DNA from: an uncultured Planctomycetales bacterium
GTDB lineage: Bacteria > 4484-113 > JAFGCY01
Direction of reading: 5' to 3'
DNA length: 64,000 nt
Assembly (NCBI GenBank): GCA_964609245.1
Contig: CAZSSB010000014.1
Coordinates: 769 to 64,768 of the forward strand
Of this stretch, positions 1-64,000 are shown piece by piece. The notes beneath the pieces were generated by a model. That model did no database searches. It had not been told where the DNA came from and worked only from the letters and a program-made list of their open reading frames with translations. The stretch's first letter is position 1. Each line of letters opens with the position of its first letter. A program made the position numbers and the translations under genes.

Positions 1-1360
1 TGCCTCGCTCACCCAGCCCACGCTGAACGGCTACCAGCGCCTCTTGGAGCTTCTCAAGAGCGATCTCATGCAGGCCCTGCTCGTCGTACACAACCCCGAT
101 GTTGTTGAGCAGATAGGCGCTGGCATCCTGCTGACCCTGCTCACGGGCCAGCTGCAGAGCCTGTTCGAAGTAGTCTATCGCCGCGTCGTACAGGCCGAGC
201 TCAGCGTAGATCACACCCATGCCGCCCAGCGCGCCGGCCTGGCCCCCCTGATCGCCCGCTGCTGCCATGACTCGCCGGCATCGCTCCAGGCACTCCAGTC
301 CCTCAGCGTACTCGCCCAGATACCAGTGGACACCGGCAATGCTGTATGCCAGGTCCCCCTCTCCGGACACATACTGCAACTCCTCCATGATGGTCAGGGA
401 CTGCCTGTAGTGCTTCATCGCTTCGGCGAACCAGCCCATGTCAGCACAGACGTCACCGATCCTCTTCAGCGCGTATGCTTCGCCGAAGCGGTCGCCCGGG
501 TCACGGAAGAGCCTGAGCGCCGTATCGAGGTGCACCCGTGCAACGGCGGGCCGGTCAAGCTGCCGATAGACCCCGCCAGCCCAGTAACGAGCGTATCCCT
601 CACCCGGCAGGGAACCAGCAGAGCCGTCCAGCACCGCCACGTATCGATCGAGGTACTCGAGAACCTGCCTGGCGTTGCCTGGTGAGGTCACATCTCCGGT
701 TTGGGAAGTAGCGCGGGAACCCAGAGCCAGGTCGCTTCCCCTGGCGATTGAGAGACTGCCGAGCTCAGGCTGATGGCGCCCGAATCCCTTCAGCGTGTCC
801 CCGCCCCTGCGCAGTTCATCGAGTTCGCGTGGGAAGACCAGAGGCTTCTCGTCCGTTGGCACGGCTTCCTCGTAACCGGACTCGAGTCCCAGCTTCATCT
901 GACAGAAACCCAGCAGGTCATAGCCTCTGCCCAACCACTCCCCCAGTCCGTGAGACTGCATCTCTTCGGTGAATGCGTCAAGGTACGTGATCGCCCTGAC
1001 GGTCTCTCCCGACTCATCCAGGTTGTCGCACAACTGGAAGAAGCAGTAAGCTGCACGTTCTGCATCTCCAAGGAGCAGGCTGGTGCAGCGGGCAAGAGCA
1101 TACGCGTCAAAGGCCGCTCCGAAGTCCACAGTCCCTGACTTGGCGTCGCCTCTGGCCAGGCTGTCGGCTTCTGCGACCAGCTGGTCAAGGAGCTCCCCAA
1201 GCTGCGTGTCGCTGAACTCCTGCCATTCCAGGGGCAGGTCCGCGCGGGTCATCGGCCTGCGATTCAGCAACACAGCATCCTGCGGTTGCCACTGATCACG
1301 GGGCACCGGCCCGGAACATGCCACCAGCGCAGAGCATCCGAGCAGGATCAGCGCAGTCAT
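1..1360 (-). CDS. TPR-repeat lipoprotein, 3' end beyond window edge; fourth paralog of the N-terminal/TPR part of the TPR-CHAT family
   Basis: Absent from the ORF track because it runs off the window. Manual minus-strand translation from ATG at 1360 gives MTALILLGCSALVACSGP (lipobox-like). Next comes RPMTRADLPLEWQEFSDTQLGELLDQLVAEAD, which matches the PVTRADLPDEWQQLSDDEL motif of the three CHAT proteins. TPR-like units follow (GALGGMGVIYAELGLYDAAIDYFEQALQLARE, LLNNIGVVYDEQGLHEIALEKLQEAL). The + ORF 44..685 is its antisense shadow. Confidence 0.75.
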   Translation of the reverse strand, partial: MTALILLGCSALVACSGPVPRDQWQPQDAVLLNRRPMTRADLPLEWQEFSDTQLGELLDQLVAEADSLARGDAKSGTVDFGAAFDAYALARCTSLLLGDAERAAYCFFQLCDNLDESGETVRAITYLDAFTEEMQSHGLGEWLGRGYDLLGFCQMKLGLESGYEEAVPTDEKPLVFPRELDELRRGGDTLKGFGRHQPELGSLSIARGSDLALGSRATSQTGDVTSPGNARQVLEYLDRYVAVLDGSAGSLPGEGYARYWAGGVYRQLDRPAVARVHLDTALRLFRDPGDRFGEAYALKRIGDVCADMGWFAEAMKHYRQSLTIMEELQYVSGEGDLAYSIAGVHWYLGEYAEGLECLERCRRVMAAAGDQGGQAGALGGMGVIYAELGLYDAAIDYFEQALQLAREQGQQDASAYLLNNIGVVYDEQGLHEIALEKLQEALVAVQRGLGERG

Positions 1361-1476
1361 TGCAGCCCTGAGGATGAGTCTGACCGGAGAGGATCCTGAT
1401 GCCGCGCGTTTACAGGGCCGGTAGCCCGGGCGCCGAAGTCCACACTTCACAGCTGATACGAGCGATCCCCGCATGC

Positions 1477-2493
1477 TTACTCAAGAGCCTGTGTATAGCG
1501 AAGCGGCCACTGTACATCCTCGGCCGCGCCCTCCTGCGGCTCGGGCAGGAGTCCCTGCTCCAGGTACAGCACGATGCCGTCTGCAACCGCCTCACTGATC
1601 TCACGCAAGACCTCTTCGCGCATCACATACTCGGAATCCCGAGCTGAACTCAGGAATGCCAGCTCCAGCAGTACAGCTGGCTGCACCGCATATACGAACC
1701 CGTAGATTGGCCTGTCGAAGCGACGGATGCCCAGGTCGGGCGTCTCCATGACCTCGCCGAGCTGCTGATGAATCGCCTCGGCCGCAGCCAGGCTGGATCG
1801 CCGAAGAGCGCCATCTTCGTCGACCCTGCTCTGGTCGTTGTACCAGGTGGAAAAGCCTCTCAACTCCGGGTCACTGCTGCCGTCGAAATGAACCCTCACA
1901 AACAGCTCCGCACCGTGCTGTGCTGCGAAATCCGCACGCATTCTGTTGTTCGCTTCCTGATCATGCCCCGCGTAATCGACGTCAAACCACGGATGCTCGT
2001 AGTCACGAGTGCTGTAGGTCGGCACACCGCGGCGACGCAGTGCAGCCATGATCCACATGCTGTAGTCAAGGGTCACTTCGTGTTCATGCACCGTCCTCCC
2101 ATCCAACTGAGCTGCTGAACCATGACCCGTGATCCTGAGGTTCACGTCACGTGTGCCATGTCCCGGGTCAATGACAACCACGGGATACATGCTCTCAGCC
2201 GGATTGTCGGGCATCGGCGAGATCGGCAGGATGCCCGTCACTCCCTCAGGCTGCAGCTGTGCTTCCTCCTCCCCGCCTGCAGTGCCTGGTGTCGCCTGGT
2301 CTGCACTCCTCCCAGTGGACGAACCTGCTGCACTGACCTCGTCTGGTTCCAGCTGCACCTGCTGAACGCGTGGCACCGTCGATGCCTGAACAGGCTGGTC
2401 GTCTTGCTCACTGGCTGCCTTCCGAACGCACCCGGAGCAGGTACCGAGCACCAGAAGCAGTCCCAACCCCAACACCGCGCCTGAGGAACTCAC
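1477..2493 (-). CDS. N-acetylmuramoyl-L-alanine amidase (Amidase_3 family) lipoprotein
   Basis: 338-aa ORF. The N-terminus GLGLLLVLGTCSGC is lipobox-like. Amidase_3 hallmarks are present: VVVIDPGHGTRD, HEHEVTLD, LFVRVHFDG, AVLLELAFLSS. GTG start at 2493 is preceded by GGGAGGAGAG and overlaps the upstream stop (GTGA). Confidence 0.85.
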   Translation of the reverse strand: MSSSGAVLGLGLLLVLGTCSGCVRKAASEQDDQPVQASTVPRVQQVQLEPDEVSAAGSSTGRSADQATPGTAGGEEEAQLQPEGVTGILPISPMPDNPAESMYPVVVIDPGHGTRDVNLRITGHGSAAQLDGRTVHEHEVTLDYSMWIMAALRRRGVPTYSTRDYEHPWFDVDYAGHDQEANNRMRADFAAQHGAELFVRVHFDGSSDPELRGFSTWYNDQSRVDEDGALRRSSLAAAEAIHQQLGEVMETPDLGIRRFDRPIYGFVYAVQPAVLLELAFLSSARDSEYVMREEVLREISEAVADGIVLYLEQGLLPEPQEGAAEDVQWPLRYTQALE

Positions 2494-4982
2494 CTTCTCT
2501 CCTCCCTGAGCCTCACTAGCAGATCGTAGTTGGCCCGCTCGAAGTCATTCAGCAGCTCCAGGTATGCCCGGCTGTCATCGTATGCGCCGTTGCTCGTTAC
2601 AGGATACAGCGGGTCTTCCTCGTACCAGGATTGCTCCTGGAAGTGCCGGCGCCACTTCTCAAAAGCGAATCCACGTCCATGACGCGCCAGTACTTCGTTG
2701 ACTGCCAGGGCTAGCTGGTCTGCCGTAAAGGACTCCAACTCGGACTCATCGTAGTAACGAGTGTGTGTGTCCAGGAAGAAGCCGCCTTCAGGCAGCGCTG
2801 CCGCAGACATTTCTTGGTACGCCGTCGCTTTCTCATCCTCTCCGAGCAGGTCGCAAAGCGAGCTCATATCAGCGAGTATGCGAGACTCTCGCTCGGCATC
2901 GGCAAGCTCACGACTTACCGTCAGCGCCTGCTCGAAATAGTCAAGTGCCTGGTCCGGTTCCCCCAGCGACACATGCGTTTGACCGATGCTGTGGAGCAGT
3001 TCACCTTCAGTGGCAAGGTCGCCAGTATCGCGACACTCGTCAAGCTGTTGCTGAAACTCCGTAAGCTCCTGACGGTAGGGCCGCAGCACTGCTGCTTGTT
3101 TCCTGACTGCCAGGACGATGGGCGCAGCCGACATAGCCCCCTCAACCGTCGGCGCGGCGGGCAACTGGTCGACACCGGTAGTTGAACCCAGCGTAGTCAT
3201 CTCAGCAACGAGGGCCTGATGCAGCGAGCCGAACGTCATCGTGCCATCCGCGCCGAAGGCGCTGTCCTTCAGGGTTTCAAGAAGGGCATACGTGAAAACC
3301 CCGTGCTCCAACGTGAAAACCCCGTCCTCCTGGGGGGGGACCTCGAAGCCGGGGCTGCCTGGGGCCGAGCCCAGGATAATCCCGATGCGCTTTTCATGGC
3401 CGGAGCGGTCATCACCAATCGTGTGGGTAGCTGAGGCACTCGAGCAGTCGCAGTCTAGTAACAGCACCAGGTTGCCGCATGCGGAATCGCGCACATCATC
3501 TATGATCTGTCCCAGACTGAGTGCGCGGGACTCCACCCGCGGGTCAAACTCGCCATCATAGGGAACCAGGCAATCTTCGCCGTCCAGGCTCAGCGCGTGA
3601 CCGGAGAAGAAGAACAGCACAGTGCCGTTGCCTGATTTCTTCAGGCCTTGCAGTGCATTGCGGATATTCAAGTGTGTCGCTTCGCTGCCAGTCAACAGGC
3701 TCACGCGATGAGCGAGAAGCCCACAGTCACGCACCAGAGCATCACGGACAGCGTGCGCATCGCTCTCAGCGTAGCGCAAATCCGGGGCGTACTCTGACTG
3801 GTAGTCGTTAATCCCAACAACAAGCGCCGAATTAGCTGGTTGAATGCACACTGAGGGATCCACCGTAACCTCGGTGGCCACCCCCGACGCATCGTTAACA
3901 GAACCTCCACTCGGCAAATCTCGCTTTGGCGGATGTGTGACTTCTCTCTCCCCCAGAACGATGGTCCCTGACAAGCCAGTCGGAATCACCCTCTCAGGTG
4001 TCTGCGAGTATCCCACCTGGAAGGACAGCTGCTTCATGCTCGTCAGGACAGCTTCGTAAAGGCTGTCGTAGGTGATCCTGCCCTTAGGGTCGACAGCCTT
4101 GCCGGCCATCGCACTGAGCAGGGCTTGTGTGAACAGGCCGTGATCCAGCTCAGGAGGTTCATGAGACAGCTCATTGAACTTCGTACCGAAGATGACCCCC
4201 ATTCCATGACCATCGCCATCCGTTTCGATCGAGCCCCAATCAGGCTCAACGAAACCTGTTTCCTGCTCCCCGCCCGAGCCTCTTGCCGTGGAGGCGATGT
4301 TTCCCCGGCAAGCGTCGATGAGCATAACCTGACGTTCGAATCCGCTGGCAGCCAGCAGGCGGTACACATCGTCGAGACAGATGTTGCGGTCCGCGTAGTC
4401 CGGATCCAGTTCGCCGTCGTAAGGGATGAGGTAGTCACGGCCGTTGAACACCTGACCGTGGCCCGAGAAGAAGAACACAACGGTTCCGGTGTTCAGGTCA
4501 CAGAGACCGTGCAGCGCATTGTGGATCCGCCTATATATTGCGTCTGGCCCCAGCAATGAAACAACCACGTCGGGATTGAACCCGCAGTCTTCCACCAGCG
4601 CGTTCTTCACCGCCTCGGCGTCGCCTTCCGCCTTCTCGAGATCACGTATTCCTTCGGAGTCGCGGTAGTTGATGCCTATGACAATGGCGGCGTTGTCGGG
4701 CTGCGGCTTGACTGTGTACTGGACGGCATCCCCCGATTCGGACGTCTCTGCAACGGTTGACGAGCGCTGAGCAGCAGGCTTCTGCTCCCCCTGGTCTGGC
4801 TTGTGGCACGCGGCCAGGCACAGGAACAGAGCCAGGAGCAGGCAGAGCGAGACGGCCAACCTACGCAACCGATGGACAGCTGCACATGTACTCGCGACTC
4901 CGCACCAGTCTCGCAGCTTCAGGACCGCGGCAGCGCCTGCAGCCAACGCATGTCCGACACTCATACCCCTGAACCTACCCAT
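2490..4982 (-). CDS. Lipoprotein with two tandem caspase-like (peptidase C14) domains, TPR region and C-terminal YARHG domain
   Basis: Domain 1: AIVIGINYRD...VVFFFSGHGQV...VMLIDACRGN. Domain 2: ALVVGINDYQ...VLFFFSGHALS...LVLLLDCDCSS. Both carry a His/Cys dyad in caspase-like context. A TPR-like segment follows (LHSIGQTHVSLGEPDQALDYFEQALTVSRE). The C-terminus NEVLARHGRGFAFEKWRRHFQEQSWY is YARHG-like. Start set at ATG 4982 (GAGGTGA RBS 4 nt upstream); the track ORF begins at 5018. The hydrophobic stretch ends in LFLCLAAC (lipobox). Confidence 0.8.
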   Translation of the reverse strand: MGRFRGMSVGHALAAGAAAVLKLRDWCGVASTCAAVHRLRRLAVSLCLLLALFLCLAACHKPDQGEQKPAAQRSSTVAETSESGDAVQYTVKPQPDNAAIVIGINYRDSEGIRDLEKAEGDAEAVKNALVEDCGFNPDVVVSLLGPDAIYRRIHNALHGLCDLNTGTVVFFFSGHGQVFNGRDYLIPYDGELDPDYADRNICLDDVYRLLAASGFERQVMLIDACRGNIASTARGSGGEQETGFVEPDWGSIETDGDGHGMGVIFGTKFNELSHEPPELDHGLFTQALLSAMAGKAVDPKGRITYDSLYEAVLTSMKQLSFQVGYSQTPERVIPTGLSGTIVLGEREVTHPPKRDLPSGGSVNDASGVATEVTVDPSVCIQPANSALVVGINDYQSEYAPDLRYAESDAHAVRDALVRDCGLLAHRVSLLTGSEATHLNIRNALQGLKKSGNGTVLFFFSGHALSLDGEDCLVPYDGEFDPRVESRALSLGQIIDDVRDSACGNLVLLLDCDCSSASATHTIGDDRSGHEKRIGIILGSAPGSPGFEVPPQEDGVFTLEHGVFTYALLETLKDSAFGADGTMTFGSLHQALVAEMTTLGSTTGVDQLPAAPTVEGAMSAAPIVLAVRKQAAVLRPYRQELTEFQQQLDECRDTGDLATEGELLHSIGQTHVSLGEPDQALDYFEQALTVSRELADAERESRILADMSSLCDLLGEDEKATAYQEMSAAALPEGGFFLDTHTRYYDESELESFTADQLALAVNEVLARHGRGFAFEKWRRHFQEQSWYEEDPLYPVTSNGAYDDSRAYLELLNDFERANYDLLVRLREERR

Positions 4983-5082
4983 ATCGTCACCTCTTATGGA
5001 TGCCACTCCAGCGAGCAATCCTTGACCAATTGCTGCGCAATCCCCTCGTGTTCAGGCATTGTACCGAACAACTGATCACCTG

Positions 5083-5211
5083 TTACAGGACAACTCCTCT
5101 GCCAGCACCTGTACTGGCAGCGGCAACAGCGAGCCCGGCGGCGCCCAGCAGAGCGACGACCACCAGGAAAACAACCCAGCTTCTGACTGCGATTCGGTCT
5201 TCAGCAACCAC
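5083..5211 (-). CDS. Possible 42-aa single-pass membrane peptide (below ORF-track size cutoff)
   Basis: GTG at 5211 is preceded by GGGAGG plus a 6-nt spacer (revcomp of 5212-5223). Translation: MVAEDRIAVRSWVVFLVVVALLGAAGLAVAAASTGAGRGVVL, then stop TAA at 5083-5085. It has one clear hydrophobic helix. It lies between the cyclase and caspase genes on the same strand. Confidence 0.4.
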   Translation of the reverse strand: MVAEDRIAVRSWVVFLVVVALLGAAGLAVAAASTGAGRGVVL

Positions 5212-5294
5212 TGTCTTCCTCCCATGCTGCGATCCGTGCAACGCTCGCACGGGGCAGCCATGATCCCGAGGGCGCAGCGCTCAGCGCCCCGGCC

Positions 5295-7145
5295 TCAGTC
5301 AAACGCGAAAAGCCTAGCCTGCGCGTGTCCTCGAATCGGCACCTCGCCCAGTTCACGCGCCGCAGTCGCAGTCTCGGCATCCAGCAGCGCCACCAGTTCC
5401 GCGGTCGCAACGATCGCCACGCCGCGCTGCTTACAGACGTCCTGCAGCCGCGAAGCGAGGTTTACTGAGTCCCCGATCACCGTGAAGTCCAGCTTGGCCC
5501 GGGAGCCGACGTTGCCGCCGACGATCTCGCCGTAGTGCAGGCCGACGCCGATGCTCAGGCTGGCCTGCCCCGTGTCCGGCCGCGGCAGCGCGCTCGCGGC
5601 CCGCACCATCTCGCGCGCGCAGGCCAGGCCGGCCGCCGCCGGATGCGGCAGCTCCTCCGGATAGCCGAACACCACCAGCGCGCCGTCGCCGATGAACTTG
5701 TCCACCCAGCCGCCATGGCGCGTGACGATCTCCGTCATCGCGTCGTGATAGCGGGTCAGAAACGCCACCACCTCGGCGGGAGGCAGTCCCTGAGTGAACG
5801 TCGTGAAGCCACGGATGTCGGCAAACATCACCACCGCCCGGCAGCGTTCACCCGCCAGCAGGCTCTCGCCGCGCTCCTCGACGATGCGCTGCAGCGCCCG
5901 CCGGCTGACATAGCGCCGGAAGTAGTCGGCGACGCGCCGGCGCTCGCGGTCGATCAGCGTGAACCGCACCACGCGCACCAGGCCTGAGCCGATGACCAGC
6001 ACCAGCAGCAACGCGCCGGGCGCCAGTCTGAGATCCGCCAGGAACGCCGCGTAGGAACCGGCGAGGATGCCTGCCGCCAGCACCAGATCCGTCGCGACGC
6101 TCAGCGGCGGCGCCAGGCGCAGCACCGCGATCGCCGACAACAGCAGGAGCAGCGCGGCCAGCAGGACCAGCGTCCAGCCCGAAATCGACTTCAGCTCCCG
6201 GCCCGTATACACCGTGTCCGCGACGTTGGCCAGCAGCTCCACGCCACTCATCCGCTGCCGGCGATCGCGGCCGGCATAGGGCGTGACAAAGATGTCGTCC
6301 GGCTGTTGCCACTTCCCGATGAAGACGGTCCTGCCCCGCCACTGGCTGCTGAGCTTCTCAAGCTCCTCGCCCTCGGCACTGAGGACATCCAGGTAGCTCA
6401 GGTGCGGATAGGTGTTCGGCGGGCCGGTGTAGTTGATGAACACCGACTCCGGCCCGGTGCTGTCCGCTTCGGCCAGCTCCAGTGTGCCGCGGCTGGCGTG
6501 GGTTGCTGCCAGACCGGGCAGCGACGGCAGGGCCGCCGGCGATCCGCCCTGCGCCGGAAGCAGAGTGCCGAACTCCCGCACCGCCTTGTCACCCGACTCC
6601 TCGGCGAACAGGTTGACGAATCCAAGGACCTCATCCCCGCCCGCGGGCTCGCGGAGTTCATCGCGTGGCAGCTGCAGCTCGCCCCCGCGAACGTAGCAGG
6701 CGAGAAACACCGGACAGTCGTACTCATACCGCGCCTCGGCGATCGCGGTGCCCATCGCGGCGAAGCTCTCGTATTCCAGGCGTCGGGCCAGCCGTTCCTG
6801 CTCGGTCTGAAGGAATCCCTCGCCATCGATCTCCGGAGCGAACATGTCCAGAGCAATGCCCCTGGCCCCCCCCTGCGCGAGCTTCCTGATCACCTCGGCG
6901 TGGTACCAGCCCCAGTAGAACGTAGCCAGTGGCAGCGCGCTGTGGGTGGCGTCATCCATGCCGACGACCACGAATGCGTCGCTGACAGCCCGCGGCCCGC
7001 GCAGCTCGAAAAACGTGCATTCGAGACGTGCATCCAGCCACTCCCCCGCCACGGAATGGCGCAGCCACGCGGTCGCTGCAGCCAGCACCAGCAGCACCAG
7101 CCAGATGAGGAGGAGCACGAGCGTTCTCAACCTGCTGCCACTCAT
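5295..7145 (-). CDS. CHASE2-sensor class III adenylate cyclase
   Basis: 616 aa. An N-terminal TM helix is followed by a ~300-aa CHASE2-like region (VVVGMDDATHSAL, GIALDMFAPE, LGFVNLFAEESGDKAVREF, TVFIGKWQQPDDIFVTPYAG...GVELLANV). Three TM helices follow, then the cyclase core (VVMFADIRGFTTFTQ, VDKFIGDGALVVF, GLHYGEIVGGNVGS, DFTVIGDSVNLASRLQ). ATG at 7145 overlaps the upstream stop (ATGA). Confidence 0.9.
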   Translation of the reverse strand: MSGSRLRTLVLLLIWLVLLVLAAATAWLRHSVAGEWLDARLECTFFELRGPRAVSDAFVVVGMDDATHSALPLATFYWGWYHAEVIRKLAQGGARGIALDMFAPEIDGEGFLQTEQERLARRLEYESFAAMGTAIAEARYEYDCPVFLACYVRGGELQLPRDELREPAGGDEVLGFVNLFAEESGDKAVREFGTLLPAQGGSPAALPSLPGLAATHASRGTLELAEADSTGPESVFINYTGPPNTYPHLSYLDVLSAEGEELEKLSSQWRGRTVFIGKWQQPDDIFVTPYAGRDRRQRMSGVELLANVADTVYTGRELKSISGWTLVLLAALLLLLSAIAVLRLAPPLSVATDLVLAAGILAGSYAAFLADLRLAPGALLLVLVIGSGLVRVVRFTLIDRERRRVADYFRRYVSRRALQRIVEERGESLLAGERCRAVVMFADIRGFTTFTQGLPPAEVVAFLTRYHDAMTEIVTRHGGWVDKFIGDGALVVFGYPEELPHPAAAGLACAREMVRAASALPRPDTGQASLSIGVGLHYGEIVGGNVGSRAKLDFTVIGDSVNLASRLQDVCKQRGVAIVATAELVALLDAETATAARELGEVPIRGHAQARLFAFD

Positions 7146-8089
7146 TGGCCCTCCGCGGAGTTAAGCCGCCGCAACTGCTCGGTCGCGGCCATCGCTTCCC
7201 AGTCCATGCCGTAATACTGGCAGACGCTGATCAGGTAGGCCAGATCGGCGGCGCTGCCGTGCTCGCCGAGCGCTGCCGCCACATCGCGCTGATAGATGCC
7301 ACAGCCGTAGAGTGCGGTCCGTACATCCCGCCAGTCCGCAATGCTCAGTACCGAAAACTGGCAGCGCTCCGGTTCCGGGCCGTCCTCGCCGGCCACCGTC
7401 CAGGTGTACTGCTCGCCCGGCCGTACCCACACCAGGCAGCCGCTGCAGTTCGACTTCAGCACATGCTGAAGCTCCTGCCGTCCGGCGGACTCCAGCGCGA
7501 CGGTCAGTGTTGCACTCGGCCCCAGATAGGACCAGGCCAGCGCCGTGCGACCAGGGGGCACCGCCGTGTCGACCGGATGCAGCGCAACGGGTGCAATCAT
7601 CGGATCGCCTCTGATCACCGGGCCGGCCATCTGGGCATCCTCCCGGTCCCCAACGATGAGCACCTGCTCAAACGCCTCGACCTGCTCGATGACCGGCGGG
7701 GTGTCGCCGGGCTCGACGACCGTGATCCCGGCTTCCTCGATCCGCAGCCGGCACGCACCGTAGTGCTGTTGCCGGGTCGCGTCGCGATAGCTGAGCAGCA
7801 GCACCGAGGCCGCCGGCGGAATCACCAGCTCATCACCGGCGAAGAGGTATGGCAGCAGCATGGCTGCGATCTCGACTTCCTGCAGCACCGGTGATTCCTC
7901 CGCCGGGGCCGCTGCCGTCTCGAACAGCCTGACGGGGGCCTCGCCGCCCCGCACCAGCAGGAGCCTGCCAAGCGCCTCCTGCGGCTGATCCAGCAACTCC
8001 CGGGGCTGCTCGCCGCGGGCGGCCGTACAAATGGCTGCAAGTCCCACACCCAGCAGGACCGTCACCACTCTGACTACGCTCTGGCTCAT
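7142..8089 (-). CDS. Exported protein of unknown function; C-terminal half tentatively DUF928-like
   Basis: 315 aa with signal peptide VVTVLLGVGLAAICTAARG. The C-terminal half (ALAWSYLGPSATLTVALES...GEQYTWTVAGEDGPEPERCQFSVLS...DLAYLISVCQYYGMDWEAMAATEQLRRL) resembles, from my memory of the family, the DUF928 pattern: PxFxW, GxxYxW, and a C-terminal YAxxGxWxDAL helix. The CDS call is firm. The family assignment is tentative. Confidence 0.7.
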   Translation of the reverse strand: MSQSVVRVVTVLLGVGLAAICTAARGEQPRELLDQPQEALGRLLLVRGGEAPVRLFETAAAPAEESPVLQEVEIAAMLLPYLFAGDELVIPPAASVLLLSYRDATRQQHYGACRLRIEEAGITVVEPGDTPPVIEQVEAFEQVLIVGDREDAQMAGPVIRGDPMIAPVALHPVDTAVPPGRTALAWSYLGPSATLTVALESAGRQELQHVLKSNCSGCLVWVRPGEQYTWTVAGEDGPEPERCQFSVLSIADWRDVRTALYGCGIYQRDVAAALGEHGSAADLAYLISVCQYYGMDWEAMAATEQLRRLNSAEGQ

Positions 8090-8112
8090 AAGCGATCAAC
8101 TCCCGACCAGCT

Positions 8113-11100
8113 TCACTCCAGGCCGTAGAGCACAAACGGTGCCCATTTGGCCGCGCCCACACCTTTCTCATCGAGCAGCCACAGCTTGGCCTGGCGCAGC
8201 GCCTCGCGCTTGCTCATCCCTTCCTGCTGCCAGTTGCGGTAGAACTGCTCCATCAGTGCCCGGGTCTCATCGTCGTGCACCCCCCGCAGCGAGGCCAGCA
8301 CGCTGCGCGCCCCGGCATACAGAAAGCCCTGCGTCATCCCCATCACGCCCGCGCCGGGATTGGCTTCGCCTTCCGCCGTGTGGCAGCAGGACAGCGCCAC
8401 CAGCTCGCAGCCGTCCAGCGAGATCCCCATCACCTCGCTCATCCTGAGAAAGCCGTCACTGCCCGAGATGTCCCGGCCCCAGTCGAGGGCCGCGTCCTCT
8501 TCCTCCTGCTCCTCTTCCTGCTCCTCCTGCTGATACAGCACCACCCCGTTGAGCAGCGGCACTCCGGACAGGAAACCGTGGGTCGCCAGGTGGATCACCC
8601 GGCAGCCCGGCATGCTCTCTCGGAGCGCCGGCTCCGTGGCCTGGCTCTCCACCAGCAGCAGCGGCTCCTCCGCGCCAAGCAGCGCCGCCACGTTGCGGGC
8701 CTCCATCGGCACCGCCGGCAGCGGGCCGAAGTCCCGGTGGCCGTACAGCCCGGCCCGCAGCGGATCGCGGGCACTGCGCGTGCCGCCGCCTTCATTGCCG
8801 CTGAAGCTCACCCCCGCCACCAGTGCACCCGCGGCGCCGCCGGCATCCTTTACGTAGCGCAGCATGGTGGCGCTGGTGGAGTATGTGAGCGGGTGGCGCT
8901 CCAGCAGGTACTCATCATCGGGGCCCACCAGCGCCTCGAACGGCACCAGGAACAGGCTGCGGTCCGGGCAGATGATCAGCTCCGCCTCCGCCGGAATACT
9001 GTCCGCCACCGGCGCCACCAGCAGCTCGTAGAGCTCGCGCCCCGCCTGCCGGCTGTCCTCCTTCCCGGCCCCGTACAGGTCACGCAACTGGTCCGACACC
9101 CACTGATCGAAGCTCCGGTCTTCATCCTGCGCACTCACAAGCCCGGCACCGAGGCTCGTCCTTGCCTCGGGCTCGGGCAGGAGGATCCGCGCCACCGTCA
9201 GTTCCCCTTCCCAGGGCAGGCAAAAGAGGATGACCTCCTCATCGGTGACTAGGTACTCCAACACCACCTGGCCCGGCTGCATGATCTCATCCTGCACCTG
9301 CTCTACGCTGAGCCCCTGGACCTCGATGATCTCGGTGAGGCGCGGCTCGTGCTCGCGGATGTAGTCCCAGGCGTCGTTGGCCTGGGCCTGATACTCCTCG
9401 ATGCGCGCGGTGATGTATGCGCGCTGCTCGTAGTCATCCTCATCCAGCCTGTACAGGTCGTCGCGGTACTTCTGCAGCGCCGCCTGGGCGTCCCGGTAGC
9501 TGTTCAGCGCCTCCTGCACCGCTGGATCATCCGACTGCACCTGAGCTTGTTCCAGCAGCTGGAGCAGAGGCACGCCCTTGGCGGATTGGACTGTGGCAAA
9601 CGCATCCTCATCCAGGTGCAGCAGAAGCTGCGTGCTAGCCAAAAGACTGGCGGTATCCGCCAGATTATCAACCAGCCCGCCCTTCATGCCCGATTCCCAG
9701 GTGAACTGCGTGGCTTGCGACATGTCAATGTCGAAGGCACCCCGGTAATGCTCAATCGCCTGCTCAGGCCATCCGGACTGCCGGTAGACACTGCCGATGC
9801 TGTACAGCGAATTGCGCTCGACCGCGACATCCCCGATCTCGCGCATAGTGGCCAGGGACTGCTCGAGGAATACCAGCGCGTTCTCATACAGCCCCAGGCA
9901 ACCGTAGACACTGCCAATGTTGTTCAGCGTTGCGCCCTCGCCCGCGACATCCCCGATCTCGCGCTTAATGGCCAGGGACTGCTCGTAGTACTCCAGCGCC
10001 TCCTCATACTGCCCCAGGCTGTCGCAGACAAGGCCAATGTTGTTCAACGCTGTGCCCTCGGCCGCTACATCCCCGATCTCGCGCATAATGGCCAGGGATT
10101 GCTCGAAGTACTCCAGCGCCTCCTCATACTGCCCCAAGTCATTGTGGACAAGGCCGATGTTGTTCAGCGTCGAGCCCTCGCTCGCGACATCCCCGATCTC
10201 GCGCCTGATGGCCAGGGACTGCTCGTAGTATTCCAGTGCCTCCTCATACTGCCCCAGGCTCGTGTAGACAAGGCCGATGTTGTTCAGCGTTGTGCCCTCG
10301 CCTCGGATGTGCCCCAGCGCGCGGAAGATGTCCAGGGACTGCTCGTAGTACGTAAGCGCCACCTCATACTGCCCCAGGCTATCGTAGACACTGCCTATGT
10401 TGTTCAGCGCTATGCCCTCGCCCGCGACATCCCCGACCTCTCGTTTGATGGCCAGGGACTGCTCGTAGTAACTGAGCGCCTCCACATACTCCCCCAGGTT
10501 CTTGTAGACACAGCCGATGTTGTTCAGCGTTACGGCTTCCTCCGCTACATCTCCGATTACGCGTCTGATGGCCAGGGATCGCTCGTGATAGTCAAGCGCC
10601 ACCTCATACTGCCCCAGGCTATCGTAGACACTGCCAATGTTGTTCAGCGCTATGCCCTCGCCCGCGACATCCCCGATCTCGCGCTTCATCGCCAGGAACT
10701 GCTCATAGTAGTCGAGTGCCTGCTTATACTGCCCCAGGTTCCTGTGGACATTGCCGATGTTGTCCAGCGTTGTGCCCTCGTTCGATACATCTCCGATTTC
10801 GCGGCAAATGGCCAGGGACTGCTCGTAGTACGTGAGCGACTCCACATACTCCCCCAGGCCACTGTATACAAGGCCGATGTTATTGAGACAATTGCCAGTG
10901 TGCTTCGTGTCACCAAGAGTCCGGGCTAGGTAGATGAGGTGCTGGAATCCGGGCAACGCCTGCCGGTACTCGTCTGCGAAGTAGTGCTCATCCGCCTCCG
11001 CGTAGATCTCGTCCATCAGCTGCCGGAGCTCGTCATCGCTGAGCTGCTGCCACTCGTCCGGCAGGTCGGCGCGGGTGACGGGCTCATAGCCCAGCAGCTT

Positions 11101-11211
11101 CGCCTCGTCGGCTTCCCACTCCGCCAGTGGAACGGCATACGCCGGCGCGGCCAGTGCCGCCGTCAGCAGCACGGCCAGCAGCATGGTGGCCGCGAACCCG
11201 CCTTTGCGCAT
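8113..11211 (-). CDS. Secreted TPR-CHAT protein 1 (10 TPR units + CHAT caspase-fold domain)
   Basis: Start re-set to ATG 11211 (AGGAG 10 nt upstream). The track's 25-aa extension reads through the 3' end of the upstream paralog. Signal peptide MRKGGFAATMLLAVLLTAALAAPAYA|VPLAEW. Ten 40-aa TPR units (xLNNIGxVYxxLGQYEEALEYYEQSLAIxREIGD). CHAT C-terminus with RVIHLATHGF (His) and ELVALSCCHTAEG (Cys). Confidence 0.9.
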   Translation of the reverse strand: MRKGGFAATMLLAVLLTAALAAPAYAVPLAEWEADEAKLLGYEPVTRADLPDEWQQLSDDELRQLMDEIYAEADEHYFADEYRQALPGFQHLIYLARTLGDTKHTGNCLNNIGLVYSGLGEYVESLTYYEQSLAICREIGDVSNEGTTLDNIGNVHRNLGQYKQALDYYEQFLAMKREIGDVAGEGIALNNIGSVYDSLGQYEVALDYHERSLAIRRVIGDVAEEAVTLNNIGCVYKNLGEYVEALSYYEQSLAIKREVGDVAGEGIALNNIGSVYDSLGQYEVALTYYEQSLDIFRALGHIRGEGTTLNNIGLVYTSLGQYEEALEYYEQSLAIRREIGDVASEGSTLNNIGLVHNDLGQYEEALEYFEQSLAIMREIGDVAAEGTALNNIGLVCDSLGQYEEALEYYEQSLAIKREIGDVAGEGATLNNIGSVYGCLGLYENALVFLEQSLATMREIGDVAVERNSLYSIGSVYRQSGWPEQAIEHYRGAFDIDMSQATQFTWESGMKGGLVDNLADTASLLASTQLLLHLDEDAFATVQSAKGVPLLQLLEQAQVQSDDPAVQEALNSYRDAQAALQKYRDDLYRLDEDDYEQRAYITARIEEYQAQANDAWDYIREHEPRLTEIIEVQGLSVEQVQDEIMQPGQVVLEYLVTDEEVILFCLPWEGELTVARILLPEPEARTSLGAGLVSAQDEDRSFDQWVSDQLRDLYGAGKEDSRQAGRELYELLVAPVADSIPAEAELIICPDRSLFLVPFEALVGPDDEYLLERHPLTYSTSATMLRYVKDAGGAAGALVAGVSFSGNEGGGTRSARDPLRAGLYGHRDFGPLPAVPMEARNVAALLGAEEPLLLVESQATEPALRESMPGCRVIHLATHGFLSGVPLLNGVVLYQQEEQEEEQEEEDAALDWGRDISGSDGFLRMSEVMGISLDGCELVALSCCHTAEGEANPGAGVMGMTQGFLYAGARSVLASLRGVHDDETRALMEQFYRNWQQEGMSKREALRQAKLWLLDEKGVGAAKWAPFVLYGLE
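8264..9034. repeat. 771-bp perfect direct repeat, copy A (partner 13747..14517)
   Basis: By-eye comparison of the two 3' regions at an offset of 5483 bp. Scattered mismatches occur in the first ~150 nt after the stops, and none between 8264 and 9034. The first mismatch is at 9035 (t versus g). Alternate-frame ORFs from the track are identical (8549..8857 = 14032..14340; 8595..8795 = 14078..14278). Confidence 0.85.
9690..10930. repeat. 120-bp-periodic coding tandem array (10 TPR units) inside TPR-CHAT 1
   Basis: The 40-aa unit repeats ten times. Some units are nearly identical at DNA level: 10354-10436 versus 10594-10676 is 83 bp with one mismatch. Boundaries are approximate. Confidence 0.8.
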
Positions 11212-11227
11212 CGTCAACATTCTCCTC

Positions 11228-13582
11228 TCACTCCAGGCCGTAGAGCACAAACGGTGCCCATTCGGCCGCGCCCACACCCTTCTCATCGAGCAGCCACAGC
11301 TTGGCCTGGCGCAGGGCCTCGCGCTTGCTCATCCCTTCCTGCCGCCAGTTGCGGTAGAAACGCTCCATCAGCGCCCGCGTCTCATCGTCGTGCACCCCAC
11401 GCAGCGAGGCCAGCACGCTGCGTGCCCCGGCCACCAGGAAGCCCTGGGTCAGGCCCATCGTCCCGGCCCCGGGTCTGATCTCCCCCAGGGCGCTGTGTGA
11501 GCAGGACAGCACCACCAGTTCGCAGCCGTCCAGCCGAATCCCCATCACCTCGCTCATCCTCAGAAAGCCGTCACTGCCCGACAAGCCCGCAGCCCGATCG
11601 GGCGCGTCCGCGTCCTGCTCCTCTTCCTGATACAGCACGATCCCGCTGAGCAGCGGTACCTCGGACAGAAAGCTGTGCGTCGCCAGGTGAATCACGCGCT
11701 TGCCCGGCATGTTCTCTCGCACTGCCATCTCCGTGGCCTGGCTCTCCAGCAGCAGCAGCGCCGTGCCAAGCAGCGCCGCCACTGCTCTGGCCTCCGGCAC
11801 CACCGCCGCCAGCGGAGCAAAGTCGCTGTGGGTGTATTGCCCGCCCGGCAGCGGATCGTGGGCGCCGCGCGTGCTGGTGGTTTCACCGCCGCCGAAGCTC
11901 ACCGCCACAACCAGTGCTCCGGTTACGTCGCCCCCGGGCCTGATGTAGCCAAGCATGGTGGCGCTGGTGGAATAACTCAGCGCGTGCCGCTCCAGCAGGT
12001 ACTCCTCTTCGGGGCCCACCAGGGCCTCGAACGGCACCAGGAACAGGCTGCGGTCCGGGCAGATGATCAGCTCCGCTCCCGCCGGAATGCTATCCGCGAC
12101 CGGCTCCACCAGCAGCTCGTAAAGAGCGCGCCCGGCCTGCCGGCTGTCCGACATCGGATGGCCATAGAGATCCACCAGCTGGCCCTCAATCCAATCGTCG
12201 AAGCTCCGGTCCTCGTCCTCCGGTTCACTATTCGGTGTGACGCGCCAGCCGCCGCCCGCCTCGGGCTCCGGCAGGGCCATGCGCACTGCCGTCAGCTCCC
12301 CCTCCCATGGCAGGCAGAACAGGATGATCTCCTCGTCTGTGACCAGGTACTCCAGCACCACCTGGCCCGGCTGAAGGATCTCTGCCTGCACCTGCTCTGC
12401 GCTAAGGCCCCGAACCTCGATGATCTCGGTGAGTCGCGGTGCATGCTCGCGGATATAGTCCCAGGCATCGTTCGCCTGCGCCTGATACTCCTCGAGCCGG
12501 GCGTTGATGTATGCCCGCTGCTCCTCGTCATCGTCGTCCAGCCTGTACTGGTCGTCGCGATACTTCTGCATGGCTGCCTGGGCGTCGCGGTAGCTGTTTA
12601 GCGCTTCCTGCACGGCGGGATCATCTACCTGTGCTTGCGCTTGCCCCAGTAGCTGGAGCAAAGGCACGCCTTTGGCGGACTGGATGGTGTTGAAGGCGCC
12701 CTCGAGTAGTCCCAGTTCGAACTGCACACCGGCCAGTCGCGAGGCAGCCACGGCAAGATCCGCTACGGGATCGCTCCTCCGATCCTCCTCCCACGGGACC
12801 TGCATGGCTGACGCGTGTGCCAGCTCGAACGCTTGTGCATAGGGCTCAAGCGCCTCCTCATACTGCCCCATAACTTGATGGGCGTCGCCGATGCTGCTCA
12901 GCACGTCCCTGTCCACGCCCCACCCGATCTCACGGCTGACGGCCAGGGACTGCTCGTAGTACTCCAGCGCCTGCCGATGTTGCCCCATCGCGGAATAGAC
13001 GTCACCGATGCTCCTCAGCGTGGCCCACACCCACATGCTGTCAGTCTCATGGCCAACAGCCAGGGACTGCTGGTAGTAGCCCAGCGCCTGCTCGTGCTGC
13101 CCCATCTCGAAGAGGACCATGCCGATATCCTGAAGCACATACTCCTCCAGCTCGTCGGCTTCGTTCTGCCGGCACACAATCAGGGCCCGCTCGTAGTACG
13201 CGAGCGCCTTGGCGTCCTGGCCAAGCCTCTCATAGGCGAACCCGATGCAGCGCAAGGCCTGCGTGAGTCCATACTCCTCCCCTGTCACCCGCCAGATGTA
13301 TGCATTCGTCAGGTCTTGGACAATTCCCTCGCTGACCTCCTCAAGCAGCTCGGAGTTGTCCGAGCCGTAGCAGCCCCCGTCGTGTACAGCAAGCCCAGCC
13401 AGCTCGTCGTCGCTGAGCTGCTGCCACTCGTCGGGCAGATCGGCGCGGGTGACGGGCTCCTCGCCCAGCAGCTTCGCCTCGTCCGCCTGCCACTCCGCCA
13501 GTGGCACGGCAGATGCCCAGGTGCACCACGAGACGACGATGAAAGCCAGCGTCATCGCAAACCTTACGTACCTGCTGTACAT
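11228..13582 (-). CDS. Secreted TPR-CHAT protein 2 (about 4 TPR units + CHAT domain)
   Basis: Start re-set to ATG 13582 (GGGAGGAAGAC upstream). Signal peptide MYSRYVRFAMTLAFIVVSWCTWASA|VPLAEW. It shares the mature N-terminal motif of the other two paralogs. CHAT motifs are RVIHLATHSF and ELVVLSCSHSALG. Confidence 0.9.
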   Translation of the reverse strand: MYSRYVRFAMTLAFIVVSWCTWASAVPLAEWQADEAKLLGEEPVTRADLPDEWQQLSDDELAGLAVHDGGCYGSDNSELLEEVSEGIVQDLTNAYIWRVTGEEYGLTQALRCIGFAYERLGQDAKALAYYERALIVCRQNEADELEEYVLQDIGMVLFEMGQHEQALGYYQQSLAVGHETDSMWVWATLRSIGDVYSAMGQHRQALEYYEQSLAVSREIGWGVDRDVLSSIGDAHQVMGQYEEALEPYAQAFELAHASAMQVPWEEDRRSDPVADLAVAASRLAGVQFELGLLEGAFNTIQSAKGVPLLQLLGQAQAQVDDPAVQEALNSYRDAQAAMQKYRDDQYRLDDDDEEQRAYINARLEEYQAQANDAWDYIREHAPRLTEIIEVRGLSAEQVQAEILQPGQVVLEYLVTDEEIILFCLPWEGELTAVRMALPEPEAGGGWRVTPNSEPEDEDRSFDDWIEGQLVDLYGHPMSDSRQAGRALYELLVEPVADSIPAGAELIICPDRSLFLVPFEALVGPEEEYLLERHALSYSTSATMLGYIRPGGDVTGALVVAVSFGGGETTSTRGAHDPLPGGQYTHSDFAPLAAVVPEARAVAALLGTALLLLESQATEMAVRENMPGKRVIHLATHSFLSEVPLLSGIVLYQEEEQDADAPDRAAGLSGSDGFLRMSEVMGIRLDGCELVVLSCSHSALGEIRPGAGTMGLTQGFLVAGARSVLASLRGVHDDETRALMERFYRNWRQEGMSKREALRQAKLWLLDEKGVGAAEWAPFVLYGLE

Positions 13583-13595
13583 GTCTTCCTCCCAG

Positions 13596-16500
13596 TTACT
13601 CCAGGCCGTAGAGCACGAACGGTGCCCATTTGGCCGCGCCCACACCTTTCTCGCCTAGCATCCACAGCTTGGCCTGGCGCAGCGCCTCGCGCTTGCTCAG
13701 TCCTTCCTGTTGCCAGTTGCGGTAGAACTGCTCCATCAGCGCCCGCGTCTCATCGTCGTGCACCCCCCGCAGCGAGGCCAGCACGCTGCGCGCCCCGGCA
13801 TACAGAAAGCCCTGCGTCATCCCCATCACGCCCGCGCCGGGATTGGCTTCGCCTTCCGCCGTGTGGCAGCAGGACAGCGCCACCAGCTCGCAGCCGTCCA
13901 GCGAGATCCCCATCACCTCGCTCATCCTGAGAAAGCCGTCACTGCCCGAGATGTCCCGGCCCCAGTCGAGGGCCGCGTCCTCTTCCTCCTGCTCCTCTTC
14001 CTGCTCCTCCTGCTGATACAGCACCACCCCGTTGAGCAGCGGCACTCCGGACAGGAAACCGTGGGTCGCCAGGTGGATCACCCGGCAGCCCGGCATGCTC
14101 TCTCGGAGCGCCGGCTCCGTGGCCTGGCTCTCCACCAGCAGCAGCGGCTCCTCCGCGCCAAGCAGCGCCGCCACGTTGCGGGCCTCCATCGGCACCGCCG
14201 GCAGCGGGCCGAAGTCCCGGTGGCCGTACAGCCCGGCCCGCAGCGGATCGCGGGCACTGCGCGTGCCGCCGCCTTCATTGCCGCTGAAGCTCACCCCCGC
14301 CACCAGTGCACCCGCGGCGCCGCCGGCATCCTTTACGTAGCGCAGCATGGTGGCGCTGGTGGAGTATGTGAGCGGGTGGCGCTCCAGCAGGTACTCATCA
14401 TCGGGGCCCACCAGCGCCTCGAACGGCACCAGGAACAGGCTGCGGTCCGGGCAGATGATCAGCTCCGCCTCCGCCGGAATACTGTCCGCCACCGGCGCCA
14501 CCAGCAGCTCGTAGAGCGCGCGCCCCGCCTGCCGGCTGGCGGCCCGTTGCTTTCCGTACAACTCGACCAGCTGATCAGTGACCCACTGATCGAAGCTCAG
14601 GTCTTCATCCTCCTGCTCACTACTCGGTGTGACGCGCCAGCTGCTGCCCGCCTCCGCCTCGGGCTCCGGCAGGGCTGTGCGCACTGCCGTCAGCTCGCCC
14701 TCCCAGGGCAGGCAGAAGATCAGCAGGCTCCCCGGATCATCATCCGTCAGACCATCCACCTGCATGTATTCCAGCACCACCTGGCCCGGCTGCAGGATCT
14801 CCGCCTGCACCTGCTCTGCGCTCAGCCCCTGGACCTCGATGATCTCGGTGAGGCGCGGCTCATGCTCACGGATGTAGTCCCAGGCATCGTTCGCCTGAGC
14901 TGTGTACTCCTCCAGCCGCGCTTCGATGTCTGCGCGGTGCTCCTCGTCGTCATCCTCCAGCTTGCAGAGATCCTCGCGGCATTTCTGGAGTGCAGCCTGG
15001 GCGTCGCGGTAGCTGTCTAGCGCCTGCTGCACCGCGGGATCGTCCACCTGCACCTCGGCCTGCATCAGTAACTGGAGCAGCGGTACGCCCTTGCCTGATT
15101 GCACCGTTGTGAAAGCGTCGTCGAGTAGTCCCAGCTCGAAGAGGACGAGGGTGAGACGCGATGCTGTCCAACTCAGATCCCGCACCAAGCCGCTCTTCAG
15201 CCCTGATTCCCAAGTGAATTCCGTGGCTCTGGATGACGCTGTTTCAGCCGCTCTTCCGTAGTACTTGGCGGCTTCCGCATACTGGTCTTCGGACTCGTGC
15301 ACTATGCCTATGCCCTGCAATGCCCCCAACTCAGCATCCAGATTCCCCACTTCCTGATTCAGCGCCAGGCACTGCTCGTAGCAGTCTACTGCTTTCGCTC
15401 GCTGCTCGAGTTGTCTGTAGATTGAGCCCATACATTGGAGCCCGTTGGTCTCGATAAACTGGTCTCCGATCTCCCTCGCAATCGCAGTGGATTGCTCGTA
15501 TTGCTTTAACGCCTCTTCCGACATCTCCAGACCATGATAGGCACTGGCCATGTTGTGCAGTGTTCTGGCTTCAAGGTCCTGGTCTCCAACCTCTCGCGAC
15601 AATCCCAGAGACTGCTCGTAGTACTTGAGCGCCTCCTCGTGTTGCCCCAGGCCGTCGTAGACAATGCCGATGTTGTTGAGTGCCTGGTTCTCCTCGTGGA
15701 CCAAGCCCTGTTCCTCAAACGCTGTCAGGGCGTTTCGCAGATAGGCTAATCCCGTTTCTTGTTGCTCAAGACTGCTGTATACGATTCCGAGGTTCGCCAT
15801 TGCACCGGCGACACCAGCAGCATCACCGCGCGTGCGATAGATAGCCAGAACTCGTTCATGCAGGGCCAGTGCCTTCTCGTTGAGTCCCTGATGCGTGCAG
15901 CAGCATCCGAAGTCACTCAGCAAGGCGAGCTCCGTGGGTGGGCTGTCAGGCGCAATGTCGGCTAAGTCGCGTATGCTCAGCGCTTCTTCCAGATACTCCG
16001 CAGCACGTCTGTACTTGCCGAGTCTACCGTAGACAATTCCCAATACGTGCAAAGCAAGGAGCGTACCTCGTGCGTCCTCAGTCTCACGTGCGAGCTCAAG
16101 CGAGCGCTCCAGGTACTCTATCGCCAATTCGTTGTTGCGCAGATCATCGTTCAAGGACCCGAGGTTGTGCAAAGCAATGACCTGCCCCTGCGCATCGCCA
16201 GTCTCGTTGAACTTCTCGTTGGCAAGCCCGTAGTATGCCAATGCGTCTTCTGTTCTTCCCAGTTCCCTGGCGATTTCGGCCATATTCCCCAGCACGTATC
16301 CGTGCCGCTGCGCATTGTCTGCTTTTTCACAGGCATCCAGTGCCTGCTCCAGATACTCAAGTGCTTCGTCGTACTCCTCCAATCGCTTGTAGGTCTTGCC
16401 GATGTTGAGGAGGACGAGAGATTCCGTGCTCGGATCACCCGCTTCTCGTGACACCGCCAGAGCTTCCACATACGCGTCGATTGCGCTCTGGTCGGACCCC

Positions 16501-17342
16501 AGCCTCTCCCGAAGCACGCCGATGTAGTTCAGTGTGTCTGCCTCGCCTTGTCTGTCACCCAGGTCACGGTACAGGTCAAGCACCTGCTCGTAGTATGGCG
16601 CCGCTTGCTCGTAGTCCTCCAGCTGATGCCAGTAGAGAGCGCCGATGTCCCTGAGCGATTGGATGACACCCCGGGTATCCTCGATCTCCCTTCTCTTATC
16701 CAGGGCTCGCCCGTAGAAGAGCAGGGCCTCGTCGTAGTTCCCCATCAGCCGGTGTGCCCGACCGATGTTATTCAGTGTCATTCCATAATTGACGTCCTCT
16801 CCGACTTCGGCGTAGATGGCCAGGGCCTGCTCGTAGTACTCAATCGCCTGCTCGTAGTCCTCGTAGTAGTTATTGAAGACCACGCCGATGTTCTGCAGCG
16901 CTACTCCCTCGCGCCGTCGGTCCCCGATTTCGCGCCCGATGGCCAAGGACTGCTCGTAGTACGTGAGCGCCCGCTCATACTGACCCAGGTTGTCGCAGAC
17001 AAGGCCGATGGCATTGAGACCGGTGCCAACCTCTTTCAAGTCATCGAGAACCCACGCAAGGTAGACATGTCGCTGCAATCCGGGCAGCGCCTGCTGGTCT
17101 TCACCAGCATCGCGGAGTTCATCAGCCTCCGCGTAGATCTCGTCCATCAGCTGCCGGAGCTCGTCATCGCTGAGCTGCTGCCACTCGTCCGGCAGGTCGG
17201 CGCGGGTGACGGGCTCTTCGCCCAGCAGCTTCGCCTCGTCCGCCTCCCACTCCGCCAGCGGGACGGCCTGCGCCGGCGCGGCCAGCGCCGCCGTAAGTAC
17301 AGCAGCCAGCAGCAGGGCGGCTGCGAACCCGCCTATGCGCAT
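13596..17342 (-). CDS. Secreted TPR-CHAT protein 3 (about 15 TPR units + CHAT domain)
   Basis: Start re-set to ATG 17342 (GAGGAGAG upstream). Signal peptide MRIGGFAAALLLAAVLTAALAAPAQA|VPLAEW. About 15 TPR units. The C-terminal ~260 aa are identical to TPR-CHAT 1, including HLATHGF and ALSCCHTAEG. Confidence 0.9.
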   Translation of the reverse strand: MRIGGFAAALLLAAVLTAALAAPAQAVPLAEWEADEAKLLGEEPVTRADLPDEWQQLSDDELRQLMDEIYAEADELRDAGEDQQALPGLQRHVYLAWVLDDLKEVGTGLNAIGLVCDNLGQYERALTYYEQSLAIGREIGDRRREGVALQNIGVVFNNYYEDYEQAIEYYEQALAIYAEVGEDVNYGMTLNNIGRAHRLMGNYDEALLFYGRALDKRREIEDTRGVIQSLRDIGALYWHQLEDYEQAAPYYEQVLDLYRDLGDRQGEADTLNYIGVLRERLGSDQSAIDAYVEALAVSREAGDPSTESLVLLNIGKTYKRLEEYDEALEYLEQALDACEKADNAQRHGYVLGNMAEIARELGRTEDALAYYGLANEKFNETGDAQGQVIALHNLGSLNDDLRNNELAIEYLERSLELARETEDARGTLLALHVLGIVYGRLGKYRRAAEYLEEALSIRDLADIAPDSPPTELALLSDFGCCCTHQGLNEKALALHERVLAIYRTRGDAAGVAGAMANLGIVYSSLEQQETGLAYLRNALTAFEEQGLVHEENQALNNIGIVYDGLGQHEEALKYYEQSLGLSREVGDQDLEARTLHNMASAYHGLEMSEEALKQYEQSTAIAREIGDQFIETNGLQCMGSIYRQLEQRAKAVDCYEQCLALNQEVGNLDAELGALQGIGIVHESEDQYAEAAKYYGRAAETASSRATEFTWESGLKSGLVRDLSWTASRLTLVLFELGLLDDAFTTVQSGKGVPLLQLLMQAEVQVDDPAVQQALDSYRDAQAALQKCREDLCKLEDDDEEHRADIEARLEEYTAQANDAWDYIREHEPRLTEIIEVQGLSAEQVQAEILQPGQVVLEYMQVDGLTDDDPGSLLIFCLPWEGELTAVRTALPEPEAEAGSSWRVTPSSEQEDEDLSFDQWVTDQLVELYGKQRAASRQAGRALYELLVAPVADSIPAEAELIICPDRSLFLVPFEALVGPDDEYLLERHPLTYSTSATMLRYVKDAGGAAGALVAGVSFSGNEGGGTRSARDPLRAGLYGHRDFGPLPAVPMEARNVAALLGAEEPLLLVESQATEPALRESMPGCRVIHLATHGFLSGVPLLNGVVLYQQEEQEEEQEEEDAALDWGRDISGSDGFLRMSEVMGISLDGCELVALSCCHTAEGEANPGAGVMGMTQGFLYAGARSVLASLRGVHDDETRALMEQFYRNWQQEGLSKREALRQAKLWMLGEKGVGAAKWAPFVLYGLE
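13747..14517. repeat. 771-bp perfect direct repeat, copy B (partner 8264..9034)
   Basis: See copy A. Confidence 0.85.
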
Positions 17343-17363
17343 AGCATCTCTCCTCGTGCCTGA

Positions 17364-17392
17364 GCACATCCGGTGCAGAATCCTGGTGTCAA
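17364..17392 (-). promoter_or_regulatory. Possible promoter of the TPR-CHAT array (perfect -35 TTGACA, weak -10)
   Basis: Minus strand reads TTGACA (17392-17387), a 17-nt spacer, then ATGTGC/TGTGCT. This would place a TSS about 15 nt upstream of ATG 17342, leaving only the GAGGAGAG RBS in the leader. The -10 is poor. Confidence 0.2.
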
Positions 17393-17690
17393 ACCGACCG
17401 GCTCACCGGCGAGGGCAGGCAGCCCCACAGGCCTGAGGCACCGCCGGAGCGCCTGCCCAGCCCCAGACTCAGCCCCGGCAATGGGCTGGAGCGGATGCGG
17501 CCGGTGCTGCCTCGCCTGGCGGTCGGCAACCCGAGCCTGCAGGCGTCGCCAACCGACACCTGGCTGAGCCGTGGCAGCCGCCAGCCATCTCTCGGCCCAG
17601 GACGGCTGCCACTGTGGACTTCGCCCAGCCAGTCAGTGGTTCTGGTAGATCCAGTGTGAGTCCAGTGTCAGGGTCCGGGTGTCACGAGGT

Positions 17691-18401
17691 TTACCAGAAT
17701 GTCGTCGTCCAGTTGTCCCAGGAGTCGCCGTAGAATTCGTCATACCAGTATTCACCACACTGCGGACAGAGCCCTTCGACGGTGGTCCAGCCAATCCCTA
17801 CATCCCTGACGTAGAGCTCCCAGCCCGGGTGGATGTAGCCCCGGTAGTTCCCATCGACATAGACCTTCATGTCATGGGCGGACCGGTTGCGCACGGTGAG
17901 ATCGAAGGTGTAGTAGCTGCGCTTCGTGGTTGCACCCTCATCCGTCACCGCGGCCTCGTACTCCGCCAGCAGTGCGTCGTAGGCCGCTTCGTTGCCGGCA
18001 TACTGGTTGGCCATCGCCGCCATCAGCAGCCCACCGGAATCGCCCGCGCGCCGCGCCTTCTCCGTACCCTCTTCGATCAGCTGCGCCGATGAGACGATGT
18101 CAGACACGTTGCCCGAGGCGGACTCCGCCATCCCCAGCATCAGTGCCACGTCCCAGGTATCGGCGGAATCCGCCGAGGTGCGGGCCGCGTCGATCAGCTC
18201 GCCGATGTTGGCCGGCAGGCTGAATTCCGCGGAGTTCAGGGCAGCAATGATGTCAGCAGCCTGCTCGACGACAAGCTCAACCGTACCGGATGACTCGACG
18301 GTTCTGCGAACAGCCCGGCCTTCTTCGGCTGCTTCCTCAGCGGAAACGGCTGACAGGCATCCCACAACAAGCAGCAATGCCAGAACTACACGAACGTACA
18401 T
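17691..18401 (-). CDS. Secreted protein of unknown function, paralog A (helical N-half, beta-rich aromatic C-half)
   Basis: Start re-set to ATG 18401 (GGGAGGAGG plus a 6-nt spacer). Signal peptide MYVRVVLALLLVVGCLSAVSA. Shared blocks with 18554..19255 include AALNSAEFSLPANIGELIDAARTSADSADTWDVALML, SSAQLIEEGTEKARRAGD, and FDLTVRNRS...VYVDGNYRGYIHPG. Confidence 0.75.
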   Translation of the reverse strand: MYVRVVLALLLVVGCLSAVSAEEAAEEGRAVRRTVESSGTVELVVEQAADIIAALNSAEFSLPANIGELIDAARTSADSADTWDVALMLGMAESASGNVSDIVSSAQLIEEGTEKARRAGDSGGLLMAAMANQYAGNEAAYDALLAEYEAAVTDEGATTKRSYYTFDLTVRNRSAHDMKVYVDGNYRGYIHPGWELYVRDVGIGWTTVEGLCPQCGEYWYDEFYGDSWDNWTTTFW

Positions 18402-18553
18402 AGCAGTCCTCCTCCCAGTGTACTTCATCAAGCAAGTCGACTTCGTTCCATCTCAGCGTGCACAGGCGCCTTGTGCCGGCTTCAGGTGCAGGAGACTCGA
18501 AATATCACAAGTAAACCCACACCGTTCTAAGTCTGCAAACCGTCGCGATTTGT

Positions 18554-19255
18554 TCAAGGCTGCAGCTCCCAGACGGCGAAACCGGGTAGCGTGTCAAGCC
18601 AGTACTCCCAGTAGCAGCCCGAGGATGCCCCGATGGCGTACAGGTAGCACTCACCGGCCAGCGGTGCATCGTAAAGACCCGCCGTTTCGCCGGGCGCGAT
18701 GCTGCCCATGAAGTCGCCGTCCAGATACCACGTCACGAACTCGGAAGTGCGGTTCTCGATGACCAGATCGAAGCTGCTGCTGCCCTTCCCGACGATGGTC
18801 TCGGCGGTCACCGCCGCCCGATACTCATCCAGCAGTGCAAGGTAGCTGGCTTCATCATCGGAACGCCGGCTGGCGGCCGCTGCCATCAGCAGGGCACAGG
18901 CGTCGCCGGCGCGACGCGCCTTCTGTGTGGCCTCCTCAAGCAGCTGTGCCGAGGAGACCGCGTCAGACACCCTGCCCGCGGCGGCCTCGGCCAGCTCCAG
19001 CATCAGTGCCAAATCCCAGGTGTCGGCGGGGTCAGCTGATCTGCGAGCCTCGTCGATCAGCTCGCCGACATCGGCCGGCAAGCGGAACTCCTCGGTGTCG
19101 AGGGCCGCCAGGATCTCGGCCGTCTGGTCGGCGACCAGGACGACGCTGCCGGATGGTTCAGCTATGCAGCGCTCACCCTCGCCTTCCGCCCGCGCACTCG
19201 CCGCAACCAAGTATGCCATGAAGACCAGCAATACGATTGCACCACGCGGATTCAC
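18554..19255 (-). CDS. Secreted protein of unknown function, paralog B
   Basis: Start re-set to GTG 19255 (GGGAGGTGG plus a 6-nt spacer, the same layout as paralog A). Signal peptide (M)NPRGAIVLLVFMAYLVAASARA. Blocks match paralog A: AALDTEEFRLPADVGELIDEARRSADPADTWDLALML, SSAQLLEEATQKARRAGD, and FDLVIENRT...WYLDGDFMGSIAPG. Confidence 0.7.
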   Translation of the reverse strand: MNPRGAIVLLVFMAYLVAASARAEGEGERCIAEPSGSVVLVADQTAEILAALDTEEFRLPADVGELIDEARRSADPADTWDLALMLELAEAAAGRVSDAVSSAQLLEEATQKARRAGDACALLMAAAASRRSDDEASYLALLDEYRAAVTAETIVGKGSSSFDLVIENRTSEFVTWYLDGDFMGSIAPGETAGLYDAPLAGECYLYAIGASSGCYWEYWLDTLPGFAVWELQP

Positions 19256-19355
19256 GGCAATCCACCTCCCAGAGCGCTGCTCTCTCTGCCCTGTGTGAAG
19301 ATCTGGTCGCGAACGCTCACCTCTTATTCCGGTCGCCGCGACGATGCCTGTCGCA

Positions 19356-19364
19356 ATCATAGCA
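19356..19364 (-). promoter_or_regulatory. Extended -10 element TGCTATGAT upstream of paralog B
   Basis: The reverse complement of 19356-19364 reads TGCTATGAT (TGnTAnnAT), about 100 nt upstream of GTG 19255 in an otherwise GC-rich spacer. Confidence 0.3.
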
Positions 19365-19508
19365 CAATCACGATGTACGACCGCAGGCCCCATCAGCGGG
19401 CGGGGTTCACCCGCTTGCCGGTCCCGATGCACTTGTACCGAGATCAATCTGCGGCTCAGCGCGCGCCTGGACGAGCTGGCAAATAGGTTCGCTATGATAG
19501 AAAAGCAG

Positions 19509-19593
<85 letters not shown>

Positions 19594-19625
19594 CCGAGGC
19601 ACATGAGTATACCGCCGCCCCGCCG

Positions 19626-20969
19626 CTAGTCAACCACCGGCGGCTCAGCGGGCAGTTGCGGCTCGCCTGCGGCCCCGCCTCCCCGCTGGCGTCCGGCCAG
19701 CTCCAGCAGCTTGAGCATGATCCAGGTTGTGCCCAGCGCCCCGACCAGCGCGTACAGCGCCAGCGACCAGTAGGCGCTTTCGAAGTAGTACCAGCCGGCG
19801 GCAATCGCCGCCACCCGCGCGACAACCATCGCGATCCCGTACACCAGCGTGATGTCCTGCCGGTTGAGCACCGCGAACACACAGGTCGTCGGCGAGCTGA
19901 CGAAGACCAGCAGCAGCCACGGGATCAGCAGCCGGCTGTATTCCCCGGCCGTTACCCACTCCGTCCCCAGGGCCACCCGGCAGGCCCAGGGCGCCAGCAG
20001 GACCACCAGCACCGCCGGTCCGATGCCGATCAGAAACAGCTTGCCGTAGAGCCGCAGCACGAGGGCCTTCAGGTCGCCGCCGCGGTTGTGCTCCTCGGCG
20101 GCCTTCTGCAGGAACACCTGCGCCACCGCCGCCACGATGATGAACATCGGCGTCGAGAACAGCCGCCGCGCCACACCGTAGTGGCCGACCACCGTCAGGT
20201 CGTAGAGCATCGCCATCACGATCAGCGAGATCTGCATCGAGAGCGCGTTGAGCACCGAGGACGGCAGTTGGAACAGCGGGAACTTGCGGTAGCGCACCGC
20301 CAGCTCGAGCATCCGCGGCCAGCTGACGCCCGCCGTCAGCGCCGCGCCGTCGCGCCTGACCGCCAGCACCAGCAGCAGCGCCGCCTCGAGGCTGCGCCCG
20401 AGCGTGACGCCCAGCAGCAGGCCGACCGGACCCAGTTTCGCCAGACCCGCGCTGACTGCGGTCACTACGTTGCCCAGCGGCTGGCTGATCATTGCTCGCG
20501 CGATGTCGCCGAAGTGCTTGCGCCGCGTCGCCCAGTGGTTGACGACCTTGAACACGCTGAAGGCCAGCAGCGCCAGCGGCAGCAGCCACAGATAGGGCGC
20601 CAGCGCCTGAGCGTTGGTCAGTCGCAGCAGCGGCCCGCCCGCCACCCACAGCACCAGGGCGGTCAGGACGCTGCCCAGCGCACTGAGCCCCAGCCCCAGC
20701 ATCAGCAGATTGGCGCCTTCCTCCTCATCGGCGGGCAGCGGCACCGCGCCCTCGTAGCGCAGGGCCGCCGCGGCGACCAGCACCGTCAGGAAGGCGTTGA
20801 AGACCGCCAGCACGCCGAAGTCCTCGGGCGTATAGAGCCGGCTGAGGACCGGCATCACCAGCACCATCAGCACCGGGCTGAAGGCGCTGCCGCTGAGCAT
20901 CACGAAGACGTTGCGCACGAAGCTGCCCGCGGGCGCCAGCCTCTCGAAGATGCGAACTGCGGCGTTCAT
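19626..20969 (-). CDS. wzx: Polysaccharide/O-antigen flippase (Wzx-type, MOP superfamily)
   Basis: Start re-set to ATG 20969 (MNAAVRIFERLAPAGSFVRNVFVMLSGSAFSPVLMVLVMPVLSRLYTPEDFGVLAVF, a typical Wzx N-terminus). The 447-aa protein is polytopic throughout. The track's 62-aa extension has no support. Confidence 0.8.
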   Translation of the reverse strand: MNAAVRIFERLAPAGSFVRNVFVMLSGSAFSPVLMVLVMPVLSRLYTPEDFGVLAVFNAFLTVLVAAAALRYEGAVPLPADEEEGANLLMLGLGLSALGSVLTALVLWVAGGPLLRLTNAQALAPYLWLLPLALLAFSVFKVVNHWATRRKHFGDIARAMISQPLGNVVTAVSAGLAKLGPVGLLLGVTLGRSLEAALLLVLAVRRDGAALTAGVSWPRMLELAVRYRKFPLFQLPSSVLNALSMQISLIVMAMLYDLTVVGHYGVARRLFSTPMFIIVAAVAQVFLQKAAEEHNRGGDLKALVLRLYGKLFLIGIGPAVLVVLLAPWACRVALGTEWVTAGEYSRLLIPWLLLVFVSSPTTCVFAVLNRQDITLVYGIAMVVARVAAIAAGWYYFESAYWSLALYALVGALGTTWIMLKLLELAGRQRGGGAAGEPQLPAEPPVVD

Positions 20970-21224
20970 TATGTGCCTGAGTAGCCCGGGCAGCCCGCAT
21001 CCCCGCGGGCTGAGTAGGCTTCGCGCGATGCTAACACGCCAGGGCAGCACGGTCAAGCCACCGGGGCTGGGGAACTTGCCCCCCGTACCGCGGGCGGCTC
21101 GCCTGCGATTTGCAGTAGGGGCGAAGCCATGCTTCGCCCGCCCCGCCGGAACCAACCACAGAGATCACAGAGCGCACAGAGGAATCAGGGGTCAGGCGTC
21201 AGGATTCAGGATTCGGTGGCGCCG

Positions 21225-21260
21225 GGGGATGGGGAGCGCGGACGTCTCGTCCGCATCCCC
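21225..21260 (-). terminator. Stem-loop 5 nt downstream of the oxidoreductase stop (no U-tract)
   Basis: Core GCGGACG-TCT-CGTCCGC at 21238-21254, extended by GGGGAT/ATCCCC at 21225-21230 and 21255-21260. No T-run follows on the transcribed strand, so it may be an attenuator, a processing site or an RNA-stability element rather than a classical terminator. Confidence 0.3.
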
Positions 21261-21265
21261 AGCTG

Positions 21266-22288
21266 CTACAGGCCAGTCGCCACCGGGCGGCCGTCGTGGC
21301 GCAAGCTTTCGTCGGCGCAGGCCAGGATCTTCACGTTGGCGTAGCCCTGGGTGCCGTTGGACCGCGGGGTGGCGCCCGTCGCGATGCAGTGGATGAAGTC
21401 CTCGCACTCGGCCCTGAGCGGCTCGATCGGCCTGACGAACGGAATCTCCACGTCTCCGCTGCGCACCTTCAGCGAGCTGGAGGCCGCCGGCTCGTGGAAC
21501 TGCTCCCAGTCGACGCCCTTCTCGTGCACCTGCAGCTTGTAGCGTGGCTCCATGTCGTTGAACACCACCATCTTCTCGCTGCCGACCACCTTGATCAGCC
21601 GCACCTTCTCGGGGTCCAGCCAGCTGGAGGTGATGCTGGCGAACTGGGTGCCGTTGTAGTGCAGCGTCAGATAAGTCACGTCGTGGATCTGCTCGTCGGT
21701 CTGGACGAATGCGCGGCCGGTGGCACTGACGCTGCCGGGATCCCCGCCCAGCAGGTACTGCACCACGCTGATGTCGTGGGGCGCCAGCGACCACATCGCG
21801 TTCTCATGGGTGCGGATCTGCCCCAGGTTGGCGCGTACCGCGCTGATGTAGTAGACCTCGCCCAGCTCGCCCGAGTCGATCATCTCCTTGATGTACTCCA
21901 CCGCCGGGTGATACAGCAGGATATGGCCGACCATCAGCACCAGCTTACGCTCCTGGGCCAGCTCGCACAGCTCCCGCGCGGTCTCCGGCGACTCGGTCAG
22001 CGGCTTCTCCACGTGGCAGTGCTTGCCCGCTTCCAGCAGCAGCTTGGCCACCGGATAGTGATCCGGCGTCGGGGTGGCCACGACCACGCCGTCCAGGTCG
22101 GCCATCGCCGCCAGCGCCTTGGCGTCGCTGCAGGTGCGCACCCCCGGATACTGCTGCTGCACCCAGTCCAGGGCCTGCGGATCGCAGTCGCAGGCCGCGT
22201 GCAGCACGCCGAGGCCGGCCAGGTTGCGGATGTAGTTCTTGCCCCAGCGACCGCTGCCCACCAGCCCGATTTTCGTTCCTGTTGCCAT
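21266..22288 (-). CDS. Gfo/Idh/MocA-family NAD-dependent sugar-nucleotide oxidoreductase (WbpB/WlbA-like)
   Basis: 340 aa. N-terminal Rossmann fold KIGLVGSGRWGKNY. The family-typical block EKPLTESPETARELCELAQERKLVLMVGH is present. It is in an operon with a DegT aminotransferase and an LbH N-acetyltransferase. Confidence 0.8.
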   Translation of the reverse strand: MATGTKIGLVGSGRWGKNYIRNLAGLGVLHAACDCDPQALDWVQQQYPGVRTCSDAKALAAMADLDGVVVATPTPDHYPVAKLLLEAGKHCHVEKPLTESPETARELCELAQERKLVLMVGHILLYHPAVEYIKEMIDSGELGEVYYISAVRANLGQIRTHENAMWSLAPHDISVVQYLLGGDPGSVSATGRAFVQTDEQIHDVTYLTLHYNGTQFASITSSWLDPEKVRLIKVVGSEKMVVFNDMEPRYKLQVHEKGVDWEQFHEPAASSSLKVRSGDVEIPFVRPIEPLRAECEDFIHCIATGATPRSNGTQGYANVKILACADESLRHDGRPVATGL

Positions 22289-22325
22289 CTTTCGAATCCC
22301 CAGTGCTCGTTATACCCCGGCCCGG

Positions 22326-22955
22326 CTAGTCAAGCTCCACCATCGGCCGCGCCTGCGGCGGCGTGTGCGCCAGCTTGATCTCGCCGGCGGCGATCTCGTA
22401 CTCCCGGCCGCAGTTGCCCTCCGGACAGACCCAGCGCCCGTCAGCCTCGCGCTGCTCAAGCACGCCCGCGCAGAGGCAGGCCCAGCCCGCCTGCCGCGCC
22501 GGCACCCCCAGCATCATCGCATGCGGCGGCACGTTGCGGGTCACCACCGCCCCGCTGCCGATCAGGCACCATTCCCCCAGCTCGATGCCGCAACGAATCG
22601 TCGCGTTGGCGCCCACCGAGGCACCGCGGCGCACCCAGGTCTCCACGTAGTCGGTGGCCGGGTCGTTGCGGGGAAAGGCGCTGCGCGGCGTGATCACGTT
22701 GGTGAAGACGCAGCTCGGGCCCAGGAAGGCGTGATCCTCGACGTGCACGCCGGTGTAAACCGAGACGTTGTTCTGGATCTTGACGTTGTCACCGATGTCA
22801 ACCTGCCGGTCGATGTAGCAATTCTGGCCCAGCACGCAGCGGCGGCCGATGCGCGCGCCCTTGCCCACGTGGGTGAAATGCCAGACCTTGCTGCCGGCGC
22901 CGATCCGCACGTCCTCGTCGATCACCGCCGTGGGGTGCACGTAGTAGTCGTTCAT
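22326..22955 (-). CDS. Left-handed beta-helix (hexapeptide) N-acetyltransferase, WbpD/WlbB-like, with C-terminal Cys-rich tail
   Basis: Start re-set to ATG 22955 (MNDYYVHPTAVIDEDVRIGAGSKVWHFTHV...). Hexapeptide repeats run throughout. The C-terminus reads GWACLCAGVLEQREADGRWVCPEGNCGREY. The track ORF (351 aa) over-extends into the aminotransferase gene. Confidence 0.8.
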   Translation of the reverse strand: MNDYYVHPTAVIDEDVRIGAGSKVWHFTHVGKGARIGRRCVLGQNCYIDRQVDIGDNVKIQNNVSVYTGVHVEDHAFLGPSCVFTNVITPRSAFPRNDPATDYVETWVRRGASVGANATIRCGIELGEWCLIGSGAVVTRNVPPHAMMLGVPARQAGWACLCAGVLEQREADGRWVCPEGNCGREYEIAAGEIKLAHTPPQARPMVELD

Positions 22956-22996
22956 CTGAGCTGCCGCTCCGGTCGGAATTCTAGCACCATGGGCAC

Positions 22997-24127
22997 CTAG
23001 CCGCCACCCGCCGCCGCGCCAGCCAGTTCCCTGATCGCCGCGACCACCTCGTCGCGCTGCGCCTGCGTAAGTTCGGGGTAGATCGGGATGCTCACCGCGT
23101 CGCCGGCCATCGCCTCGGCGTTCGGGCAGTCTCCTTCCCGCCCGCCCAGCTCCTTGAAGCACTGCTGCAGGTGCAGCGGCACCGGGTAGTAGATCTCGCA
23201 GCCGATACCGCGCGCTTTCAGTCCGTCCATCACCTCGTTGCGCCGTCCGCCCGCGATCCTGAGTGTGTACTGGTTGTAGATGCTCCAGCAGTCGGGGTGA
23301 ATCCGCGGGGTGGTGACCCCGTGGACGCCGTCCAGCCTGGCGTCGTAGTCGGCGGCGTTGGTTCGCCGGCCCGCGTGCCACTCCTCCAGGTACTTCAGCT
23401 TCACGCGCAGCGCCGCCGCCTGCAGGGCGTCCAGCCGTGAGTTGAGGCCCACCAACTGGTGGTAGTACTTCGGCTCGGCACCGTGGTTGCGCAGGATCGC
23501 CATCCGCTGCGCCAGGGTCTCGTCATCGGTGACACACATCCCGCCGTCGCCCAGGCAGCCCAGGTTCTTGCTGGGAAAGAAGCTGAAGGTAGCGATGTGT
23601 CCGCCGGTCTGCCCGACCCGCTTGCCCTTGTACTTGGCTCCGATGCTCTGGGCGGCGTCCTCGACGATCGCGATGCCCCGAGCGCGGCAGGCCGCCGTAA
23701 TCGCCTCCATCTCGGCTACCTGGCCGAAGAGATGCACCGGCATCACTGCTTTGGTCCGTTCCGTCGCCAGCCGCTCGATCTCGCCGGGCAGCATGTTGAA
23801 GGTCACCGGATCACTGTCGGCGAACACCGGTTTCGCACCGACGCGCACCACCGAACCCACCGTAGCGAAGAAGGTGAAGGTCGGGATGATCACCTCATCA
23901 CCCGGGCCGATGTCCAGCGCCATCAGCGCCAACACGATCGCGTCGCTTCCGCTGGCGCAGCCGACCGCATGCTTCGCGCCGCAGTATTCCGCGATTTCAT
24001 TCTCGAATGCGCCGACCAGCGGCCCCATGATGAAGCGCTGCGTGTCGTAGACCTCTTCAAGCGCAGCCTTGATCTCGTCACCGACCTGCGCCCACTGCGC
24101 CTTGAGGTCAAGTAGCGGAACTCCCAT
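22997..24127 (-). CDS. DegT/DnrJ/EryC1/StrS-family PLP-dependent sugar aminotransferase (WbpE/WlbC-like)
   Basis: 376 aa. Matching blocks: PLLDLKAQWAQVGDEIKAALEEVYDTQRFIMGP, GDEVIIPTFTFFATVGSV, ATFSFFPSKNLGCLGDGG (PLP lysine context) and ILRNHG. Confidence 0.9.
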   Translation of the reverse strand: MGVPLLDLKAQWAQVGDEIKAALEEVYDTQRFIMGPLVGAFENEIAEYCGAKHAVGCASGSDAIVLALMALDIGPGDEVIIPTFTFFATVGSVVRVGAKPVFADSDPVTFNMLPGEIERLATERTKAVMPVHLFGQVAEMEAITAACRARGIAIVEDAAQSIGAKYKGKRVGQTGGHIATFSFFPSKNLGCLGDGGMCVTDDETLAQRMAILRNHGAEPKYYHQLVGLNSRLDALQAAALRVKLKYLEEWHAGRRTNAADYDARLDGVHGVTTPRIHPDCWSIYNQYTLRIAGGRRNEVMDGLKARGIGCEIYYPVPLHLQQCFKELGGREGDCPNAEAMAGDAVSIPIYPELTQAQRDEVVAAIRELAGAAAGGG

Positions 24128-24213
24128 ATTCTACTGTCCTTTGCTGCTCGATTAACCCACCATTTGGGGTCTATCTAGGATAGCGTATGCCGGGGCCCGG
24201 GCCGATACTGCTG

Positions 24214-24222
24214 TGCTAGAAT
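24214..24222 (+). promoter_or_regulatory. Extended -10 element TGCTAGAAT upstream of the chain-length-determinant gene
   Basis: TGnTAnnAT match in the divergent 154-bp spacer, about 55 nt upstream of ATG 24282. Confidence 0.35.
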
Positions 24223-24281
24223 TGTCGCGCCCAGGCACCGGCGGGGCTGTTAGGTGCGGACGGCAAGGCGGAGAGTGGGGC

Positions 24282-26564
24282 ATGAACCAGGCGGTCAACG
24301 CTGACTGGAAACCGGAGGCCGATGCGGAGTACGGCCGGGCCTTGATTCCATACCTGCTGAAGCGGTATGGGTGGCTGCTGCTCGGTGGCCTGATCCTCGG
24401 TGGATTCGTATTCGGGCTCGCGTCGCTGCTCGCCCCACCCGTTTACAGCACCCGCGGCATCCTGCATATCACGAAGAGCGGTACAGCTTCCGGCTTCATG
24501 GGCTCTTTGGCCGGACTTGGCGGCGGGGTGCCGCTGCCCGACGAGCGCCAGATCATCGTCAGCCGCGAAATCGGCTGGCAGGTGATCGACGAACTGGGGC
24601 TGCAGGTCGACGTCTACGATCCGAAGTGCACCGATGCTCCCTGGCGGCGAGTGCTGGGCAAGCTGGGATTGGGCGGCGTTGAGGGCTCGCGCGAGGAGCA
24701 CTACTCGCGCCTCGTGATCCGGGACGTGGAAGTCAACCCGGACATGCTCGGCGCCAAACGGCGCTGGATCACCGCCGACGCTGACGGCGCCTGGCGCTCG
24801 GACCAACGCGAAGGAGGCCCCGGCGAGCGCCTGGAGTCAACCAGCTACGGCTTCCTCCCCCAGTTCGGCGCGGCCCACGCCGCCGGCGACCGCTATCTGC
24901 TGACCATCAAGCCCGATCACGAGGCCTGGGCCAGCTACATCAGCTCGCTGAGCGTCACCCGGGCCGGACCCGAGACCAGCATGCTGTCCGTCAGGTTCTC
25001 CCACCCCAACCCGCTGATCGCCCGTCAGGTGGTGGACCTGGTGCTTGAGAAGTACCTGGACTACACGTACGACATCACCTACGGCAACTACGACGTGCTG
25101 CTGGATTTCATCGCCGAGGAGAACGCCGCGGCGCAGCAGAGCCTCGATGACGGTCTGGCGCGGCTGGCCGAGTACCAGGAGGAGCACCGCGTCTACGCCG
25201 AGACCGCCCAGGGCGCCACCGCCATCCAGTCCCTGGCGCAGCTCAGCCGCCAGCAGACCGAGGCCCGCATCCAGCTGCTGCAGATCGACAACGTGCTGGC
25301 GATGATCGAGTCCCGCACGCCGGCGGAGGTCAGCGCCACCATTCAGGCGCCGGCGACCGTCCTGCCAATCGAGGGCGAGCTGGTCAGCCAGCTGGCAGAG
25401 GCGGTCCGCGGCCTGGAGGACGCCCGCCAGACCCGCACGGAGGCGCACCCGGAGGTGCTGCGGCTGCAGGATCAGATCGCCACCGTCCTGGGGCAGATCG
25501 AGGACAGCCTGCAGTCGGCACGGCAGGGCTACGAGCTCACCCGCCAGGGCGTGGCCGCCGACATCGCCGGGTTGAAATCCGAGCTGGCGGACCTGCCGGC
25601 GGCCACCGGGGGCATCACTCTGCTGCGCGGCCAGATCGAGGCCGACCAGCAGATCCTGGCGCTGCTCAAGGAACAGGAGGCCCAGACCAAGCTGCAGCGC
25701 GCCAGCACCAGTACGGACGTCCGCGTGCTGGACTACCCGACGATGCCGGCCCGCCGCGACAGCCCGCGGATCATGCGCGACGGCGCGCTGGGGGTCTTCC
25801 TGGGCCTGCTGGCCGCCGTGCTGGCGATGCTCGTGATTGAATCCTACCGGCGCGACTTCCGGACGCTGCGGGAGCTGCGCACCGTCCTCGACCTGCCGGT
25901 GCTGGCCGTGCTGCCGGGCCGGCCCACTCGCGCGCCATGGCGCCCCGCTGGCCTCGACGAGGCGATTCCGCAGCTGTGGAGCGTGCTCGACGAGCACCAG
26001 CCCGTGGCGGTCGTCCACCTCGAGACGGCGCGCCCCTGCTTCGACCTGTGCTGGGCCCTGAGCGGTCCCGAAGCGGGCCTTGAGAAGGCAGCGGTGCTGC
26101 TGGACCTCGACCCCCTCCAGGCGCGCCTGACGCGTGCCCTCGGCCACGAGCCGGGTCCGGGACTCAATGATGTCGCCCGCGGCGCGAAGACCGCCGCCGA
26201 CGCTGCGATTCGACTCGACGAGCACCGCTGGCTCCTGCGCTATGGCACTGGCCAGTCCTCCGCGGACCAGGTTTCGCACCTGCTTGAGCAGCTGACCACA
26301 GAGCACGGACGGGTGATCGCCTGCCTGCCATCACCCAGCCACTGGGCCGGCGTGGACCGGCTCAGGCCGCTGCTCGCCCAGTGTGTGCTGACCGTCTCCC
26401 AGAGCCGGGCCAGCCGCGGCGACATCGCGGCGGCGCTAAGCCGGCTCAGGCGGCTGGGGCTTGAGGTCCGCGGCATAGTGGTGACGCGCTTTGACGCCCG
26501 GCGCGATCCGCTCGCCGCCGTCGAACTGGCCCAGGTGCCGGTCGTGAAAACGGGACGGGCCTGA
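24282..26564 (+). CDS. Polysaccharide co-polymerase (Wzz/GumC-type chain-length determinant) with degenerate C-terminal BY-kinase-like domain
   Basis: Start re-set to ATG 24282 (GGAGAG RBS). It has an N-terminal Wzz-like TM segment (LIPYLLKRYGWLLLGGLILGGFVFGL), a long coiled-coil periplasmic region and a second TM helix (ALGVFLGLLAAVLAMLVI). The C-terminal ~220 aa resemble a P-loop kinase fold but have no GxxxxGK[ST] Walker A that I can find. Confidence 0.75.
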   Translation: MNQAVNADWKPEADAEYGRALIPYLLKRYGWLLLGGLILGGFVFGLASLLAPPVYSTRGILHITKSGTASGFMGSLAGLGGGVPLPDERQIIVSREIGWQVIDELGLQVDVYDPKCTDAPWRRVLGKLGLGGVEGSREEHYSRLVIRDVEVNPDMLGAKRRWITADADGAWRSDQREGGPGERLESTSYGFLPQFGAAHAAGDRYLLTIKPDHEAWASYISSLSVTRAGPETSMLSVRFSHPNPLIARQVVDLVLEKYLDYTYDITYGNYDVLLDFIAEENAAAQQSLDDGLARLAEYQEEHRVYAETAQGATAIQSLAQLSRQQTEARIQLLQIDNVLAMIESRTPAEVSATIQAPATVLPIEGELVSQLAEAVRGLEDARQTRTEAHPEVLRLQDQIATVLGQIEDSLQSARQGYELTRQGVAADIAGLKSELADLPAATGGITLLRGQIEADQQILALLKEQEAQTKLQRASTSTDVRVLDYPTMPARRDSPRIMRDGALGVFLGLLAAVLAMLVIESYRRDFRTLRELRTVLDLPVLAVLPGRPTRAPWRPAGLDEAIPQLWSVLDEHQPVAVVHLETARPCFDLCWALSGPEAGLEKAAVLLDLDPLQARLTRALGHEPGPGLNDVARGAKTAADAAIRLDEHRWLLRYGTGQSSADQVSHLLEQLTTEHGRVIACLPSPSHWAGVDRLRPLLAQCVLTVSQSRASRGDIAAALSRLRRLGLEVRGIVVTRFDARRDPLAAVELAQVPVVKTGRA

Positions 26565-27946
26565 TGCCCGCCGACACCGCCGCCCTCCCCGCTCCCGCTC
26601 CGGCGAGCACTGCCAGCTGGCCGTCCCCCTGGGCCTGGGTGCTGCGCGCCGCGGGTCTCGTCTTCTCATTCGAGTGCGCTCTGCTGCTGATGCTGTTCGC
26701 GGGCATCTATAAGGCCGATCCGCGCTTCGCCTGGCTGCCGGTCGACCCCACGGCGCTGTTTTTCGGGCTGAGCGTGATCGCGGGGATCCACGTGGCCCTT
26801 CGCCGCGGCCTCCGCGCCCGTCAGGCCGCGCTGGCGCTGGTCTGGCTGGCCGCCGCCTTCGCGGGCTGGGCGCTGCTCAGCCTGCTGTGGACGCCCGGGC
26901 ACATCTACGCCTACAGCAAGGCGCTGTACACCGCCACGCTGCTGCTGTGGCCGCTGGCGGGTTGCGCGTTGATCATCGCGCCCGAGCCCGCGCGCTACCG
27001 GCGGTTCTTCCTGCTGCTCCTGCTGCTCTCGGTCTGGGTCGCCGCCGAGACCGCGGTGGCTTTCGCCGCCAACGCCGCCGCCGGCCATCTGACGTTCTTC
27101 GTCAATGCTCTGAGCGGCACGTATCTGTCGCTGGGCCGCGCGATCGGTCCAGGGCTGATCGTATTGCTGACTTTCGGGCTCTACATCGAGCGCCGCCTGT
27201 GGCTGCGGCTGCCGCTGCTCGGGCTCGCGGCGCTCTTTCTGCTGCTGCTGCTCAGTATCGGCGGTCGCGGTCCGTTCATCGCCGCCCTCCTCGCCGCCCT
27301 GGCCGTAATCATGCTGGGTCTGCGCTTTAGTCTGGGCCACAGCGCCCCACGCCTGCTGGTGCAGTATCTGCTCGTGCTGCTCGTTGCGGGAGTGCTGCTC
27401 GCCGCGGCGGCGCGCGCCCCCCAGCTCGGGATCAGCGAGATGCCCGCCACCCTGCGCCGCCTGGCACTGCTGTCCGAGATGGGGCTGACCCGCAACAGCC
27501 GGATCGAGCATTTCCGCAATACGTGGAACGGCCTCGATGCCGGCACGCCGGCGGGCTATGGCGTGGGCAGCTGGCCGGTGGTGCTGGGCTACGGCGACTT
27601 CCGCGGCTATCCGCACAACATCTTCCTGGAGATTCTGTTCGAGCTGGGCCTGCCGGGCCTGCTGCTGTTCGTCGCGATGCTCTGGGTGGCGCTGCGCGGC
27701 AGCTTCCCACTCTCGCTACTGCGCGGCCGGCCCTACGCCCTGCTGGCGCTCGGGTTGTTTCTGGGCGCATTCCTCAACGCCCAGGTCTCGGGGGACCTCA
27801 ACGACAACCGCTGGCTGTTCGCCTGCCTCGGCCTGCTGATGCTGACGGGGGGTGGCCTTGGCGCGGGAGAGCCGGCCCAGTCTCAGCCGAATGAACCTGC
27901 CGCCGCGCTGGTCGGTAGTCGGGATCGCGGACAGCGCGAGTCCTGA
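26564..27946 (+). CDS. O-antigen ligase/polymerase family membrane protein (Wzy_C-like)
   Basis: 460 aa and polytopic. The characteristic block is GYGVGSWPVVLGYGDFRGYPHNIFLEILFELGLPGLLLFVAMLWVAL. ATG overlaps the upstream stop (ATGA at 26561-26564). Confidence 0.75.
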   Translation: MPADTAALPAPAPASTASWPSPWAWVLRAAGLVFSFECALLLMLFAGIYKADPRFAWLPVDPTALFFGLSVIAGIHVALRRGLRARQAALALVWLAAAFAGWALLSLLWTPGHIYAYSKALYTATLLLWPLAGCALIIAPEPARYRRFFLLLLLLSVWVAAETAVAFAANAAAGHLTFFVNALSGTYLSLGRAIGPGLIVLLTFGLYIERRLWLRLPLLGLAALFLLLLLSIGGRGPFIAALLAALAVIMLGLRFSLGHSAPRLLVQYLLVLLVAGVLLAAAARAPQLGISEMPATLRRLALLSEMGLTRNSRIEHFRNTWNGLDAGTPAGYGVGSWPVVLGYGDFRGYPHNIFLEILFELGLPGLLLFVAMLWVALRGSFPLSLLRGRPYALLALGLFLGAFLNAQVSGDLNDNRWLFACLGLLMLTGGGLGAGEPAQSQPNEPAAALVGSRDRGQRES

Positions 27947-28039
27947 CTCGCCCGCACAGCCGGTGCATCGCCACCCACGGGCAGCGGGGCTGCCAACGCG
28001 GTATACTTCAGGTGGATCGAGCGTTTGGAGGATAAGTCC

Positions 28040-31000
28040 GTGCCAACGCTGACGAGGTGCCTACTAGTTTGCGCCGCTGGCTGCCTGCTGCTTGTAAGCT
28101 GTAATCAGAGTGCGAACCTCCCCGATCCGCCGGAACTGCCAGCAACTTCAGAGCCGCTTGGCTCGCCCTCGCCTGCGACCCGGCATGATGCACCTGCGCT
28201 GACGGGCATACCAGCACCAGCACAGTTCCACGTCGTGGCCTATAGCCTTGAAGGCCTGGAGCAAGCTGGCAGCGAGTTTCTCGCCGACCTGCCATTCCAG
28301 CGGGTTACCGCGGCAGGCAGCGCCGCGCGCTACGCACCGGTCTGGGACCCCGCCGCACCTGCCGTTCAGGATCTGGCCTACGCCATGTATGGGTTTGACC
28401 TGAGTGGGTACGACCTCGACGAATCGGTGCGCCTGGGCTGGGCCCTGGCCCACGCCAGCTCGGATGCGTGGTTGGGGCTGGCGGATCGGAACGATGATCG
28501 CTGGGTTTGGCAGCCCATTCCGGAGCTCGGCATTGTCAGGACCGCATTCGAGAATCACATCAGAGCGGATGGCTTGCTCCTCGCAGTCGTGATGCTGACC
28601 GGCAGCCATGAATGGGAGCTGGAGACGATCGCAATCGGCCGCTCCGAGAATCACCCGGTCGCGAGTCTGATTGCCGCACCGACGGAGGGGCTGGCGCCGC
28701 TCGAAGTCACCTGCGACGCAAGCGCAAGCTACGATCCGAACGGGCAGATCACGCGGTTCGACTGGGATCTGGACGGCGATGGCGTGTTCGAGGTAACCGC
28801 TGGTACTGCGACGCAGACTGTGACCTACGATGCTGCCGGCCTCCACAGGCCGGGTGTGCTGGTCACCGATGACGAGGACCTGCAGGATGTCGCCTACGCC
28901 GAGGTCCAGGCCGGCCTGGCGCCGGTTGCCATGCTGTACGCTCACCCGGCGGGCGGCGATGCTCCGCTGACGGTGCAGCTGAACGCCGCGGGGAGCTATG
29001 ACCCCGACGGTGATGTCTCCAGCTTCGACTGGGATCTCGATGGCGATAGCGGCTTCGAGCTGCTTGGCGCAAGCCCAACGCCCGCCACCGTGACCTTCGA
29101 GGACTCCGGCCGGCATCAGGTATCGGTGCGGGTAACCGACGACGACGGCTTCACCGGCCAGTGCCACGCGCGGATCGCCGTCGGCGTCGCGCCCTGGCCG
29201 ATGTACATGCACGATCCGCAGCGCAGCGGGCGCAGCGAGTTCGTCGGCGCGCAGAGCAATATGCTCAGGTGGAAGTTCCGTACCACCGGGCTCGGCTTTG
29301 ACATGGCCGCGCCGGTCGTCGGCGAGGACGGCACGACCTATCTGGGCATCGGCCACAGTCTGGATGCACTCGCGCCGGACGGCACAATCCTGTGGACAGC
29401 GCTGGCAGGCATCGATCCGTCAACCGAGCCGACGCTGACGACAAACGGCAGGCTCTACGTCGGCGCTGCCACTGTTTACCCCATCGGAGGAAAGGACGGG
29501 GGTCTCCACGCGTTCCTGCTTGACGGTACTTATCTGTGGACCTATTGGACGCCGGAGCCTGTCTTTTCGCGTCCGGTGGTAGATGGGGACGGGATCATCT
29601 ACTTCGGGTGTCAAGACAGTAATCTGTACGCAGTCAACGCGGACGGCAGTCTCAAGTGGCGCTTCTCCGCCACCGGCAGAATCCGTGCTGCGCCGGCTGT
29701 CGGCGGGGATGGGACCGTCTACTTCGGGACCTCTCTTGGTGAGTACGCCTTCTACGCGATCAATCCGGATGGAACGGAGAAGTGGCGCTATCCGACTGCA
29801 AGAGCGATCATGGACCCACCCATCCTCCTCGACAGTGGCTCGGTCTGCTTCTGTAGCAGTAGTACACTCTATTCGCTGAAACCCAATGGCAGCCTCAACT
29901 GGGCTCACGAACTCGGCGGCAGCGGTCAACCGGTGATCGCCACGGACGGCCTGCTCTATATGCCGTTCTCGGTCTATCACTCCTGGGGCAGCGACTACTT
30001 CCTGTACGTACTGAACCAGCAAGGCGAGCTGGATCGCTCGTATGAGTTCGACGCCAAGATCCTGAACAATCGCGCGGTGCTCGACGAGGAAGGAAGATGC
30101 TGCTTCTTCAGCAACGACGGCCTTTACGTCTGCGACCCTGATCCCGAATTGCAGTGGGTGCTTCCCTCGACATACGCAGCCAGTTTCCCACCCGCGATCG
30201 GTCCATCCGGTTCCTGTTCCGTCGTTGTGTACGGTTTGCCTCCTCACTACGAGGACGAGCTGCTTGCCCTCGATGCTCAGGGCGAGGTGTTGTGGACGCA
30301 TGGCGGCGGAGGGCCGGTACCATCAAGTCCGGCGGTCGATGCCGCCGGCGTTGTATATGTAGGCGGTAACGACCTCTACGCCCTCAACGCGGACGGCAGC
30401 CTGCGGTGGAAGTACGAGATCGACGGCAGCGCCGAAGGCGGCCCGACCGTTACCGACGACGGCATGGTCTACATCTGCGCCGAAGAGCTGGTGCACGCGG
30501 TCGATGCCACCGGAACACGCCAGTGGTGGTGGCATGGCAGTGACAGCTCCTACTCCAGTCCCGTCGTGGACGGCCTTGGGCAGGCGTTGTTCGTCAGGAA
30601 AGGACCATCACCTCAGAGAGTGCTCCACGCCGTTGACAATCTTGGCCTCGAAGTCTGGACCCGCGGCGCTGACGGCCACCCGGCATTGGGCTGGGATGGC
30701 GAGATCATCGCCGGGTCCGGGAATACCATCAGGACACTCGACACGAATGGTGACACACTCCAGGTCCTTTATCTGCGGGAACTCCTCAGCGCAGTGGTAA
30801 CCTCCAACCCAACCGTCGGGCCAAACGGCAGGCTGTACTGCGGAGGCGGGGACTGGAACGGGGAGGAGATGTCCAATTACCGGCTATATGCGCTGACCAC
30901 CGACGGCCGGCCGCTGTGGGAGTACCAGCCGTCCGACTCCGTCGAGATCGGCCAGTGTCCGTCACTGGGTCCGTTCGGGCACGTCTACTTCACTCAGGAC

Positions 31001-31267
31001 GACCTGCTCTACGCGCTGAATGCCGCCGGTGAGCCGCAGTGGTATTACACCGCCGCCGACCACATCGGCACCGCCGTGACCGTTGACGCCGCCGGTAGTC
31101 TCTATTTCGGCTGCGATGACGGCAAGGTCTACGCGCTCGACCAAGATCGCTCGCTGAAGTGGCAGTTCCAGACCGGCGCGCCAGTGAACTCCACCCCCGC
31201 AATCGGGGCCGACGGCACCGTCTACGTTGGCAGCGACGATGGCTACCTCTATGCCATCGGCCCGTAG
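28040..31267 (+). CDS. Lipoprotein with shared N-terminal domain, two PKD domains and PQQ-like beta-propeller repeats
   Basis: Start re-set to GTG 28040 (GGAGGA 7 nt upstream). Lipobox LLLVSC. PKD-like domains: PLEVTCDASASYDPNGQITRFDWDLDGDG and PLTVQLNAAGSYDPDGDVSSFDWDLDGDS. Many repeats of the type LYAVNADGSLKWRF / VYFGT follow. Confidence 0.8.
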   Translation: MPTLTRCLLVCAAGCLLLVSCNQSANLPDPPELPATSEPLGSPSPATRHDAPALTGIPAPAQFHVVAYSLEGLEQAGSEFLADLPFQRVTAAGSAARYAPVWDPAAPAVQDLAYAMYGFDLSGYDLDESVRLGWALAHASSDAWLGLADRNDDRWVWQPIPELGIVRTAFENHIRADGLLLAVVMLTGSHEWELETIAIGRSENHPVASLIAAPTEGLAPLEVTCDASASYDPNGQITRFDWDLDGDGVFEVTAGTATQTVTYDAAGLHRPGVLVTDDEDLQDVAYAEVQAGLAPVAMLYAHPAGGDAPLTVQLNAAGSYDPDGDVSSFDWDLDGDSGFELLGASPTPATVTFEDSGRHQVSVRVTDDDGFTGQCHARIAVGVAPWPMYMHDPQRSGRSEFVGAQSNMLRWKFRTTGLGFDMAAPVVGEDGTTYLGIGHSLDALAPDGTILWTALAGIDPSTEPTLTTNGRLYVGAATVYPIGGKDGGLHAFLLDGTYLWTYWTPEPVFSRPVVDGDGIIYFGCQDSNLYAVNADGSLKWRFSATGRIRAAPAVGGDGTVYFGTSLGEYAFYAINPDGTEKWRYPTARAIMDPPILLDSGSVCFCSSSTLYSLKPNGSLNWAHELGGSGQPVIATDGLLYMPFSVYHSWGSDYFLYVLNQQGELDRSYEFDAKILNNRAVLDEEGRCCFFSNDGLYVCDPDPELQWVLPSTYAASFPPAIGPSGSCSVVVYGLPPHYEDELLALDAQGEVLWTHGGGGPVPSSPAVDAAGVVYVGGNDLYALNADGSLRWKYEIDGSAEGGPTVTDDGMVYICAEELVHAVDATGTRQWWWHGSDSSYSSPVVDGLGQALFVRKGPSPQRVLHAVDNLGLEVWTRGADGHPALGWDGEIIAGSGNTIRTLDTNGDTLQVLYLRELLSAVVTSNPTVGPNGRLYCGGGDWNGEEMSNYRLYALTTDGRPLWEYQPSDSVEIGQCPSLGPFGHVYFTQDDLLYALNAAGEPQWYYTAADHIGTAVTVDAAGSLYFGCDDGKVYALDQDRSLKWQFQTGAPVNSTPAIGADGTVYVGSDDGYLYAIGP

Positions 31268-31288
31268 GAACCGGACCCCTGCCCGTGT

Positions 31289-31858
31289 CTACCCCGCCAG
31301 CAGGTGCTGAAGCAGGATCTTGACGCCGATGCCGATCAGCACCAGGCCGCCGACCAGCTCGGCGCGGCGGCCGAAGCGCAGCCCCAGCCGGCCACCCAGC
31401 AGCATGCCCACCATCGTCAGCGCCGCCGTGGTCAGGCCAATCACCAGCAGCGGGTACCAGATGCTGACGCTCAGCATCGCGAAGCTGAGCCCGACCGCCA
31501 GCGCGTCGATGCTGGTCGCCACCGCCAGCACAATCAGCTGTCCGCCGCGCGTGGGGTCGCCGCGCTTCTCAGCGGGGGTGTCGCCGTTGACCTTGTACTC
31601 CCACAGCGCGCGGCCGCCGATAAAGGCCAGCAGCGCGAACGCCGCCCAATGGTCATAGGCAGCGATGTACTGCTGCAGGTGCAGCCCGGCCAGCCAGCCA
31701 ATGAGCGGCATCAACGCCTGGAAGAGGCCGAAGTGGAACGACAGCCGGAACACCTGCCGCGCCGTGACGCCGCCCAGGATCACGCTGGCGGCGATCGCCA
31801 CGGCGAAAGCGTCCAGCGCCACGCCGATCGCGATACCGATTGTCTCCAGCCAACTCAT
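31289..31858 (-). CDS. mntP: Manganese efflux pump MntP
   Basis: 189 aa. Matching blocks: SWLETIGIAIGVALDAFAVAIAAS, FHFGLFQALMPLIGWLAG and AVATSIDALAVGLSF, the two-repeat DUF204/MntP architecture. Confidence 0.85.
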   Translation of the reverse strand: MSWLETIGIAIGVALDAFAVAIAASVILGGVTARQVFRLSFHFGLFQALMPLIGWLAGLHLQQYIAAYDHWAAFALLAFIGGRALWEYKVNGDTPAEKRGDPTRGGQLIVLAVATSIDALAVGLSFAMLSVSIWYPLLVIGLTTAALTMVGMLLGGRLGLRFGRRAELVGGLVLIGIGVKILLQHLLAG

Positions 31859-31931
31859 ACCCGTTGATTCACCGGCTCAGCCGAAAGGCGCGGAGTGTAT
31901 GGTGACGACACCCGCATGCGGGCCCTGTTGC

Positions 31932-33596
31932 TCACCCCTGCCCGGACACACCCCGCGGGCGGTCCACTGGCAGCTCAATGTGGCCCAGCATGTGCAGCGC
32001 CAGGAACGACACGATGGTCTCCCGGCCCGTATACAGCCTGTTGAACAGCTCGCGCGGCACCATCCCGTAGAACGCCAGCGGGTGGTTGGCGTAGATCCAC
32101 CGGCGCTTCAGGCAGAAGTAAAGCCGCTGGGCCCACTGCAGCCTCGACGCCCAGCCCAGCAGGCAGCCCTTGACCCGGTAGGGTAGCCACTGCTGCTCCG
32201 TCCGGTGCGCGCGGCTCTCACTGACGCCGGTCAGTTTCATGTACTGCCTGGCGACGTAGTCGTTGTAGTGTTTCTTGCCCAGGCGGAACCTCACCGGAGT
32301 CGTCGCCCAGAAGTCGAGCAGCTCCACGTCCCAGAACGGCAGCCACCAGTCGTAGCCGAAGGACTCGTAGCAGCGCACCGCGTTGACCAGGTACTTGCTG
32401 CACTTGCCGTCGGTGAACTGCGACTCGAAGGCGCTGGCGGAGTCCGGCCACTGCCCCAGCGGGCCCATGCGGGACAGTATGCGCTCGCAGAGTCCCGCCT
32501 CCAGTTCTACGCGCTCCCGCGTCCAGTCCCAGTTGATGAAGTGCTCCTGCAGGATGAGTCGGGCGAAGCCGACGTCGCTGAGCTGTCGACCGGCGTAGAT
32601 TTCCGGAATGTGGGTGGTCCAGGCGCCGGCCGCCAGGTCCGGCGACATCCCCGGCACGAAGATGCTGTCCCGCGGCAGGCGCCCGTCACGGGTCAGCTCG
32701 TAGACGGCCGGCCAGTCCTGAATGTGCGGCACCTGGCTGAGGTTGCCGGCGAAGCGCAGATATTCCTGCAGCGCCGGCACGGACCACCAGCGCCGCCACT
32801 GCTTGTTGCTGTAGGGCACCATCGCCCAGTCGAGCCCCAGCCGCCCCGCCACCTCGCGACTGAGCACCGCTTCAGGGTTGCCCGGCTGCCCGTAGGTGAA
32901 GCACAGCACCGCGTCGTAGCCCAGGCGCTTCAGCATGATCGCCGCCAGCCGCGAGTCGTAGCCGCCCGACAGCGGGATCACGATCGTGCGGCCGTCGGCC
33001 ACGGTGATCAGCCGCCGGAAGATACTCAGCAGCATGCTGTCGTGCTGCTCGGCAAACTCGGCCTCCGTGAGCTCCTCGTTGTAGCTATGGGTGTAGCGGT
33101 AGTAGCGCGTGGTGCGCGCCGTTATTTCTTCGCCGGCCAGGTCGAAGCCGGCGATTTCACCGGCGGTGAGCTGCTTGATCCCGGGATTGAGCGTATCCTG
33201 GCCGCCGACGAACGCGGCCAGGCGGTACTCGGCCTCCACCAACCGGCCGGGCGGCGCCGCGCCGATCTGCGACTCGATCCACTGAGCATCGTCGCTGACC
33301 AACAGCTCTGCGCCGTGCAGCGCGTAGTGAACGGGCACCGAACGGACGCGGTCGGCGATCGCCACCAGTGTGCCGTCCCGCAGCCTGGCCACGGCGCCGA
33401 AGAAGCCATTGAGGTTCTCGGCAAGCTGCCGGGCCGCCCCCAGATCGTCGATGGCGGCCAGCCGGCGGCCGATGTCGTCCGCCGTCAGCAGCGTATCGCC
33501 GTCGAACGCCGAGCCGCACACCGCGTAGCCATCGCCAGCCGCCCAGGGGCGCAGACGGTGCCAGTTGCTGTGGACGCGTGGGTGCATCGGCCCCAC
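31932..33596 (-). CDS. Asparagine synthetase-like PP-loop amidotransferase paralog 1 (no N-terminal Cys nucleophile)
   Basis: 554 aa. PP-loop is IVIPLSGGYDSRLAA. The AsnB-like N-domain shape is present (FFGAVARLRDGTLVAIADRVRSVPVHY), but the protein starts MGPMHPRVHS rather than MCG. Confidence 0.75.
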   Translation of the reverse strand: MGPMHPRVHSNWHRLRPWAAGDGYAVCGSAFDGDTLLTADDIGRRLAAIDDLGAARQLAENLNGFFGAVARLRDGTLVAIADRVRSVPVHYALHGAELLVSDDAQWIESQIGAAPPGRLVEAEYRLAAFVGGQDTLNPGIKQLTAGEIAGFDLAGEEITARTTRYYRYTHSYNEELTEAEFAEQHDSMLLSIFRRLITVADGRTIVIPLSGGYDSRLAAIMLKRLGYDAVLCFTYGQPGNPEAVLSREVAGRLGLDWAMVPYSNKQWRRWWSVPALQEYLRFAGNLSQVPHIQDWPAVYELTRDGRLPRDSIFVPGMSPDLAAGAWTTHIPEIYAGRQLSDVGFARLILQEHFINWDWTRERVELEAGLCERILSRMGPLGQWPDSASAFESQFTDGKCSKYLVNAVRCYESFGYDWWLPFWDVELLDFWATTPVRFRLGKKHYNDYVARQYMKLTGVSESRAHRTEQQWLPYRVKGCLLGWASRLQWAQRLYFCLKRRWIYANHPLAFYGMVPRELFNRLYTGRETIVSFLALHMLGHIELPVDRPRGVSGQG

Positions 33597-33651
33597 CAGT
33601 ATACCGACCGCTGGTTCGCGCCGGCCGCCGGCTCGTGATGATGTACCGTAG

Positions 33652-34773
33652 CTACTCAGCCAGCAGCTCCTCGTAGAAGCTCAGCAGCTTGCGCTTTTCC
33701 GTGGCCCAGTTGTAGCGCTCCCGTGCCGCTCGCCGTCCGCGCTCGCCCATTGCCCTGGCCTCCGCTGGGTTCTCAATCAGCCACCGGATCGCCGCCGCCA
33801 GCGCCCCGGCGTCACCGGGCTCGACGCACAGCCCGCAGCCGGCCGCATCCACGATGCCGCGGTAGAGCGGGAAGTCCGAGACGATCACGGGCAAACCCAG
33901 CGCCATGTACTCAAACATCTTGGTCGGGTAGCTGCTGCGCATGTTGGGCGTCGGATAGAGCACCGCCAGCCCGATGTGGCAGCGCGCCAGGATGCGGTGC
34001 CCCACGCCGGCCGGCCTGAATCCGCGCAGCCGCACCCCGTCGAGGCCGTGCTGCTCCACGTATTCGCGGAGTTCCAGGCCGTGGTTCTCGTCGGTCGGTC
34101 CGATGCACTCGAAGTCCACGCGCAGCCCTTCGTCCCGCAGCAGTCTGACCGCCCTCAGCATCTCCCAGCTGCTGCGCAGGCCGGCGATCAGGCCGAAGTA
34201 GCAGACCGTGGGGATCGCGTTTTTCGGTTCGTCGATCTCCTCGAGCTGCCCCACGTCCGGCAGGTTGAGCACGTCGACGCGGCGCCTAACCCAGCGATAG
34301 CCGTCCTTGTAGGACAGCTCGGCGAAAACGACCGCGACGTCGCGCAGCCAGTAACGTTCGAACCAGGTGTAGATACGGGCGACCAGCGGGGCGATCCATC
34401 TCGGCAGATAGGGCTTGGAGGCCGCCAGGGCCTTGGGCATGCACTCGTGCATGTCGTAGATCACCCGCCCACCGAGGCGCTTCAGCGCCGACGCCCGCGG
34501 CAGCAGCTCCGCGTCGTGGAGGTGATAGACGTCCCCGCCTTCCCGCCGGCACAGGTCCAGCGCGAGACCCGTCAGCCGCCACATCCGATCCAGCCGGTTG
34601 CGGGCCGGCGGCAGGCTCCGGATCTGGACGCCCTCGATCACCTCGTCGGCCGGGTGTGGCGCGACCAGCACCACCTGATAGCCCGCCTTGCGCAGCGCGA
34701 TGCACTCCTTGAACAGAATCCGGCTGTCGAGCGCGTGATGCACGGTCGTAACGTGCACGGCCTTGGGCGTCAT
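33652..34773 (-). CDS. Glycosyltransferase, GT4 family
   Basis: 373 aa. N-terminus VHVTTVHHALDSRILFKECIALRKAGYQVVLVAP. The C-terminal GT1/GT4 block is YPTKMFEYMALGLPVIVSD. Confidence 0.8.
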   Translation of the reverse strand: MTPKAVHVTTVHHALDSRILFKECIALRKAGYQVVLVAPHPADEVIEGVQIRSLPPARNRLDRMWRLTGLALDLCRREGGDVYHLHDAELLPRASALKRLGGRVIYDMHECMPKALAASKPYLPRWIAPLVARIYTWFERYWLRDVAVVFAELSYKDGYRWVRRRVDVLNLPDVGQLEEIDEPKNAIPTVCYFGLIAGLRSSWEMLRAVRLLRDEGLRVDFECIGPTDENHGLELREYVEQHGLDGVRLRGFRPAGVGHRILARCHIGLAVLYPTPNMRSSYPTKMFEYMALGLPVIVSDFPLYRGIVDAAGCGLCVEPGDAGALAAAIRWLIENPAEARAMGERGRRAARERYNWATEKRKLLSFYEELLAE

Positions 34774-34776
34774 CGT

Positions 34777-35994
34777 TCAGCCCTCCACCCTGCGGCCGGC
34801 AGCCGCGTCTTCGATCACGGCGATCTCGCGCGCCACCCGCTCCTCCCAGCTGAGCAGATACTCTTTGGCCGCCGCCCGTGCGCCGCGCTGCAGCCGCTGC
34901 CTGAGCTCGCCGTCTCTCAGCAGCCACTGCACCGCGTCCGCGGCCTGCTCCACGCCATCGACCAACAGCGCCGACTCCTCGCTCCGCGCCACCGCGTCCA
35001 GACTACCGTCAGCCAGGCTGAGCAGCACACTGCCGGTGCCCAGCGCCTCCAGCGCCACGTTGCCCAGGTTACTGACTTCGTAGAAGGAAAGCACCGCCGT
35101 CGCGGCCGGCATCAACGCCAGCAGCGCCCGGTGGTCGATGGGGCCGAGGAACCGCACGACGTCCCCGAGCTCGAGTTGCTCTACCAGGCGGTCCAGCTGA
35201 CTGCGGTAGTCCGCCTCGCCGTCGTGTCCGGCGAACAGCAGCTGCAGTTCGGTCGCGCCACGCTCACGCAGCAGCCTCAGCAGCTCGATCGCCAGGTGCT
35301 GCCGCTTGAAACTGTTGATGCGGCCGGGATACAGCAGAAACGGCTCCCTGATGCCGGCGGGCAGCTCGACGGGCGGCTGATCGGAAGGGCGATCGACGCC
35401 ATTGAGCCAGAACAGCAGCGGCGTGCCGCGGTCACCGATCTCGCGGTAGATGTGATCCGCCCGCGTCCCGTCGTTGGTGACCAGCAGAAAGGCCTTGCGG
35501 CTGCTGAAGGCCTGATAGTGCAGCGGATGCCTAAGCCAGACGCCGGCCCGGCCCCAGGGGCCGAGCCCCTCGGCCGGGAATTCATTGATCAGGTAGTTCA
35601 CACCGTAGAGCCGCTGGCCGCAGGGAATCGCCGCACGCCGCGCCTCGATCGCGCCCAGCGTCCCCAGCGAGCCCTGGGCGTAGACGAAGTCATACTGCTG
35701 CTCTAGAATCCGACGCCGCGCCGCCAGCGCGAAGCGCAGCAGACGGCGCACGTCCCAGCGCGAGCCCTCCGGTTCCCAGGGGGCGGAGTGGATCTGCTGC
35801 GGGCTGAGCCAGTCCACGCCTAGTCTCAGCTGCCTCCCCTCGGGCCCGCCCACCAGCAGGTCAACCCGATGGCCCGCCTCGATCAGACCTTTGAGCGGCC
35901 GCATGAACGCGGGCATCCCCCGCGGAGCGCTCCCCTGGTACAGCACGTCGGCCAGCCCCGACCACGCGGCCGTCACGTAGAGGATTCTCAGCAT
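34777..35994 (-). CDS. Glycosyltransferase (GT-B fold, GT4-like)
   Basis: 405 aa. Matching blocks: MLRILYVTAAW, RFLGPIDHRALLALMPAATAVLSFYEVSNLGNVALEALGTGSVLL. It lies 3 nt from the downstream GT. Confidence 0.7.
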   Translation of the reverse strand: MLRILYVTAAWSGLADVLYQGSAPRGMPAFMRPLKGLIEAGHRVDLLVGGPEGRQLRLGVDWLSPQQIHSAPWEPEGSRWDVRRLLRFALAARRRILEQQYDFVYAQGSLGTLGAIEARRAAIPCGQRLYGVNYLINEFPAEGLGPWGRAGVWLRHPLHYQAFSSRKAFLLVTNDGTRADHIYREIGDRGTPLLFWLNGVDRPSDQPPVELPAGIREPFLLYPGRINSFKRQHLAIELLRLLRERGATELQLLFAGHDGEADYRSQLDRLVEQLELGDVVRFLGPIDHRALLALMPAATAVLSFYEVSNLGNVALEALGTGSVLLSLADGSLDAVARSEESALLVDGVEQAADAVQWLLRDGELRQRLQRGARAAAKEYLLSWEERVAREIAVIEDAAAGRRVEG

Positions 35995-36009
35995 CGCCGG
36001 CCCGCTTCG

Positions 36010-36618
36010 TTAGGCATCCCGCTCTCCCGACGGCGTCGGCTCGGCGGCTTCCGTTTCGGGGATGCTCATGCTGACCCGCGCCGGCACGCCGACCAGCACC
36101 ACGTTGCCGCGGCGGAAGCTGCGCCCGACCACGGAGCCCGCCGCCACCACCGTCCGGTCACCCAGCACCACGCCGGGCAGGATCACTGCGTTCATCCCGA
36201 TCCAGCACTGCTCGCCGATCACAACGTCCCGCGGGGGTAGATGCCGGTCGGGGTCGCGCGGATCGTGGTTGGTGGTGATAATGCCGACGTTGGGGGCGAT
36301 GTAGGTGCCCTTGCCGATGACGATGCGGCCGCCACGGGCGTTGGAAAAGTAGCAGCCGTGGGACTGGAAGTTGTTGATGTCGTCGGGGTCGAACTCGATA
36401 CCGTCCGGCTCCAGCACGCGCGCCAGCGGCGTGACCGGCCACGGCACGTGGCGGTTGAAGCCCAGCAGCTTCTGCCACCACAGTCCGCGCCAGGCCCAGT
36501 ACCAGCCCGCGTTGCTTTGCTCAAAGTGCCGGCCCCGCAGAAAGCGGCGGTCGAAGGCCAAACGGCAGATCAGCTTGACCAGCGGCAGGCAGGTTGCGAG
36601 CAGCATCCGCCTCAGCAT
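36010..36618 (-). CDS. Hexapeptide-repeat O-acetyltransferase (WcaF/maltose-acetyltransferase-like)
   Basis: 202 aa. Matching block: IAPNVGIITTNHDPRDPDRHLPPRDVVIGEQCWIGMNAVILPGVVLGDRTVVAAGSVV. RBS GGGAGGTAA plus 6 nt precedes ATG 36618. Confidence 0.8.
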   Translation of the reverse strand: MLRRMLLATCLPLVKLICRLAFDRRFLRGRHFEQSNAGWYWAWRGLWWQKLLGFNRHVPWPVTPLARVLEPDGIEFDPDDINNFQSHGCYFSNARGGRIVIGKGTYIAPNVGIITTNHDPRDPDRHLPPRDVVIGEQCWIGMNAVILPGVVLGDRTVVAAGSVVGRSFRRGNVVLVGVPARVSMSIPETEAAEPTPSGERDA

Positions 36619-36772
36619 CTGGCATTACCTCCCGGCTGTGCTGCACGACTACCCACGGCTTGGACCATGGCGGTTGCGGAACAGGCGCCGCCGCAAGCAC
36701 CGCGGCGCCCATCTTAGCATCGCGTGACTGGTATCCTGCACGCTGGGGCTGTTGTGGTTGCAGCCCCGTGGC

Positions 36773-36778
36773 TATAAT
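36773..36778 (+). promoter_or_regulatory. Consensus -10 hexamer TATAAT upstream of GT gene 36809
   Basis: TATAAT lies 30 nt upstream of ATG 36809 in a GC-rich divergent spacer. A possible -35 (TTGTGG) sits at 36752-36757 with a 15-nt spacer. Confidence 0.35.
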
Positions 36779-36808
36779 ACTGAGGTTGTACTGAGGACTG
36801 GGCTGGAG

Positions 36809-38107
36809 ATGCACTTACTGCTGCTCTTCATGTACTACCTGCGCCCCGACGACCCGGGGATCAAGCGCTTCAACGAATTCTGCCAGCTGTGGGCCACCGA
36901 GCACGGGATGCGCGTCACCGTCCTTACCGGCCAGGTGCACTACAACACGGGCCGCGTCTATCCCGATCTGAACGGCCACCAGGTCGTCCGCGAGGATGAC
37001 GGGCCGGTAGAGGTGCTGCGCGTGCCGGGACCCAACACGTTTCACCGCGGCTACGCAGGCCGCGCGATGAGTCAGATCGGCTGGGCACAGAACCTGCGAC
37101 GGGTCTACCCGGACCTCGACAAGCCCGATCTGGTGATGGGCGTCTCGGTGCCGCTCTGGATCGCCTGGCCGCTGGTCGCCGCCCGCCGACGCTGGCACAT
37201 TCCGGCGATTCTCGAGGTGCGCGATCTCTGGCCCGAGGCGATCGTGAATATGGGTATCGCCCCGGCCTATCACCCGGCCGTGCTGGGCATCAGTATGCTC
37301 GAGCGCTGGGCCTATCGCAACGTCGACCACATCGTCACCATCTTTGACGGCCAGAAGGAGAACATCGCCGGGCGGCGCCTTAAGGCCGCCGACCAGATCG
37401 ACGTGATCCCCCATGGCGTGATGCTGGACGCCTACGAGCAGGTCCCGCCCGCCGCGCGGGGAGAGATTCGGGCCCGATTGGGAGTCACCGACGATCAGCG
37501 GCTGGTGATCTACGCCGGATCCCACGGCCCGATCTACAACCTCACGACGCTGATCGACACCGCCGAGCGGCTGCGCGACCGCGCTGACATCCAGTTCATC
37601 AGTATCGGCGACGGCTGGGAGCGTCAGAAGCTGATCGCCGACGTGCAGCGCCGCGGTCTGACCAACATCCGCTTCCTCGGCCCGGTGCCGGCCAGCGAGG
37701 TGCCGTCCTACCTCAGCGCCGCCGACATCGCCTGCTCGGTGGTCAACGCGAGGGCACTGACCGGCTGGAACGACCGCACGCGCGGCGCCTTCCGCAATGC
37801 GATGTTCGACTACGCCGCCGCACGCCTGCCGGTTGTGTTCAACGACCCGGGCTGCGCCGTCCACGAGGTCCAGGAACGGGCCCGCGGTGGTCTGTACGCC
37901 GACACAGCCCAAGGGGTGGAGGAGATGGTCCGGCACATTGCCCGGCTGGCCGATCGCCCCGACGAGGCACGCGAAATGGGGGAGAACAACTACCGCGGGA
38001 TCGCACTGAAGTACAACCGGCGTAAGATGGCCAAGGTCTACGTAGAGCTGATGGAAAGGATGGTCGACCGCGCGGCGCAGCCCGTCACAGCTCAGATTCG
38101 AAGCTGA
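36809..38107 (+). CDS. Glycosyltransferase, GT4 family (WbuB-like)
   Basis: Start re-set to ATG 36809 (MHLLLLFMYYLRPDDPGIKRFNEFCQLWATEHGMRVTVLTG). Downstream block: EVRDLWPEAIVNMG. The 3' end overlaps the convergent gene by 23 nt. Confidence 0.8.
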   Translation: MHLLLLFMYYLRPDDPGIKRFNEFCQLWATEHGMRVTVLTGQVHYNTGRVYPDLNGHQVVREDDGPVEVLRVPGPNTFHRGYAGRAMSQIGWAQNLRRVYPDLDKPDLVMGVSVPLWIAWPLVAARRRWHIPAILEVRDLWPEAIVNMGIAPAYHPAVLGISMLERWAYRNVDHIVTIFDGQKENIAGRRLKAADQIDVIPHGVMLDAYEQVPPAARGEIRARLGVTDDQRLVIYAGSHGPIYNLTTLIDTAERLRDRADIQFISIGDGWERQKLIADVQRRGLTNIRFLGPVPASEVPSYLSAADIACSVVNARALTGWNDRTRGAFRNAMFDYAAARLPVVFNDPGCAVHEVQERARGGLYADTAQGVEEMVRHIARLADRPDEAREMGENNYRGIALKYNRRKMAKVYVELMERMVDRAAQPVTAQIRS

Positions 38108-39710
38108 TCCGGCCGAGCCACTCGAGCGCCAGGAACGAGTTGATGTTCACCCCCCCGACATACAGCCGCCTGAACAGCTGCCGCGGCACGATTCCATACC
38201 ACGCCAGCGGGTGGGTGCCGTACTTGAGCTGGCGCTGCAGCTGCAAGTAGGCCGCTGCCACCGCTGGCACCCGCTCGCCGACCGCCTTGACGGCTGCCGC
38301 CGTCGAGTGGAACAGGCGTCGCGCCATCGTCCCGGCACTCAGCCCTCGTGCTGGGTGCGGCAACGAAGCCGTCAGCTGGCCGAAGTACCGCCGTGCTAGT
38401 TGCCTGCCCAACCGATAGCGGCACGGCGTCTGGCTCCAGAACCGCAGTACCGCGTCATCCCAGAGCGGCAGCCACCAGTCGTAGCCCCAGTACTCGTACG
38501 TACGCACGGCGTTAGTGATGAACTTGGCCTGCCGCTCGCGGATCGCCCAGGCCTCGTACAGCGCCGCCGAGCTGACGTAGCCCGCGGTATCACCCGTCGC
38601 GGCCAGCACCCGGCGGCTGAACAGCTCCTCAAGTTCGCGCCGGCGATCCCCCCACGGCCACAGGCTGTAGTGCAGCCGCGCCGTTGCGCGCGCGACCGCT
38701 TCGGGCTCCAGCACGTCGTCTCGCAGCGGTGGCCAGTTCGGCGGGGTCCGCCTGGGCCGCACGAACGCCTCCGCCGCGTAGCCCGGCACGATCAGCGTTT
38801 CAGCGGGCAGCAGTCCCCGCTCGCGCAGCTGCATGATTGCCGGCCATTCCTGCAGGATCGGCAGGGCGCACAACCCGTCGGCGAAGTCGTAATACTCCCG
38901 TCGCTCGGTGGTCCGCCACCACTGCGCCCAGAGCTGCTCGGTATAGGGTACGAACTCCCAGCGCAGCCCCAGTCTGCGGGCCAGCCGCCGGCTGCCCAGC
39001 GCGTCCTGATTGCCCGCGCGGCCGTAGGAGTAGGCAAACACGTCGTCGTAGCCCAGGCGCTTGAGCCAGATTGCGATCCGTCCGGAGTCGATGCCGGCGC
39101 TCAGGGCCAGCGCGATCGGCCGGCCGCCCGCATACTCGATCAGGTGGCGCATCGCGCTGGCGGTTGCCTCGTCCAGCGCCGCCAGCAACTCCTCCTCACT
39201 GCGGTCGAGCAGCGGCCACCGACGCTGCGGGAAGTAGGTGGTGGTGTGCGTCTGCAGCTCGCCATCGACCACTCGTGCGGCCAGCAACTCACCAGCCTGC
39301 AGCTGCTTGACGCGCGGATAGAGCGTATCCGGGCCGGTCACGTACCCCGCGTATTCGATCTCTAACTCGGCGACGGGGTCGCGCTCGCTGTCACCGACTC
39401 GCTCGCGAACCCAGCGCGCACTGTCGCTGATAAACAACCGTCCTTCGACTTCGCCGTAGAACACCGGAATCGACCGGACGTGGTCCGCTGCGGCGATGGT
39501 CCACTCGCCAACCTGACCGATACAGGCGAAGAAGCCGCTCAGCGAGGACAACAACTGGGCGGCGGTCTGCACATCCGCTGCTCCCGGCAGCAGTCTCGCC
39601 AGCTCAGCCTCTCGCGCCAGCCGGCCCTTGTGGACGGCCGCTCCCCTGAACCACAGGCCCGCGAGGGCCGTCCAGCGTATGCCGTCAACCAGGTGGATGC
39701 TGATCTTCAT
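38085..39710 (-). CDS. Asparagine synthetase-like amidotransferase paralog 2 (variant PP-loop SAGIDS, no N-terminal Cys)
   Basis: Start re-set to ATG 39710, which overlaps the stop of paralog 3 (ATGA). Sequence begins MKISIHLVDGIRW. PP-loop region is IALALSAGIDSGRIA. It is collinear with paralogs 1 and 3. Confidence 0.75.
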   Translation of the reverse strand: MKISIHLVDGIRWTALAGLWFRGAAVHKGRLAREAELARLLPGAADVQTAAQLLSSLSGFFACIGQVGEWTIAAADHVRSIPVFYGEVEGRLFISDSARWVRERVGDSERDPVAELEIEYAGYVTGPDTLYPRVKQLQAGELLAARVVDGELQTHTTTYFPQRRWPLLDRSEEELLAALDEATASAMRHLIEYAGGRPIALALSAGIDSGRIAIWLKRLGYDDVFAYSYGRAGNQDALGSRRLARRLGLRWEFVPYTEQLWAQWWRTTERREYYDFADGLCALPILQEWPAIMQLRERGLLPAETLIVPGYAAEAFVRPRRTPPNWPPLRDDVLEPEAVARATARLHYSLWPWGDRRRELEELFSRRVLAATGDTAGYVSSAALYEAWAIRERQAKFITNAVRTYEYWGYDWWLPLWDDAVLRFWSQTPCRYRLGRQLARRYFGQLTASLPHPARGLSAGTMARRLFHSTAAAVKAVGERVPAVAAAYLQLQRQLKYGTHPLAWYGIVPRQLFRRLYVGGVNINSFLALEWLGRISFESEL

Positions 39711-41341
39711 CGATCCCACTGCCGTTCGTTCCCGCCGCCCAGCTTCAGTCTGCCCAGCCACTCCAGAGCCAGGAAGGAGTTGATGTTCACCGACCCGCGG
39801 AAGCTGCGCAGGAAGAAGCGCCGCGGCACGATGCCATACCAGGCCAGCGGATGCGAGCCATACTTCAGCGGCGCCCGCAGCCGCTCGTAGAGCCGGCCGA
39901 CCACCGGCACGCTGCCGCCCAGCGCCCGTCCCCAGCCGGCCATCGCGCTCAGCCCGATCAGCGGCCAGGAGGTGTGCGCCTGTCGGTGCCGGCTTCCACT
40001 GATACGCTCATACAATCCGCGGATGTGGCTGCGGGAGAACCGCCGGCCGATCCGCAACTCGACCGGGCACCGCATCCAGAACTGCGCGAATTCCGCGTCC
40101 CAGAACGGCAGCCACCAATCGTAGCCCCAGTACTCGTAGGCGCGCATGGCGTTGACGATGAATTTTGCCTGCCGCTCTTGGATGCCCCAGGCCTCCACCG
40201 CGCAGGCCGAGCTGTGGAACCGGCTGAAGTCACCCAGCGCGGCTTCAATTCGCCGCGCCACCAAAGGAGCCAGTTCGTCGCGCCGATCGCTCCAGTCCCA
40301 GAGCGAGTAGGTGTAGCGGATGATCGCGGCCAGCACGGTCTCCCCTACCACGCCCGTGTCCCGGTACACGCGGGCGGCCGCTGCGGTCCTGCGGCTCGCC
40401 GGAAAGGCGTCGGCGCTGTGTCCCGGTGCGAAGATCGCATCCTCGGGCACCAGTCCACGCCGCCTCAGCTCCCAGACCGCGGGCCACTCTTGATACACCG
40501 GCAGCGAGCACAGCCCGTCGGCGAACCGGCCGTACTCCTCGCGCTGAGGCGTATTCCACCAGCGCCGCCAGCGCTCCTCGGTGTATTCGCAGAACTCCCA
40601 GCGAATCCCCAGGCTGGCGGCCACCTGCCTGCTGGCCTCCGCTTCGGCGTTGCCGCGCCGCCCGTAGGAGTAGGCGATCACGTTGTCGTAGCCGAGCCGC
40701 TTCAGCATCACGGCGATCAGCCGCGAGTCAAAGCCGCCGCTGAGTGGAATCACGATGCAGCGCCCGCCCGCCAGCGCGATGAAGCGCTCGAACGCCCGCT
40801 CCAGGATCGCGTCCAGTTCCTCGCGCAGTTCCTCTTCGCTACGCACGGGGCCTTCCTCGTGCTCGTAGCGGAAGTACCGCTCCGTCTTCACGATCGGTGC
40901 GCCATCGGCGGCAAGCAGCAGTTCACCCGCCTGCAGCTGTTTGACGCGCGCGTGTATGGTGTCCGGGCCCGTGATATAGCCCGCCAGCTCGAACTCCAGT
41001 TCACTCACCGGATCGCGCGCCTCGTCGCCGATCTGCTGCCGCACCCAGCGCGCGTCGTCGCTGAGCAGCAGTCCGTCATCGCGCTCCCCGTAGAACAACG
41101 GCAGCGAGCGTGTGCGATCAACGGCCGCCACGGACTCCCCGCTGGCCAGCGTGCCGACGGCGGAGAAGAGCCCGTTTAGTTCACGAAGCGTCCGCCTGAA
41201 CTGGATGCCGTCGGCGCAGGTCGCGAGGTGCTGGCTGAGCGCCTCACCACTGAGCAGCCTGCCGCCCAGGAATGCCGTCCCGCGGGTGCAAAGGGCGCCG
41301 AATTCGTGCCACTGCTCCGAGTCGCGGATGTGGATCTGCAC
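39707..41341 (-). CDS. Asparagine synthetase-like PP-loop amidotransferase paralog 3 (no N-terminal Cys)
   Basis: PP-loop is IVIPLSGGFDSRLIA. Start is uncertain. I chose GTG 41341 (VQIHIRDSEQWHEF, aligning with MKISIHLVDGIRW of paralog 2). GTG 41395 is an alternative. The track start 41506 would overlap the upstream gene by 94 nt. Confidence 0.7.
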   Translation of the reverse strand: MQIHIRDSEQWHEFGALCTRGTAFLGGRLLSGEALSQHLATCADGIQFRRTLRELNGLFSAVGTLASGESVAAVDRTRSLPLFYGERDDGLLLSDDARWVRQQIGDEARDPVSELEFELAGYITGPDTIHARVKQLQAGELLLAADGAPIVKTERYFRYEHEEGPVRSEEELREELDAILERAFERFIALAGGRCIVIPLSGGFDSRLIAVMLKRLGYDNVIAYSYGRRGNAEAEASRQVAASLGIRWEFCEYTEERWRRWWNTPQREEYGRFADGLCSLPVYQEWPAVWELRRRGLVPEDAIFAPGHSADAFPASRRTAAAARVYRDTGVVGETVLAAIIRYTYSLWDWSDRRDELAPLVARRIEAALGDFSRFHSSACAVEAWGIQERQAKFIVNAMRAYEYWGYDWWLPFWDAEFAQFWMRCPVELRIGRRFSRSHIRGLYERISGSRHRQAHTSWPLIGLSAMAGWGRALGGSVPVVGRLYERLRAPLKYGSHPLAWYGIVPRRFFLRSFRGSVNINSFLALEWLGRLKLGGGNERQWDR

Positions 41342-41412
41342 GCCGCTCAAACAGCTACTCCAGCCCGGGAAGTTCTGCGCTCGCGATTGTAACACCTTCA
41401 GCGGTGGCCCCG

Positions 41413-43104
41413 TCACTCGACGACCGGCATGACAAGCGCCGAGGGCCGCCCACCGTCGTGATACAGGCTGGTGGTCTGGCTCACGTAGGCGGCGCCGTCC
41501 TCCCACATCTCACCCGTACCGGGGTTAAGGTCCCAGCGCGGGTAGTTGCTGCCCGTCACGCTGAGACGGATCCGGTGGCCGGCGTTGAACACCACGCTGA
41601 TCGACCAAAGGTCGATCTCCACCTCGTAGACCTCTCCGGGCACCAGCGGTGCCGTGGTTTCCATGCTGTCGCGATAGCGCAGGCGCAGGATCCCGTCCAG
41701 CATCAGCAGCGAGCGGCCGTCGGGGTAGACGTCGCAGAGGCGAACGGCGATGTCTGTGTCGACGGCGTCACAGCTGACCCACAGTCGGCAGGTCACCCGC
41801 CCCGTTACCTCCAGCGGCATGGCAAGTGGGTCGGTTTCAAACACCAGCACATCGCCCCGCTCCTCGACCGGGCGCTGGTCAAAGATGCCGGCGTCGATTT
41901 CCAGGTTCCGCCCACCGAGGGTTGGTGACGGATCGGCGGGATCGAACGTCCAGCCGCTGGGCTCACTGTCACCCGCCGGCTCAGGCCGCAGGCTGCCGTC
42001 ACCGTGCAGGTAGTAGCTGGTCTCGGTAGCCGGCATCGGCCAGTCATCGGCATAGCGCCACTCGTTGCCCGGCGCCTGCGGGTCGTCAACGTCCCCGATG
42101 ACGTAGTACGTAACGGCGGGCGTTGCCAGCAACCCGCCGTCGAGTCCCGTGAGCCAGTAGTCCATGAACCAGCCGTAGCATGCCCAGGGCGGATGGGCGG
42201 CCGCTGCCGGGAATTCCAGTTCGCCACAGACCGTCTCGCCGTCTCCTCCGTGCACCCACGGCCCCATCACCAGCCACTGGTTGCCCTGCGCGCCGGGGCC
42301 TCCATCGTGCTGCCGCAGCGTGAACGCATCAATGGTGCCCTGACTGAAAGTATCGAACCAGCCCCCGAAATGCATGCCGGGCGCCGTGATCTCCGCGGCG
42401 TTCTCGCGAATGCTGAACTGCTTCCAGAAGTCGTCGTAGGTGGGATGGGAATGATAGAGCTCCCGCACGCCGGGGTCGAAGTTGTTCTTGTCCAGCCACA
42501 GCGTCATCTGCTCCTCGCGGTAGGCGCCGCCGACGTAGACGAACTCATGGAACATCGAGGCCGCGGCGATGCCGACGAACTGGCCTCGCAGCCCCGGGGG
42601 ACGCTGGGTAGCCGTGTAGTTCTGCGTCATCCCCAGCATCGATCCACCGGTCGTAGCGATGCTGCCATTGCACCACGGCTGCTGCATGATCCACTCGCAG
42701 GTGTCCAGACCATCCTGGTGCTCCCCCAGGTCGCTCCCGCTCTGGGGAAAGTTGCTGCCGCCGCTGCCAAACCGGCCGCGCGTGTCCTGGGCGACCAGCA
42801 CCCGGCCGTCAGCGTTGACCGCGGCGCCGTGATCGGCCTCCCAGGTCTTGTCGTAGCATGTCCGTACCAGCACCACGGGCCAGGACCCCACTGCCCCCGG
42901 CAGGTAGACGTCCGTCGCCAGCTGCGTACCGTCCGTCATCTGTACCAATCGGGTATTGAGCCCCGCTAGCCACTGCTGTACCGGTGGATCCGGCGGACCC
43001 GGCAGATCGGGATCCGCGCCGCCGCCCGAGCACGCGCAGCACAGCAGCGCGACGGAGATGGCCCCCGCCACCAGGATTGTCCTTCGCAAAATACCAGCCT
43101 GCAT
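41413..43104 (-). CDS. CocE/NonD-family (S15, X-Pro dipeptidyl-peptidase-like) hydrolase lipoprotein
   Basis: Start re-set to ATG 43104 (MQAGILRRTILVAGAISVALLCCACSGG, lipobox). Matching blocks: ATDVYLPGAVGSWPVVLVRTCYDK, nucleophile context TGGSMLGMTQ, and a C-terminal PepX_C-like beta domain (GHRIRLSVTGSNYPRWDLN). Confidence 0.8.
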   Translation of the reverse strand: MQAGILRRTILVAGAISVALLCCACSGGGADPDLPGPPDPPVQQWLAGLNTRLVQMTDGTQLATDVYLPGAVGSWPVVLVRTCYDKTWEADHGAAVNADGRVLVAQDTRGRFGSGGSNFPQSGSDLGEHQDGLDTCEWIMQQPWCNGSIATTGGSMLGMTQNYTATQRPPGLRGQFVGIAAASMFHEFVYVGGAYREEQMTLWLDKNNFDPGVRELYHSHPTYDDFWKQFSIRENAAEITAPGMHFGGWFDTFSQGTIDAFTLRQHDGGPGAQGNQWLVMGPWVHGGDGETVCGELEFPAAAAHPPWACYGWFMDYWLTGLDGGLLATPAVTYYVIGDVDDPQAPGNEWRYADDWPMPATETSYYLHGDGSLRPEPAGDSEPSGWTFDPADPSPTLGGRNLEIDAGIFDQRPVEERGDVLVFETDPLAMPLEVTGRVTCRLWVSCDAVDTDIAVRLCDVYPDGRSLLMLDGILRLRYRDSMETTAPLVPGEVYEVEIDLWSISVVFNAGHRIRLSVTGSNYPRWDLNPGTGEMWEDGAAYVSQTTSLYHDGGRPSALVMPVVE

Positions 43105-43240
43105 CAGTCCTAACCCCACAGCTTGCCCTCGTCGGGCGTAGCACACTGCGCTCATAGCTACCACATGCCCGGCCGATGCGCAACGCCGCGGGACTGGCGA
43201 GGGGCATGCCCCGGGTCCGGTAGCATGTAAGGGTTGATTG

Positions 43241-43313
43241 TGGGCCCGGCAGGATTCGAACCTGCGACCAAGTGATTATGAGTCACCTGCTCTAACCACT
43301 GAGCTACGGGCCC
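43241..43313 (-). tRNA. tRNA with CAT anticodon; sequence pattern favours tRNA-Ile2 (lysidine) over elongator or initiator Met
   Basis: Minus strand: GGGCCCGTAGCTCAGTGGTTAGAGCAGGTGACTCATAATCACTTGGTCGCAGGTTCGAATCCTGCCGGGCCCA. It folds as a clean cloverleaf with anticodon loop CTCATAA. It lacks the three G-C pairs of an initiator anticodon stem. It has C4-G69 and C5-G68 and is very similar to my recollection of E. coli ileX. Confidence 0.85.
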
Positions 43314-43397
43314 CGGCCGCAATGTGATTGTAACGGCGGCTCGGATCGGGGGTCAACGACGCGCCGCGCGTGAGCCGCCACGCGGCACCGCGGGATG

Positions 43398-43904
43398 CTA
43401 CTGGCCGTCCTCCGGCTCAGGCTCGGGTTCCTCGGCCGTCCAGACCGGCACCTGCAGTTCCGCCGGAAACTCTCCGTAGGTCACGATCTCGACACTGGCG
43501 CCGAGGTACAGGTACCACTGACGTCCGGCCCTGACCCAGCGCACCGGACTCTGGGCCGCGAACATCGGGCCCAGCTCCGGATTCACAGCCGTGATCGCGA
43601 AGCCGTCCTGCTCCACCACCTTGACATCGTAGGTCGTGGCCGCTGGATACCGGGTGTTGGGGACGGCCGAGCCGCGCATCGTGTCGTCGTACTTCCGCAG
43701 GTCTTCCGCCGTCATCTGGCCGCGGTAGGCCGGACTCAGAAACGAGCTGTAGGCGGTCTGCGGCGACTGACCCGCCATGTAGTTGTAGTAATCGACAGCC
43801 CGCCCGGCCACGTCCTGTCCCAGCCAGCCACAGCCGGTCAGCAGCAGCAACAGGACGGTGCCCAGCCAGCGCATGCCGGCATTATATCCGTTCCGTTTTA
43901 CCAT
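43398..43904 (-). CDS. Small lipoprotein of unknown function
   Basis: 168-aa ORF with lipobox LLLLLTGC. Two starts are possible: ATG 43904 (AGGTGA RBS) or ATG 43874, which lies exactly 6 nt downstream of a TATAAT box (43886-43881) and would be leaderless. Confidence 0.7.
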   Translation of the reverse strand: MVKRNGYNAGMRWLGTVLLLLLTGCGWLGQDVAGRAVDYYNYMAGQSPQTAYSSFLSPAYRGQMTAEDLRKYDDTMRGSAVPNTRYPAATTYDVKVVEQDGFAITAVNPELGPMFAAQSPVRWVRAGRQWYLYLGASVEIVTYGEFPAELQVPVWTAEEPEPEPEDGQ

Positions 43905-43926
43905 GTCCTCTCACCTGCGGGACGGC

Positions 43927-44868
43927 TCAGTACAGCCATGGTTCACCCGCCGGACGTGTCTTGAACCGCTTATGACCCAGCAGCCACTGGGATGGATCCT
44001 CGCGGATTACCTCCACGTAGGCCGCGTTGATCCGCGTCAGCAACTCCACCATCGCCTCGTCGTGATCCGTGGGCAGCCCGCTCACGTCCAGCGGTGCCTT
44101 CGCCACCCAGCGGTGCTTGCCCGGTGCCAGCCGCCGCGTGTAGATCACCACGAGTGGGCAGCCGAACTTGAGTGCCAGCGCGGCGGGCCCCGGCACGGTG
44201 CTGGCCTCGATGCCCGCGAACGGCGCAAACACGCCGGTCGTTCCCCCGTTCTGGTCGGCCACCAGCCCCAGTACGTTGTTGCCCTTCAGTGCTCGCAGGA
44301 CGGCGCTGTTCATCCGTTTGCCCGACATGATGTTCACGATGCCCAGGCGCGCTCGCCAGGGAAACGCCAGGTTGGAGAAGAACTCGTCGCGCTGCGGTTT
44401 GCCCACCGCATGCAGAGTCCTGATCCTGTGCGTCAAGTACGCACCGCACAGATCCCAGTTGCCGTAGTGCATCGAGAGGCCGATGGCGCCGCGCCCCTCT
44501 GTCAGCGCGCCGCTCAGGTGCTCGACACCCTCGACCTCGGTCACCATCGCCAGCGTGCGTTCCACCGGCATGCTTCCCATGCGGATGAACTCGACCACGT
44601 ACCATCCCAGGTGCCGGGCCGCCCGTCCGCCGATTCGGCGGCGCTCCGACGCATCGTAGCGCTCGCCGCAGACCAGCTCCAGGTTGCGCGCCGCCGTCCT
44701 GCGCCAGCGAGGCAGCAGCCACCACGCCAGCCAGGCCAGGCCGGCTCCCAGCGCGTATGCCGCGCGCTCGGGCAGCACGCGTACGAGCCAGATCAGCGCG
44801 AGAGTCAACGCCCGCACCGGGAGGTTGCGCACGACGTAGTACCAGCGGGGCATGGTCACGGCCAGCAT
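43927..44868 (-). CDS. LpxL/HtrB-family lysophospholipid (lipid A late) acyltransferase
   Basis: Matching blocks: RNLELVCGERYDASERRRIG, HYGNWDLCG (HX4D/E motif), LVADQNGG, and C-terminal REDPSQWLLGHKRFK. Start chosen at ATG 44868 (MLAVTMPRWYY); ATG 44853 is an alternative. The track ORF is over-extended. Confidence 0.8.
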   Translation of the reverse strand: MLAVTMPRWYYVVRNLPVRALTLALIWLVRVLPERAAYALGAGLAWLAWWLLPRWRRTAARNLELVCGERYDASERRRIGGRAARHLGWYVVEFIRMGSMPVERTLAMVTEVEGVEHLSGALTEGRGAIGLSMHYGNWDLCGAYLTHRIRTLHAVGKPQRDEFFSNLAFPWRARLGIVNIMSGKRMNSAVLRALKGNNVLGLVADQNGGTTGVFAPFAGIEASTVPGPAALALKFGCPLVVIYTRRLAPGKHRWVAKAPLDVSGLPTDHDEAMVELLTRINAAYVEVIREDPSQWLLGHKRFKTRPAGEPWLY

Positions 44869-44904
44869 TGTAGCGAACGGCGGGCAGGCTATACTGGTAG
44901 TCCG

Positions 44905-45648
44905 ATGATACGGGACGACTCCCCCAACTGGCAGCGGCATCCCGTAACGCAACTGGTCGCGGTGATCCTCGGCATCGGTCCGCTCTACGCGCTGGTGATT
45001 TACTCCGGATTCGTCGGCATGCGCCAGCCCACCTTCGACGCGCCGGACCTTCGCGAGACCCTGGCTCATCTGCTGGTGTTCGTCTTCGGCTTCGGCGGAC
45101 TGCTGGTGGCGCTGCTCTATCTGGTCTGCGGCCAGCGCCTGGCCAGCCTCAACCTGCGCCCCGGTCGCTGGCTGCTGGACATGCGCAGCGGGGTGATGCT
45201 GGCCGGCGCGCTGCTGGCCTACCAGCTGGCCTTCAGCATGCTGACCGCCCAGCTGGGCTCAAGCGAGGTCCCCGAGGCGAACCTGGCCATCGCCCGCGAG
45301 CTGTCCGAGGATCCGTGGCTGCTGGCGCTGTGGCTGGGTCCGACCGTCTGGCTGCAGGCCGGCCTGTTCGAGGAGCTGTCGCGATCGTTCATGCTCAGTC
45401 GGCTGTGGCAGGTCTGGACCGGGCCGGCCGGCAAGTGGCTGGTGTTGATCGGCTCCTCGCTGCTGTTCGGTCTCGGGCATCTCTACCAGGGCCCGGTGGG
45501 AGTCTTCGGCACGGCGCTGATCGGCCTGATCCTCGGCTGGCACTACCTGGTGCGCGGCCGGCTGCTGCCGCTGATCATCGCTCACGGCCTCTACGACACG
45601 GTGGTGATCCTCGCGCTGGTGAGCGCGGTGCGCTACGACCTGGTCTAG
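44905..45648 (+). CDS. CPBP-family intramembrane metalloprotease (CAAX protease/Abi)
   Basis: Only the last 247 aa of track ORF 43858..45648 are credible; the rest is antisense to the LpxL-like gene. Motifs: LFEELSRSFML, LLFGLGHLYQG, LIIAHGLYD. TATACT at 44890-44895 lies 9 nt upstream of the ATG. Confidence 0.8.
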   Translation: MIRDDSPNWQRHPVTQLVAVILGIGPLYALVIYSGFVGMRQPTFDAPDLRETLAHLLVFVFGFGGLLVALLYLVCGQRLASLNLRPGRWLLDMRSGVMLAGALLAYQLAFSMLTAQLGSSEVPEANLAIARELSEDPWLLALWLGPTVWLQAGLFEELSRSFMLSRLWQVWTGPAGKWLVLIGSSLLFGLGHLYQGPVGVFGTALIGLILGWHYLVRGRLLPLIIAHGLYDTVVILALVSAVRYDLV

Positions 45649-45701
45649 GCACAGTCTGCCCGTAACTTGTGGAACACTGCCAACAGGATATGCACCGGCA
45701 A

Positions 45702-45710
45702 TGGTATAAT
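45702..45710 (+). promoter_or_regulatory. Extended -10 promoter element TGGTATAAT
   Basis: Perfect TGnTATAAT about 48 nt upstream of ATG 45758. The GC-rich leader (CCGGCGCCGG palindrome) ends in a GGGGAAGGCGG RBS. Confidence 0.4.
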
Positions 45711-45757
45711 CGGCCTCCGGCGCCGGCACTCTGCCGGCCGGCGGGGAAGGCGGATTC

Positions 45758-47197
45758 ATGACTGCATGGAAGTGGGGCATCCTTCTGTGTGGCGCGCTGA
45801 GCGCCGCTTGCTGCGTGTCGATGGCCTATGCGGCGCCCGACCGCCTCGGTGACGAGGTGCCCGACGCCTTTCCGGACCAGCCCCATGCTCTCAGCTTCGG
45901 CTACAGCCACGAGTCGATCCAGCTGGAAGGACCGCTGAGCGACGACCGCGTCGCCCACGACTACTTCCGGCTGCGCTACACCCTCAATTCCAGCACGGCG
46001 CTCGGATTCCGCTACGGCACCCACGATCTGACCGGCGGGCTGGGTCTGACGACGCCGCTGTTCGATAACCGCGACAGCGCGGAGTCCTACACGCTGGATC
46101 TCAACCTCAACCTGCTGAATGTGCCCGCCACGCCCGCCGACCCCGACAACGGCGTGGAATTCTCCGCCGGCTCGTCTTTCGGGCTGGGCATCAGCGGTAC
46201 CCAGTACCAGAGCGACATGAGCGATCTGACCAGTGACGACTCGCTGCTCAGGGCCTACCTGGTCTACACCTCTGATCTCTCGCCCGAGATGCGGGCGCAC
46301 ACGGTCTTCAGCACCGCGCGCCTGACCGGTGACAACCAATCGGGCTCCGTCAACCGCGTCGGGGCCGGTCTCGATTACACCCTGATCGGCGGTCGCCGCC
46401 CCCTCGTGTTGATGGCCAATGGCGTGCTGGACGTCTATAACTTCCGCGAGCCGGAGTTCAACACCAGCCGCGTCAGCCGCTTCGACGTCGGGCTGCGTTA
46501 TCGTGTTGCCGAGGACTGGTACGCCAGCATCGGCTACATCACGGTCAACGACAGCGAGGACGACTCCAGCGGCAGCGGCATCTACGCCGGCGTGCAGTTT
46601 GTCGATGAGCCCTCGCCGCCCAAGCCGGAGTGCCCCGAGGTTGAGCAGGACTCCGCGCCCGAGGAGGGCGACGATCCAGGACAGCCGCCGGCTGCTGATC
46701 AGCAGCCGGACCAGGCGTCCGCCACCGTCCCTGCCGAGCAACCCACCCTGATGGCCGCGGCGCCAGCCCCGGATTCGGTCGAGCCTGCAATTGAGGAACC
46801 GGCCGGGTCCGACAGAGCCGCCGCCGCCGCCGAGCCGGAGGCGGGATCTGCCGAGAGCGCGGATGGCGATGACTGGGAGATGGGCATCGCGATTCCGCCC
46901 TTTCCGGAGCAGCGCCCGCGCCATACGCCGGCCGGCGCGCTGATGGCCCGCGCCGTGCTCGAGGCCGCGCCGCCCCACCCCCACCACACCAGGCCCGAGG
47001 ATGAGCTGCAACGTCCGCCGGCGGATGATTCGGCGGCTGGCAGCGACGAGCTCGGTGCTGAGTTGGTCGAGTCAGCGGACGCGGAGGCGCCCGGTGTGCT
47101 GGAACTCGACAGCGAGTCGATCATCGCCGACTCCGCAACCGCCACGGATGAGGGCACGGCGGAGGCCGGCCGAGTTGCCGCGGCGGCGGGAGGATAG
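45758..47197 (+). CDS. Secreted beta-barrel-like protein with ~190-aa Pro/Ala/Glu/Asp-rich disordered tail
   Basis: Signal peptide WGILLCGALSAACCVSMAYA|AP. About 260 aa of alternating beta-strand-like sequence follow (FRLRYTLNSSTALGFRYG, YTLDLNLNL, RVGAGLDYTL, FDVGLRYRV, ASIGYITVND). That region ends GIYAGVQF (to nt 46600), resembling an OMP C-terminal signature. A low-complexity tail runs to 47194. Confidence 0.65.
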   Translation: MTAWKWGILLCGALSAACCVSMAYAAPDRLGDEVPDAFPDQPHALSFGYSHESIQLEGPLSDDRVAHDYFRLRYTLNSSTALGFRYGTHDLTGGLGLTTPLFDNRDSAESYTLDLNLNLLNVPATPADPDNGVEFSAGSSFGLGISGTQYQSDMSDLTSDDSLLRAYLVYTSDLSPEMRAHTVFSTARLTGDNQSGSVNRVGAGLDYTLIGGRRPLVLMANGVLDVYNFREPEFNTSRVSRFDVGLRYRVAEDWYASIGYITVNDSEDDSSGSGIYAGVQFVDEPSPPKPECPEVEQDSAPEEGDDPGQPPAADQQPDQASATVPAEQPTLMAAAPAPDSVEPAIEEPAGSDRAAAAAEPEAGSAESADGDDWEMGIAIPPFPEQRPRHTPAGALMARAVLEAAPPHPHHTRPEDELQRPPADDSAAGSDELGAELVESADAEAPGVLELDSESIIADSATATDEGTAEAGRVAAAAGG

Positions 47198-47198
47198 C

Positions 47199-48065
47199 AT
47201 GCGGCCGCTGCTGCTGGTTGCGGCCGTGCTGACGCTGGCGCTGGGAAGCGTCGCCGCTCAGGACTCAGACGATGACGCGGATGCCCGGGCCGGCACTACG
47301 GGCGATGACGCGGCGGGCGTTGACTGGAGCGACTGCCTGGCCTGCCACACCGACGTGGTCACCCAATTGCCCACGCTGTCCACCTTCCGCATCGACGTAC
47401 CGGGCACACCCCTGCCCGACTGCCGCGACTGCCATCAGCCCGTCGAGCTGTCGGCGCTGCGCACGCAGTGGACTCATCCGGTACGCACCGTGGCTGACCA
47501 CCTGGCCTGCATGGACTGCCATGTGGTTGCCACGCATGACGGCACTTGCCCCCCGCCGCGCCCTGTGGGCGACTACAACGCCTCGGGCTGCCATGAGTGC
47601 CATCCCGCGGTCGAACTGAGGCTGTCGATGCTGTGGTCCCATGGCCACGACCCCCGCGTCACCTGCCGCGATTGCCATCCCGCCCATCGGCCGCTGGCGG
47701 CGGCCCTGCCCCCGCGGCTGCTCCCGCACGAGTTTCGCCAGAACTGGCTGGGCCACGGCGACTGGTGGGCAAGCAATGAGGCCTGCTTCGCCTGCCACAC
47801 TCCGGGGGAACTGCTCCTCCCGCTGGACCGGGGCTTCGTGACGCTCAACACCGTGAATTACCATGACACCCACGTGGTCGGAGGCCAGGTGCTGTGCATC
47901 GAGTGCCACGACCCCCACGGCAGCAACCGGCGCGGGATGCTGCGCGATTACCTGCTGAGCGGAGAGTACCTGGCGCAGGTCGAGCACATCGACGGCGCCA
48001 GCTGCGCTGTGCTCTGCCACCAAGTGGATCACCAGAACTGGCGCTACATCAACAGCGTCTACTAA
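47199..48065 (+). CDS. Periplasmic multihaem c-type cytochrome (7 CXXCH + 1 CX3CH)
   Basis: Start re-set to ATG 47199 (GGGAGGA RBS, 1 nt after the upstream stop). Signal peptide MRPLLLVAAVLTLALGSVAA. Haem motifs: CLACH, CRDCH, CMDCH, CHECH, CRDCH, CFACH, CIECH, plus CAVLCH. Confidence 0.85.
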   Translation: MRPLLLVAAVLTLALGSVAAQDSDDDADARAGTTGDDAAGVDWSDCLACHTDVVTQLPTLSTFRIDVPGTPLPDCRDCHQPVELSALRTQWTHPVRTVADHLACMDCHVVATHDGTCPPPRPVGDYNASGCHECHPAVELRLSMLWSHGHDPRVTCRDCHPAHRPLAAALPPRLLPHEFRQNWLGHGDWWASNEACFACHTPGELLLPLDRGFVTLNTVNYHDTHVVGGQVLCIECHDPHGSNRRGMLRDYLLSGEYLAQVEHIDGASCAVLCHQVDHQNWRYINSVY

Positions 48066-48089
48066 CCCTCGCGAACTCGGCGGCGCCGG

Positions 48090-49493
48090 CTAGAACTCCA
48101 CGGGGTAGCGAACCCGGCGGATGCAGTCATTGACGGCCATCCCCCCCAGCGGGCGACGCTCCAGTTCGTAACGCACCGGCTCACCCTCGCCGGTGGCCGG
48201 CGCATCGTTCGGCAGCAGCAGCATCGACACCAGGCTGAGTCCCTCGATGTCGATCAGCTCGACCTCGGCGGGCCGCGCATCGATGCGCCGCCGTCGCATT
48301 CCGGTCAGCTTGTAGTTGGCGCCCTTGTTCTCGTATCTGATCGTATGCGGACCTGGCTTCAGCGGCATCACCAGAATGTGGCGGGTCATGATCCGCTCCT
48401 CGGTGTCGCGGTCGACGTAGATCCGTTTGCTGAACAGGGAATCGGCGTCGAAGTGCATATAGCGATCCACCCCGTCCTCCATGTCCCAGGGGTTGATCGT
48501 GGCCTCCCAGGGGAAGACCCGCCAGGCCGACCATTCGTTGATCGGCCGGCCGTCGATTTCAAGCCCGGCGGTGTAGAACCAGTTCTTGTCGATCTTGTCG
48601 TTGATCTCGTAGGTGAACTCGAAGTCAGCGTACTGGGTGTGGTAGATCGGCGCGAACCAGGCCAGGTAGCTCTCGGTCATCGGCGCGGAATAGTCGACGG
48701 GCTGCGGCGACGGACCGAAGAAGCGGTCGAAGTAGTCGGCATCGCTGTGGTGCCCGGTCCGCAGGTTGTCCCAGGCCACGTCATACGTGCTGATCAGCAG
48801 CGGGGAGAAGTAGCTGGAGCTCAGCGCGTACGCCAGCCGCCCGCCGTCGGTCTCTGCTCCGCCGCCGATCAGGATTCCCACCACGTCGAAGTTCTCATCG
48901 CAGACCAGCCCGCCCGCGCTGCCCGCGTCGAACGGCCCCGCCACCTCCAGCATCAACAGCTCGTTGGCATAGTGGTCCGTCGTGTAGCAGGATTCGAACT
49001 GCCGGGCGTAGCCCGTGCCGAGCAGCCTGGTGTCATGCAGCGCGCCGTCGGTGTAGATCGGGTGATGCACGATGTGCAATGCGTCATCCGGACTCAGGGT
49101 CCGCGAATCGGCGAGCCTTGCGCTGGCCAGGTCCGCCAGATCCGCCCCGGCGATGATCAGCACGGCGATATCGGCCCGCGGGTCTATGCGGCGAACTCGC
49201 TCGACGTCAAACACGCCGAAATTGGGGTGAAACACGTGGATCGACGCTGCGTCGCTGACGGCGTGGAAGGTCGTCAGCACGTGGCCGTCGTGGTTGAACA
49301 CGTACCCGGTGCAGCGGCGCGTGGTGCCCCATTGCGTATCCACGATGATCTGTACGGCGCTGTTCAGGGCGCGATCGCGTCCGGTGCGCGGCCCGGCCAG
49401 ACTCAGGCCTGGTCCAAGAATCAGCAGCAGCAGTACTCCGGCCGCCAGGAGCCGGATCGGCGTACGATTGACAGACGACGAGCGGTTCTTCAC
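48090..49493 (-). CDS. Secreted trypsin-like (S1-fold) protease domain protein with unknown C-terminal domain
   Basis: Start re-set to GTG 49493 (AGGAGG plus 5 nt). Signal peptide LLAAGVLLLLILGPGLSLA. The protease-like N-half carries CTGYVFNHDGHVLTTFHAV (His), ADIAVLII (Asp) and DAGSAGGLVCD (atypical Ser motif). About 270 C-terminal aa have no motif I recognise. Confidence 0.65.
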   Translation of the reverse strand: MKNRSSSVNRTPIRLLAAGVLLLLILGPGLSLAGPRTGRDRALNSAVQIIVDTQWGTTRRCTGYVFNHDGHVLTTFHAVSDAASIHVFHPNFGVFDVERVRRIDPRADIAVLIIAGADLADLASARLADSRTLSPDDALHIVHHPIYTDGALHDTRLLGTGYARQFESCYTTDHYANELLMLEVAGPFDAGSAGGLVCDENFDVVGILIGGGAETDGGRLAYALSSSYFSPLLISTYDVAWDNLRTGHHSDADYFDRFFGPSPQPVDYSAPMTESYLAWFAPIYHTQYADFEFTYEINDKIDKNWFYTAGLEIDGRPINEWSAWRVFPWEATINPWDMEDGVDRYMHFDADSLFSKRIYVDRDTEERIMTRHILVMPLKPGPHTIRYENKGANYKLTGMRRRRIDARPAEVELIDIEGLSLVSMLLLPNDAPATGEGEPVRYELERRPLGGMAVNDCIRRVRYPVEF

Positions 49494-49525
49494 TTGGACC
49501 TCCTGCGCTGCAACGTCTGACTTGG

Positions 49526-49534
49526 ATTCTATCA
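49526..49534 (-). promoter_or_regulatory. Extended -10 element TGATAGAAT upstream of the trypsin-like gene
   Basis: The reverse complement of 49526-49534 is TGATAGAAT. The implied leader is about 25 nt and contains the AGGAGG RBS. Confidence 0.35.
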
Positions 49535-49755
49535 GGCAGGTTTCGCAATTCGAGGGCTTATGAAGCCCCGTCCGGTCATAGACCATCGTTCCAGGGCATC
49601 CGGGCGCGAGCGGCTGTTGATAGTCGCTGTTGAGAGCGGTTGATTTCGTGAAAACCACTCCCTGTCACATGGACACCTTAAAATGACGGACTGCGTTTCA
49701 CGCCGCGCGAGCAGCCGGAACCACGGCTGATATCGCCCTTGGCGACCTTATCAAC

Positions 49756-49784
49756 TTGCGTTTTCGCCCCAGTTCATCTACAAT
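49756..49784 (+). promoter_or_regulatory. Sigma70-like promoter TTGCGT-N17-TACAAT upstream of DUF885 gene
   Basis: -35 TTGCGT at 49756-49761, a 17-nt spacer, and -10 TACAAT at 49779-49784, in the AT-richest spacer of the window. It lies about 80 nt upstream of ATG 49866. Confidence 0.4.
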
Positions 49785-49865
49785 ATTACTTCGCTAAACA
49801 TCCCATGGGATTCCAGGCACGGCGACGGGTGCTGTGATTACCGAGCAAGGGATAAAGGCGGGGAT

Positions 49866-51575
49866 ATGTTTACGCGTACCGGGGCAACATCGAGCGGCAG
49901 TTTGCGGCGCGAGAGAACCTCACCCGAACCGGAAGCCCAGCGGGCCTTCCACCGGGTGGCAAAGCGTTTCTTCGACTGGCTGATGCGCCAGTATCCGGGC
50001 ACTGCCACCCACATGGGTATTCACGACTATGACAGCCGCCTGGCCAACTACGCACCCAAGGCGCTCTCCGATCGACGCGAGCGGCGCGAGGCCTTTCTGA
50101 AGGAATTCCAGGCCGTACCGGCCCGGGGACTGGATCTCGACAGCAAGGTCGAGCGCAAGTTGATGATCGACCAGCTGCGGGCCGCCATCACCCTCGACCG
50201 GAAGTGGCCCACCGAGGAGCGCAATCCCGGGCTGTTTCTCGATGACGGTGTCTACTCCTGCTACGCGATCACCGTTCGGGAGTGCGGCGATGCGGAGGAA
50301 GCCGCACAGAAGATGACCGAGCGGCTCCTGGCCTTCCCGCGGATGCTCAGCCAGGGCCGCAAGCTGGTGGTCAGGCCGACGCGCATCAACTGCGAAGTGG
50401 CGCTACTCAGCGGCCAGGGAGCGATCAGCTTCTTCAAGGACACCGTCGCCAAGTTCGCCAAGCGGGTCAAGCAGGCCAGGACGCGCCAGGCGATGCGGGA
50501 TGCGGCGCAGCAGGCTGAGGAGGCGGTGCAGGAGTACCTGCACTGGATCGAGCAGGAGTTGCTGCCCACCGCCAGCGAGGAATTCGCCTACGGCCGCGAC
50601 CTGTTCGAGCTGCTGCTCAAGAAGAGGCACCAGCTGGACATCGACGCCGATGAGCTGCTGCGGTTCGGCAAGCGGGTCTATCGCCAGACGGTCAACGAGT
50701 TGACTCAGACGGCCGCGCGCCTGAACAAGCGCTACACCTGGGAAGAGCAGGTCGAGATACTGAAGCGCGACCATCCGACCAACAGCGAGCTTGTGCAGTA
50801 CTACGCCGACGAGATGAAGCGGGCCAAGCGCTTCGTGATCGAGCACCGGCTGGTCGACATCCCCGAAGGCGAGAAGATCGACGTCGTCCCGACGCCGGAG
50901 TTCGCCCGGCCGATCATCCCTTACGCCGCGTACATGTCGCCGGCGCCGTTCGAGAAGGAGCAGCGCGGCATCTTCTGGGTCACGCCCGTCGACCGCGACA
51001 AGACGCCGGCGCAGATGGAGGAGCAGCTGCGGGGTCACAGCGTGCATGGCATCGTGGTCACGGCGCTGCACGAGGCCTATCCGGGACACCATCTGCAGCT
51101 GACGGTCGGCAACCTGCTGAGACACCGGCCGCTGCGGATGCTGCTGGGCACCAGCGTTTTCAACGAAGGCTGGGCGCTCTACTGCGAGCAGCTGATGTGG
51201 GAGCAGGGCTTTTACGACGATCTGCGGGCGCGGCTGCTCCAGCTCAAGGACCAGTTGTGGCGGGCCTGCCGCGTGATCCTGGACGTCAATCTCCACGTCG
51301 GCGGCTGGTCGTTCGACAAGGGCGTCAAGTTCCTGGTGGAGAAGGCTAAGCTGGAGCCGCCGAACGCCGCGGCGGAGGTCCGGCGCTACTGCCAGACGCC
51401 CACACAGCCCATGAGCTACGCGGTGGGTAAGGAGCAGGTACTGGCGGTCCTCGACGACTACCGCAAGATGCGCGCCGGCGCCTTCAACCTGCGCCAGTTC
51501 CACAACGAGCTGATCCGGCACGGCAGCCTGCCCGTCAAGCAGCTCAGGCAGCTGATGGGCCTCCCAAAGGGCTAG
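49866..51575 (+). CDS. DUF885-family protein (putative metallopeptidase-like)
   Basis: 569 aa. The signature HEAYPGHHLQ and the overall collinear blocks (FWVTPVD, NEGWALYCEQLM) are typical of DUF885. Confidence 0.8.
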   Translation: MFTRTGATSSGSLRRERTSPEPEAQRAFHRVAKRFFDWLMRQYPGTATHMGIHDYDSRLANYAPKALSDRRERREAFLKEFQAVPARGLDLDSKVERKLMIDQLRAAITLDRKWPTEERNPGLFLDDGVYSCYAITVRECGDAEEAAQKMTERLLAFPRMLSQGRKLVVRPTRINCEVALLSGQGAISFFKDTVAKFAKRVKQARTRQAMRDAAQQAEEAVQEYLHWIEQELLPTASEEFAYGRDLFELLLKKRHQLDIDADELLRFGKRVYRQTVNELTQTAARLNKRYTWEEQVEILKRDHPTNSELVQYYADEMKRAKRFVIEHRLVDIPEGEKIDVVPTPEFARPIIPYAAYMSPAPFEKEQRGIFWVTPVDRDKTPAQMEEQLRGHSVHGIVVTALHEAYPGHHLQLTVGNLLRHRPLRMLLGTSVFNEGWALYCEQLMWEQGFYDDLRARLLQLKDQLWRACRVILDVNLHVGGWSFDKGVKFLVEKAKLEPPNAAAEVRRYCQTPTQPMSYAVGKEQVLAVLDDYRKMRAGAFNLRQFHNELIRHGSLPVKQLRQLMGLPKG

Positions 51576-51626
51576 CCGTCCGGCAGCAAATCCGCCCGTA
51601 ATTGGGTTTCGCCCGGCCACGCGCCG

Positions 51627-51635
51627 TGTTAGACT
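51627..51635 (+). promoter_or_regulatory. Extended -10 element TGTTAGACT exactly 6 nt upstream of ATG 51642 (leaderless candidate)
   Basis: TGnTAGACT, then ACATTC, then ATG. There is no RBS between them. Confidence 0.35.
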
Positions 51636-51641
51636 ACATTC

Positions 51642-53849
51642 ATGGGGAAGATTACCATTTGCACCCTTGCGCTTCTGGTCGCATGCATGCTGGCCGGGTG
51701 CGCCGGCAGTCGGCAGGTGACGGCCGAGAATCCGACCGACCTACCGGCGGTTGGCGAGGCACCGCTGGACGGTTTCGGTCTGCCGAGTCCGTCCGAGCTG
51801 CGGCTCTCCGCCTATCTGGAGACCGACCTGATAGCACTGGGCAGCGACTACATCGCGGAGTACCCGATCAACAACGTCGAGATCACGGGCACGCGGTCGA
51901 TATTCTCGCCGGCTTGGAGCGAGGAATCGCCCTCGCTGGACGGCTTGGCGGTAGCGATCTTCGAGTTTCTGATCACCGACTACGATCGTGACTACGTCCT
52001 GAGCTTTGATTGGGCGGCGGTCGGCGATCGGGACCAGGTCTGGATCGGTCTGGGCAACGTCGGCGACGATCGCTGGGACTGGTGCATGCTGCCCGCTGAG
52101 GACACAATGCCGTTCAGCGGCGGCGCTCACCTTTACTACCCCGGCGGCCGTCTGCTGGTCGCCGTGGCGATGACGGGCACCATCCCCTTCCAGCTCTCGC
52201 GAATTCGAGTCGGCACCCCGCTTGATGCGCTCGAGCCGCCGACAGACGTCCAGGCCGGCGACGGTACCGACTACCGCTGGGTGGAAGTCAGCTGGACCCG
52301 GTCCGTCGGGGCGCTGGAGTACGAGATCTACCGCGATACCGAGGACGAGCCCGTCACAATCGTCGGCGATGTCGACAGCTGGCGGGATACCGAGGTCGCG
52401 CAGCTGGACGTGCATACTTACATGCTGCGGGCGGTCAACGAGGTGACTGTCAGCGAGCTGAGCGAGAGCGACACCGGCTTCCGCGCCGAAGGCCCACCCG
52501 ACTCACCAACCAACGTGCAGGCCACTGACGGAACTTACCCGGACAAGATACGCGTTACCTGGACCAAGTCGGCGGGCGCCACGGGCTATAACGTGTATCG
52601 GGACTCCCAGTCGGCGAAGATCGCGGAGCTTGGCGATGTCAATGTCTTTGACGACTTCTGGGTGCTGAATACGAACCCCCACGAATACTGGGTCGCCGCC
52701 ACCAATGCGCACGGCGTTGGGCCGTTCAGTGGAAGCGACACCGGCTATCTGGGTGACGAACCGCCGCCGCCGCCCGATCCGCCGACCAACGTACAGGCCA
52801 CGGACGGCACGTACCTGGACAGGGTTGTCGTCACGTGGACCAAGTCCGCTGAGGCGACGCACTACGACATCTATCGCGACCTCCAGACCAATCTGATCGG
52901 GTCAATCGGTGATGCGGATTCCTTTGATGACTTGACGCTGATTGATACGGATGTCCACGAGTACTGGGTCCGCCCTTGGAACACCTACGGTACCGGTGAT
53001 TACAGCGATTCGGACACCGGCTACGTCGGCTGGATTCCGCCACCTGATCCCCCCACTGATCTGGCCGCCACCGATGGCACACATGATGACAGGATCGTGT
53101 TGACCTGGACCAAGTCCACCGGTGCGACAGGTTACGAGATCTACCGCGACCTACAGGGCTATCTGATGGACACCGTCGGCGACGTGGATACCTATGATGA
53201 TACGTCGGTCACGGACACCAACAGCCACACCTACTGGCTGAAGGCGGTCGATGAGAACGGCACCAGCGAGCACTGCGACCCGGACGACGGCTATCGCGGC
53301 ACCATGCCCACGCCGGACATTCCCACCAATCTGGATGCCAGTGACGGCACCTACGCGGACAAGGTGGTGCTGACCTGGACCAAGTCGGCCAACGCCAGCG
53401 GCTACTACATTTACCGCGACCTGACCTCCATCATCTACGACACGGTCGGTGACGTCGACACCTACGACGACACCGATCAGCCTGAGCCGAACGTGCACAC
53501 TTACTGGCTGCGCGCCTTCAACCTTGACGACGAAAGCGACCTGAGCGACTCGGACACCGGCTATCGCGAATCGTTTGCTCCCGACCCGCCTGAGGACCTG
53601 GCGGCCAGTGACGGCACGTATACCGACTTCATTCGGCTGACCTGGACCAAGTCCGACGGCGCCGAAGGCTACAAGATCTACCGCGATAGCACATCCGGTG
53701 CACCGCTAACAGAGGTCGGCGATGTCGCCACCTGGGACGATCAGTCAGTGCCAAACGCCAGCACCCATACATACTGGCTGCGGGCGACCAACTACGACGG
53801 CGACAGCGACTTAAGCGATCCGGATGACGGCTACCTCGGCAGCGAATAG
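51642..53849 (+). CDS. Lipoprotein with shared N-terminal domain and six ~90-aa Fn3-like repeats
   Basis: Lipobox LLVACMLAGC. From about nt 52230 there are six repeats of PPDxPTNVQATDGTYxDKIxVTWTKSxGATGYxIYRD...GDVDTYDD...HxYWVxAxN...SDSDTGY, with a period of about 273 nt. Confidence 0.85.
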   Translation: MGKITICTLALLVACMLAGCAGSRQVTAENPTDLPAVGEAPLDGFGLPSPSELRLSAYLETDLIALGSDYIAEYPINNVEITGTRSIFSPAWSEESPSLDGLAVAIFEFLITDYDRDYVLSFDWAAVGDRDQVWIGLGNVGDDRWDWCMLPAEDTMPFSGGAHLYYPGGRLLVAVAMTGTIPFQLSRIRVGTPLDALEPPTDVQAGDGTDYRWVEVSWTRSVGALEYEIYRDTEDEPVTIVGDVDSWRDTEVAQLDVHTYMLRAVNEVTVSELSESDTGFRAEGPPDSPTNVQATDGTYPDKIRVTWTKSAGATGYNVYRDSQSAKIAELGDVNVFDDFWVLNTNPHEYWVAATNAHGVGPFSGSDTGYLGDEPPPPPDPPTNVQATDGTYLDRVVVTWTKSAEATHYDIYRDLQTNLIGSIGDADSFDDLTLIDTDVHEYWVRPWNTYGTGDYSDSDTGYVGWIPPPDPPTDLAATDGTHDDRIVLTWTKSTGATGYEIYRDLQGYLMDTVGDVDTYDDTSVTDTNSHTYWLKAVDENGTSEHCDPDDGYRGTMPTPDIPTNLDASDGTYADKVVLTWTKSANASGYYIYRDLTSIIYDTVGDVDTYDDTDQPEPNVHTYWLRAFNLDDESDLSDSDTGYRESFAPDPPEDLAASDGTYTDFIRLTWTKSDGAEGYKIYRDSTSGAPLTEVGDVATWDDQSVPNASTHTYWLRATNYDGDSDLSDPDDGYLGSE

Positions 53850-53871
53850 CTCCCCGGCCGCGCAGCTGGCA

Positions 53872-53894
53872 GTCGTCTGCATACGGCAGGCGAC
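53872..53894. terminator. Stem-loop between convergent genes (possible bidirectional terminator, no U-tract)
   Basis: GTCGTCTGC (53872-53880) pairs with GCAGGCGAC (53886-53894). The stem is 9 bp including one G-U pair, with loop ATACG. It lies between stops at 53849 and 53903. Confidence 0.3.
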
Positions 53895-53902
53895 GCCGTC
53901 CA

Positions 53903-55720
53903 CTACGGGGCCAGTGCCGCCAGTCCCGGATAGTCTCCGCTGATCCGGGTCGCCCGAAAGATGCTGTGATTGAAGCCGTCAGGATACGGATTGGTGTAGT
54001 CCCAGACCAGTTCGCCTTCCAGCGTGACTTCGAGCATCCACCCGGAGTCCCCCAGGCTGATCAACGTGTTACCGTCGGGCAGGCGCTGCGCCCCGGACAT
54101 TGATGAAGAGAACATGCCGGTCGGCGGGTTGTGGATGTAGGTCCAGCAGGGCTCCTCGGGACCGAAGAACGTGCCCGCCAGCACGTAGTTCCCTTCCTCG
54201 TCCGTCGGCGGAATCAGTTCATAGACGGTCGAGAAGCGTCCCGTGGCGAAGCTCCCGTTGTTGAACAGCAGCAGATGGCCGGCGCCGGGGTAGCCATCCG
54301 GTATCCACTGGACGTCGTGCTGCCCTTCCAGCTGCTTGCTGCCGCCGCTGACCACGCCATACGCCTGTGGATTGCCCCAGCGATAGAGCAGATCCCCGCC
54401 GCGTCCCCACCGACCACCGCCGTGCCCGGCGGCTTCCTCACTGGTAGTGCTATGATCGATAATCCACAGCTCATCGAAGCCGTGGATGCTGAGTGCGATC
54501 TGGTCGAGGTCCGCGTTGTAGTCCACCGCGTTGCAGTGCGTCCAGTCCCGATGGCCGTGGTCGGCGTAGTTGACGTCCACGAGTTCGAGATGCTCGGACA
54601 CGTCACCGTAGTTGGGCAGCAGCGGATCGACGTCCTGCACGATGTGATCCCAGGAGTGCCACTCCCAGACCACCTCGTGGCCGCTGCTTTCCAGCGGCCC
54701 GATCTCCAGAATGCAGTCCGCGTAGACCTCGCCATCCTCCAGCAGGTCCGGTAACCGTCCGGCCGCCAGCGCATGCTCCTCGGCGATCCGCTCCCAGGCC
54801 GTGACCAGAATGTTGCCGCCCGGCAGCGGCTCGATGTCATGGTGCTGCAGCAGCGTGTCGGTGGATACTTCGGAGGACCAGACAACGCTGCCGTCCCAGG
54901 CCAGTTCCTGGATCAGCCCCCCCGCCCCGGGGCCCTGCTGCAGGACAGAGCCCGCCAGCGCGGAACTGCGCAGCAGGTGGCCATCCTCCAGCAGATAGAC
55001 CGAGGCAGCCGGCTTGAAGTCGCTAGGCCAGCTGTGCGCTACGTTGCCTTCGTTGTCCACGAGGTAGGTGGTTGTCCCCATCATCGGGGCGAACAGGTTG
55101 TAGGGCACGGGCGGCTCGGGCTCCGGTCCGAAGCCGATTGTGGCCAGCGAGAATGCTCCGTCGTCCAGCAGCATCACGGCGGCGAAGCAGCGCTGTTCGG
55201 CGTCACTGTGACGTTCAGGCTCGGCCAGCACCAGTTCATTGCCTGCCAGCTGGTGCCATTGCCAGTTGCCGGCCTGCCAGTCCGCCAGGGCGATCCAGCA
55301 GGTTCCCGCCGCCGGCGCCAGCCCATCCCAGGCCAGCGTCAGCGTGGGAGTTTCCTGCGATGCGTCCAGCCTCAAACGATACAGGCAATAAGCGGCCTCA
55401 TCCAGCGAACCGAGCCGCCCGTCTTCGCAGGCCGGCGTCAGGATTCCCAGCGGTGTGGAGACAAACGCCAGGTTGTTGGGCAGGTCGGCCGCGAATGCAG
55501 CTCCAACCTGTTCGGACAAGAACTCATCGCTGGCGGCAGCAAGCCTGCTGACTGCCGGCAACGGCACGCCGCGTCTCTCGCCAACCGCATCGTACGCGGA
55601 AGCATCCGCCGGCTGAACAGGGCTCAAGTTGACGGAGTGCGCTCCTCCGCAGCCAGCCAGCATGAACAGCACCGACGCTGCACACAGCATGGTCCCCCAG
55701 TGTTTCCACATCTGACTCAT
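53903..55720 (-). CDS. Arylsulfotransferase (ASST)-family-like beta-propeller lipoprotein with shared N-terminal domain
   Basis: Start re-set to ATG 55720 (MSQMWKHWGTMLCAASVLFMLAGC, lipobox; AGGAGG upstream). ASST-like blocks: LQHHDIEPLPGGNILVTAWE, VVWEWHSWDH, DWTHCNAVDYN, LYRWGNPQAYG. Confidence 0.65.
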   Translation of the reverse strand: MSQMWKHWGTMLCAASVLFMLAGCGGAHSVNLSPVQPADASAYDAVGERRGVPLPAVSRLAAASDEFLSEQVGAAFAADLPNNLAFVSTPLGILTPACEDGRLGSLDEAAYCLYRLRLDASQETPTLTLAWDGLAPAAGTCWIALADWQAGNWQWHQLAGNELVLAEPERHSDAEQRCFAAVMLLDDGAFSLATIGFGPEPEPPVPYNLFAPMMGTTTYLVDNEGNVAHSWPSDFKPAASVYLLEDGHLLRSSALAGSVLQQGPGAGGLIQELAWDGSVVWSSEVSTDTLLQHHDIEPLPGGNILVTAWERIAEEHALAAGRLPDLLEDGEVYADCILEIGPLESSGHEVVWEWHSWDHIVQDVDPLLPNYGDVSEHLELVDVNYADHGHRDWTHCNAVDYNADLDQIALSIHGFDELWIIDHSTTSEEAAGHGGGRWGRGGDLLYRWGNPQAYGVVSGGSKQLEGQHDVQWIPDGYPGAGHLLLFNNGSFATGRFSTVYELIPPTDEEGNYVLAGTFFGPEEPCWTYIHNPPTGMFSSSMSGAQRLPDGNTLISLGDSGWMLEVTLEGELVWDYTNPYPDGFNHSIFRATRISGDYPGLAALAP

Positions 55721-55841
55721 GACCTCCTGCTCTGTCCCTCCTGCTCCACACTCACTCCCCGCGGCTGTCAGCCGCGCGGTCGCTGGCAAGTCAGCCCGAG
55801 TAATGTGGAAGCAGCCAGCCGGTATGGAAGATTATACCGGA

Positions 55842-57098
55842 TTAGACGCTATGCCGGCCCTCATAGATGGCGCGCACGATGTCGCTGAGTTCCGGCTCCT
55901 GCAGCTGCAGGTCGTCCACCTCGAAGTGCTCCATCAGCCGGCCGATCACCTCGCCGCCGCGATAGCGCGTGCGGTCGAAGCTCAACTGATACTGGCGCAG
56001 ATTCAGCCGTCGAACCTTCAGCCACCCGTCATCAGCCATCAGCGACGCCAGTTCCGCCATGAATTGCCGCGCGCCGGGCTCGTCGAGCGAGTTGACTGCG
56101 GTCTCCTCATCCGCCACCGCCTCCACCTCCGCCGCGCCGCCGTCGCCCACGACTGCGGGCCGGTCCTGGGCCTCGGCGGCGGGCACGTCCACGGCGGGCG
56201 CCTCGCCGCCGGTCTCACCGCGCAGCTCCAGCCTCACCGGATCCAGTCCGGCGAAGGCGATCGGCACCTCCGCCCCCGGCAGTGGTCTGGCCGCGTAGTC
56301 CGGCAGGTAGTCGCGCTTGAAGCTGACGATCACGCGCCGGCGGCGTCCGAAGCGTTCCTTGATCGCCTCGGTGGCGCCGTCGTAGATCACCCGGCCCTGG
56401 TCGATGATGATGATCCGCGGGCAGAGCTCCTCAATGTCGGTCAGGTCGTGGGTCGTCAGGATGATGGTGGTGTGCTCCTCGCGGTTGATATAGCGGATGA
56501 AGCGCCGGATGCGCTCCTTGACCGCCACGTCGAGGCCGATCGTCGGCTCGTCGAGGAACAGCAGCGGCGGGCGGTGCAGCAGGCTGGCGCAGAGGTCGCA
56601 CTTCATCCGCTGGCCGAGGCTCAGCTTGCGCACCGGCAGGTACAGCTGCTCGCCGATATCGAGCACCTCGATGAAGCCGTCCAGCCGCCGGCGGTAGACA
56701 TCCGGCGGCACCTGGTAGATCTTCTGCAGCAGGTTGAAGGCCTCGATCACCGCCAGGTCCCACCACAGCTGGGTGCGCTGGCCGAAGACCACGCCGATCT
56801 GCCGGGCGTGGGCATAGCGGTGCTTTTGCGGCACCAGGCCATTGATTGCCATCGCGCCGGCCGTCGGCGTCAGGATGCCGGTCAGCATCTTGATCGTGGT
56901 CGATTTGCCGGCGCCGTTGGCACCGATATAGCCCACCATCTCGCCGCGCTCGATGCTGAAACTCACGCCGTCGACGGCCCGAATGTCGCGATAGCGGCGG
57001 CTGAACAGATCGATCAGCGCGCCGCCGATGCCCTCGCGGCGGTCGAAGCTGCGATAGACCTTGGTCAGACCCGCCACGCTGATGATCGCCTCGCCCAC
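55842..57098 (-). CDS. ABC transporter ATP-binding protein with ~170-aa C-terminal extension; no adjacent permease
   Basis: Walker A GANGAGKST, signature LSLGQRMK, Walker B LLFLDEPTIGLD, H-loop TTHD. The C-terminal extension contains an acidic/Ala-rich segment and ends EVDDLQLQEPELSDIVRAIYEG. Confidence 0.85.
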   Translation of the reverse strand: MGEAIISVAGLTKVYRSFDRREGIGGALIDLFSRRYRDIRAVDGVSFSIERGEMVGYIGANGAGKSTTIKMLTGILTPTAGAMAINGLVPQKHRYAHARQIGVVFGQRTQLWWDLAVIEAFNLLQKIYQVPPDVYRRRLDGFIEVLDIGEQLYLPVRKLSLGQRMKCDLCASLLHRPPLLFLDEPTIGLDVAVKERIRRFIRYINREEHTTIILTTHDLTDIEELCPRIIIIDQGRVIYDGATEAIKERFGRRRRVIVSFKRDYLPDYAARPLPGAEVPIAFAGLDPVRLELRGETGGEAPAVDVPAAEAQDRPAVVGDGGAAEVEAVADEETAVNSLDEPGARQFMAELASLMADDGWLKVRRLNLRQYQLSFDRTRYRGGEVIGRLMEHFEVDDLQLQEPELSDIVRAIYEGRHSV

Positions 57099-57134
57099 GG
57101 CGCCATATCTTAGCGCGCAGCCGGCTCCGTACGC

Positions 57135-58295
57135 CTACAGCCCGATCCACTCCAGCGCGGCGCGCAGAGCTTCCTCCGGTACGGCGTGGCCGCCGTCGAA
57201 CTCAAAGAGCTCCACCGCGAAACCATGCTCCACCAGCGTGTCGCGGGCGTTGTAGGATTCCTCGGGCTCGACCAGCGTGTCACTGAGGCCCTGCGCGATG
57301 AAGACCGGCACGTAGTTGGTCTTGTACAGCCAATCGTCCGTGAAATGGTCATTCTCCAGCCAGCCCGCGAAACAGATCAGGCCGTCGAACATCCAGGGAT
57401 AGGACAGGCCCACGTTGTAGGTCATCACGCATCCCTGGGAGAAGCCCATCAGATAGACATCACTGATGCGGTAGTGTTCCTGCAGCTCGCCGGTCACCTC
57501 GAGGATGTACTGCTCAGACATCTCTCTGGCGGCTAGCCACGATTCCTCATCATCTTCGGCGCCCTCGATCCAGCTGTAGCCGATCTGCTTGCCGGGCAGG
57601 TACGGATAGGGGCCCTGGGGTGCGGCGTAGATGAAGCCCGAGCTGTCGATATCACGGCGCTCAAGCAAGCCGATGAAGTTGTCCGGGTTGTCGCCGTAGC
57701 CGTGTAGGCCGATCAGCAGCGGGTATTCCACCTCCGGGTCGTAGTCCGGTGGCAGCTGCACACGGCAGCTGAGCAGTACCGGTGATTCCACGAGGATTTC
57801 CTCTCCCACGCCCGCGTGACGCTCCTCGATCGCTTCGCCGATGCGCTCCCACGACTCCTGAAACGCCGGATCCTCGCGCACTGACTCAAAGTCCGGATCC
57901 CAGGATGCCCAGTCATAGTCGTCGTAGCCGGCGCCAAAGGCCGCCTCCAGCGCGAAGCCGGCCATCATCGGGTACTCCAGCAGGCCGTAGCAGCAGGCCA
58001 GATCGTACAGCGCGCCGCTGTCGTCGATATTGCGTCGTAGCAGCGCAATGAAGTACCTGGCCGCCTTCTCGTAGTCACCCGCCTGATAGGCCAGGCGCGC
58101 CTGGCGGCCGTACTCCTCGTAGTCGAACGCCAGCAGCTCGCCCGGAGCTATCGAGTACGGGTCGATGCTGTCCACGTAGACCGTGTCGATCGAATCCGGC
58201 ACATCCTCGGTCTCATCCTGCGCCGTGACAGGAGCTGCGACCAGCAGCCAGCCTGCGCAAACCAACAACAGCCTGCCGAAGCTCTTGCACATCAT
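57135..58295 (-). CDS. Secreted alpha/beta-hydrolase (phospholipase/carboxylesterase family) with N-terminal TPR-like region
   Basis: Start re-set to ATG 58295 (GGGAGGAAGAGG upstream). Signal peptide MMCKSFGRLLLVCAGWLLVAAPVTA. Matching blocks: LLIGLHGYGDNPDNF, nucleophile elbow LMGFSQG, and C-terminal FEFDGGHAVPEE. Confidence 0.75.
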   Translation of the reverse strand: MMCKSFGRLLLVCAGWLLVAAPVTAQDETEDVPDSIDTVYVDSIDPYSIAPGELLAFDYEEYGRQARLAYQAGDYEKAARYFIALLRRNIDDSGALYDLACCYGLLEYPMMAGFALEAAFGAGYDDYDWASWDPDFESVREDPAFQESWERIGEAIEERHAGVGEEILVESPVLLSCRVQLPPDYDPEVEYPLLIGLHGYGDNPDNFIGLLERRDIDSSGFIYAAPQGPYPYLPGKQIGYSWIEGAEDDEESWLAAREMSEQYILEVTGELQEHYRISDVYLMGFSQGCVMTYNVGLSYPWMFDGLICFAGWLENDHFTDDWLYKTNYVPVFIAQGLSDTLVEPEESYNARDTLVEHGFAVELFEFDGGHAVPEEALRAALEWIGL

Positions 58296-58348
58296 GCCTC
58301 TTCCTCCCGGTTGTCCAGTATCACATCGCCGCGTTGCCATTCCGCGGT

Positions 58349-59194
58349 TCACGCCGGCAGCTCGCGTACCCGCCGCAGCAACGCCGCCAGCGTCTCTGCC
58401 TTGCTGCCACTCAGTACTTCGTCGGCGTGTTGCTCCAGCCCGCCGGTGCTCTGGGGCATCGCCACGCCATGGGCCGCCCACTCGATCATCGCCTGGTCGT
58501 TGACGTCGTCTCCGACCGCCAGTACCCGCTGCTGCCCGATCCCCAGGCGCGCGGCGAAGAAGGCCAGCGCGCTGCCCTTGTTGGCCTCCGGGCTGAACAG
58601 CTCCAGTGTCCGCGATGGAACCAGCGGCCAGTGCACCGCCAGCGCCAGCACCTGCCCGTCGTAGCGGCCCCGAATCGCATCCCGCAGCCGCAGCACCTCA
58701 GCGTCCGGCGCGGGCATCGCCACCTGTGTAATCTCATAGCCTGCCATCTCGGCCGGATCCTGGATGCGGCGTGCCTGTCCGGCCCAGCGCTCGAGGTATT
58801 CATCCAGCGCGGGCGTCGGCTGCCGGTCGAGACAGAAGAACTCGAAACCCGTCCGGCTGGCATCGACGTAGAAGTTGGCGGAGTACGGCGCCAGCAGCTC
58901 TGCGATCGGCTGCACCAGTTCCGAGGGAAACATCCGGCGCTCCAGCTGCTTCCAGCCCGGGTACTCCCAGAGCAGGCAGCCGCTGTTGGTGGCGGCCAGC
59001 GCCGGCAATCCAATCGCGTCGAGATGCTTGCCGGCGGTGTGGGGACGCCGGCCGGTCAGGAACGCCAGCGCGATCCCCGCCCGGCGGCAGGCTTGCAGCT
59101 GTTCGCGCACGGCCGGCATCACCTCGTTGTTACCGTCCACGACGGTGCCGTCGAGGTCCAGACCGATCAGTTGCGGGCGCGCGGCGATGCTCAC
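58349..59194 (-). CDS. HAD-superfamily hydrolase, Cof-type (subfamily IIB)
   Basis: Start re-set to GTG 59194 (MSIAARPQLIGLDLDGTVV, motif I DxDGT). Motif II is FLTGRR. Motif III/IV is NKGSAL...AVGDDVNDQAMI. The track ORF (460 aa) is over-extended. Confidence 0.8.
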   Translation of the reverse strand: MSIAARPQLIGLDLDGTVVDGNNEVMPAVREQLQACRRAGIALAFLTGRRPHTAGKHLDAIGLPALAATNSGCLLWEYPGWKQLERRMFPSELVQPIAELLAPYSANFYVDASRTGFEFFCLDRQPTPALDEYLERWAGQARRIQDPAEMAGYEITQVAMPAPDAEVLRLRDAIRGRYDGQVLALAVHWPLVPSRTLELFSPEANKGSALAFFAARLGIGQQRVLAVGDDVNDQAMIEWAAHGVAMPQSTGGLEQHADEVLSGSKAETLAALLRRVRELPA

Positions 59195-59200
59195 GGCGGC

Positions 59201-59206
59201 ATTATA
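59201..59206 (-). promoter_or_regulatory. TATAAT box 6 nt upstream of GTG 59194 (leaderless candidate)
   Basis: Minus strand reads GGGTATAAT-GCCGCC-GTG. There is no RBS. Confidence 0.35.
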
Positions 59207-59221
59207 CCCACTGTTTTCCGC

Positions 59222-59227
59222 TATACT
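59222..59227 (+). promoter_or_regulatory. TATACT box 6 nt upstream of ATG 59234 (leaderless candidate)
   Basis: Plus strand reads GCTATACT-TGCCCC-ATG. There is no RBS. It is back-to-back with the HAD -10 box, 15 bp away. Confidence 0.35.
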
Positions 59228-59233
59228 TGCCCC

Positions 59234-59503
59234 ATGGAGCGCGACCAGGAGTGGGTGCGCCGCAAGCTCGCCGACATCGAGGAGAAGCGCGAGATCCTGC
59301 GCTCGCTCGAGGACACCCTGGCCAAGTGGGAGGCGGAGGTCGACTGGGACGAGCTGCCGCCCGAGAAGCAGGCAGCGCTGATAGCCCTCGCCGAGGAATC
59401 GGTCGGCACGCTGACGGTCATGATTGAGCGGCTGGGGCGCCAGATCAGTGACCAGGTGGACGAGATGACGGGGACGAACGGGGGGCAGCCCGCCGATGAC
59501 TGA
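59234..59503 (+). CDS. Small (89 aa) acidic coiled-coil protein, overlapping the ABC exporter start
   Basis: MERDQEWVRRKLADIEEKREILRSLEDTLAKWEAEVDWDELPPEKQAALIALAEE... This is the in-frame 3' part of track ORF 58334..59503; the rest of that ORF is antisense to the HAD gene. Its stop (59501-59503) overlaps ATG 59496 of the exporter by 8 nt. Confidence 0.5.
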   Translation: MERDQEWVRRKLADIEEKREILRSLEDTLAKWEAEVDWDELPPEKQAALIALAEESVGTLTVMIERLGRQISDQVDEMTGTNGGQPADD

Positions 59504-61502
59504 GTACCAGCCGCTGTCACCGATCCCTGCGACCGCCCCCCGCCGCCGGCCGACGGTGCGACGCTTCATGGCTACGGCGATCATGTCGATCGGTGTCGCC
59601 TGCTGGCTGCTGGCGCTGACGGCCTGGTTCATCCGGCCCGTGCTGGCACGTTTCATTGAGGATCCCCACAGCTTGTCCCAGGCCCAGGGCGGGCTGGCCG
59701 CCGCGGCGATCTTCGTGGCGCTGGGCGGCACGCTGATCCTGCTGCTGCTGCTGGCTCTGACGGGTCCGCGCCGCGAGTGGGAGCGCGTGATGGGGCTGAT
59801 CCTCAGTCAGCGCCGCCACTTCCGCAACATGCTGCTGGGCAGCGCCGTGCTGGTGCTCAGCGAGCTGTCGCTGCCGATGGCGATCCTGTACCTGCTCAAC
59901 GTGGTGGTCAATCAGCGACGCGATCCCGTGCTGCTGACCTGGGCGCTGGGCGCGCTGGCGCTGCTGCTGCTGATCCGCGCCGTGGCCGGCTACTTCCGGA
60001 TGTACAACGCCCAGGCGCTCAGTTACCGCATCTCGGCGGGGCTGCGGGAGTCGCTGTATGGGCACCTCCAGCGGCTCAGCTACAGCTTCTTCGACCGCGC
60101 CCGCCAGGGAGATCTGCTGAGCAGCGCCACCAACGATGTCGAGAAACTGCAGTTCTTCCTGCTCAACTCGAGTGAGGACTTCTTCGTGGCCCCGCTCAAG
60201 GTCTTCGGCGCGGTGGCCTGCGTGTTCTATCTCAACTGGCAGCTGGCGCTGGTGATCCTGCTGACGATGCCGCTGATCGCCCTGCTGCTGCGTTTCAGCG
60301 GCGGGCGGCTGCGGCGCGTCAACACGGCGGCCCAGGAGTGGATCGGCAAGCTGACCGCCGAGCTGTCGGAGGGCATCAACACCATCCGCCTCGCCCAGAG
60401 CTTCGGCATCGAGTCCAGCGCCTTCAACAAGTTCCATCAGACCAACCGCACCTCGCTGAGCAAGCTGCTGGGCCACGCCCGTCTGGCGGCGATCCTGCTG
60501 CCCGCCATCGAGTTCCTCGGCTTCATCGCGCCGCTGATCATCATCGCCGCGCTCTGCTACCAGGCGATCGGCGCGCTGGTGGACATCGACACCGGCCAGC
60601 TGTTTGCCATCGCGGGCTACGCCGGGCTGGTGGCCAACCCGCTGGGCAAGCTCAGCCGCATCGTAATCACCCTCAGCCAGGGCGAGGCGGCCAGCCACCG
60701 CATCCACGGCATCCTCGACACCCGGGCCGAGATCGCCGATCGCCCCGACGCGCGTCCGCTGGGAGACACCGACGGCTATCTGCGCTTCGACAACGTCTCG
60801 CTGCGCTACGGCCCGGAGGAGCCGCTGGTGCTCAGCGGCATCAACGCCGAGATCATGCCCGGCGAGGTGGTGGCCTTCGTCGGCGAGAGCGGCAGCGGCA
60901 AGAGCAGCATCATCAACCTGGTGCCGCGCTTCTACGACGTCACCAGCGGGCGCGTGCTGCTGGACGAGATCGACATCCGCGACCTGCGGCTCGCCGACCT
61001 CAGGCGTCAGATCGGCATCGTCAGCCAGGAGACGATTCTGGTGCACGGCACGGTGCGCGAGAACATCGCCTACGGCAGCCCCCAGGCCGACGAGAAGGAC
61101 ATCCTGGACGCCGCGGTCAGCGCCAACGCCCACAGCTTCATCATGGAGTTCCCCCTCGGCTACGACACGCTGGTCGGCGAGCGCGGCGTGACGCTCAGCG
61201 GCGGCCAGTGCCAGCGCATCGCGATCGCCCGGGCGTTGCTGCGCGACCCGCGGATCCTGCTGCTCGACGAGGCCACCAGCGCGCTGGACAGCATCAGCGA
61301 GGCGGTGGTGCAGGACGCGCTGAACAAGCTGATGTACGGCCGCACCACCCTGCTGGTCGCCCACCGGCTCAGCACGGTGCGCAAGGCGGGCCGCATCATC
61401 GTGCTCAAGCACGGACGCATCATCGAGGCCGGCAGCCACGACGAACTGGTGGCGATGAAGGACGGCGAGTACGCCCGGCTGGTGCGCCTGCAGGGGCTGT
61501 AG
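59496..61502 (+). CDS. ABC exporter, fused permease-ATPase (MsbA/type I exporter-like) with ~100-aa N-terminal 2-TM extension
   Basis: 668 aa. An ABC_membrane region is followed by the NBD: Walker A GESGSGKSS, signature LSGGQCQR, Walker B ILLLDEATSALD, and AHRLST. Two extra predicted TM helices (AIMSIGVACWLLALTAWFI; AAAAIFVALGGTLILLLLLAL) precede the canonical core. Confidence 0.85.
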   Translation: MTEYQPLSPIPATAPRRRPTVRRFMATAIMSIGVACWLLALTAWFIRPVLARFIEDPHSLSQAQGGLAAAAIFVALGGTLILLLLLALTGPRREWERVMGLILSQRRHFRNMLLGSAVLVLSELSLPMAILYLLNVVVNQRRDPVLLTWALGALALLLLIRAVAGYFRMYNAQALSYRISAGLRESLYGHLQRLSYSFFDRARQGDLLSSATNDVEKLQFFLLNSSEDFFVAPLKVFGAVACVFYLNWQLALVILLTMPLIALLLRFSGGRLRRVNTAAQEWIGKLTAELSEGINTIRLAQSFGIESSAFNKFHQTNRTSLSKLLGHARLAAILLPAIEFLGFIAPLIIIAALCYQAIGALVDIDTGQLFAIAGYAGLVANPLGKLSRIVITLSQGEAASHRIHGILDTRAEIADRPDARPLGDTDGYLRFDNVSLRYGPEEPLVLSGINAEIMPGEVVAFVGESGSGKSSIINLVPRFYDVTSGRVLLDEIDIRDLRLADLRRQIGIVSQETILVHGTVRENIAYGSPQADEKDILDAAVSANAHSFIMEFPLGYDTLVGERGVTLSGGQCQRIAIARALLRDPRILLLDEATSALDSISEAVVQDALNKLMYGRTTLLVAHRLSTVRKAGRIIVLKHGRIIEAGSHDELVAMKDGEYARLVRLQGL

Positions 61503-61551
61503 GACCGCCGCTGCTCATCACGCCGCTTCGCGGGCTAACCGCAGCCCACTC

Positions 61552-61560
61552 TGGTATCAT
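61552..61560 (+). promoter_or_regulatory. Extended -10 element TGGTATCAT upstream of lipoprotein gene 61597
   Basis: TGnTAnnAT match 37 nt upstream of ATG 61597. A GGGAGAG RBS lies in the leader. Confidence 0.35.
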
Positions 61561-61596
61561 CTCGGCAGAGCCCAACTGACCGGCCGGGAGAGTCAA

Positions 61597-63237
61597 ATGG
61601 CCCTGTACCGTCTCTTAACTTACGCACGGCTCGCGCTGCCCCTGCTGCTGATCTGGCTCGTGGGCTGCGGCGGCCCGGCACCGGCGAGTCTCGGCGCGGC
61701 CCCGGCGACAGAGGTGCTTGAGCGGCTCCCGCCCCTGCCCCCCCGCGATGCGCCGCGGCTGGCATCGACACCGTTCACCACAACGATTGAAGGCAACGAG
61801 ACCTTCAGCCGCGGCGGCAACATCGATGAATTCGGACTCGACATCTATCTGCGGCCGCCGGCGGGGGGCACCGCCTGGGGACTCTATCAGCTCTCGACGG
61901 ACGGGCTGGAAGTCATCTCGACGCTGGTCCGGCTGGATGTCTACGAGGGCGCGGCGTATCTTGCGATCTCGGACTACGACGCGAGGACCTGGCGAATCGT
62001 CGGCCCGCTCAGCAGTGACGAGCACGAACTGCCTTTCGGGGAGTGGGCCCTGGCTGTCGGCGACCGGTTCTATGTCGCCGTGCTGGCCTGTCGTTCCAGC
62101 GACGTGCGGGTCAATCGCCTGGAACTGACCGTCGACCGCCCGGGCTGGACGATCTACGATCTGCCCTGGTCGGCGCACGCGGGCAACGGCGTCGACCTGT
62201 TCGTCCAGGATGGCGTGCTGATGATGGCCCACGCCGGCATGCTCGCCTATGCGATCCATTACGCGCGCGCCACCGAGACACTGCCGACCACGGCCGAGCA
62301 GTGGGTTCACTTCACTGTCGTCGGCACAGATGTCTACCAGCACCCGGGCACTCCGCTGGCCGCCGCATCAATTGCCGGCAGGCCGGCGATCGCGTTCACC
62401 GACCGCGAGGAATGGCAGATCTGCTATGCGTGGCCCGACAGCCCCGAGCCTACGGAACTCTCAGACTGGACGCTATCCACCATCCATGACGATGCGGGCG
62501 CCACAGGCCACACCATCGGGCTCGCCGAGTGCGTTGGCACGCCCCGGGTGGCGTTCGACAGCGGCTATTCCCCCGGTCACCTGGCAGCCGCCGATACTTC
62601 GCAGCCCGCGGACGAGGACTGGGTGGTCACGGACCTGACGGACGCGGCGGGAGATACCACCCGGGTGAATCTGACAGCGATCGACGACCGGCCGGTTGCC
62701 TGTCTCATCACCAATGTGAGCGGGGGCAAGGGACTGCACGTCGGTTACGCAGACAGTGATTCGCCGATTGGTCCCGCGGCCTGGAACATCGTGCCGGTGC
62801 ACAACTGGCTGAACGCCGGGAGCTGGAGTTCAATCGGGCAGCAGCAGATCGATGGTAGTGTGCGTCCGGTTGTCAGCTACATCAACGACTACTGGACTGG
62901 CGCGGTCTATGTCGCCCGGCCCCTGCTTCACTATCCCGTCGATGCCCTGGACTGGGTGCGCTGCTACCTGGACGGCCGCAGCAGCGGCACTGACCTCGCG
63001 GTGGTTGACAACCGCCCCGTCATTATTTACTGCCAGGAAGAGGATGAGGCGATCCGGGTCGCCCTCGCCACCACCGCTGAGTTCGAGGATGCCACGGACT
63101 TCGAGATCTTCACGCTGCAGCAGGATTTCACGCCGGATACCCGCTCGGTCGCCGCGGCGGCCGTTGGCGATGTGCCGGTGATCGCCTGGCGGGATACGAC
63201 AGGCAGCGGTCTTAAGTTCGGCTTCTTCGTAGACTAG
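61597..63237 (+). CDS. Lipoprotein with shared N-terminal domain and putative multi-bladed beta-propeller
   Basis: Lipobox LIWLVGC. After the shared domain there are about 7 repeats of roughly 55-60 aa with the pattern G/RxPxIAF/Y...xYA (GRPAIAFTD, GTPRVAFDS, DRPVACLIT, VRPVVSYIN, NRPVIIYCQ, DVPVIAWRD). Confidence 0.75.
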   Translation: MALYRLLTYARLALPLLLIWLVGCGGPAPASLGAAPATEVLERLPPLPPRDAPRLASTPFTTTIEGNETFSRGGNIDEFGLDIYLRPPAGGTAWGLYQLSTDGLEVISTLVRLDVYEGAAYLAISDYDARTWRIVGPLSSDEHELPFGEWALAVGDRFYVAVLACRSSDVRVNRLELTVDRPGWTIYDLPWSAHAGNGVDLFVQDGVLMMAHAGMLAYAIHYARATETLPTTAEQWVHFTVVGTDVYQHPGTPLAAASIAGRPAIAFTDREEWQICYAWPDSPEPTELSDWTLSTIHDDAGATGHTIGLAECVGTPRVAFDSGYSPGHLAAADTSQPADEDWVVTDLTDAAGDTTRVNLTAIDDRPVACLITNVSGGKGLHVGYADSDSPIGPAAWNIVPVHNWLNAGSWSSIGQQQIDGSVRPVVSYINDYWTGAVYVARPLLHYPVDALDWVRCYLDGRSSGTDLAVVDNRPVIIYCQEEDEAIRVALATTAEFEDATDFEIFTLQQDFTPDTRSVAAAAVGDVPVIAWRDTTGSGLKFGFFVD

Positions 63238-64000
63238 TCCTCCGGCGGCACCACGCCCGACAGATCGACGGGGCTGAGCATCGCCAGCAGCGCCGGCTCC
63301 AGCTTGGGCCAGCGGAAGACGAAACCGCTGTCGATCAGCCGGGCCGGAATGGCGCGCTGACCGCTGAGCAGCGTCTGATCGGCCATCTCGCCCAGCAGCA
63401 GCCTGAGCGCGAACGCCGGCGCCGTCAGGCCCACCCGGCGGCCCAGCACCTCGGCCAGCACGTGCGTGAACTGGCGGTTGGTGACCGGCTCGGGCGCCGT
63501 GACATTCACTGCTCCACGCAACTCGTCGCGGCGCAGCAGGTGCAGCAGGGCCTCGATGGCGTCGCTCAGTGTGATCCACGGCAGATACTGCTCGCCTGAG
63601 CCGAGTACTCCGCCCAGCCCGCGCTCGAACAGCGGGATCAGCTGTCTGAGGGCGCCGCCCAGCGGGTCGAGCACCACCCCCAGGCGTGGGTGCGCCACGC
63701 GCAGTCCCGCCCGCTGCGCCGGCTCGGTAGCCGCCTCCCACTCGCGGCACAGCTCCGCCAGGAAGCCCGTGCCGGCCGGCTCGTGCTCCACCAGCATCTC
63801 CGCCCCGCGGTCGCCGTAGAAGCCCGTCGCCGAGGCGTTGATCAACACCGCCGGCGGCGAGTCCAGCCCGGCCAGGGCGGCGCTGAGCAGGCGGGTGCCC
63901 TTGATCCGGCTGTCGCGGATCGCGCGTTTCCTGGCCGCCGTCCAGCGGCCCGCGATGTTCTCACCGGCGAGGTTGATCACGGCGTCGATGCCCAGCAGGC
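63234..64000 (-). CDS. TIGR01777/YfcH-family SDR-like epimerase (DUF1731 C-terminus), 5' end beyond window
   Basis: The reading frame is open to the window edge (..LLGIDAVINLAGENIAGRWT..). Matching blocks: RIKGTRLL, YGDRG, GSGEQYLPWITLSDAIEAL, and the C-terminal DUF1731-like LLSGQRAIPARLIDSGFVFRWPKLEPAL. Confidence 0.8.
   Translation of the reverse strand, partial: LLGIDAVINLAGENIAGRWTAARKRAIRDSRIKGTRLLSAALAGLDSPPAVLINASATGFYGDRGAEMLVEHEPAGTGFLAELCREWEAATEPAQRAGLRVAHPRLGVVLDPLGGALRQLIPLFERGLGGVLGSGEQYLPWITLSDAIEALLHLLRRDELRGAVNVTAPEPVTNRQFTHVLAEVLGRRVGLTAPAFALRLLLGEMADQTLLSGQRAIPARLIDSGFVFRWPKLEPALLAMLSPVDLSGVVPPED

What the first reader, a model, noticed from the sequence alone, without database searches (positions are those of the whole stretch)
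1..17342. Co-directional 17-kb array of exported caspase-fold proteases wired to a CHASE2 adenylate cyclase, a DUF928-like protein and a peptidoglycan amidase
Seen in sequence: nine consecutive minus-strand genes with very short junctions. The gaps are 13 nt and 16 nt between the CHAT genes and 23 nt to the next gene. An ATGA overlap leads into the cyclase, and a GTGA overlap joins the caspase and amidase genes. Gene order is TPR-CHAT x3, DUF928-like exported protein, CHASE2/class III cyclase, a possible 42-aa TM peptide, tandem-C14-TPR-YARHG lipoprotein, Amidase_3 lipoprotein, and a TPR lipoprotein paralog. Every protein except the cyclase carries a Sec or lipoprotein signal, and the cyclase exposes its CHASE2 domain outside the membrane. 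All five caspase-fold domains retain a His/Cys dyad (HLATHG/SCCHT in CHAT; SGHG/DACRG and SGHA/DCDCS in the C14 pair). Established knowledge: CHAT and C14 are caspase-superfamily cysteine proteases. The ligand of CHASE2 sensors is unknown. YARHG is an extracytoplasmic module often fused to peptidases and kinases. Inference: this looks like one extracytoplasmic proteolytic sensing or execution module. Variable TPR receptors would gate CHAT proteases, the signal would pass through CHASE2 to cAMP, and the caspase lipoprotein plus amidase would act on the envelope (autolysis, programmed death, differentiation or defence). I recall loose CHAT/CHASE2/DUF928 gene neighbourhoods in cyanobacteria, without functional characterisation. 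I know of no described system with this full composition.
Basis: partly seen in the sequence, partly recalled or inferred. Interest (0 to 1): 0.85.

Follow-up and report, generated by a model that had tools for sequence, protein, structure and literature searches.

The report
Exported CHAT proteases beside a CHASE2 cyclase
An uncultured bacterium encodes four exported caspase-like (TPR-CHAT) proteases around a small exported partner protein and a membrane CHASE2 adenylate cyclase; this three-part core recurs in other bacteria and suggests that proteolysis outside the cell is converted into a cAMP signal.

Summary
The genes, junctions, domain calls, export signals and His/Cys dyads are real. 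Two labels are wrong. The "DUF928-like" 315-aa protein matches no Pfam or NCBIfam model. It belongs to a rare family of tandem Ig/FN3-like domains plus a helical tail, whose closest known analogue is MtxA of magnetotactic bacteria (also followed by a CHASE2 cyclase). The last "TPR lipoprotein" is the 5' part of a fourth TPR-CHAT gene.

Only a three-gene core is conserved elsewhere: ORF315-family protein, translationally coupled CHASE2 cyclase, and signal-peptide TPR-CHAT (six distinct loci, 29-39% identity). In three further loci the same ORF315-family protein carries a cytoplasmic tail and a membrane helix. There it lies between a divergent ECF sigma-like gene and a TPR-CHAT gene, with no CHASE2. 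Cyanobacterial plasmids carry an analogous CHASE2/DUF928/TPR-CHAT set.

The tandem-caspase-YARHG lipoprotein and the amidase occur with this core only here. They have lower GC3 and follow a 312-nt spacer, so they are probably a lineage-specific insertion.

Best model (inferred, about 0.45): periplasmic TPR-CHAT acts on the ORF315-family protein, and the result is read out by CHASE2 as cAMP. This is a new variant of an uncharacterised kind.

The parts
13596..17342 (-). TPR-CHAT 1 (1248 aa). Sec signal MRIGGFAAALLLAAVLTAALAAPAQA|VPLAEW, conserved N-terminal motif, a 633-aa TPR array, linker, then a CHAT domain with HLATHG...LSCCH.
   Evidence: (CHAT 1.8e-60)
11228..13582 (-). TPR-CHAT 2 (784 aa). 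Signal ...CTWASA|VPLAEW, a short 186-aa TPR array, and a CHAT domain with HLATHS...LSCSH.
   Evidence: (CHAT 4e-60)
8113..11211 (-). TPR-CHAT 3 (1032 aa). Signal ...APAYA|VPLAEW. Nine tandem 120-nt TPR units lie at 9664-10923. The 3' end is 97-100% identical to CHAT1 at DNA level over the stretches compared.
   Evidence: (CHAT 2e-60)
7142..8089 (-). ORF315. Exported or membrane-anchored protein of a rare family: N-terminal hydrophobic helix, two Ig/FN3-like beta-sandwiches, and a C-terminal four-helix region. It is the invariant partner of the TPR-CHAT genes and is translationally coupled (ATGA) to the cyclase.
5295..7145 (-). CHASE2 / class III adenylate cyclase (616 aa). TM1, periplasmic CHASE2 (residues 29-337), a TM cluster (about 317-399), and a cytoplasmic cyclase domain with D443, K483, D487, D559, N562 and R566 intact.
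5083..5211 (-). Possible 42-aa hydrophobic peptide ORF (GTG start, GGGAGGA six nt upstream) inside the 312-nt spacer. Unverified.
   Evidence: Not called on L001-L006.
2490..4982 (-). Tandem Peptidase_C14 (x2) - TPR - YARHG lipoprotein (830 aa from the ATG with an AGAGG site). It has an RR-containing n-region, an h-region and the lipobox LAAC|H. Probably a lineage-specific addition.
1477..2493 (-). Amidase_3 N-acetylmuramoyl-L-alanine amidase (338 aa) with an N-terminal hydrophobic, lipoprotein-like signal. It overlaps the C14 gene by GTGA.
   Evidence: (3e-26)
1..1360 (-). 5' part of a fourth TPR-CHAT gene (lipobox signal, same N-terminal motif). The gene runs off the window. A same-species contig extends it to 792 aa, colinear with CHAT3 up to the start of the CHAT domain.

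Best explanation
The core is a three-part signalling device that works outside the cytoplasm.

Shown:
- Exported TPR-CHAT cysteine proteases with intact His/Cys dyads. Here there are four paralogs with constant ends and divergent TPR arrays.
- An exported or membrane-anchored tandem Ig/FN3-like protein (ORF315 family).
- A CHASE2 receptor whose cytoplasmic class III cyclase domain keeps all catalytic and adenine-specifying residues.
- These three are co-encoded across lineages.

Inferred:
- The TPR arrays bind an extracellular or periplasmic cue and license the CHAT domain.
- CHAT cleaves or captures the ORF315-family protein.
- The changed state of that protein is read by the CHASE2 ectodomain and alters cAMP synthesis.

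The inference rests on a second wiring found in other bacteria. There the same ORF315-family protein has a short cytoplasmic tail and a TM helix, and it sits between a divergent ECF sigma-like gene and a TPR-CHAT gene. That is the layout of an anti-sigma factor released by a periplasmic site-1 protease, as proposed for the fused TPR-CHAT anti-sigma DdvA of Myxococcus xanthus.

The tandem-caspase-YARHG lipoprotein and the Amidase_3 lipoprotein lie between the cyclase and the fourth CHAT gene. They are most likely a later insertion. They may or may not use the same signal.
For: - Domain calls and dyads.
- Signal peptide followed by a conserved motif (VPLAEW..AKLLG..PVTRADLP.EWQ.LSD.EL) in TPR-CHATs of the window, L007, L010, L013 and L095.
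- ORF315 family is rare, 15 hits in 1.8 billion representatives, about 12 of them full-length relatives.
- Its relatives sit directly before a CHASE2 gene with a start/stop overlap in the window, L007, L095, L011, L096 and L110. A TPR-CHAT follows in all three loci long enough to show it.
- Wiring B in L010, L013/L014 and L107/L108. The sigma-like protein matches TIGR02937 over its whole length at E 1.3e-7 and 3.6e-4. The ORF315-like protein has a TM helix at residues about 41-70.
- Weaker ORF315-family relatives lie directly after CHASE2 cyclases in five betaproteobacterial loci (E 2e-16 to 3e-6).
- The ORF315 model (pLDDT 84) has MtxA as its second Foldseek hit (4z29, E 9.6e-5, aligned over the whole target). 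mtxA is followed by a CHASE2 adenylate cyclase gene.
- Cyanobacterial plasmids: CHASE2 receptor then DUF928 in 5 of 5 loci; TPR-CHAT adjacent in 2, and CHAT fused to CHASE2 in 2.
- Cyclase residues intact.
- DdvA precedent: PMC11506125.
Against: - No experiment or interaction model supports cleavage of ORF315 or its binding to CHASE2.
- The L007 homologue has a degenerate cyclase domain, so the output is not always cAMP.
- Betaproteobacterial CHASE2/ORF315-like pairs lack CHAT, so CHAT is not required for the pair.
- An mtxA deletion had no phenotype (PMC4439547).
- The sigma-like protein scores below the TIGR02937 cutoff.
- The anti-sigma role of the roughly 40-residue cytoplasmic tail is assumed.
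- Signal peptides were judged by eye and hydropathy only.
Confidence: 0.45

Rival explanations
1. The flow runs the other way. The exported TPR-CHAT proteases are effectors (surface remodelling or attack on other cells). ORF315 is their inhibitor, chaperone or immunity partner. The CHASE2 cyclase only senses conditions and sets expression through cAMP.
For: Four paralogs with variable TPR arrays and homogenised constant parts resemble an effector repertoire. Cyanobacterial TPR-CHAT neighbours carry POTRA domains or sit beside a TpsB transporter, which points to surface display. The region has lower GC3 than the rest of the window and abuts a tRNA-Leu gene.
Against: No secretion system or cAMP-receptor gene lies in the cluster. 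The ORF315-to-CHASE2 translational coupling is conserved. The ORF315-family protein also appears as a TM protein next to an ECF sigma-like gene, which fits a transducer better than an immunity protein.
Confidence: 0.2
2. All nine genes form one module in which CHAT sensing drives cAMP, and the caspase-YARHG lipoprotein plus amidase execute envelope autolysis, death or differentiation.
For: All genes are on the same strand. C14 and amidase are nested between the cyclase and the fourth TPR-CHAT gene, with a GTGA overlap and a 116-nt gap. All products carry export signals. Both C14 domains keep His and a Cys at or next to the catalytic position.
Against: The C14 protein has no full-length homologue; the best hits cover at most 48% of it at no more than 35% identity. 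No C14 or amidase lies near the core in L095, L107 or L013, nor near any of 80 CHASE2-cyclase loci. GC3 is 0.68 against 0.81-0.85. A 312-nt spacer holds the only sigma-70-like match in the 19.6 kb scanned, although one match is fewer than the 2.8 expected by chance.
Confidence: 0.17
3. It is an anti-phage or conflict system, either DdvA-like (envelope sensing of phage) or Pycsar-like (a cyclase making a nucleotide alarm).
For: DdvA shows that a periplasmic TPR-CHAT can control a defence regulon. The cyclase matches PADLOC PycC models (best E 1.8e-24) and the C14 protein matches a PADLOC caspase model. The second C14 domain scores 136.8 bits on the EACC1-associated caspase model.
Against: The PycC matches are to the generic class III fold. 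The cyclase keeps the adenine-specifying Lys/Asp pair, and no Pycsar effector is present. The EACC1-caspase score is below its cutoff of 140, and no EACC1 partner was found. No known defence genes flank the cluster.
Confidence: 0.13
4. The adjacency is chance and the genes are unrelated.
For: The distant CHASE2 cyclases in the 80 genome loci retrieved have no CHAT neighbour.
Against: The core trio recurs in independent loci at 29-39% identity with conserved order and overlapping stop/start codons.
Confidence: 0.03

Closest known systems
MtxA plus CHASE2 adenylate cyclase operon of magnetotactic bacteria (MGR_0208; PDB 4Z29; PMC4439547)
   Same: A signal-peptide protein of about 313 aa with an N-terminal domain, an Ig-like beta-sandwich and a small helical domain, encoded immediately before a CHASE2 adenylate cyclase. 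4Z29 is the second-best Foldseek hit of the ORF315 model.
   Different: No sequence similarity is detectable. TM-scores are low (0.23 on the query, 0.38 on the target). The paper mentions no CHAT protease in that cluster. The MtxA deletion had no phenotype.
Cyanobacterial CHASE2 / DUF928 / TPR-CHAT neighbourhoods (for example Calothrix sp. 336/3 and Planktothrix agardhii plasmids, Nostoc punctiforme pNPUN01)
   Same: A CHASE2 receptor gene directly followed by a small signal-peptide protein (beta-rich core plus helical tail), with a TPR-CHAT gene adjacent or CHAT fused to CHASE2.
   Different: The small protein is DUF928, not detectably homologous to ORF315 (hhalign probability 3.6%). The CHASE2 proteins carry other domains instead of a cyclase (CHAT, AAA_35 or none). 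The CHAT proteins use POTRA or TpsB rather than a plain Sec signal. The neighbourhood is uncharacterised; only one paper in the library mentions DUF928.
DdvA-DdvS of Myxococcus xanthus (anti-sigma factor with a periplasmic TPR-CHAT; PMC11506125)
   Same: A periplasmic TPR-CHAT with a His/Cys dyad serves as the sensing end of a transmembrane signalling device. Wiring B of the ORF315 family (ECF sigma-like, TM protein, TPR-CHAT) looks like a split version of it.
   Different: In DdvA the TPR-CHAT is fused to the TM helix and a zinc-binding anti-sigma domain. Here the CHAT proteins are separate secreted proteins and the output in the window is a CHASE2 cyclase.
CHASE2 adenylate cyclases CyaD1/CyaD2 of Sinorhizobium meliloti
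   Same: A CHASE2 ectodomain controls a class III cyclase, and deleting CHASE2 makes CyaD1 constitutive (PMC5498481).
   Different: They respond to an unidentified plant signal. No CHAT or ORF315-like partner is described. Plasmid hits to S. meliloti cover only the cyclase domain.
Csx29 (TPR-CHAT of type III-E CRISPR Craspase) and separase
   Same: TPR array followed by a CHAT caspase-fold protease, with activity gated by a bound partner.
   Different: Those are cytoplasmic and gated by RNA-guided Cas7-11 or securin. There are no CRISPR genes here. The structural comparison failed because the CHAT2 model had pLDDT 51.

Membership tests
CHAT (PF12770) caspase-fold protease | Match to the family profile above the gathering score | tested here: met
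   204-205 bits against a cutoff of 24 for the three complete genes
CHAT (PF12770) caspase-fold protease | Catalytic His and Cys present | tested here: met
   H of HLATH(G/S) and C of LSC(C/S)H are invariant in seven aligned CHAT domains
TPR-CHAT of separase/craspase/DdvA type | Superhelical TPR scaffold packed on the CHAT domain (3D architecture) | tested here: inconclusive
   Pfam shows TPR N-terminal to CHAT. The AF2 model of CHAT2 had pLDDT 51 and was not searched.
DdvA-like anti-sigma factor | Cytoplasmic anti-sigma domain and TM helix fused to the periplasmic TPR-CHAT, with an adjacent ECF sigma | tested here: not met
   The window CHAT proteins start with cleavable signal peptides, and no sigma gene lies in 1-19.5 kb
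CHASE2 sensor (PF05226) | Profile match flanked by TM helices, placing the domain outside the membrane | tested here: met
   96.4 bits against a cutoff of 26.3, residues 29-337. Hydrophobic segments at 1-32 and 317-399.
Class III adenylate cyclase | Two metal-binding Asp, adenine-specifying Lys/Asp, and transition-state Asn/Arg | tested here: met
   D443, D487, K483, D559, N562 and R566 are present. Pfam score is 74.1 bits against 21.9. Enzyme activity was not tested.
DUF928 (PF06051) | Match to the family profile | tested here: not met
   No hit at E<=10 for ORF315 or 12 relatives, while a true member scores 214.9 bits. hhalign of the family against five DUF928 proteins: probability 3.6%, E 0.012.
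DUF928 (PF06051) | Small exported protein encoded next to a CHASE2 receptor | tested here: met
   ORF315 overlaps the cyclase start. DUF928 follows CHASE2 in 5 of 5 plasmid loci.
MtxA-like periplasmic protein | Signal peptide, Ig-like sandwich followed by a small helical domain, gene next to a CHASE2 cyclase | tested here: met
   AF2 model with pLDDT 84. 4z29 is Foldseek hit 2, E 9.6e-5 over 172 columns. Synteny from PMC4439547.
MtxA-like periplasmic protein | Detectable sequence homology to MtxA | tested here: not met
   The family profile found no MtxA chain in the PDB at E<=10
Peptidase_C14 (caspase/metacaspase) | Profile match and His/Cys dyad | tested here: met
   106.7 bits against 21.4, two domains. 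Domain 1 has SGHG/DACRG. Domain 2 has SGHA/DCDCS, with the Cys aligned only after a one-residue gap.
EACC1-associated caspase (NF047832) | Score above the curated cutoff and an EACC1 partner | tested here: not met
   136.8 bits against a cutoff of 140. No EACC1 model hit among the cluster proteins.
YARHG (PF13308) | Profile match above the gathering score | tested here: met
   34.5 bits against 27, residues 750-803 of the 842-aa ORF
Amidase_3 (PF01520) | Profile match, plus zinc ligands and catalytic Glu | tested here: met
   92.9 bits against 27. GHG, HEHE, RVHFDG and LLELAF motifs were read directly in the translation. Residue roles come from general knowledge of the family and were not tested.
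Pycsar cyclase (PycC) | Pyrimidine cyclase with an adjacent cNMP-activated effector | tested here: not met
   PADLOC PycC hits cover only the generic cyclase fold. Adenine-specifying residues are kept. No effector gene is present.

The most novel reading that the evidence does not exclude
CHASE2 domains, whose ligands have been unknown since 2003, may sense small exported partner proteins rather than small molecules. Candidates are the ORF315 family, MtxA and DUF928. Exported TPR-CHAT proteases would turn an external cue into a cut or captured partner. One proteolytic front end could then feed interchangeable outputs: cAMP here, an ECF sigma factor elsewhere, and CHAT, AAA or TIR-linked outputs in cyanobacteria. 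In this genome the inserted caspase-YARHG lipoprotein and amidase would link that front end to cell-wall cleavage.
Probability: 0.25. Interest if true: 0.8.

Novelty: new variant of a known kind. Interest (0 to 1): 0.6.

Why it matters
CHASE2 is a widespread bacterial sensor domain with no known ligand. Bacterial CHAT and caspase-fold proteases are mostly studied inside the cell. This locus and its relatives give a concrete, testable route: exported TPR-CHAT, then a small Ig-like partner, then CHASE2, then cAMP. They also tie together three observations that had stood apart: MtxA in magnetotactic bacteria, DUF928 clusters in cyanobacteria, and the DdvA anti-sigma factor. If the model holds, it would supply the first input mechanism for CHASE2 and a new class of proteolytic signalling across the membrane.

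Tried and rejected
- DUF928 assignment of ORF315: rejected by Pfam at E<=10 on 13 family members. hhalign was not significant.
- Word-indexed homologue search for ORF315 found only itself. The full HMMER scan was needed.
- Alignment-based locus searches failed twice for lack of a conserved stretch. Narrower alignments worked.
- Sequence searches of the PDB with whole proteins returned only TPR matches. The ORF315 family profile found nothing meaningful.
- The AF2 model of CHAT2 from a five-sequence alignment was too poor (pLDDT 51) to search or to place the N-terminal motif.
- Taxonomy could not be established.
- Rfam found only a tRNA in 1-20 kb. No repeat of the tRNA 3' end marks an island boundary within the window.
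- The promoter/terminator scan was at or below chance level.
- Plasmid search with the cyclase hit only cyclase domains.
- Pycsar and EACC1 readings were considered and not adopted.

Full report
**What is in the sequence.** Window 1-17342 is filled by eight long minus-strand ORFs.
- 13 nt between CHAT1 and CHAT2
- 16 nt between CHAT2 and CHAT3 (start at 11211)
- 23 nt between CHAT3 and the 315-aa ORF
- an ATGA overlap into the cyclase
- a 312-nt spacer
- a GTGA overlap between the C14 and amidase genes
- 116 nt to the last gene

Pfam confirms most domain calls. There are three TPR+CHAT proteins (E about 1e-60). There is also CHASE2 (2.8e-27) with Guanylate_cyc (1.4e-20), two Peptidase_C14 stretches with TPR_12 and YARHG, and Amidase_3. 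The His and Cys of the CHAT dyad are invariant across seven aligned domains. The two C14 domains are paralogs at 37% identity. Domain 2 keeps the His, and its Cys aligns only after a one-residue gap. The cyclase keeps D443, K483, D487, D559, N562 and R566, the set expected of an active adenylate cyclase.

N-terminal signals are visible on all products except the cyclase. All three complete CHAT proteins would be cleaved just before VPLAEW. The C14 protein has an RR-containing n-region and the lipobox LAAC, whichever start is used. I could not run SignalP, so export rests on hydropathy and motif reading.

**Two corrections.**
1. The 315-aa protein is not demonstrably DUF928.
   - It has no Pfam or NCBIfam hit.
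   - Twelve relatives also lack any DUF928 hit at E<=10.
   - A genuine DUF928 protein scores 215 bits.
   - Profile-profile comparison with five DUF928 proteins gives probability 3.6%.
2. The "TPR lipoprotein paralog" is the start of a fourth TPR-CHAT.
   - A same-species contig extends it to 792 aa.
   - That extension is colinear with CHAT3 residues 30-716, up to where the CHAT domain begins (E 7e-146).
   - The metagenome contigs of this organism break at the near-identical CHAT domains.

The order is therefore CHAT1-CHAT2-CHAT3-ORF315-cyclase-[C14, amidase]-CHAT4.

**The paralogs.** Across the four CHAT proteins, the linker+CHAT region is 63-86% identical. The first 75 residues are about 39-91% identical (91% between CHAT1 and CHAT3). 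The TPR arrays are 28-47% identical and range from 186 to 633 aa. CHAT3 carries nine tandem 120-nt TPR units. This is a pattern of constant ends and a variable sensor.

**What ORF315 is.** A word-indexed search found only itself. A full HMMER scan of 1.8 billion representatives found 15 hits, about 12 of them full-length relatives. The AF2 model (pLDDT 84) has these parts:
- an N-terminal helix
- two beta-sandwiches (residues 37-146 and 168-247)
- a four-helix tail (250-313)

Foldseek returns generic tandem FN3/Ig proteins. The second hit is the MtxA C-terminal domain (4z29), aligned over its whole length. MtxA is a signal-peptide protein of about 313 aa with no known homologues. It has an Ig-like domain and a small helical domain, and its gene is followed by a CHASE2 adenylate cyclase (PMC4439547). 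Sequence similarity to MtxA is not detectable. The resemblance is therefore architectural and syntenic only.

**Conservation of the neighbourhood.**

| Layout | Loci | Notes |
|---|---|---|
| A: ORF315-like, then CHASE2 with overlapping stop/start | window, L007, L095, L011, L096, L110 | 29-39% identity to ORF315. A signal-peptide TPR-CHAT follows in all three loci long enough to show it |
| B: ECF sigma-like, then ORF315-like with about 40 cytoplasmic residues and a TM helix, then TPR-CHAT | L010, L013/L014, L107/L108 | No CHASE2. The sigma-like protein matches TIGR02937 end to end at E 1.3e-7 and 3.6e-4, below the cutoff |
| C: CHASE2 cyclase, then a weaker ORF315-family relative | five betaproteobacterial loci | E 2e-16 to 3e-6. 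No CHAT |

- TPR-CHATs of layouts A and B share the post-signal motif seen in the window.
- The other distant CHASE2 cyclases in the 80 genome loci retrieved have no CHAT, C14, amidase or ORF315 neighbour.
The CHASE2 receptor is followed by DUF928 in 5 of 5 loci. TPR-CHAT is adjacent in two of them, with POTRA domains or a TpsB gene. CHAT is fused to CHASE2 in two others.
- Caspase-CHASE2 fusions have been noted before (PMC2853523, PMC8195603).

**What is not conserved.** The tandem-C14-TPR-YARHG protein has no full-length homologue. Neither it nor an amidase lies near the core in any other locus. Its GC3 is 0.68, against 0.81-0.85 for ORF315, the cyclase and CHAT2/3. It follows the only long spacer in the cluster. 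Its position between the cyclase and CHAT4 is compatible with an insertion into an ORF315-CHASE2-CHAT unit, because CHAT follows the cyclase directly in L007 and L095. A functional link is possible but unsupported.

**Mechanism.**
- Shown: co-encoding, export signals, intact catalytic residues, and two alternative wirings that share the ORF315 family and TPR-CHAT.
- Inferred: TPR-CHAT acts on the ORF315-family protein, and the outcome is transmitted either by CHASE2 to cAMP or by the protein's own TM and tail to an ECF sigma-like factor.
- Closest experimental precedent: DdvA, a periplasmic TPR-CHAT fused to an anti-sigma domain. For DdvA, CHAT-mediated cleavage followed by RseP action has been proposed (PMC11506125).
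- Caveats: L007 has a dead cyclase domain. The betaproteobacterial pairs lack CHAT. The mtxA mutant had no phenotype.

**Verdict.**
- The core is a new variant (cyclase output, ORF315-family partner, Sec-exported multi-paralog CHAT) of a recurring, uncharacterised CHASE2 / small exported protein / CHAT theme.
- The organism could not be named.

Noticed in passing
window 19508-19593 (-): tRNA-Leu(GAG) lies at the upstream edge of the lower-GC3 block that holds the cluster (genes at 1-19447 have GC3 0.68-0.85, against 0.86-0.93 for the three downstream genes measured). This may be a genomic-island boundary. No repeat of the tRNA 3' end occurs in the window, and no integrase was seen.
   Followed up: partly
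window 17691-18431 and 18554-19447 (-): Two paralogous signal-peptide proteins (246 and 297 aa; 75% DNA identity over 300 nt) lie between the tRNA and CHAT1. Neither has a Pfam or PADLOC hit, and NCBIfam gives only one insignificant match (E 0.063).
   Followed up: partly
window 9664-10923; 8115-8414 vs 13598-13897; 8510-8663 vs 13993-14146: Nine tandem 120-nt TPR-coding repeats lie in CHAT3 at about 73-89% identity. The 3' ends of CHAT1 and CHAT3 are 97-100% identical over the stretches compared, which suggests recent duplication or gene conversion. This explains why the metagenome contigs break at the CHAT domains.
   Followed up: partly
L007 3546-5405: The CHASE2 protein of this related trio has a degenerate cyclase domain (metal Asp, Lys, Asn and Arg all lost). 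It may be a pseudo-enzyme scaffold.
   Followed up: partly
L026, L034, L036, L048, L051 (betaproteobacterial MAGs): CHASE2 adenylate cyclases are directly followed by one or two proteins of about 280-330 aa that match the ORF315-family profile over both beta-sandwiches (E 2e-16 to 3e-6). No CHAT gene is nearby.
   Followed up: partly
L008 11768-12799 and L009 11759-12913: A conserved gene without any Pfam hit (50% identity over 191 aa) lies convergent to distant CHASE2 cyclases in two unrelated contigs. It may be another kind of CHASE2 partner.
   Followed up: no
L101 (Planktothrix agardhii plasmid p1) and L100 (Calothrix sp. 336/3 plasmid): In Planktothrix the order is AAA_35-CHASE2 receptor, DUF928, TPR-CHAT, TpsB (ShlB/FhaC). 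In Calothrix a TIR gene precedes CHASE2, and the TPR-CHAT protein carries POTRA domains.
   Followed up: partly
window 19626-38107: A polysaccharide biosynthesis cluster: Wzx-like flippase, GFO/IDH/MocA oxidoreductase, DegT aminotransferase, GNVR protein, Wzy_C, three GT4 glycosyltransferases and asparagine-synthase-like genes.
   Followed up: no
window 28025-31267 (+): A 1080-aa protein with PKD domains and a PQQ/BamB-like beta-propeller. Probably exported.
   Followed up: no
window 4868-4982 (-): The called ATG start of the C14 gene has an AGAGG site and gives a 37-residue n-region containing RR before the lipoprotein h-region. A TTG at 4868 would give a canonical short lipoprotein signal (MRRLAVSLCLLLALFLCLAAC). 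Tat export is possible.
   Followed up: partly
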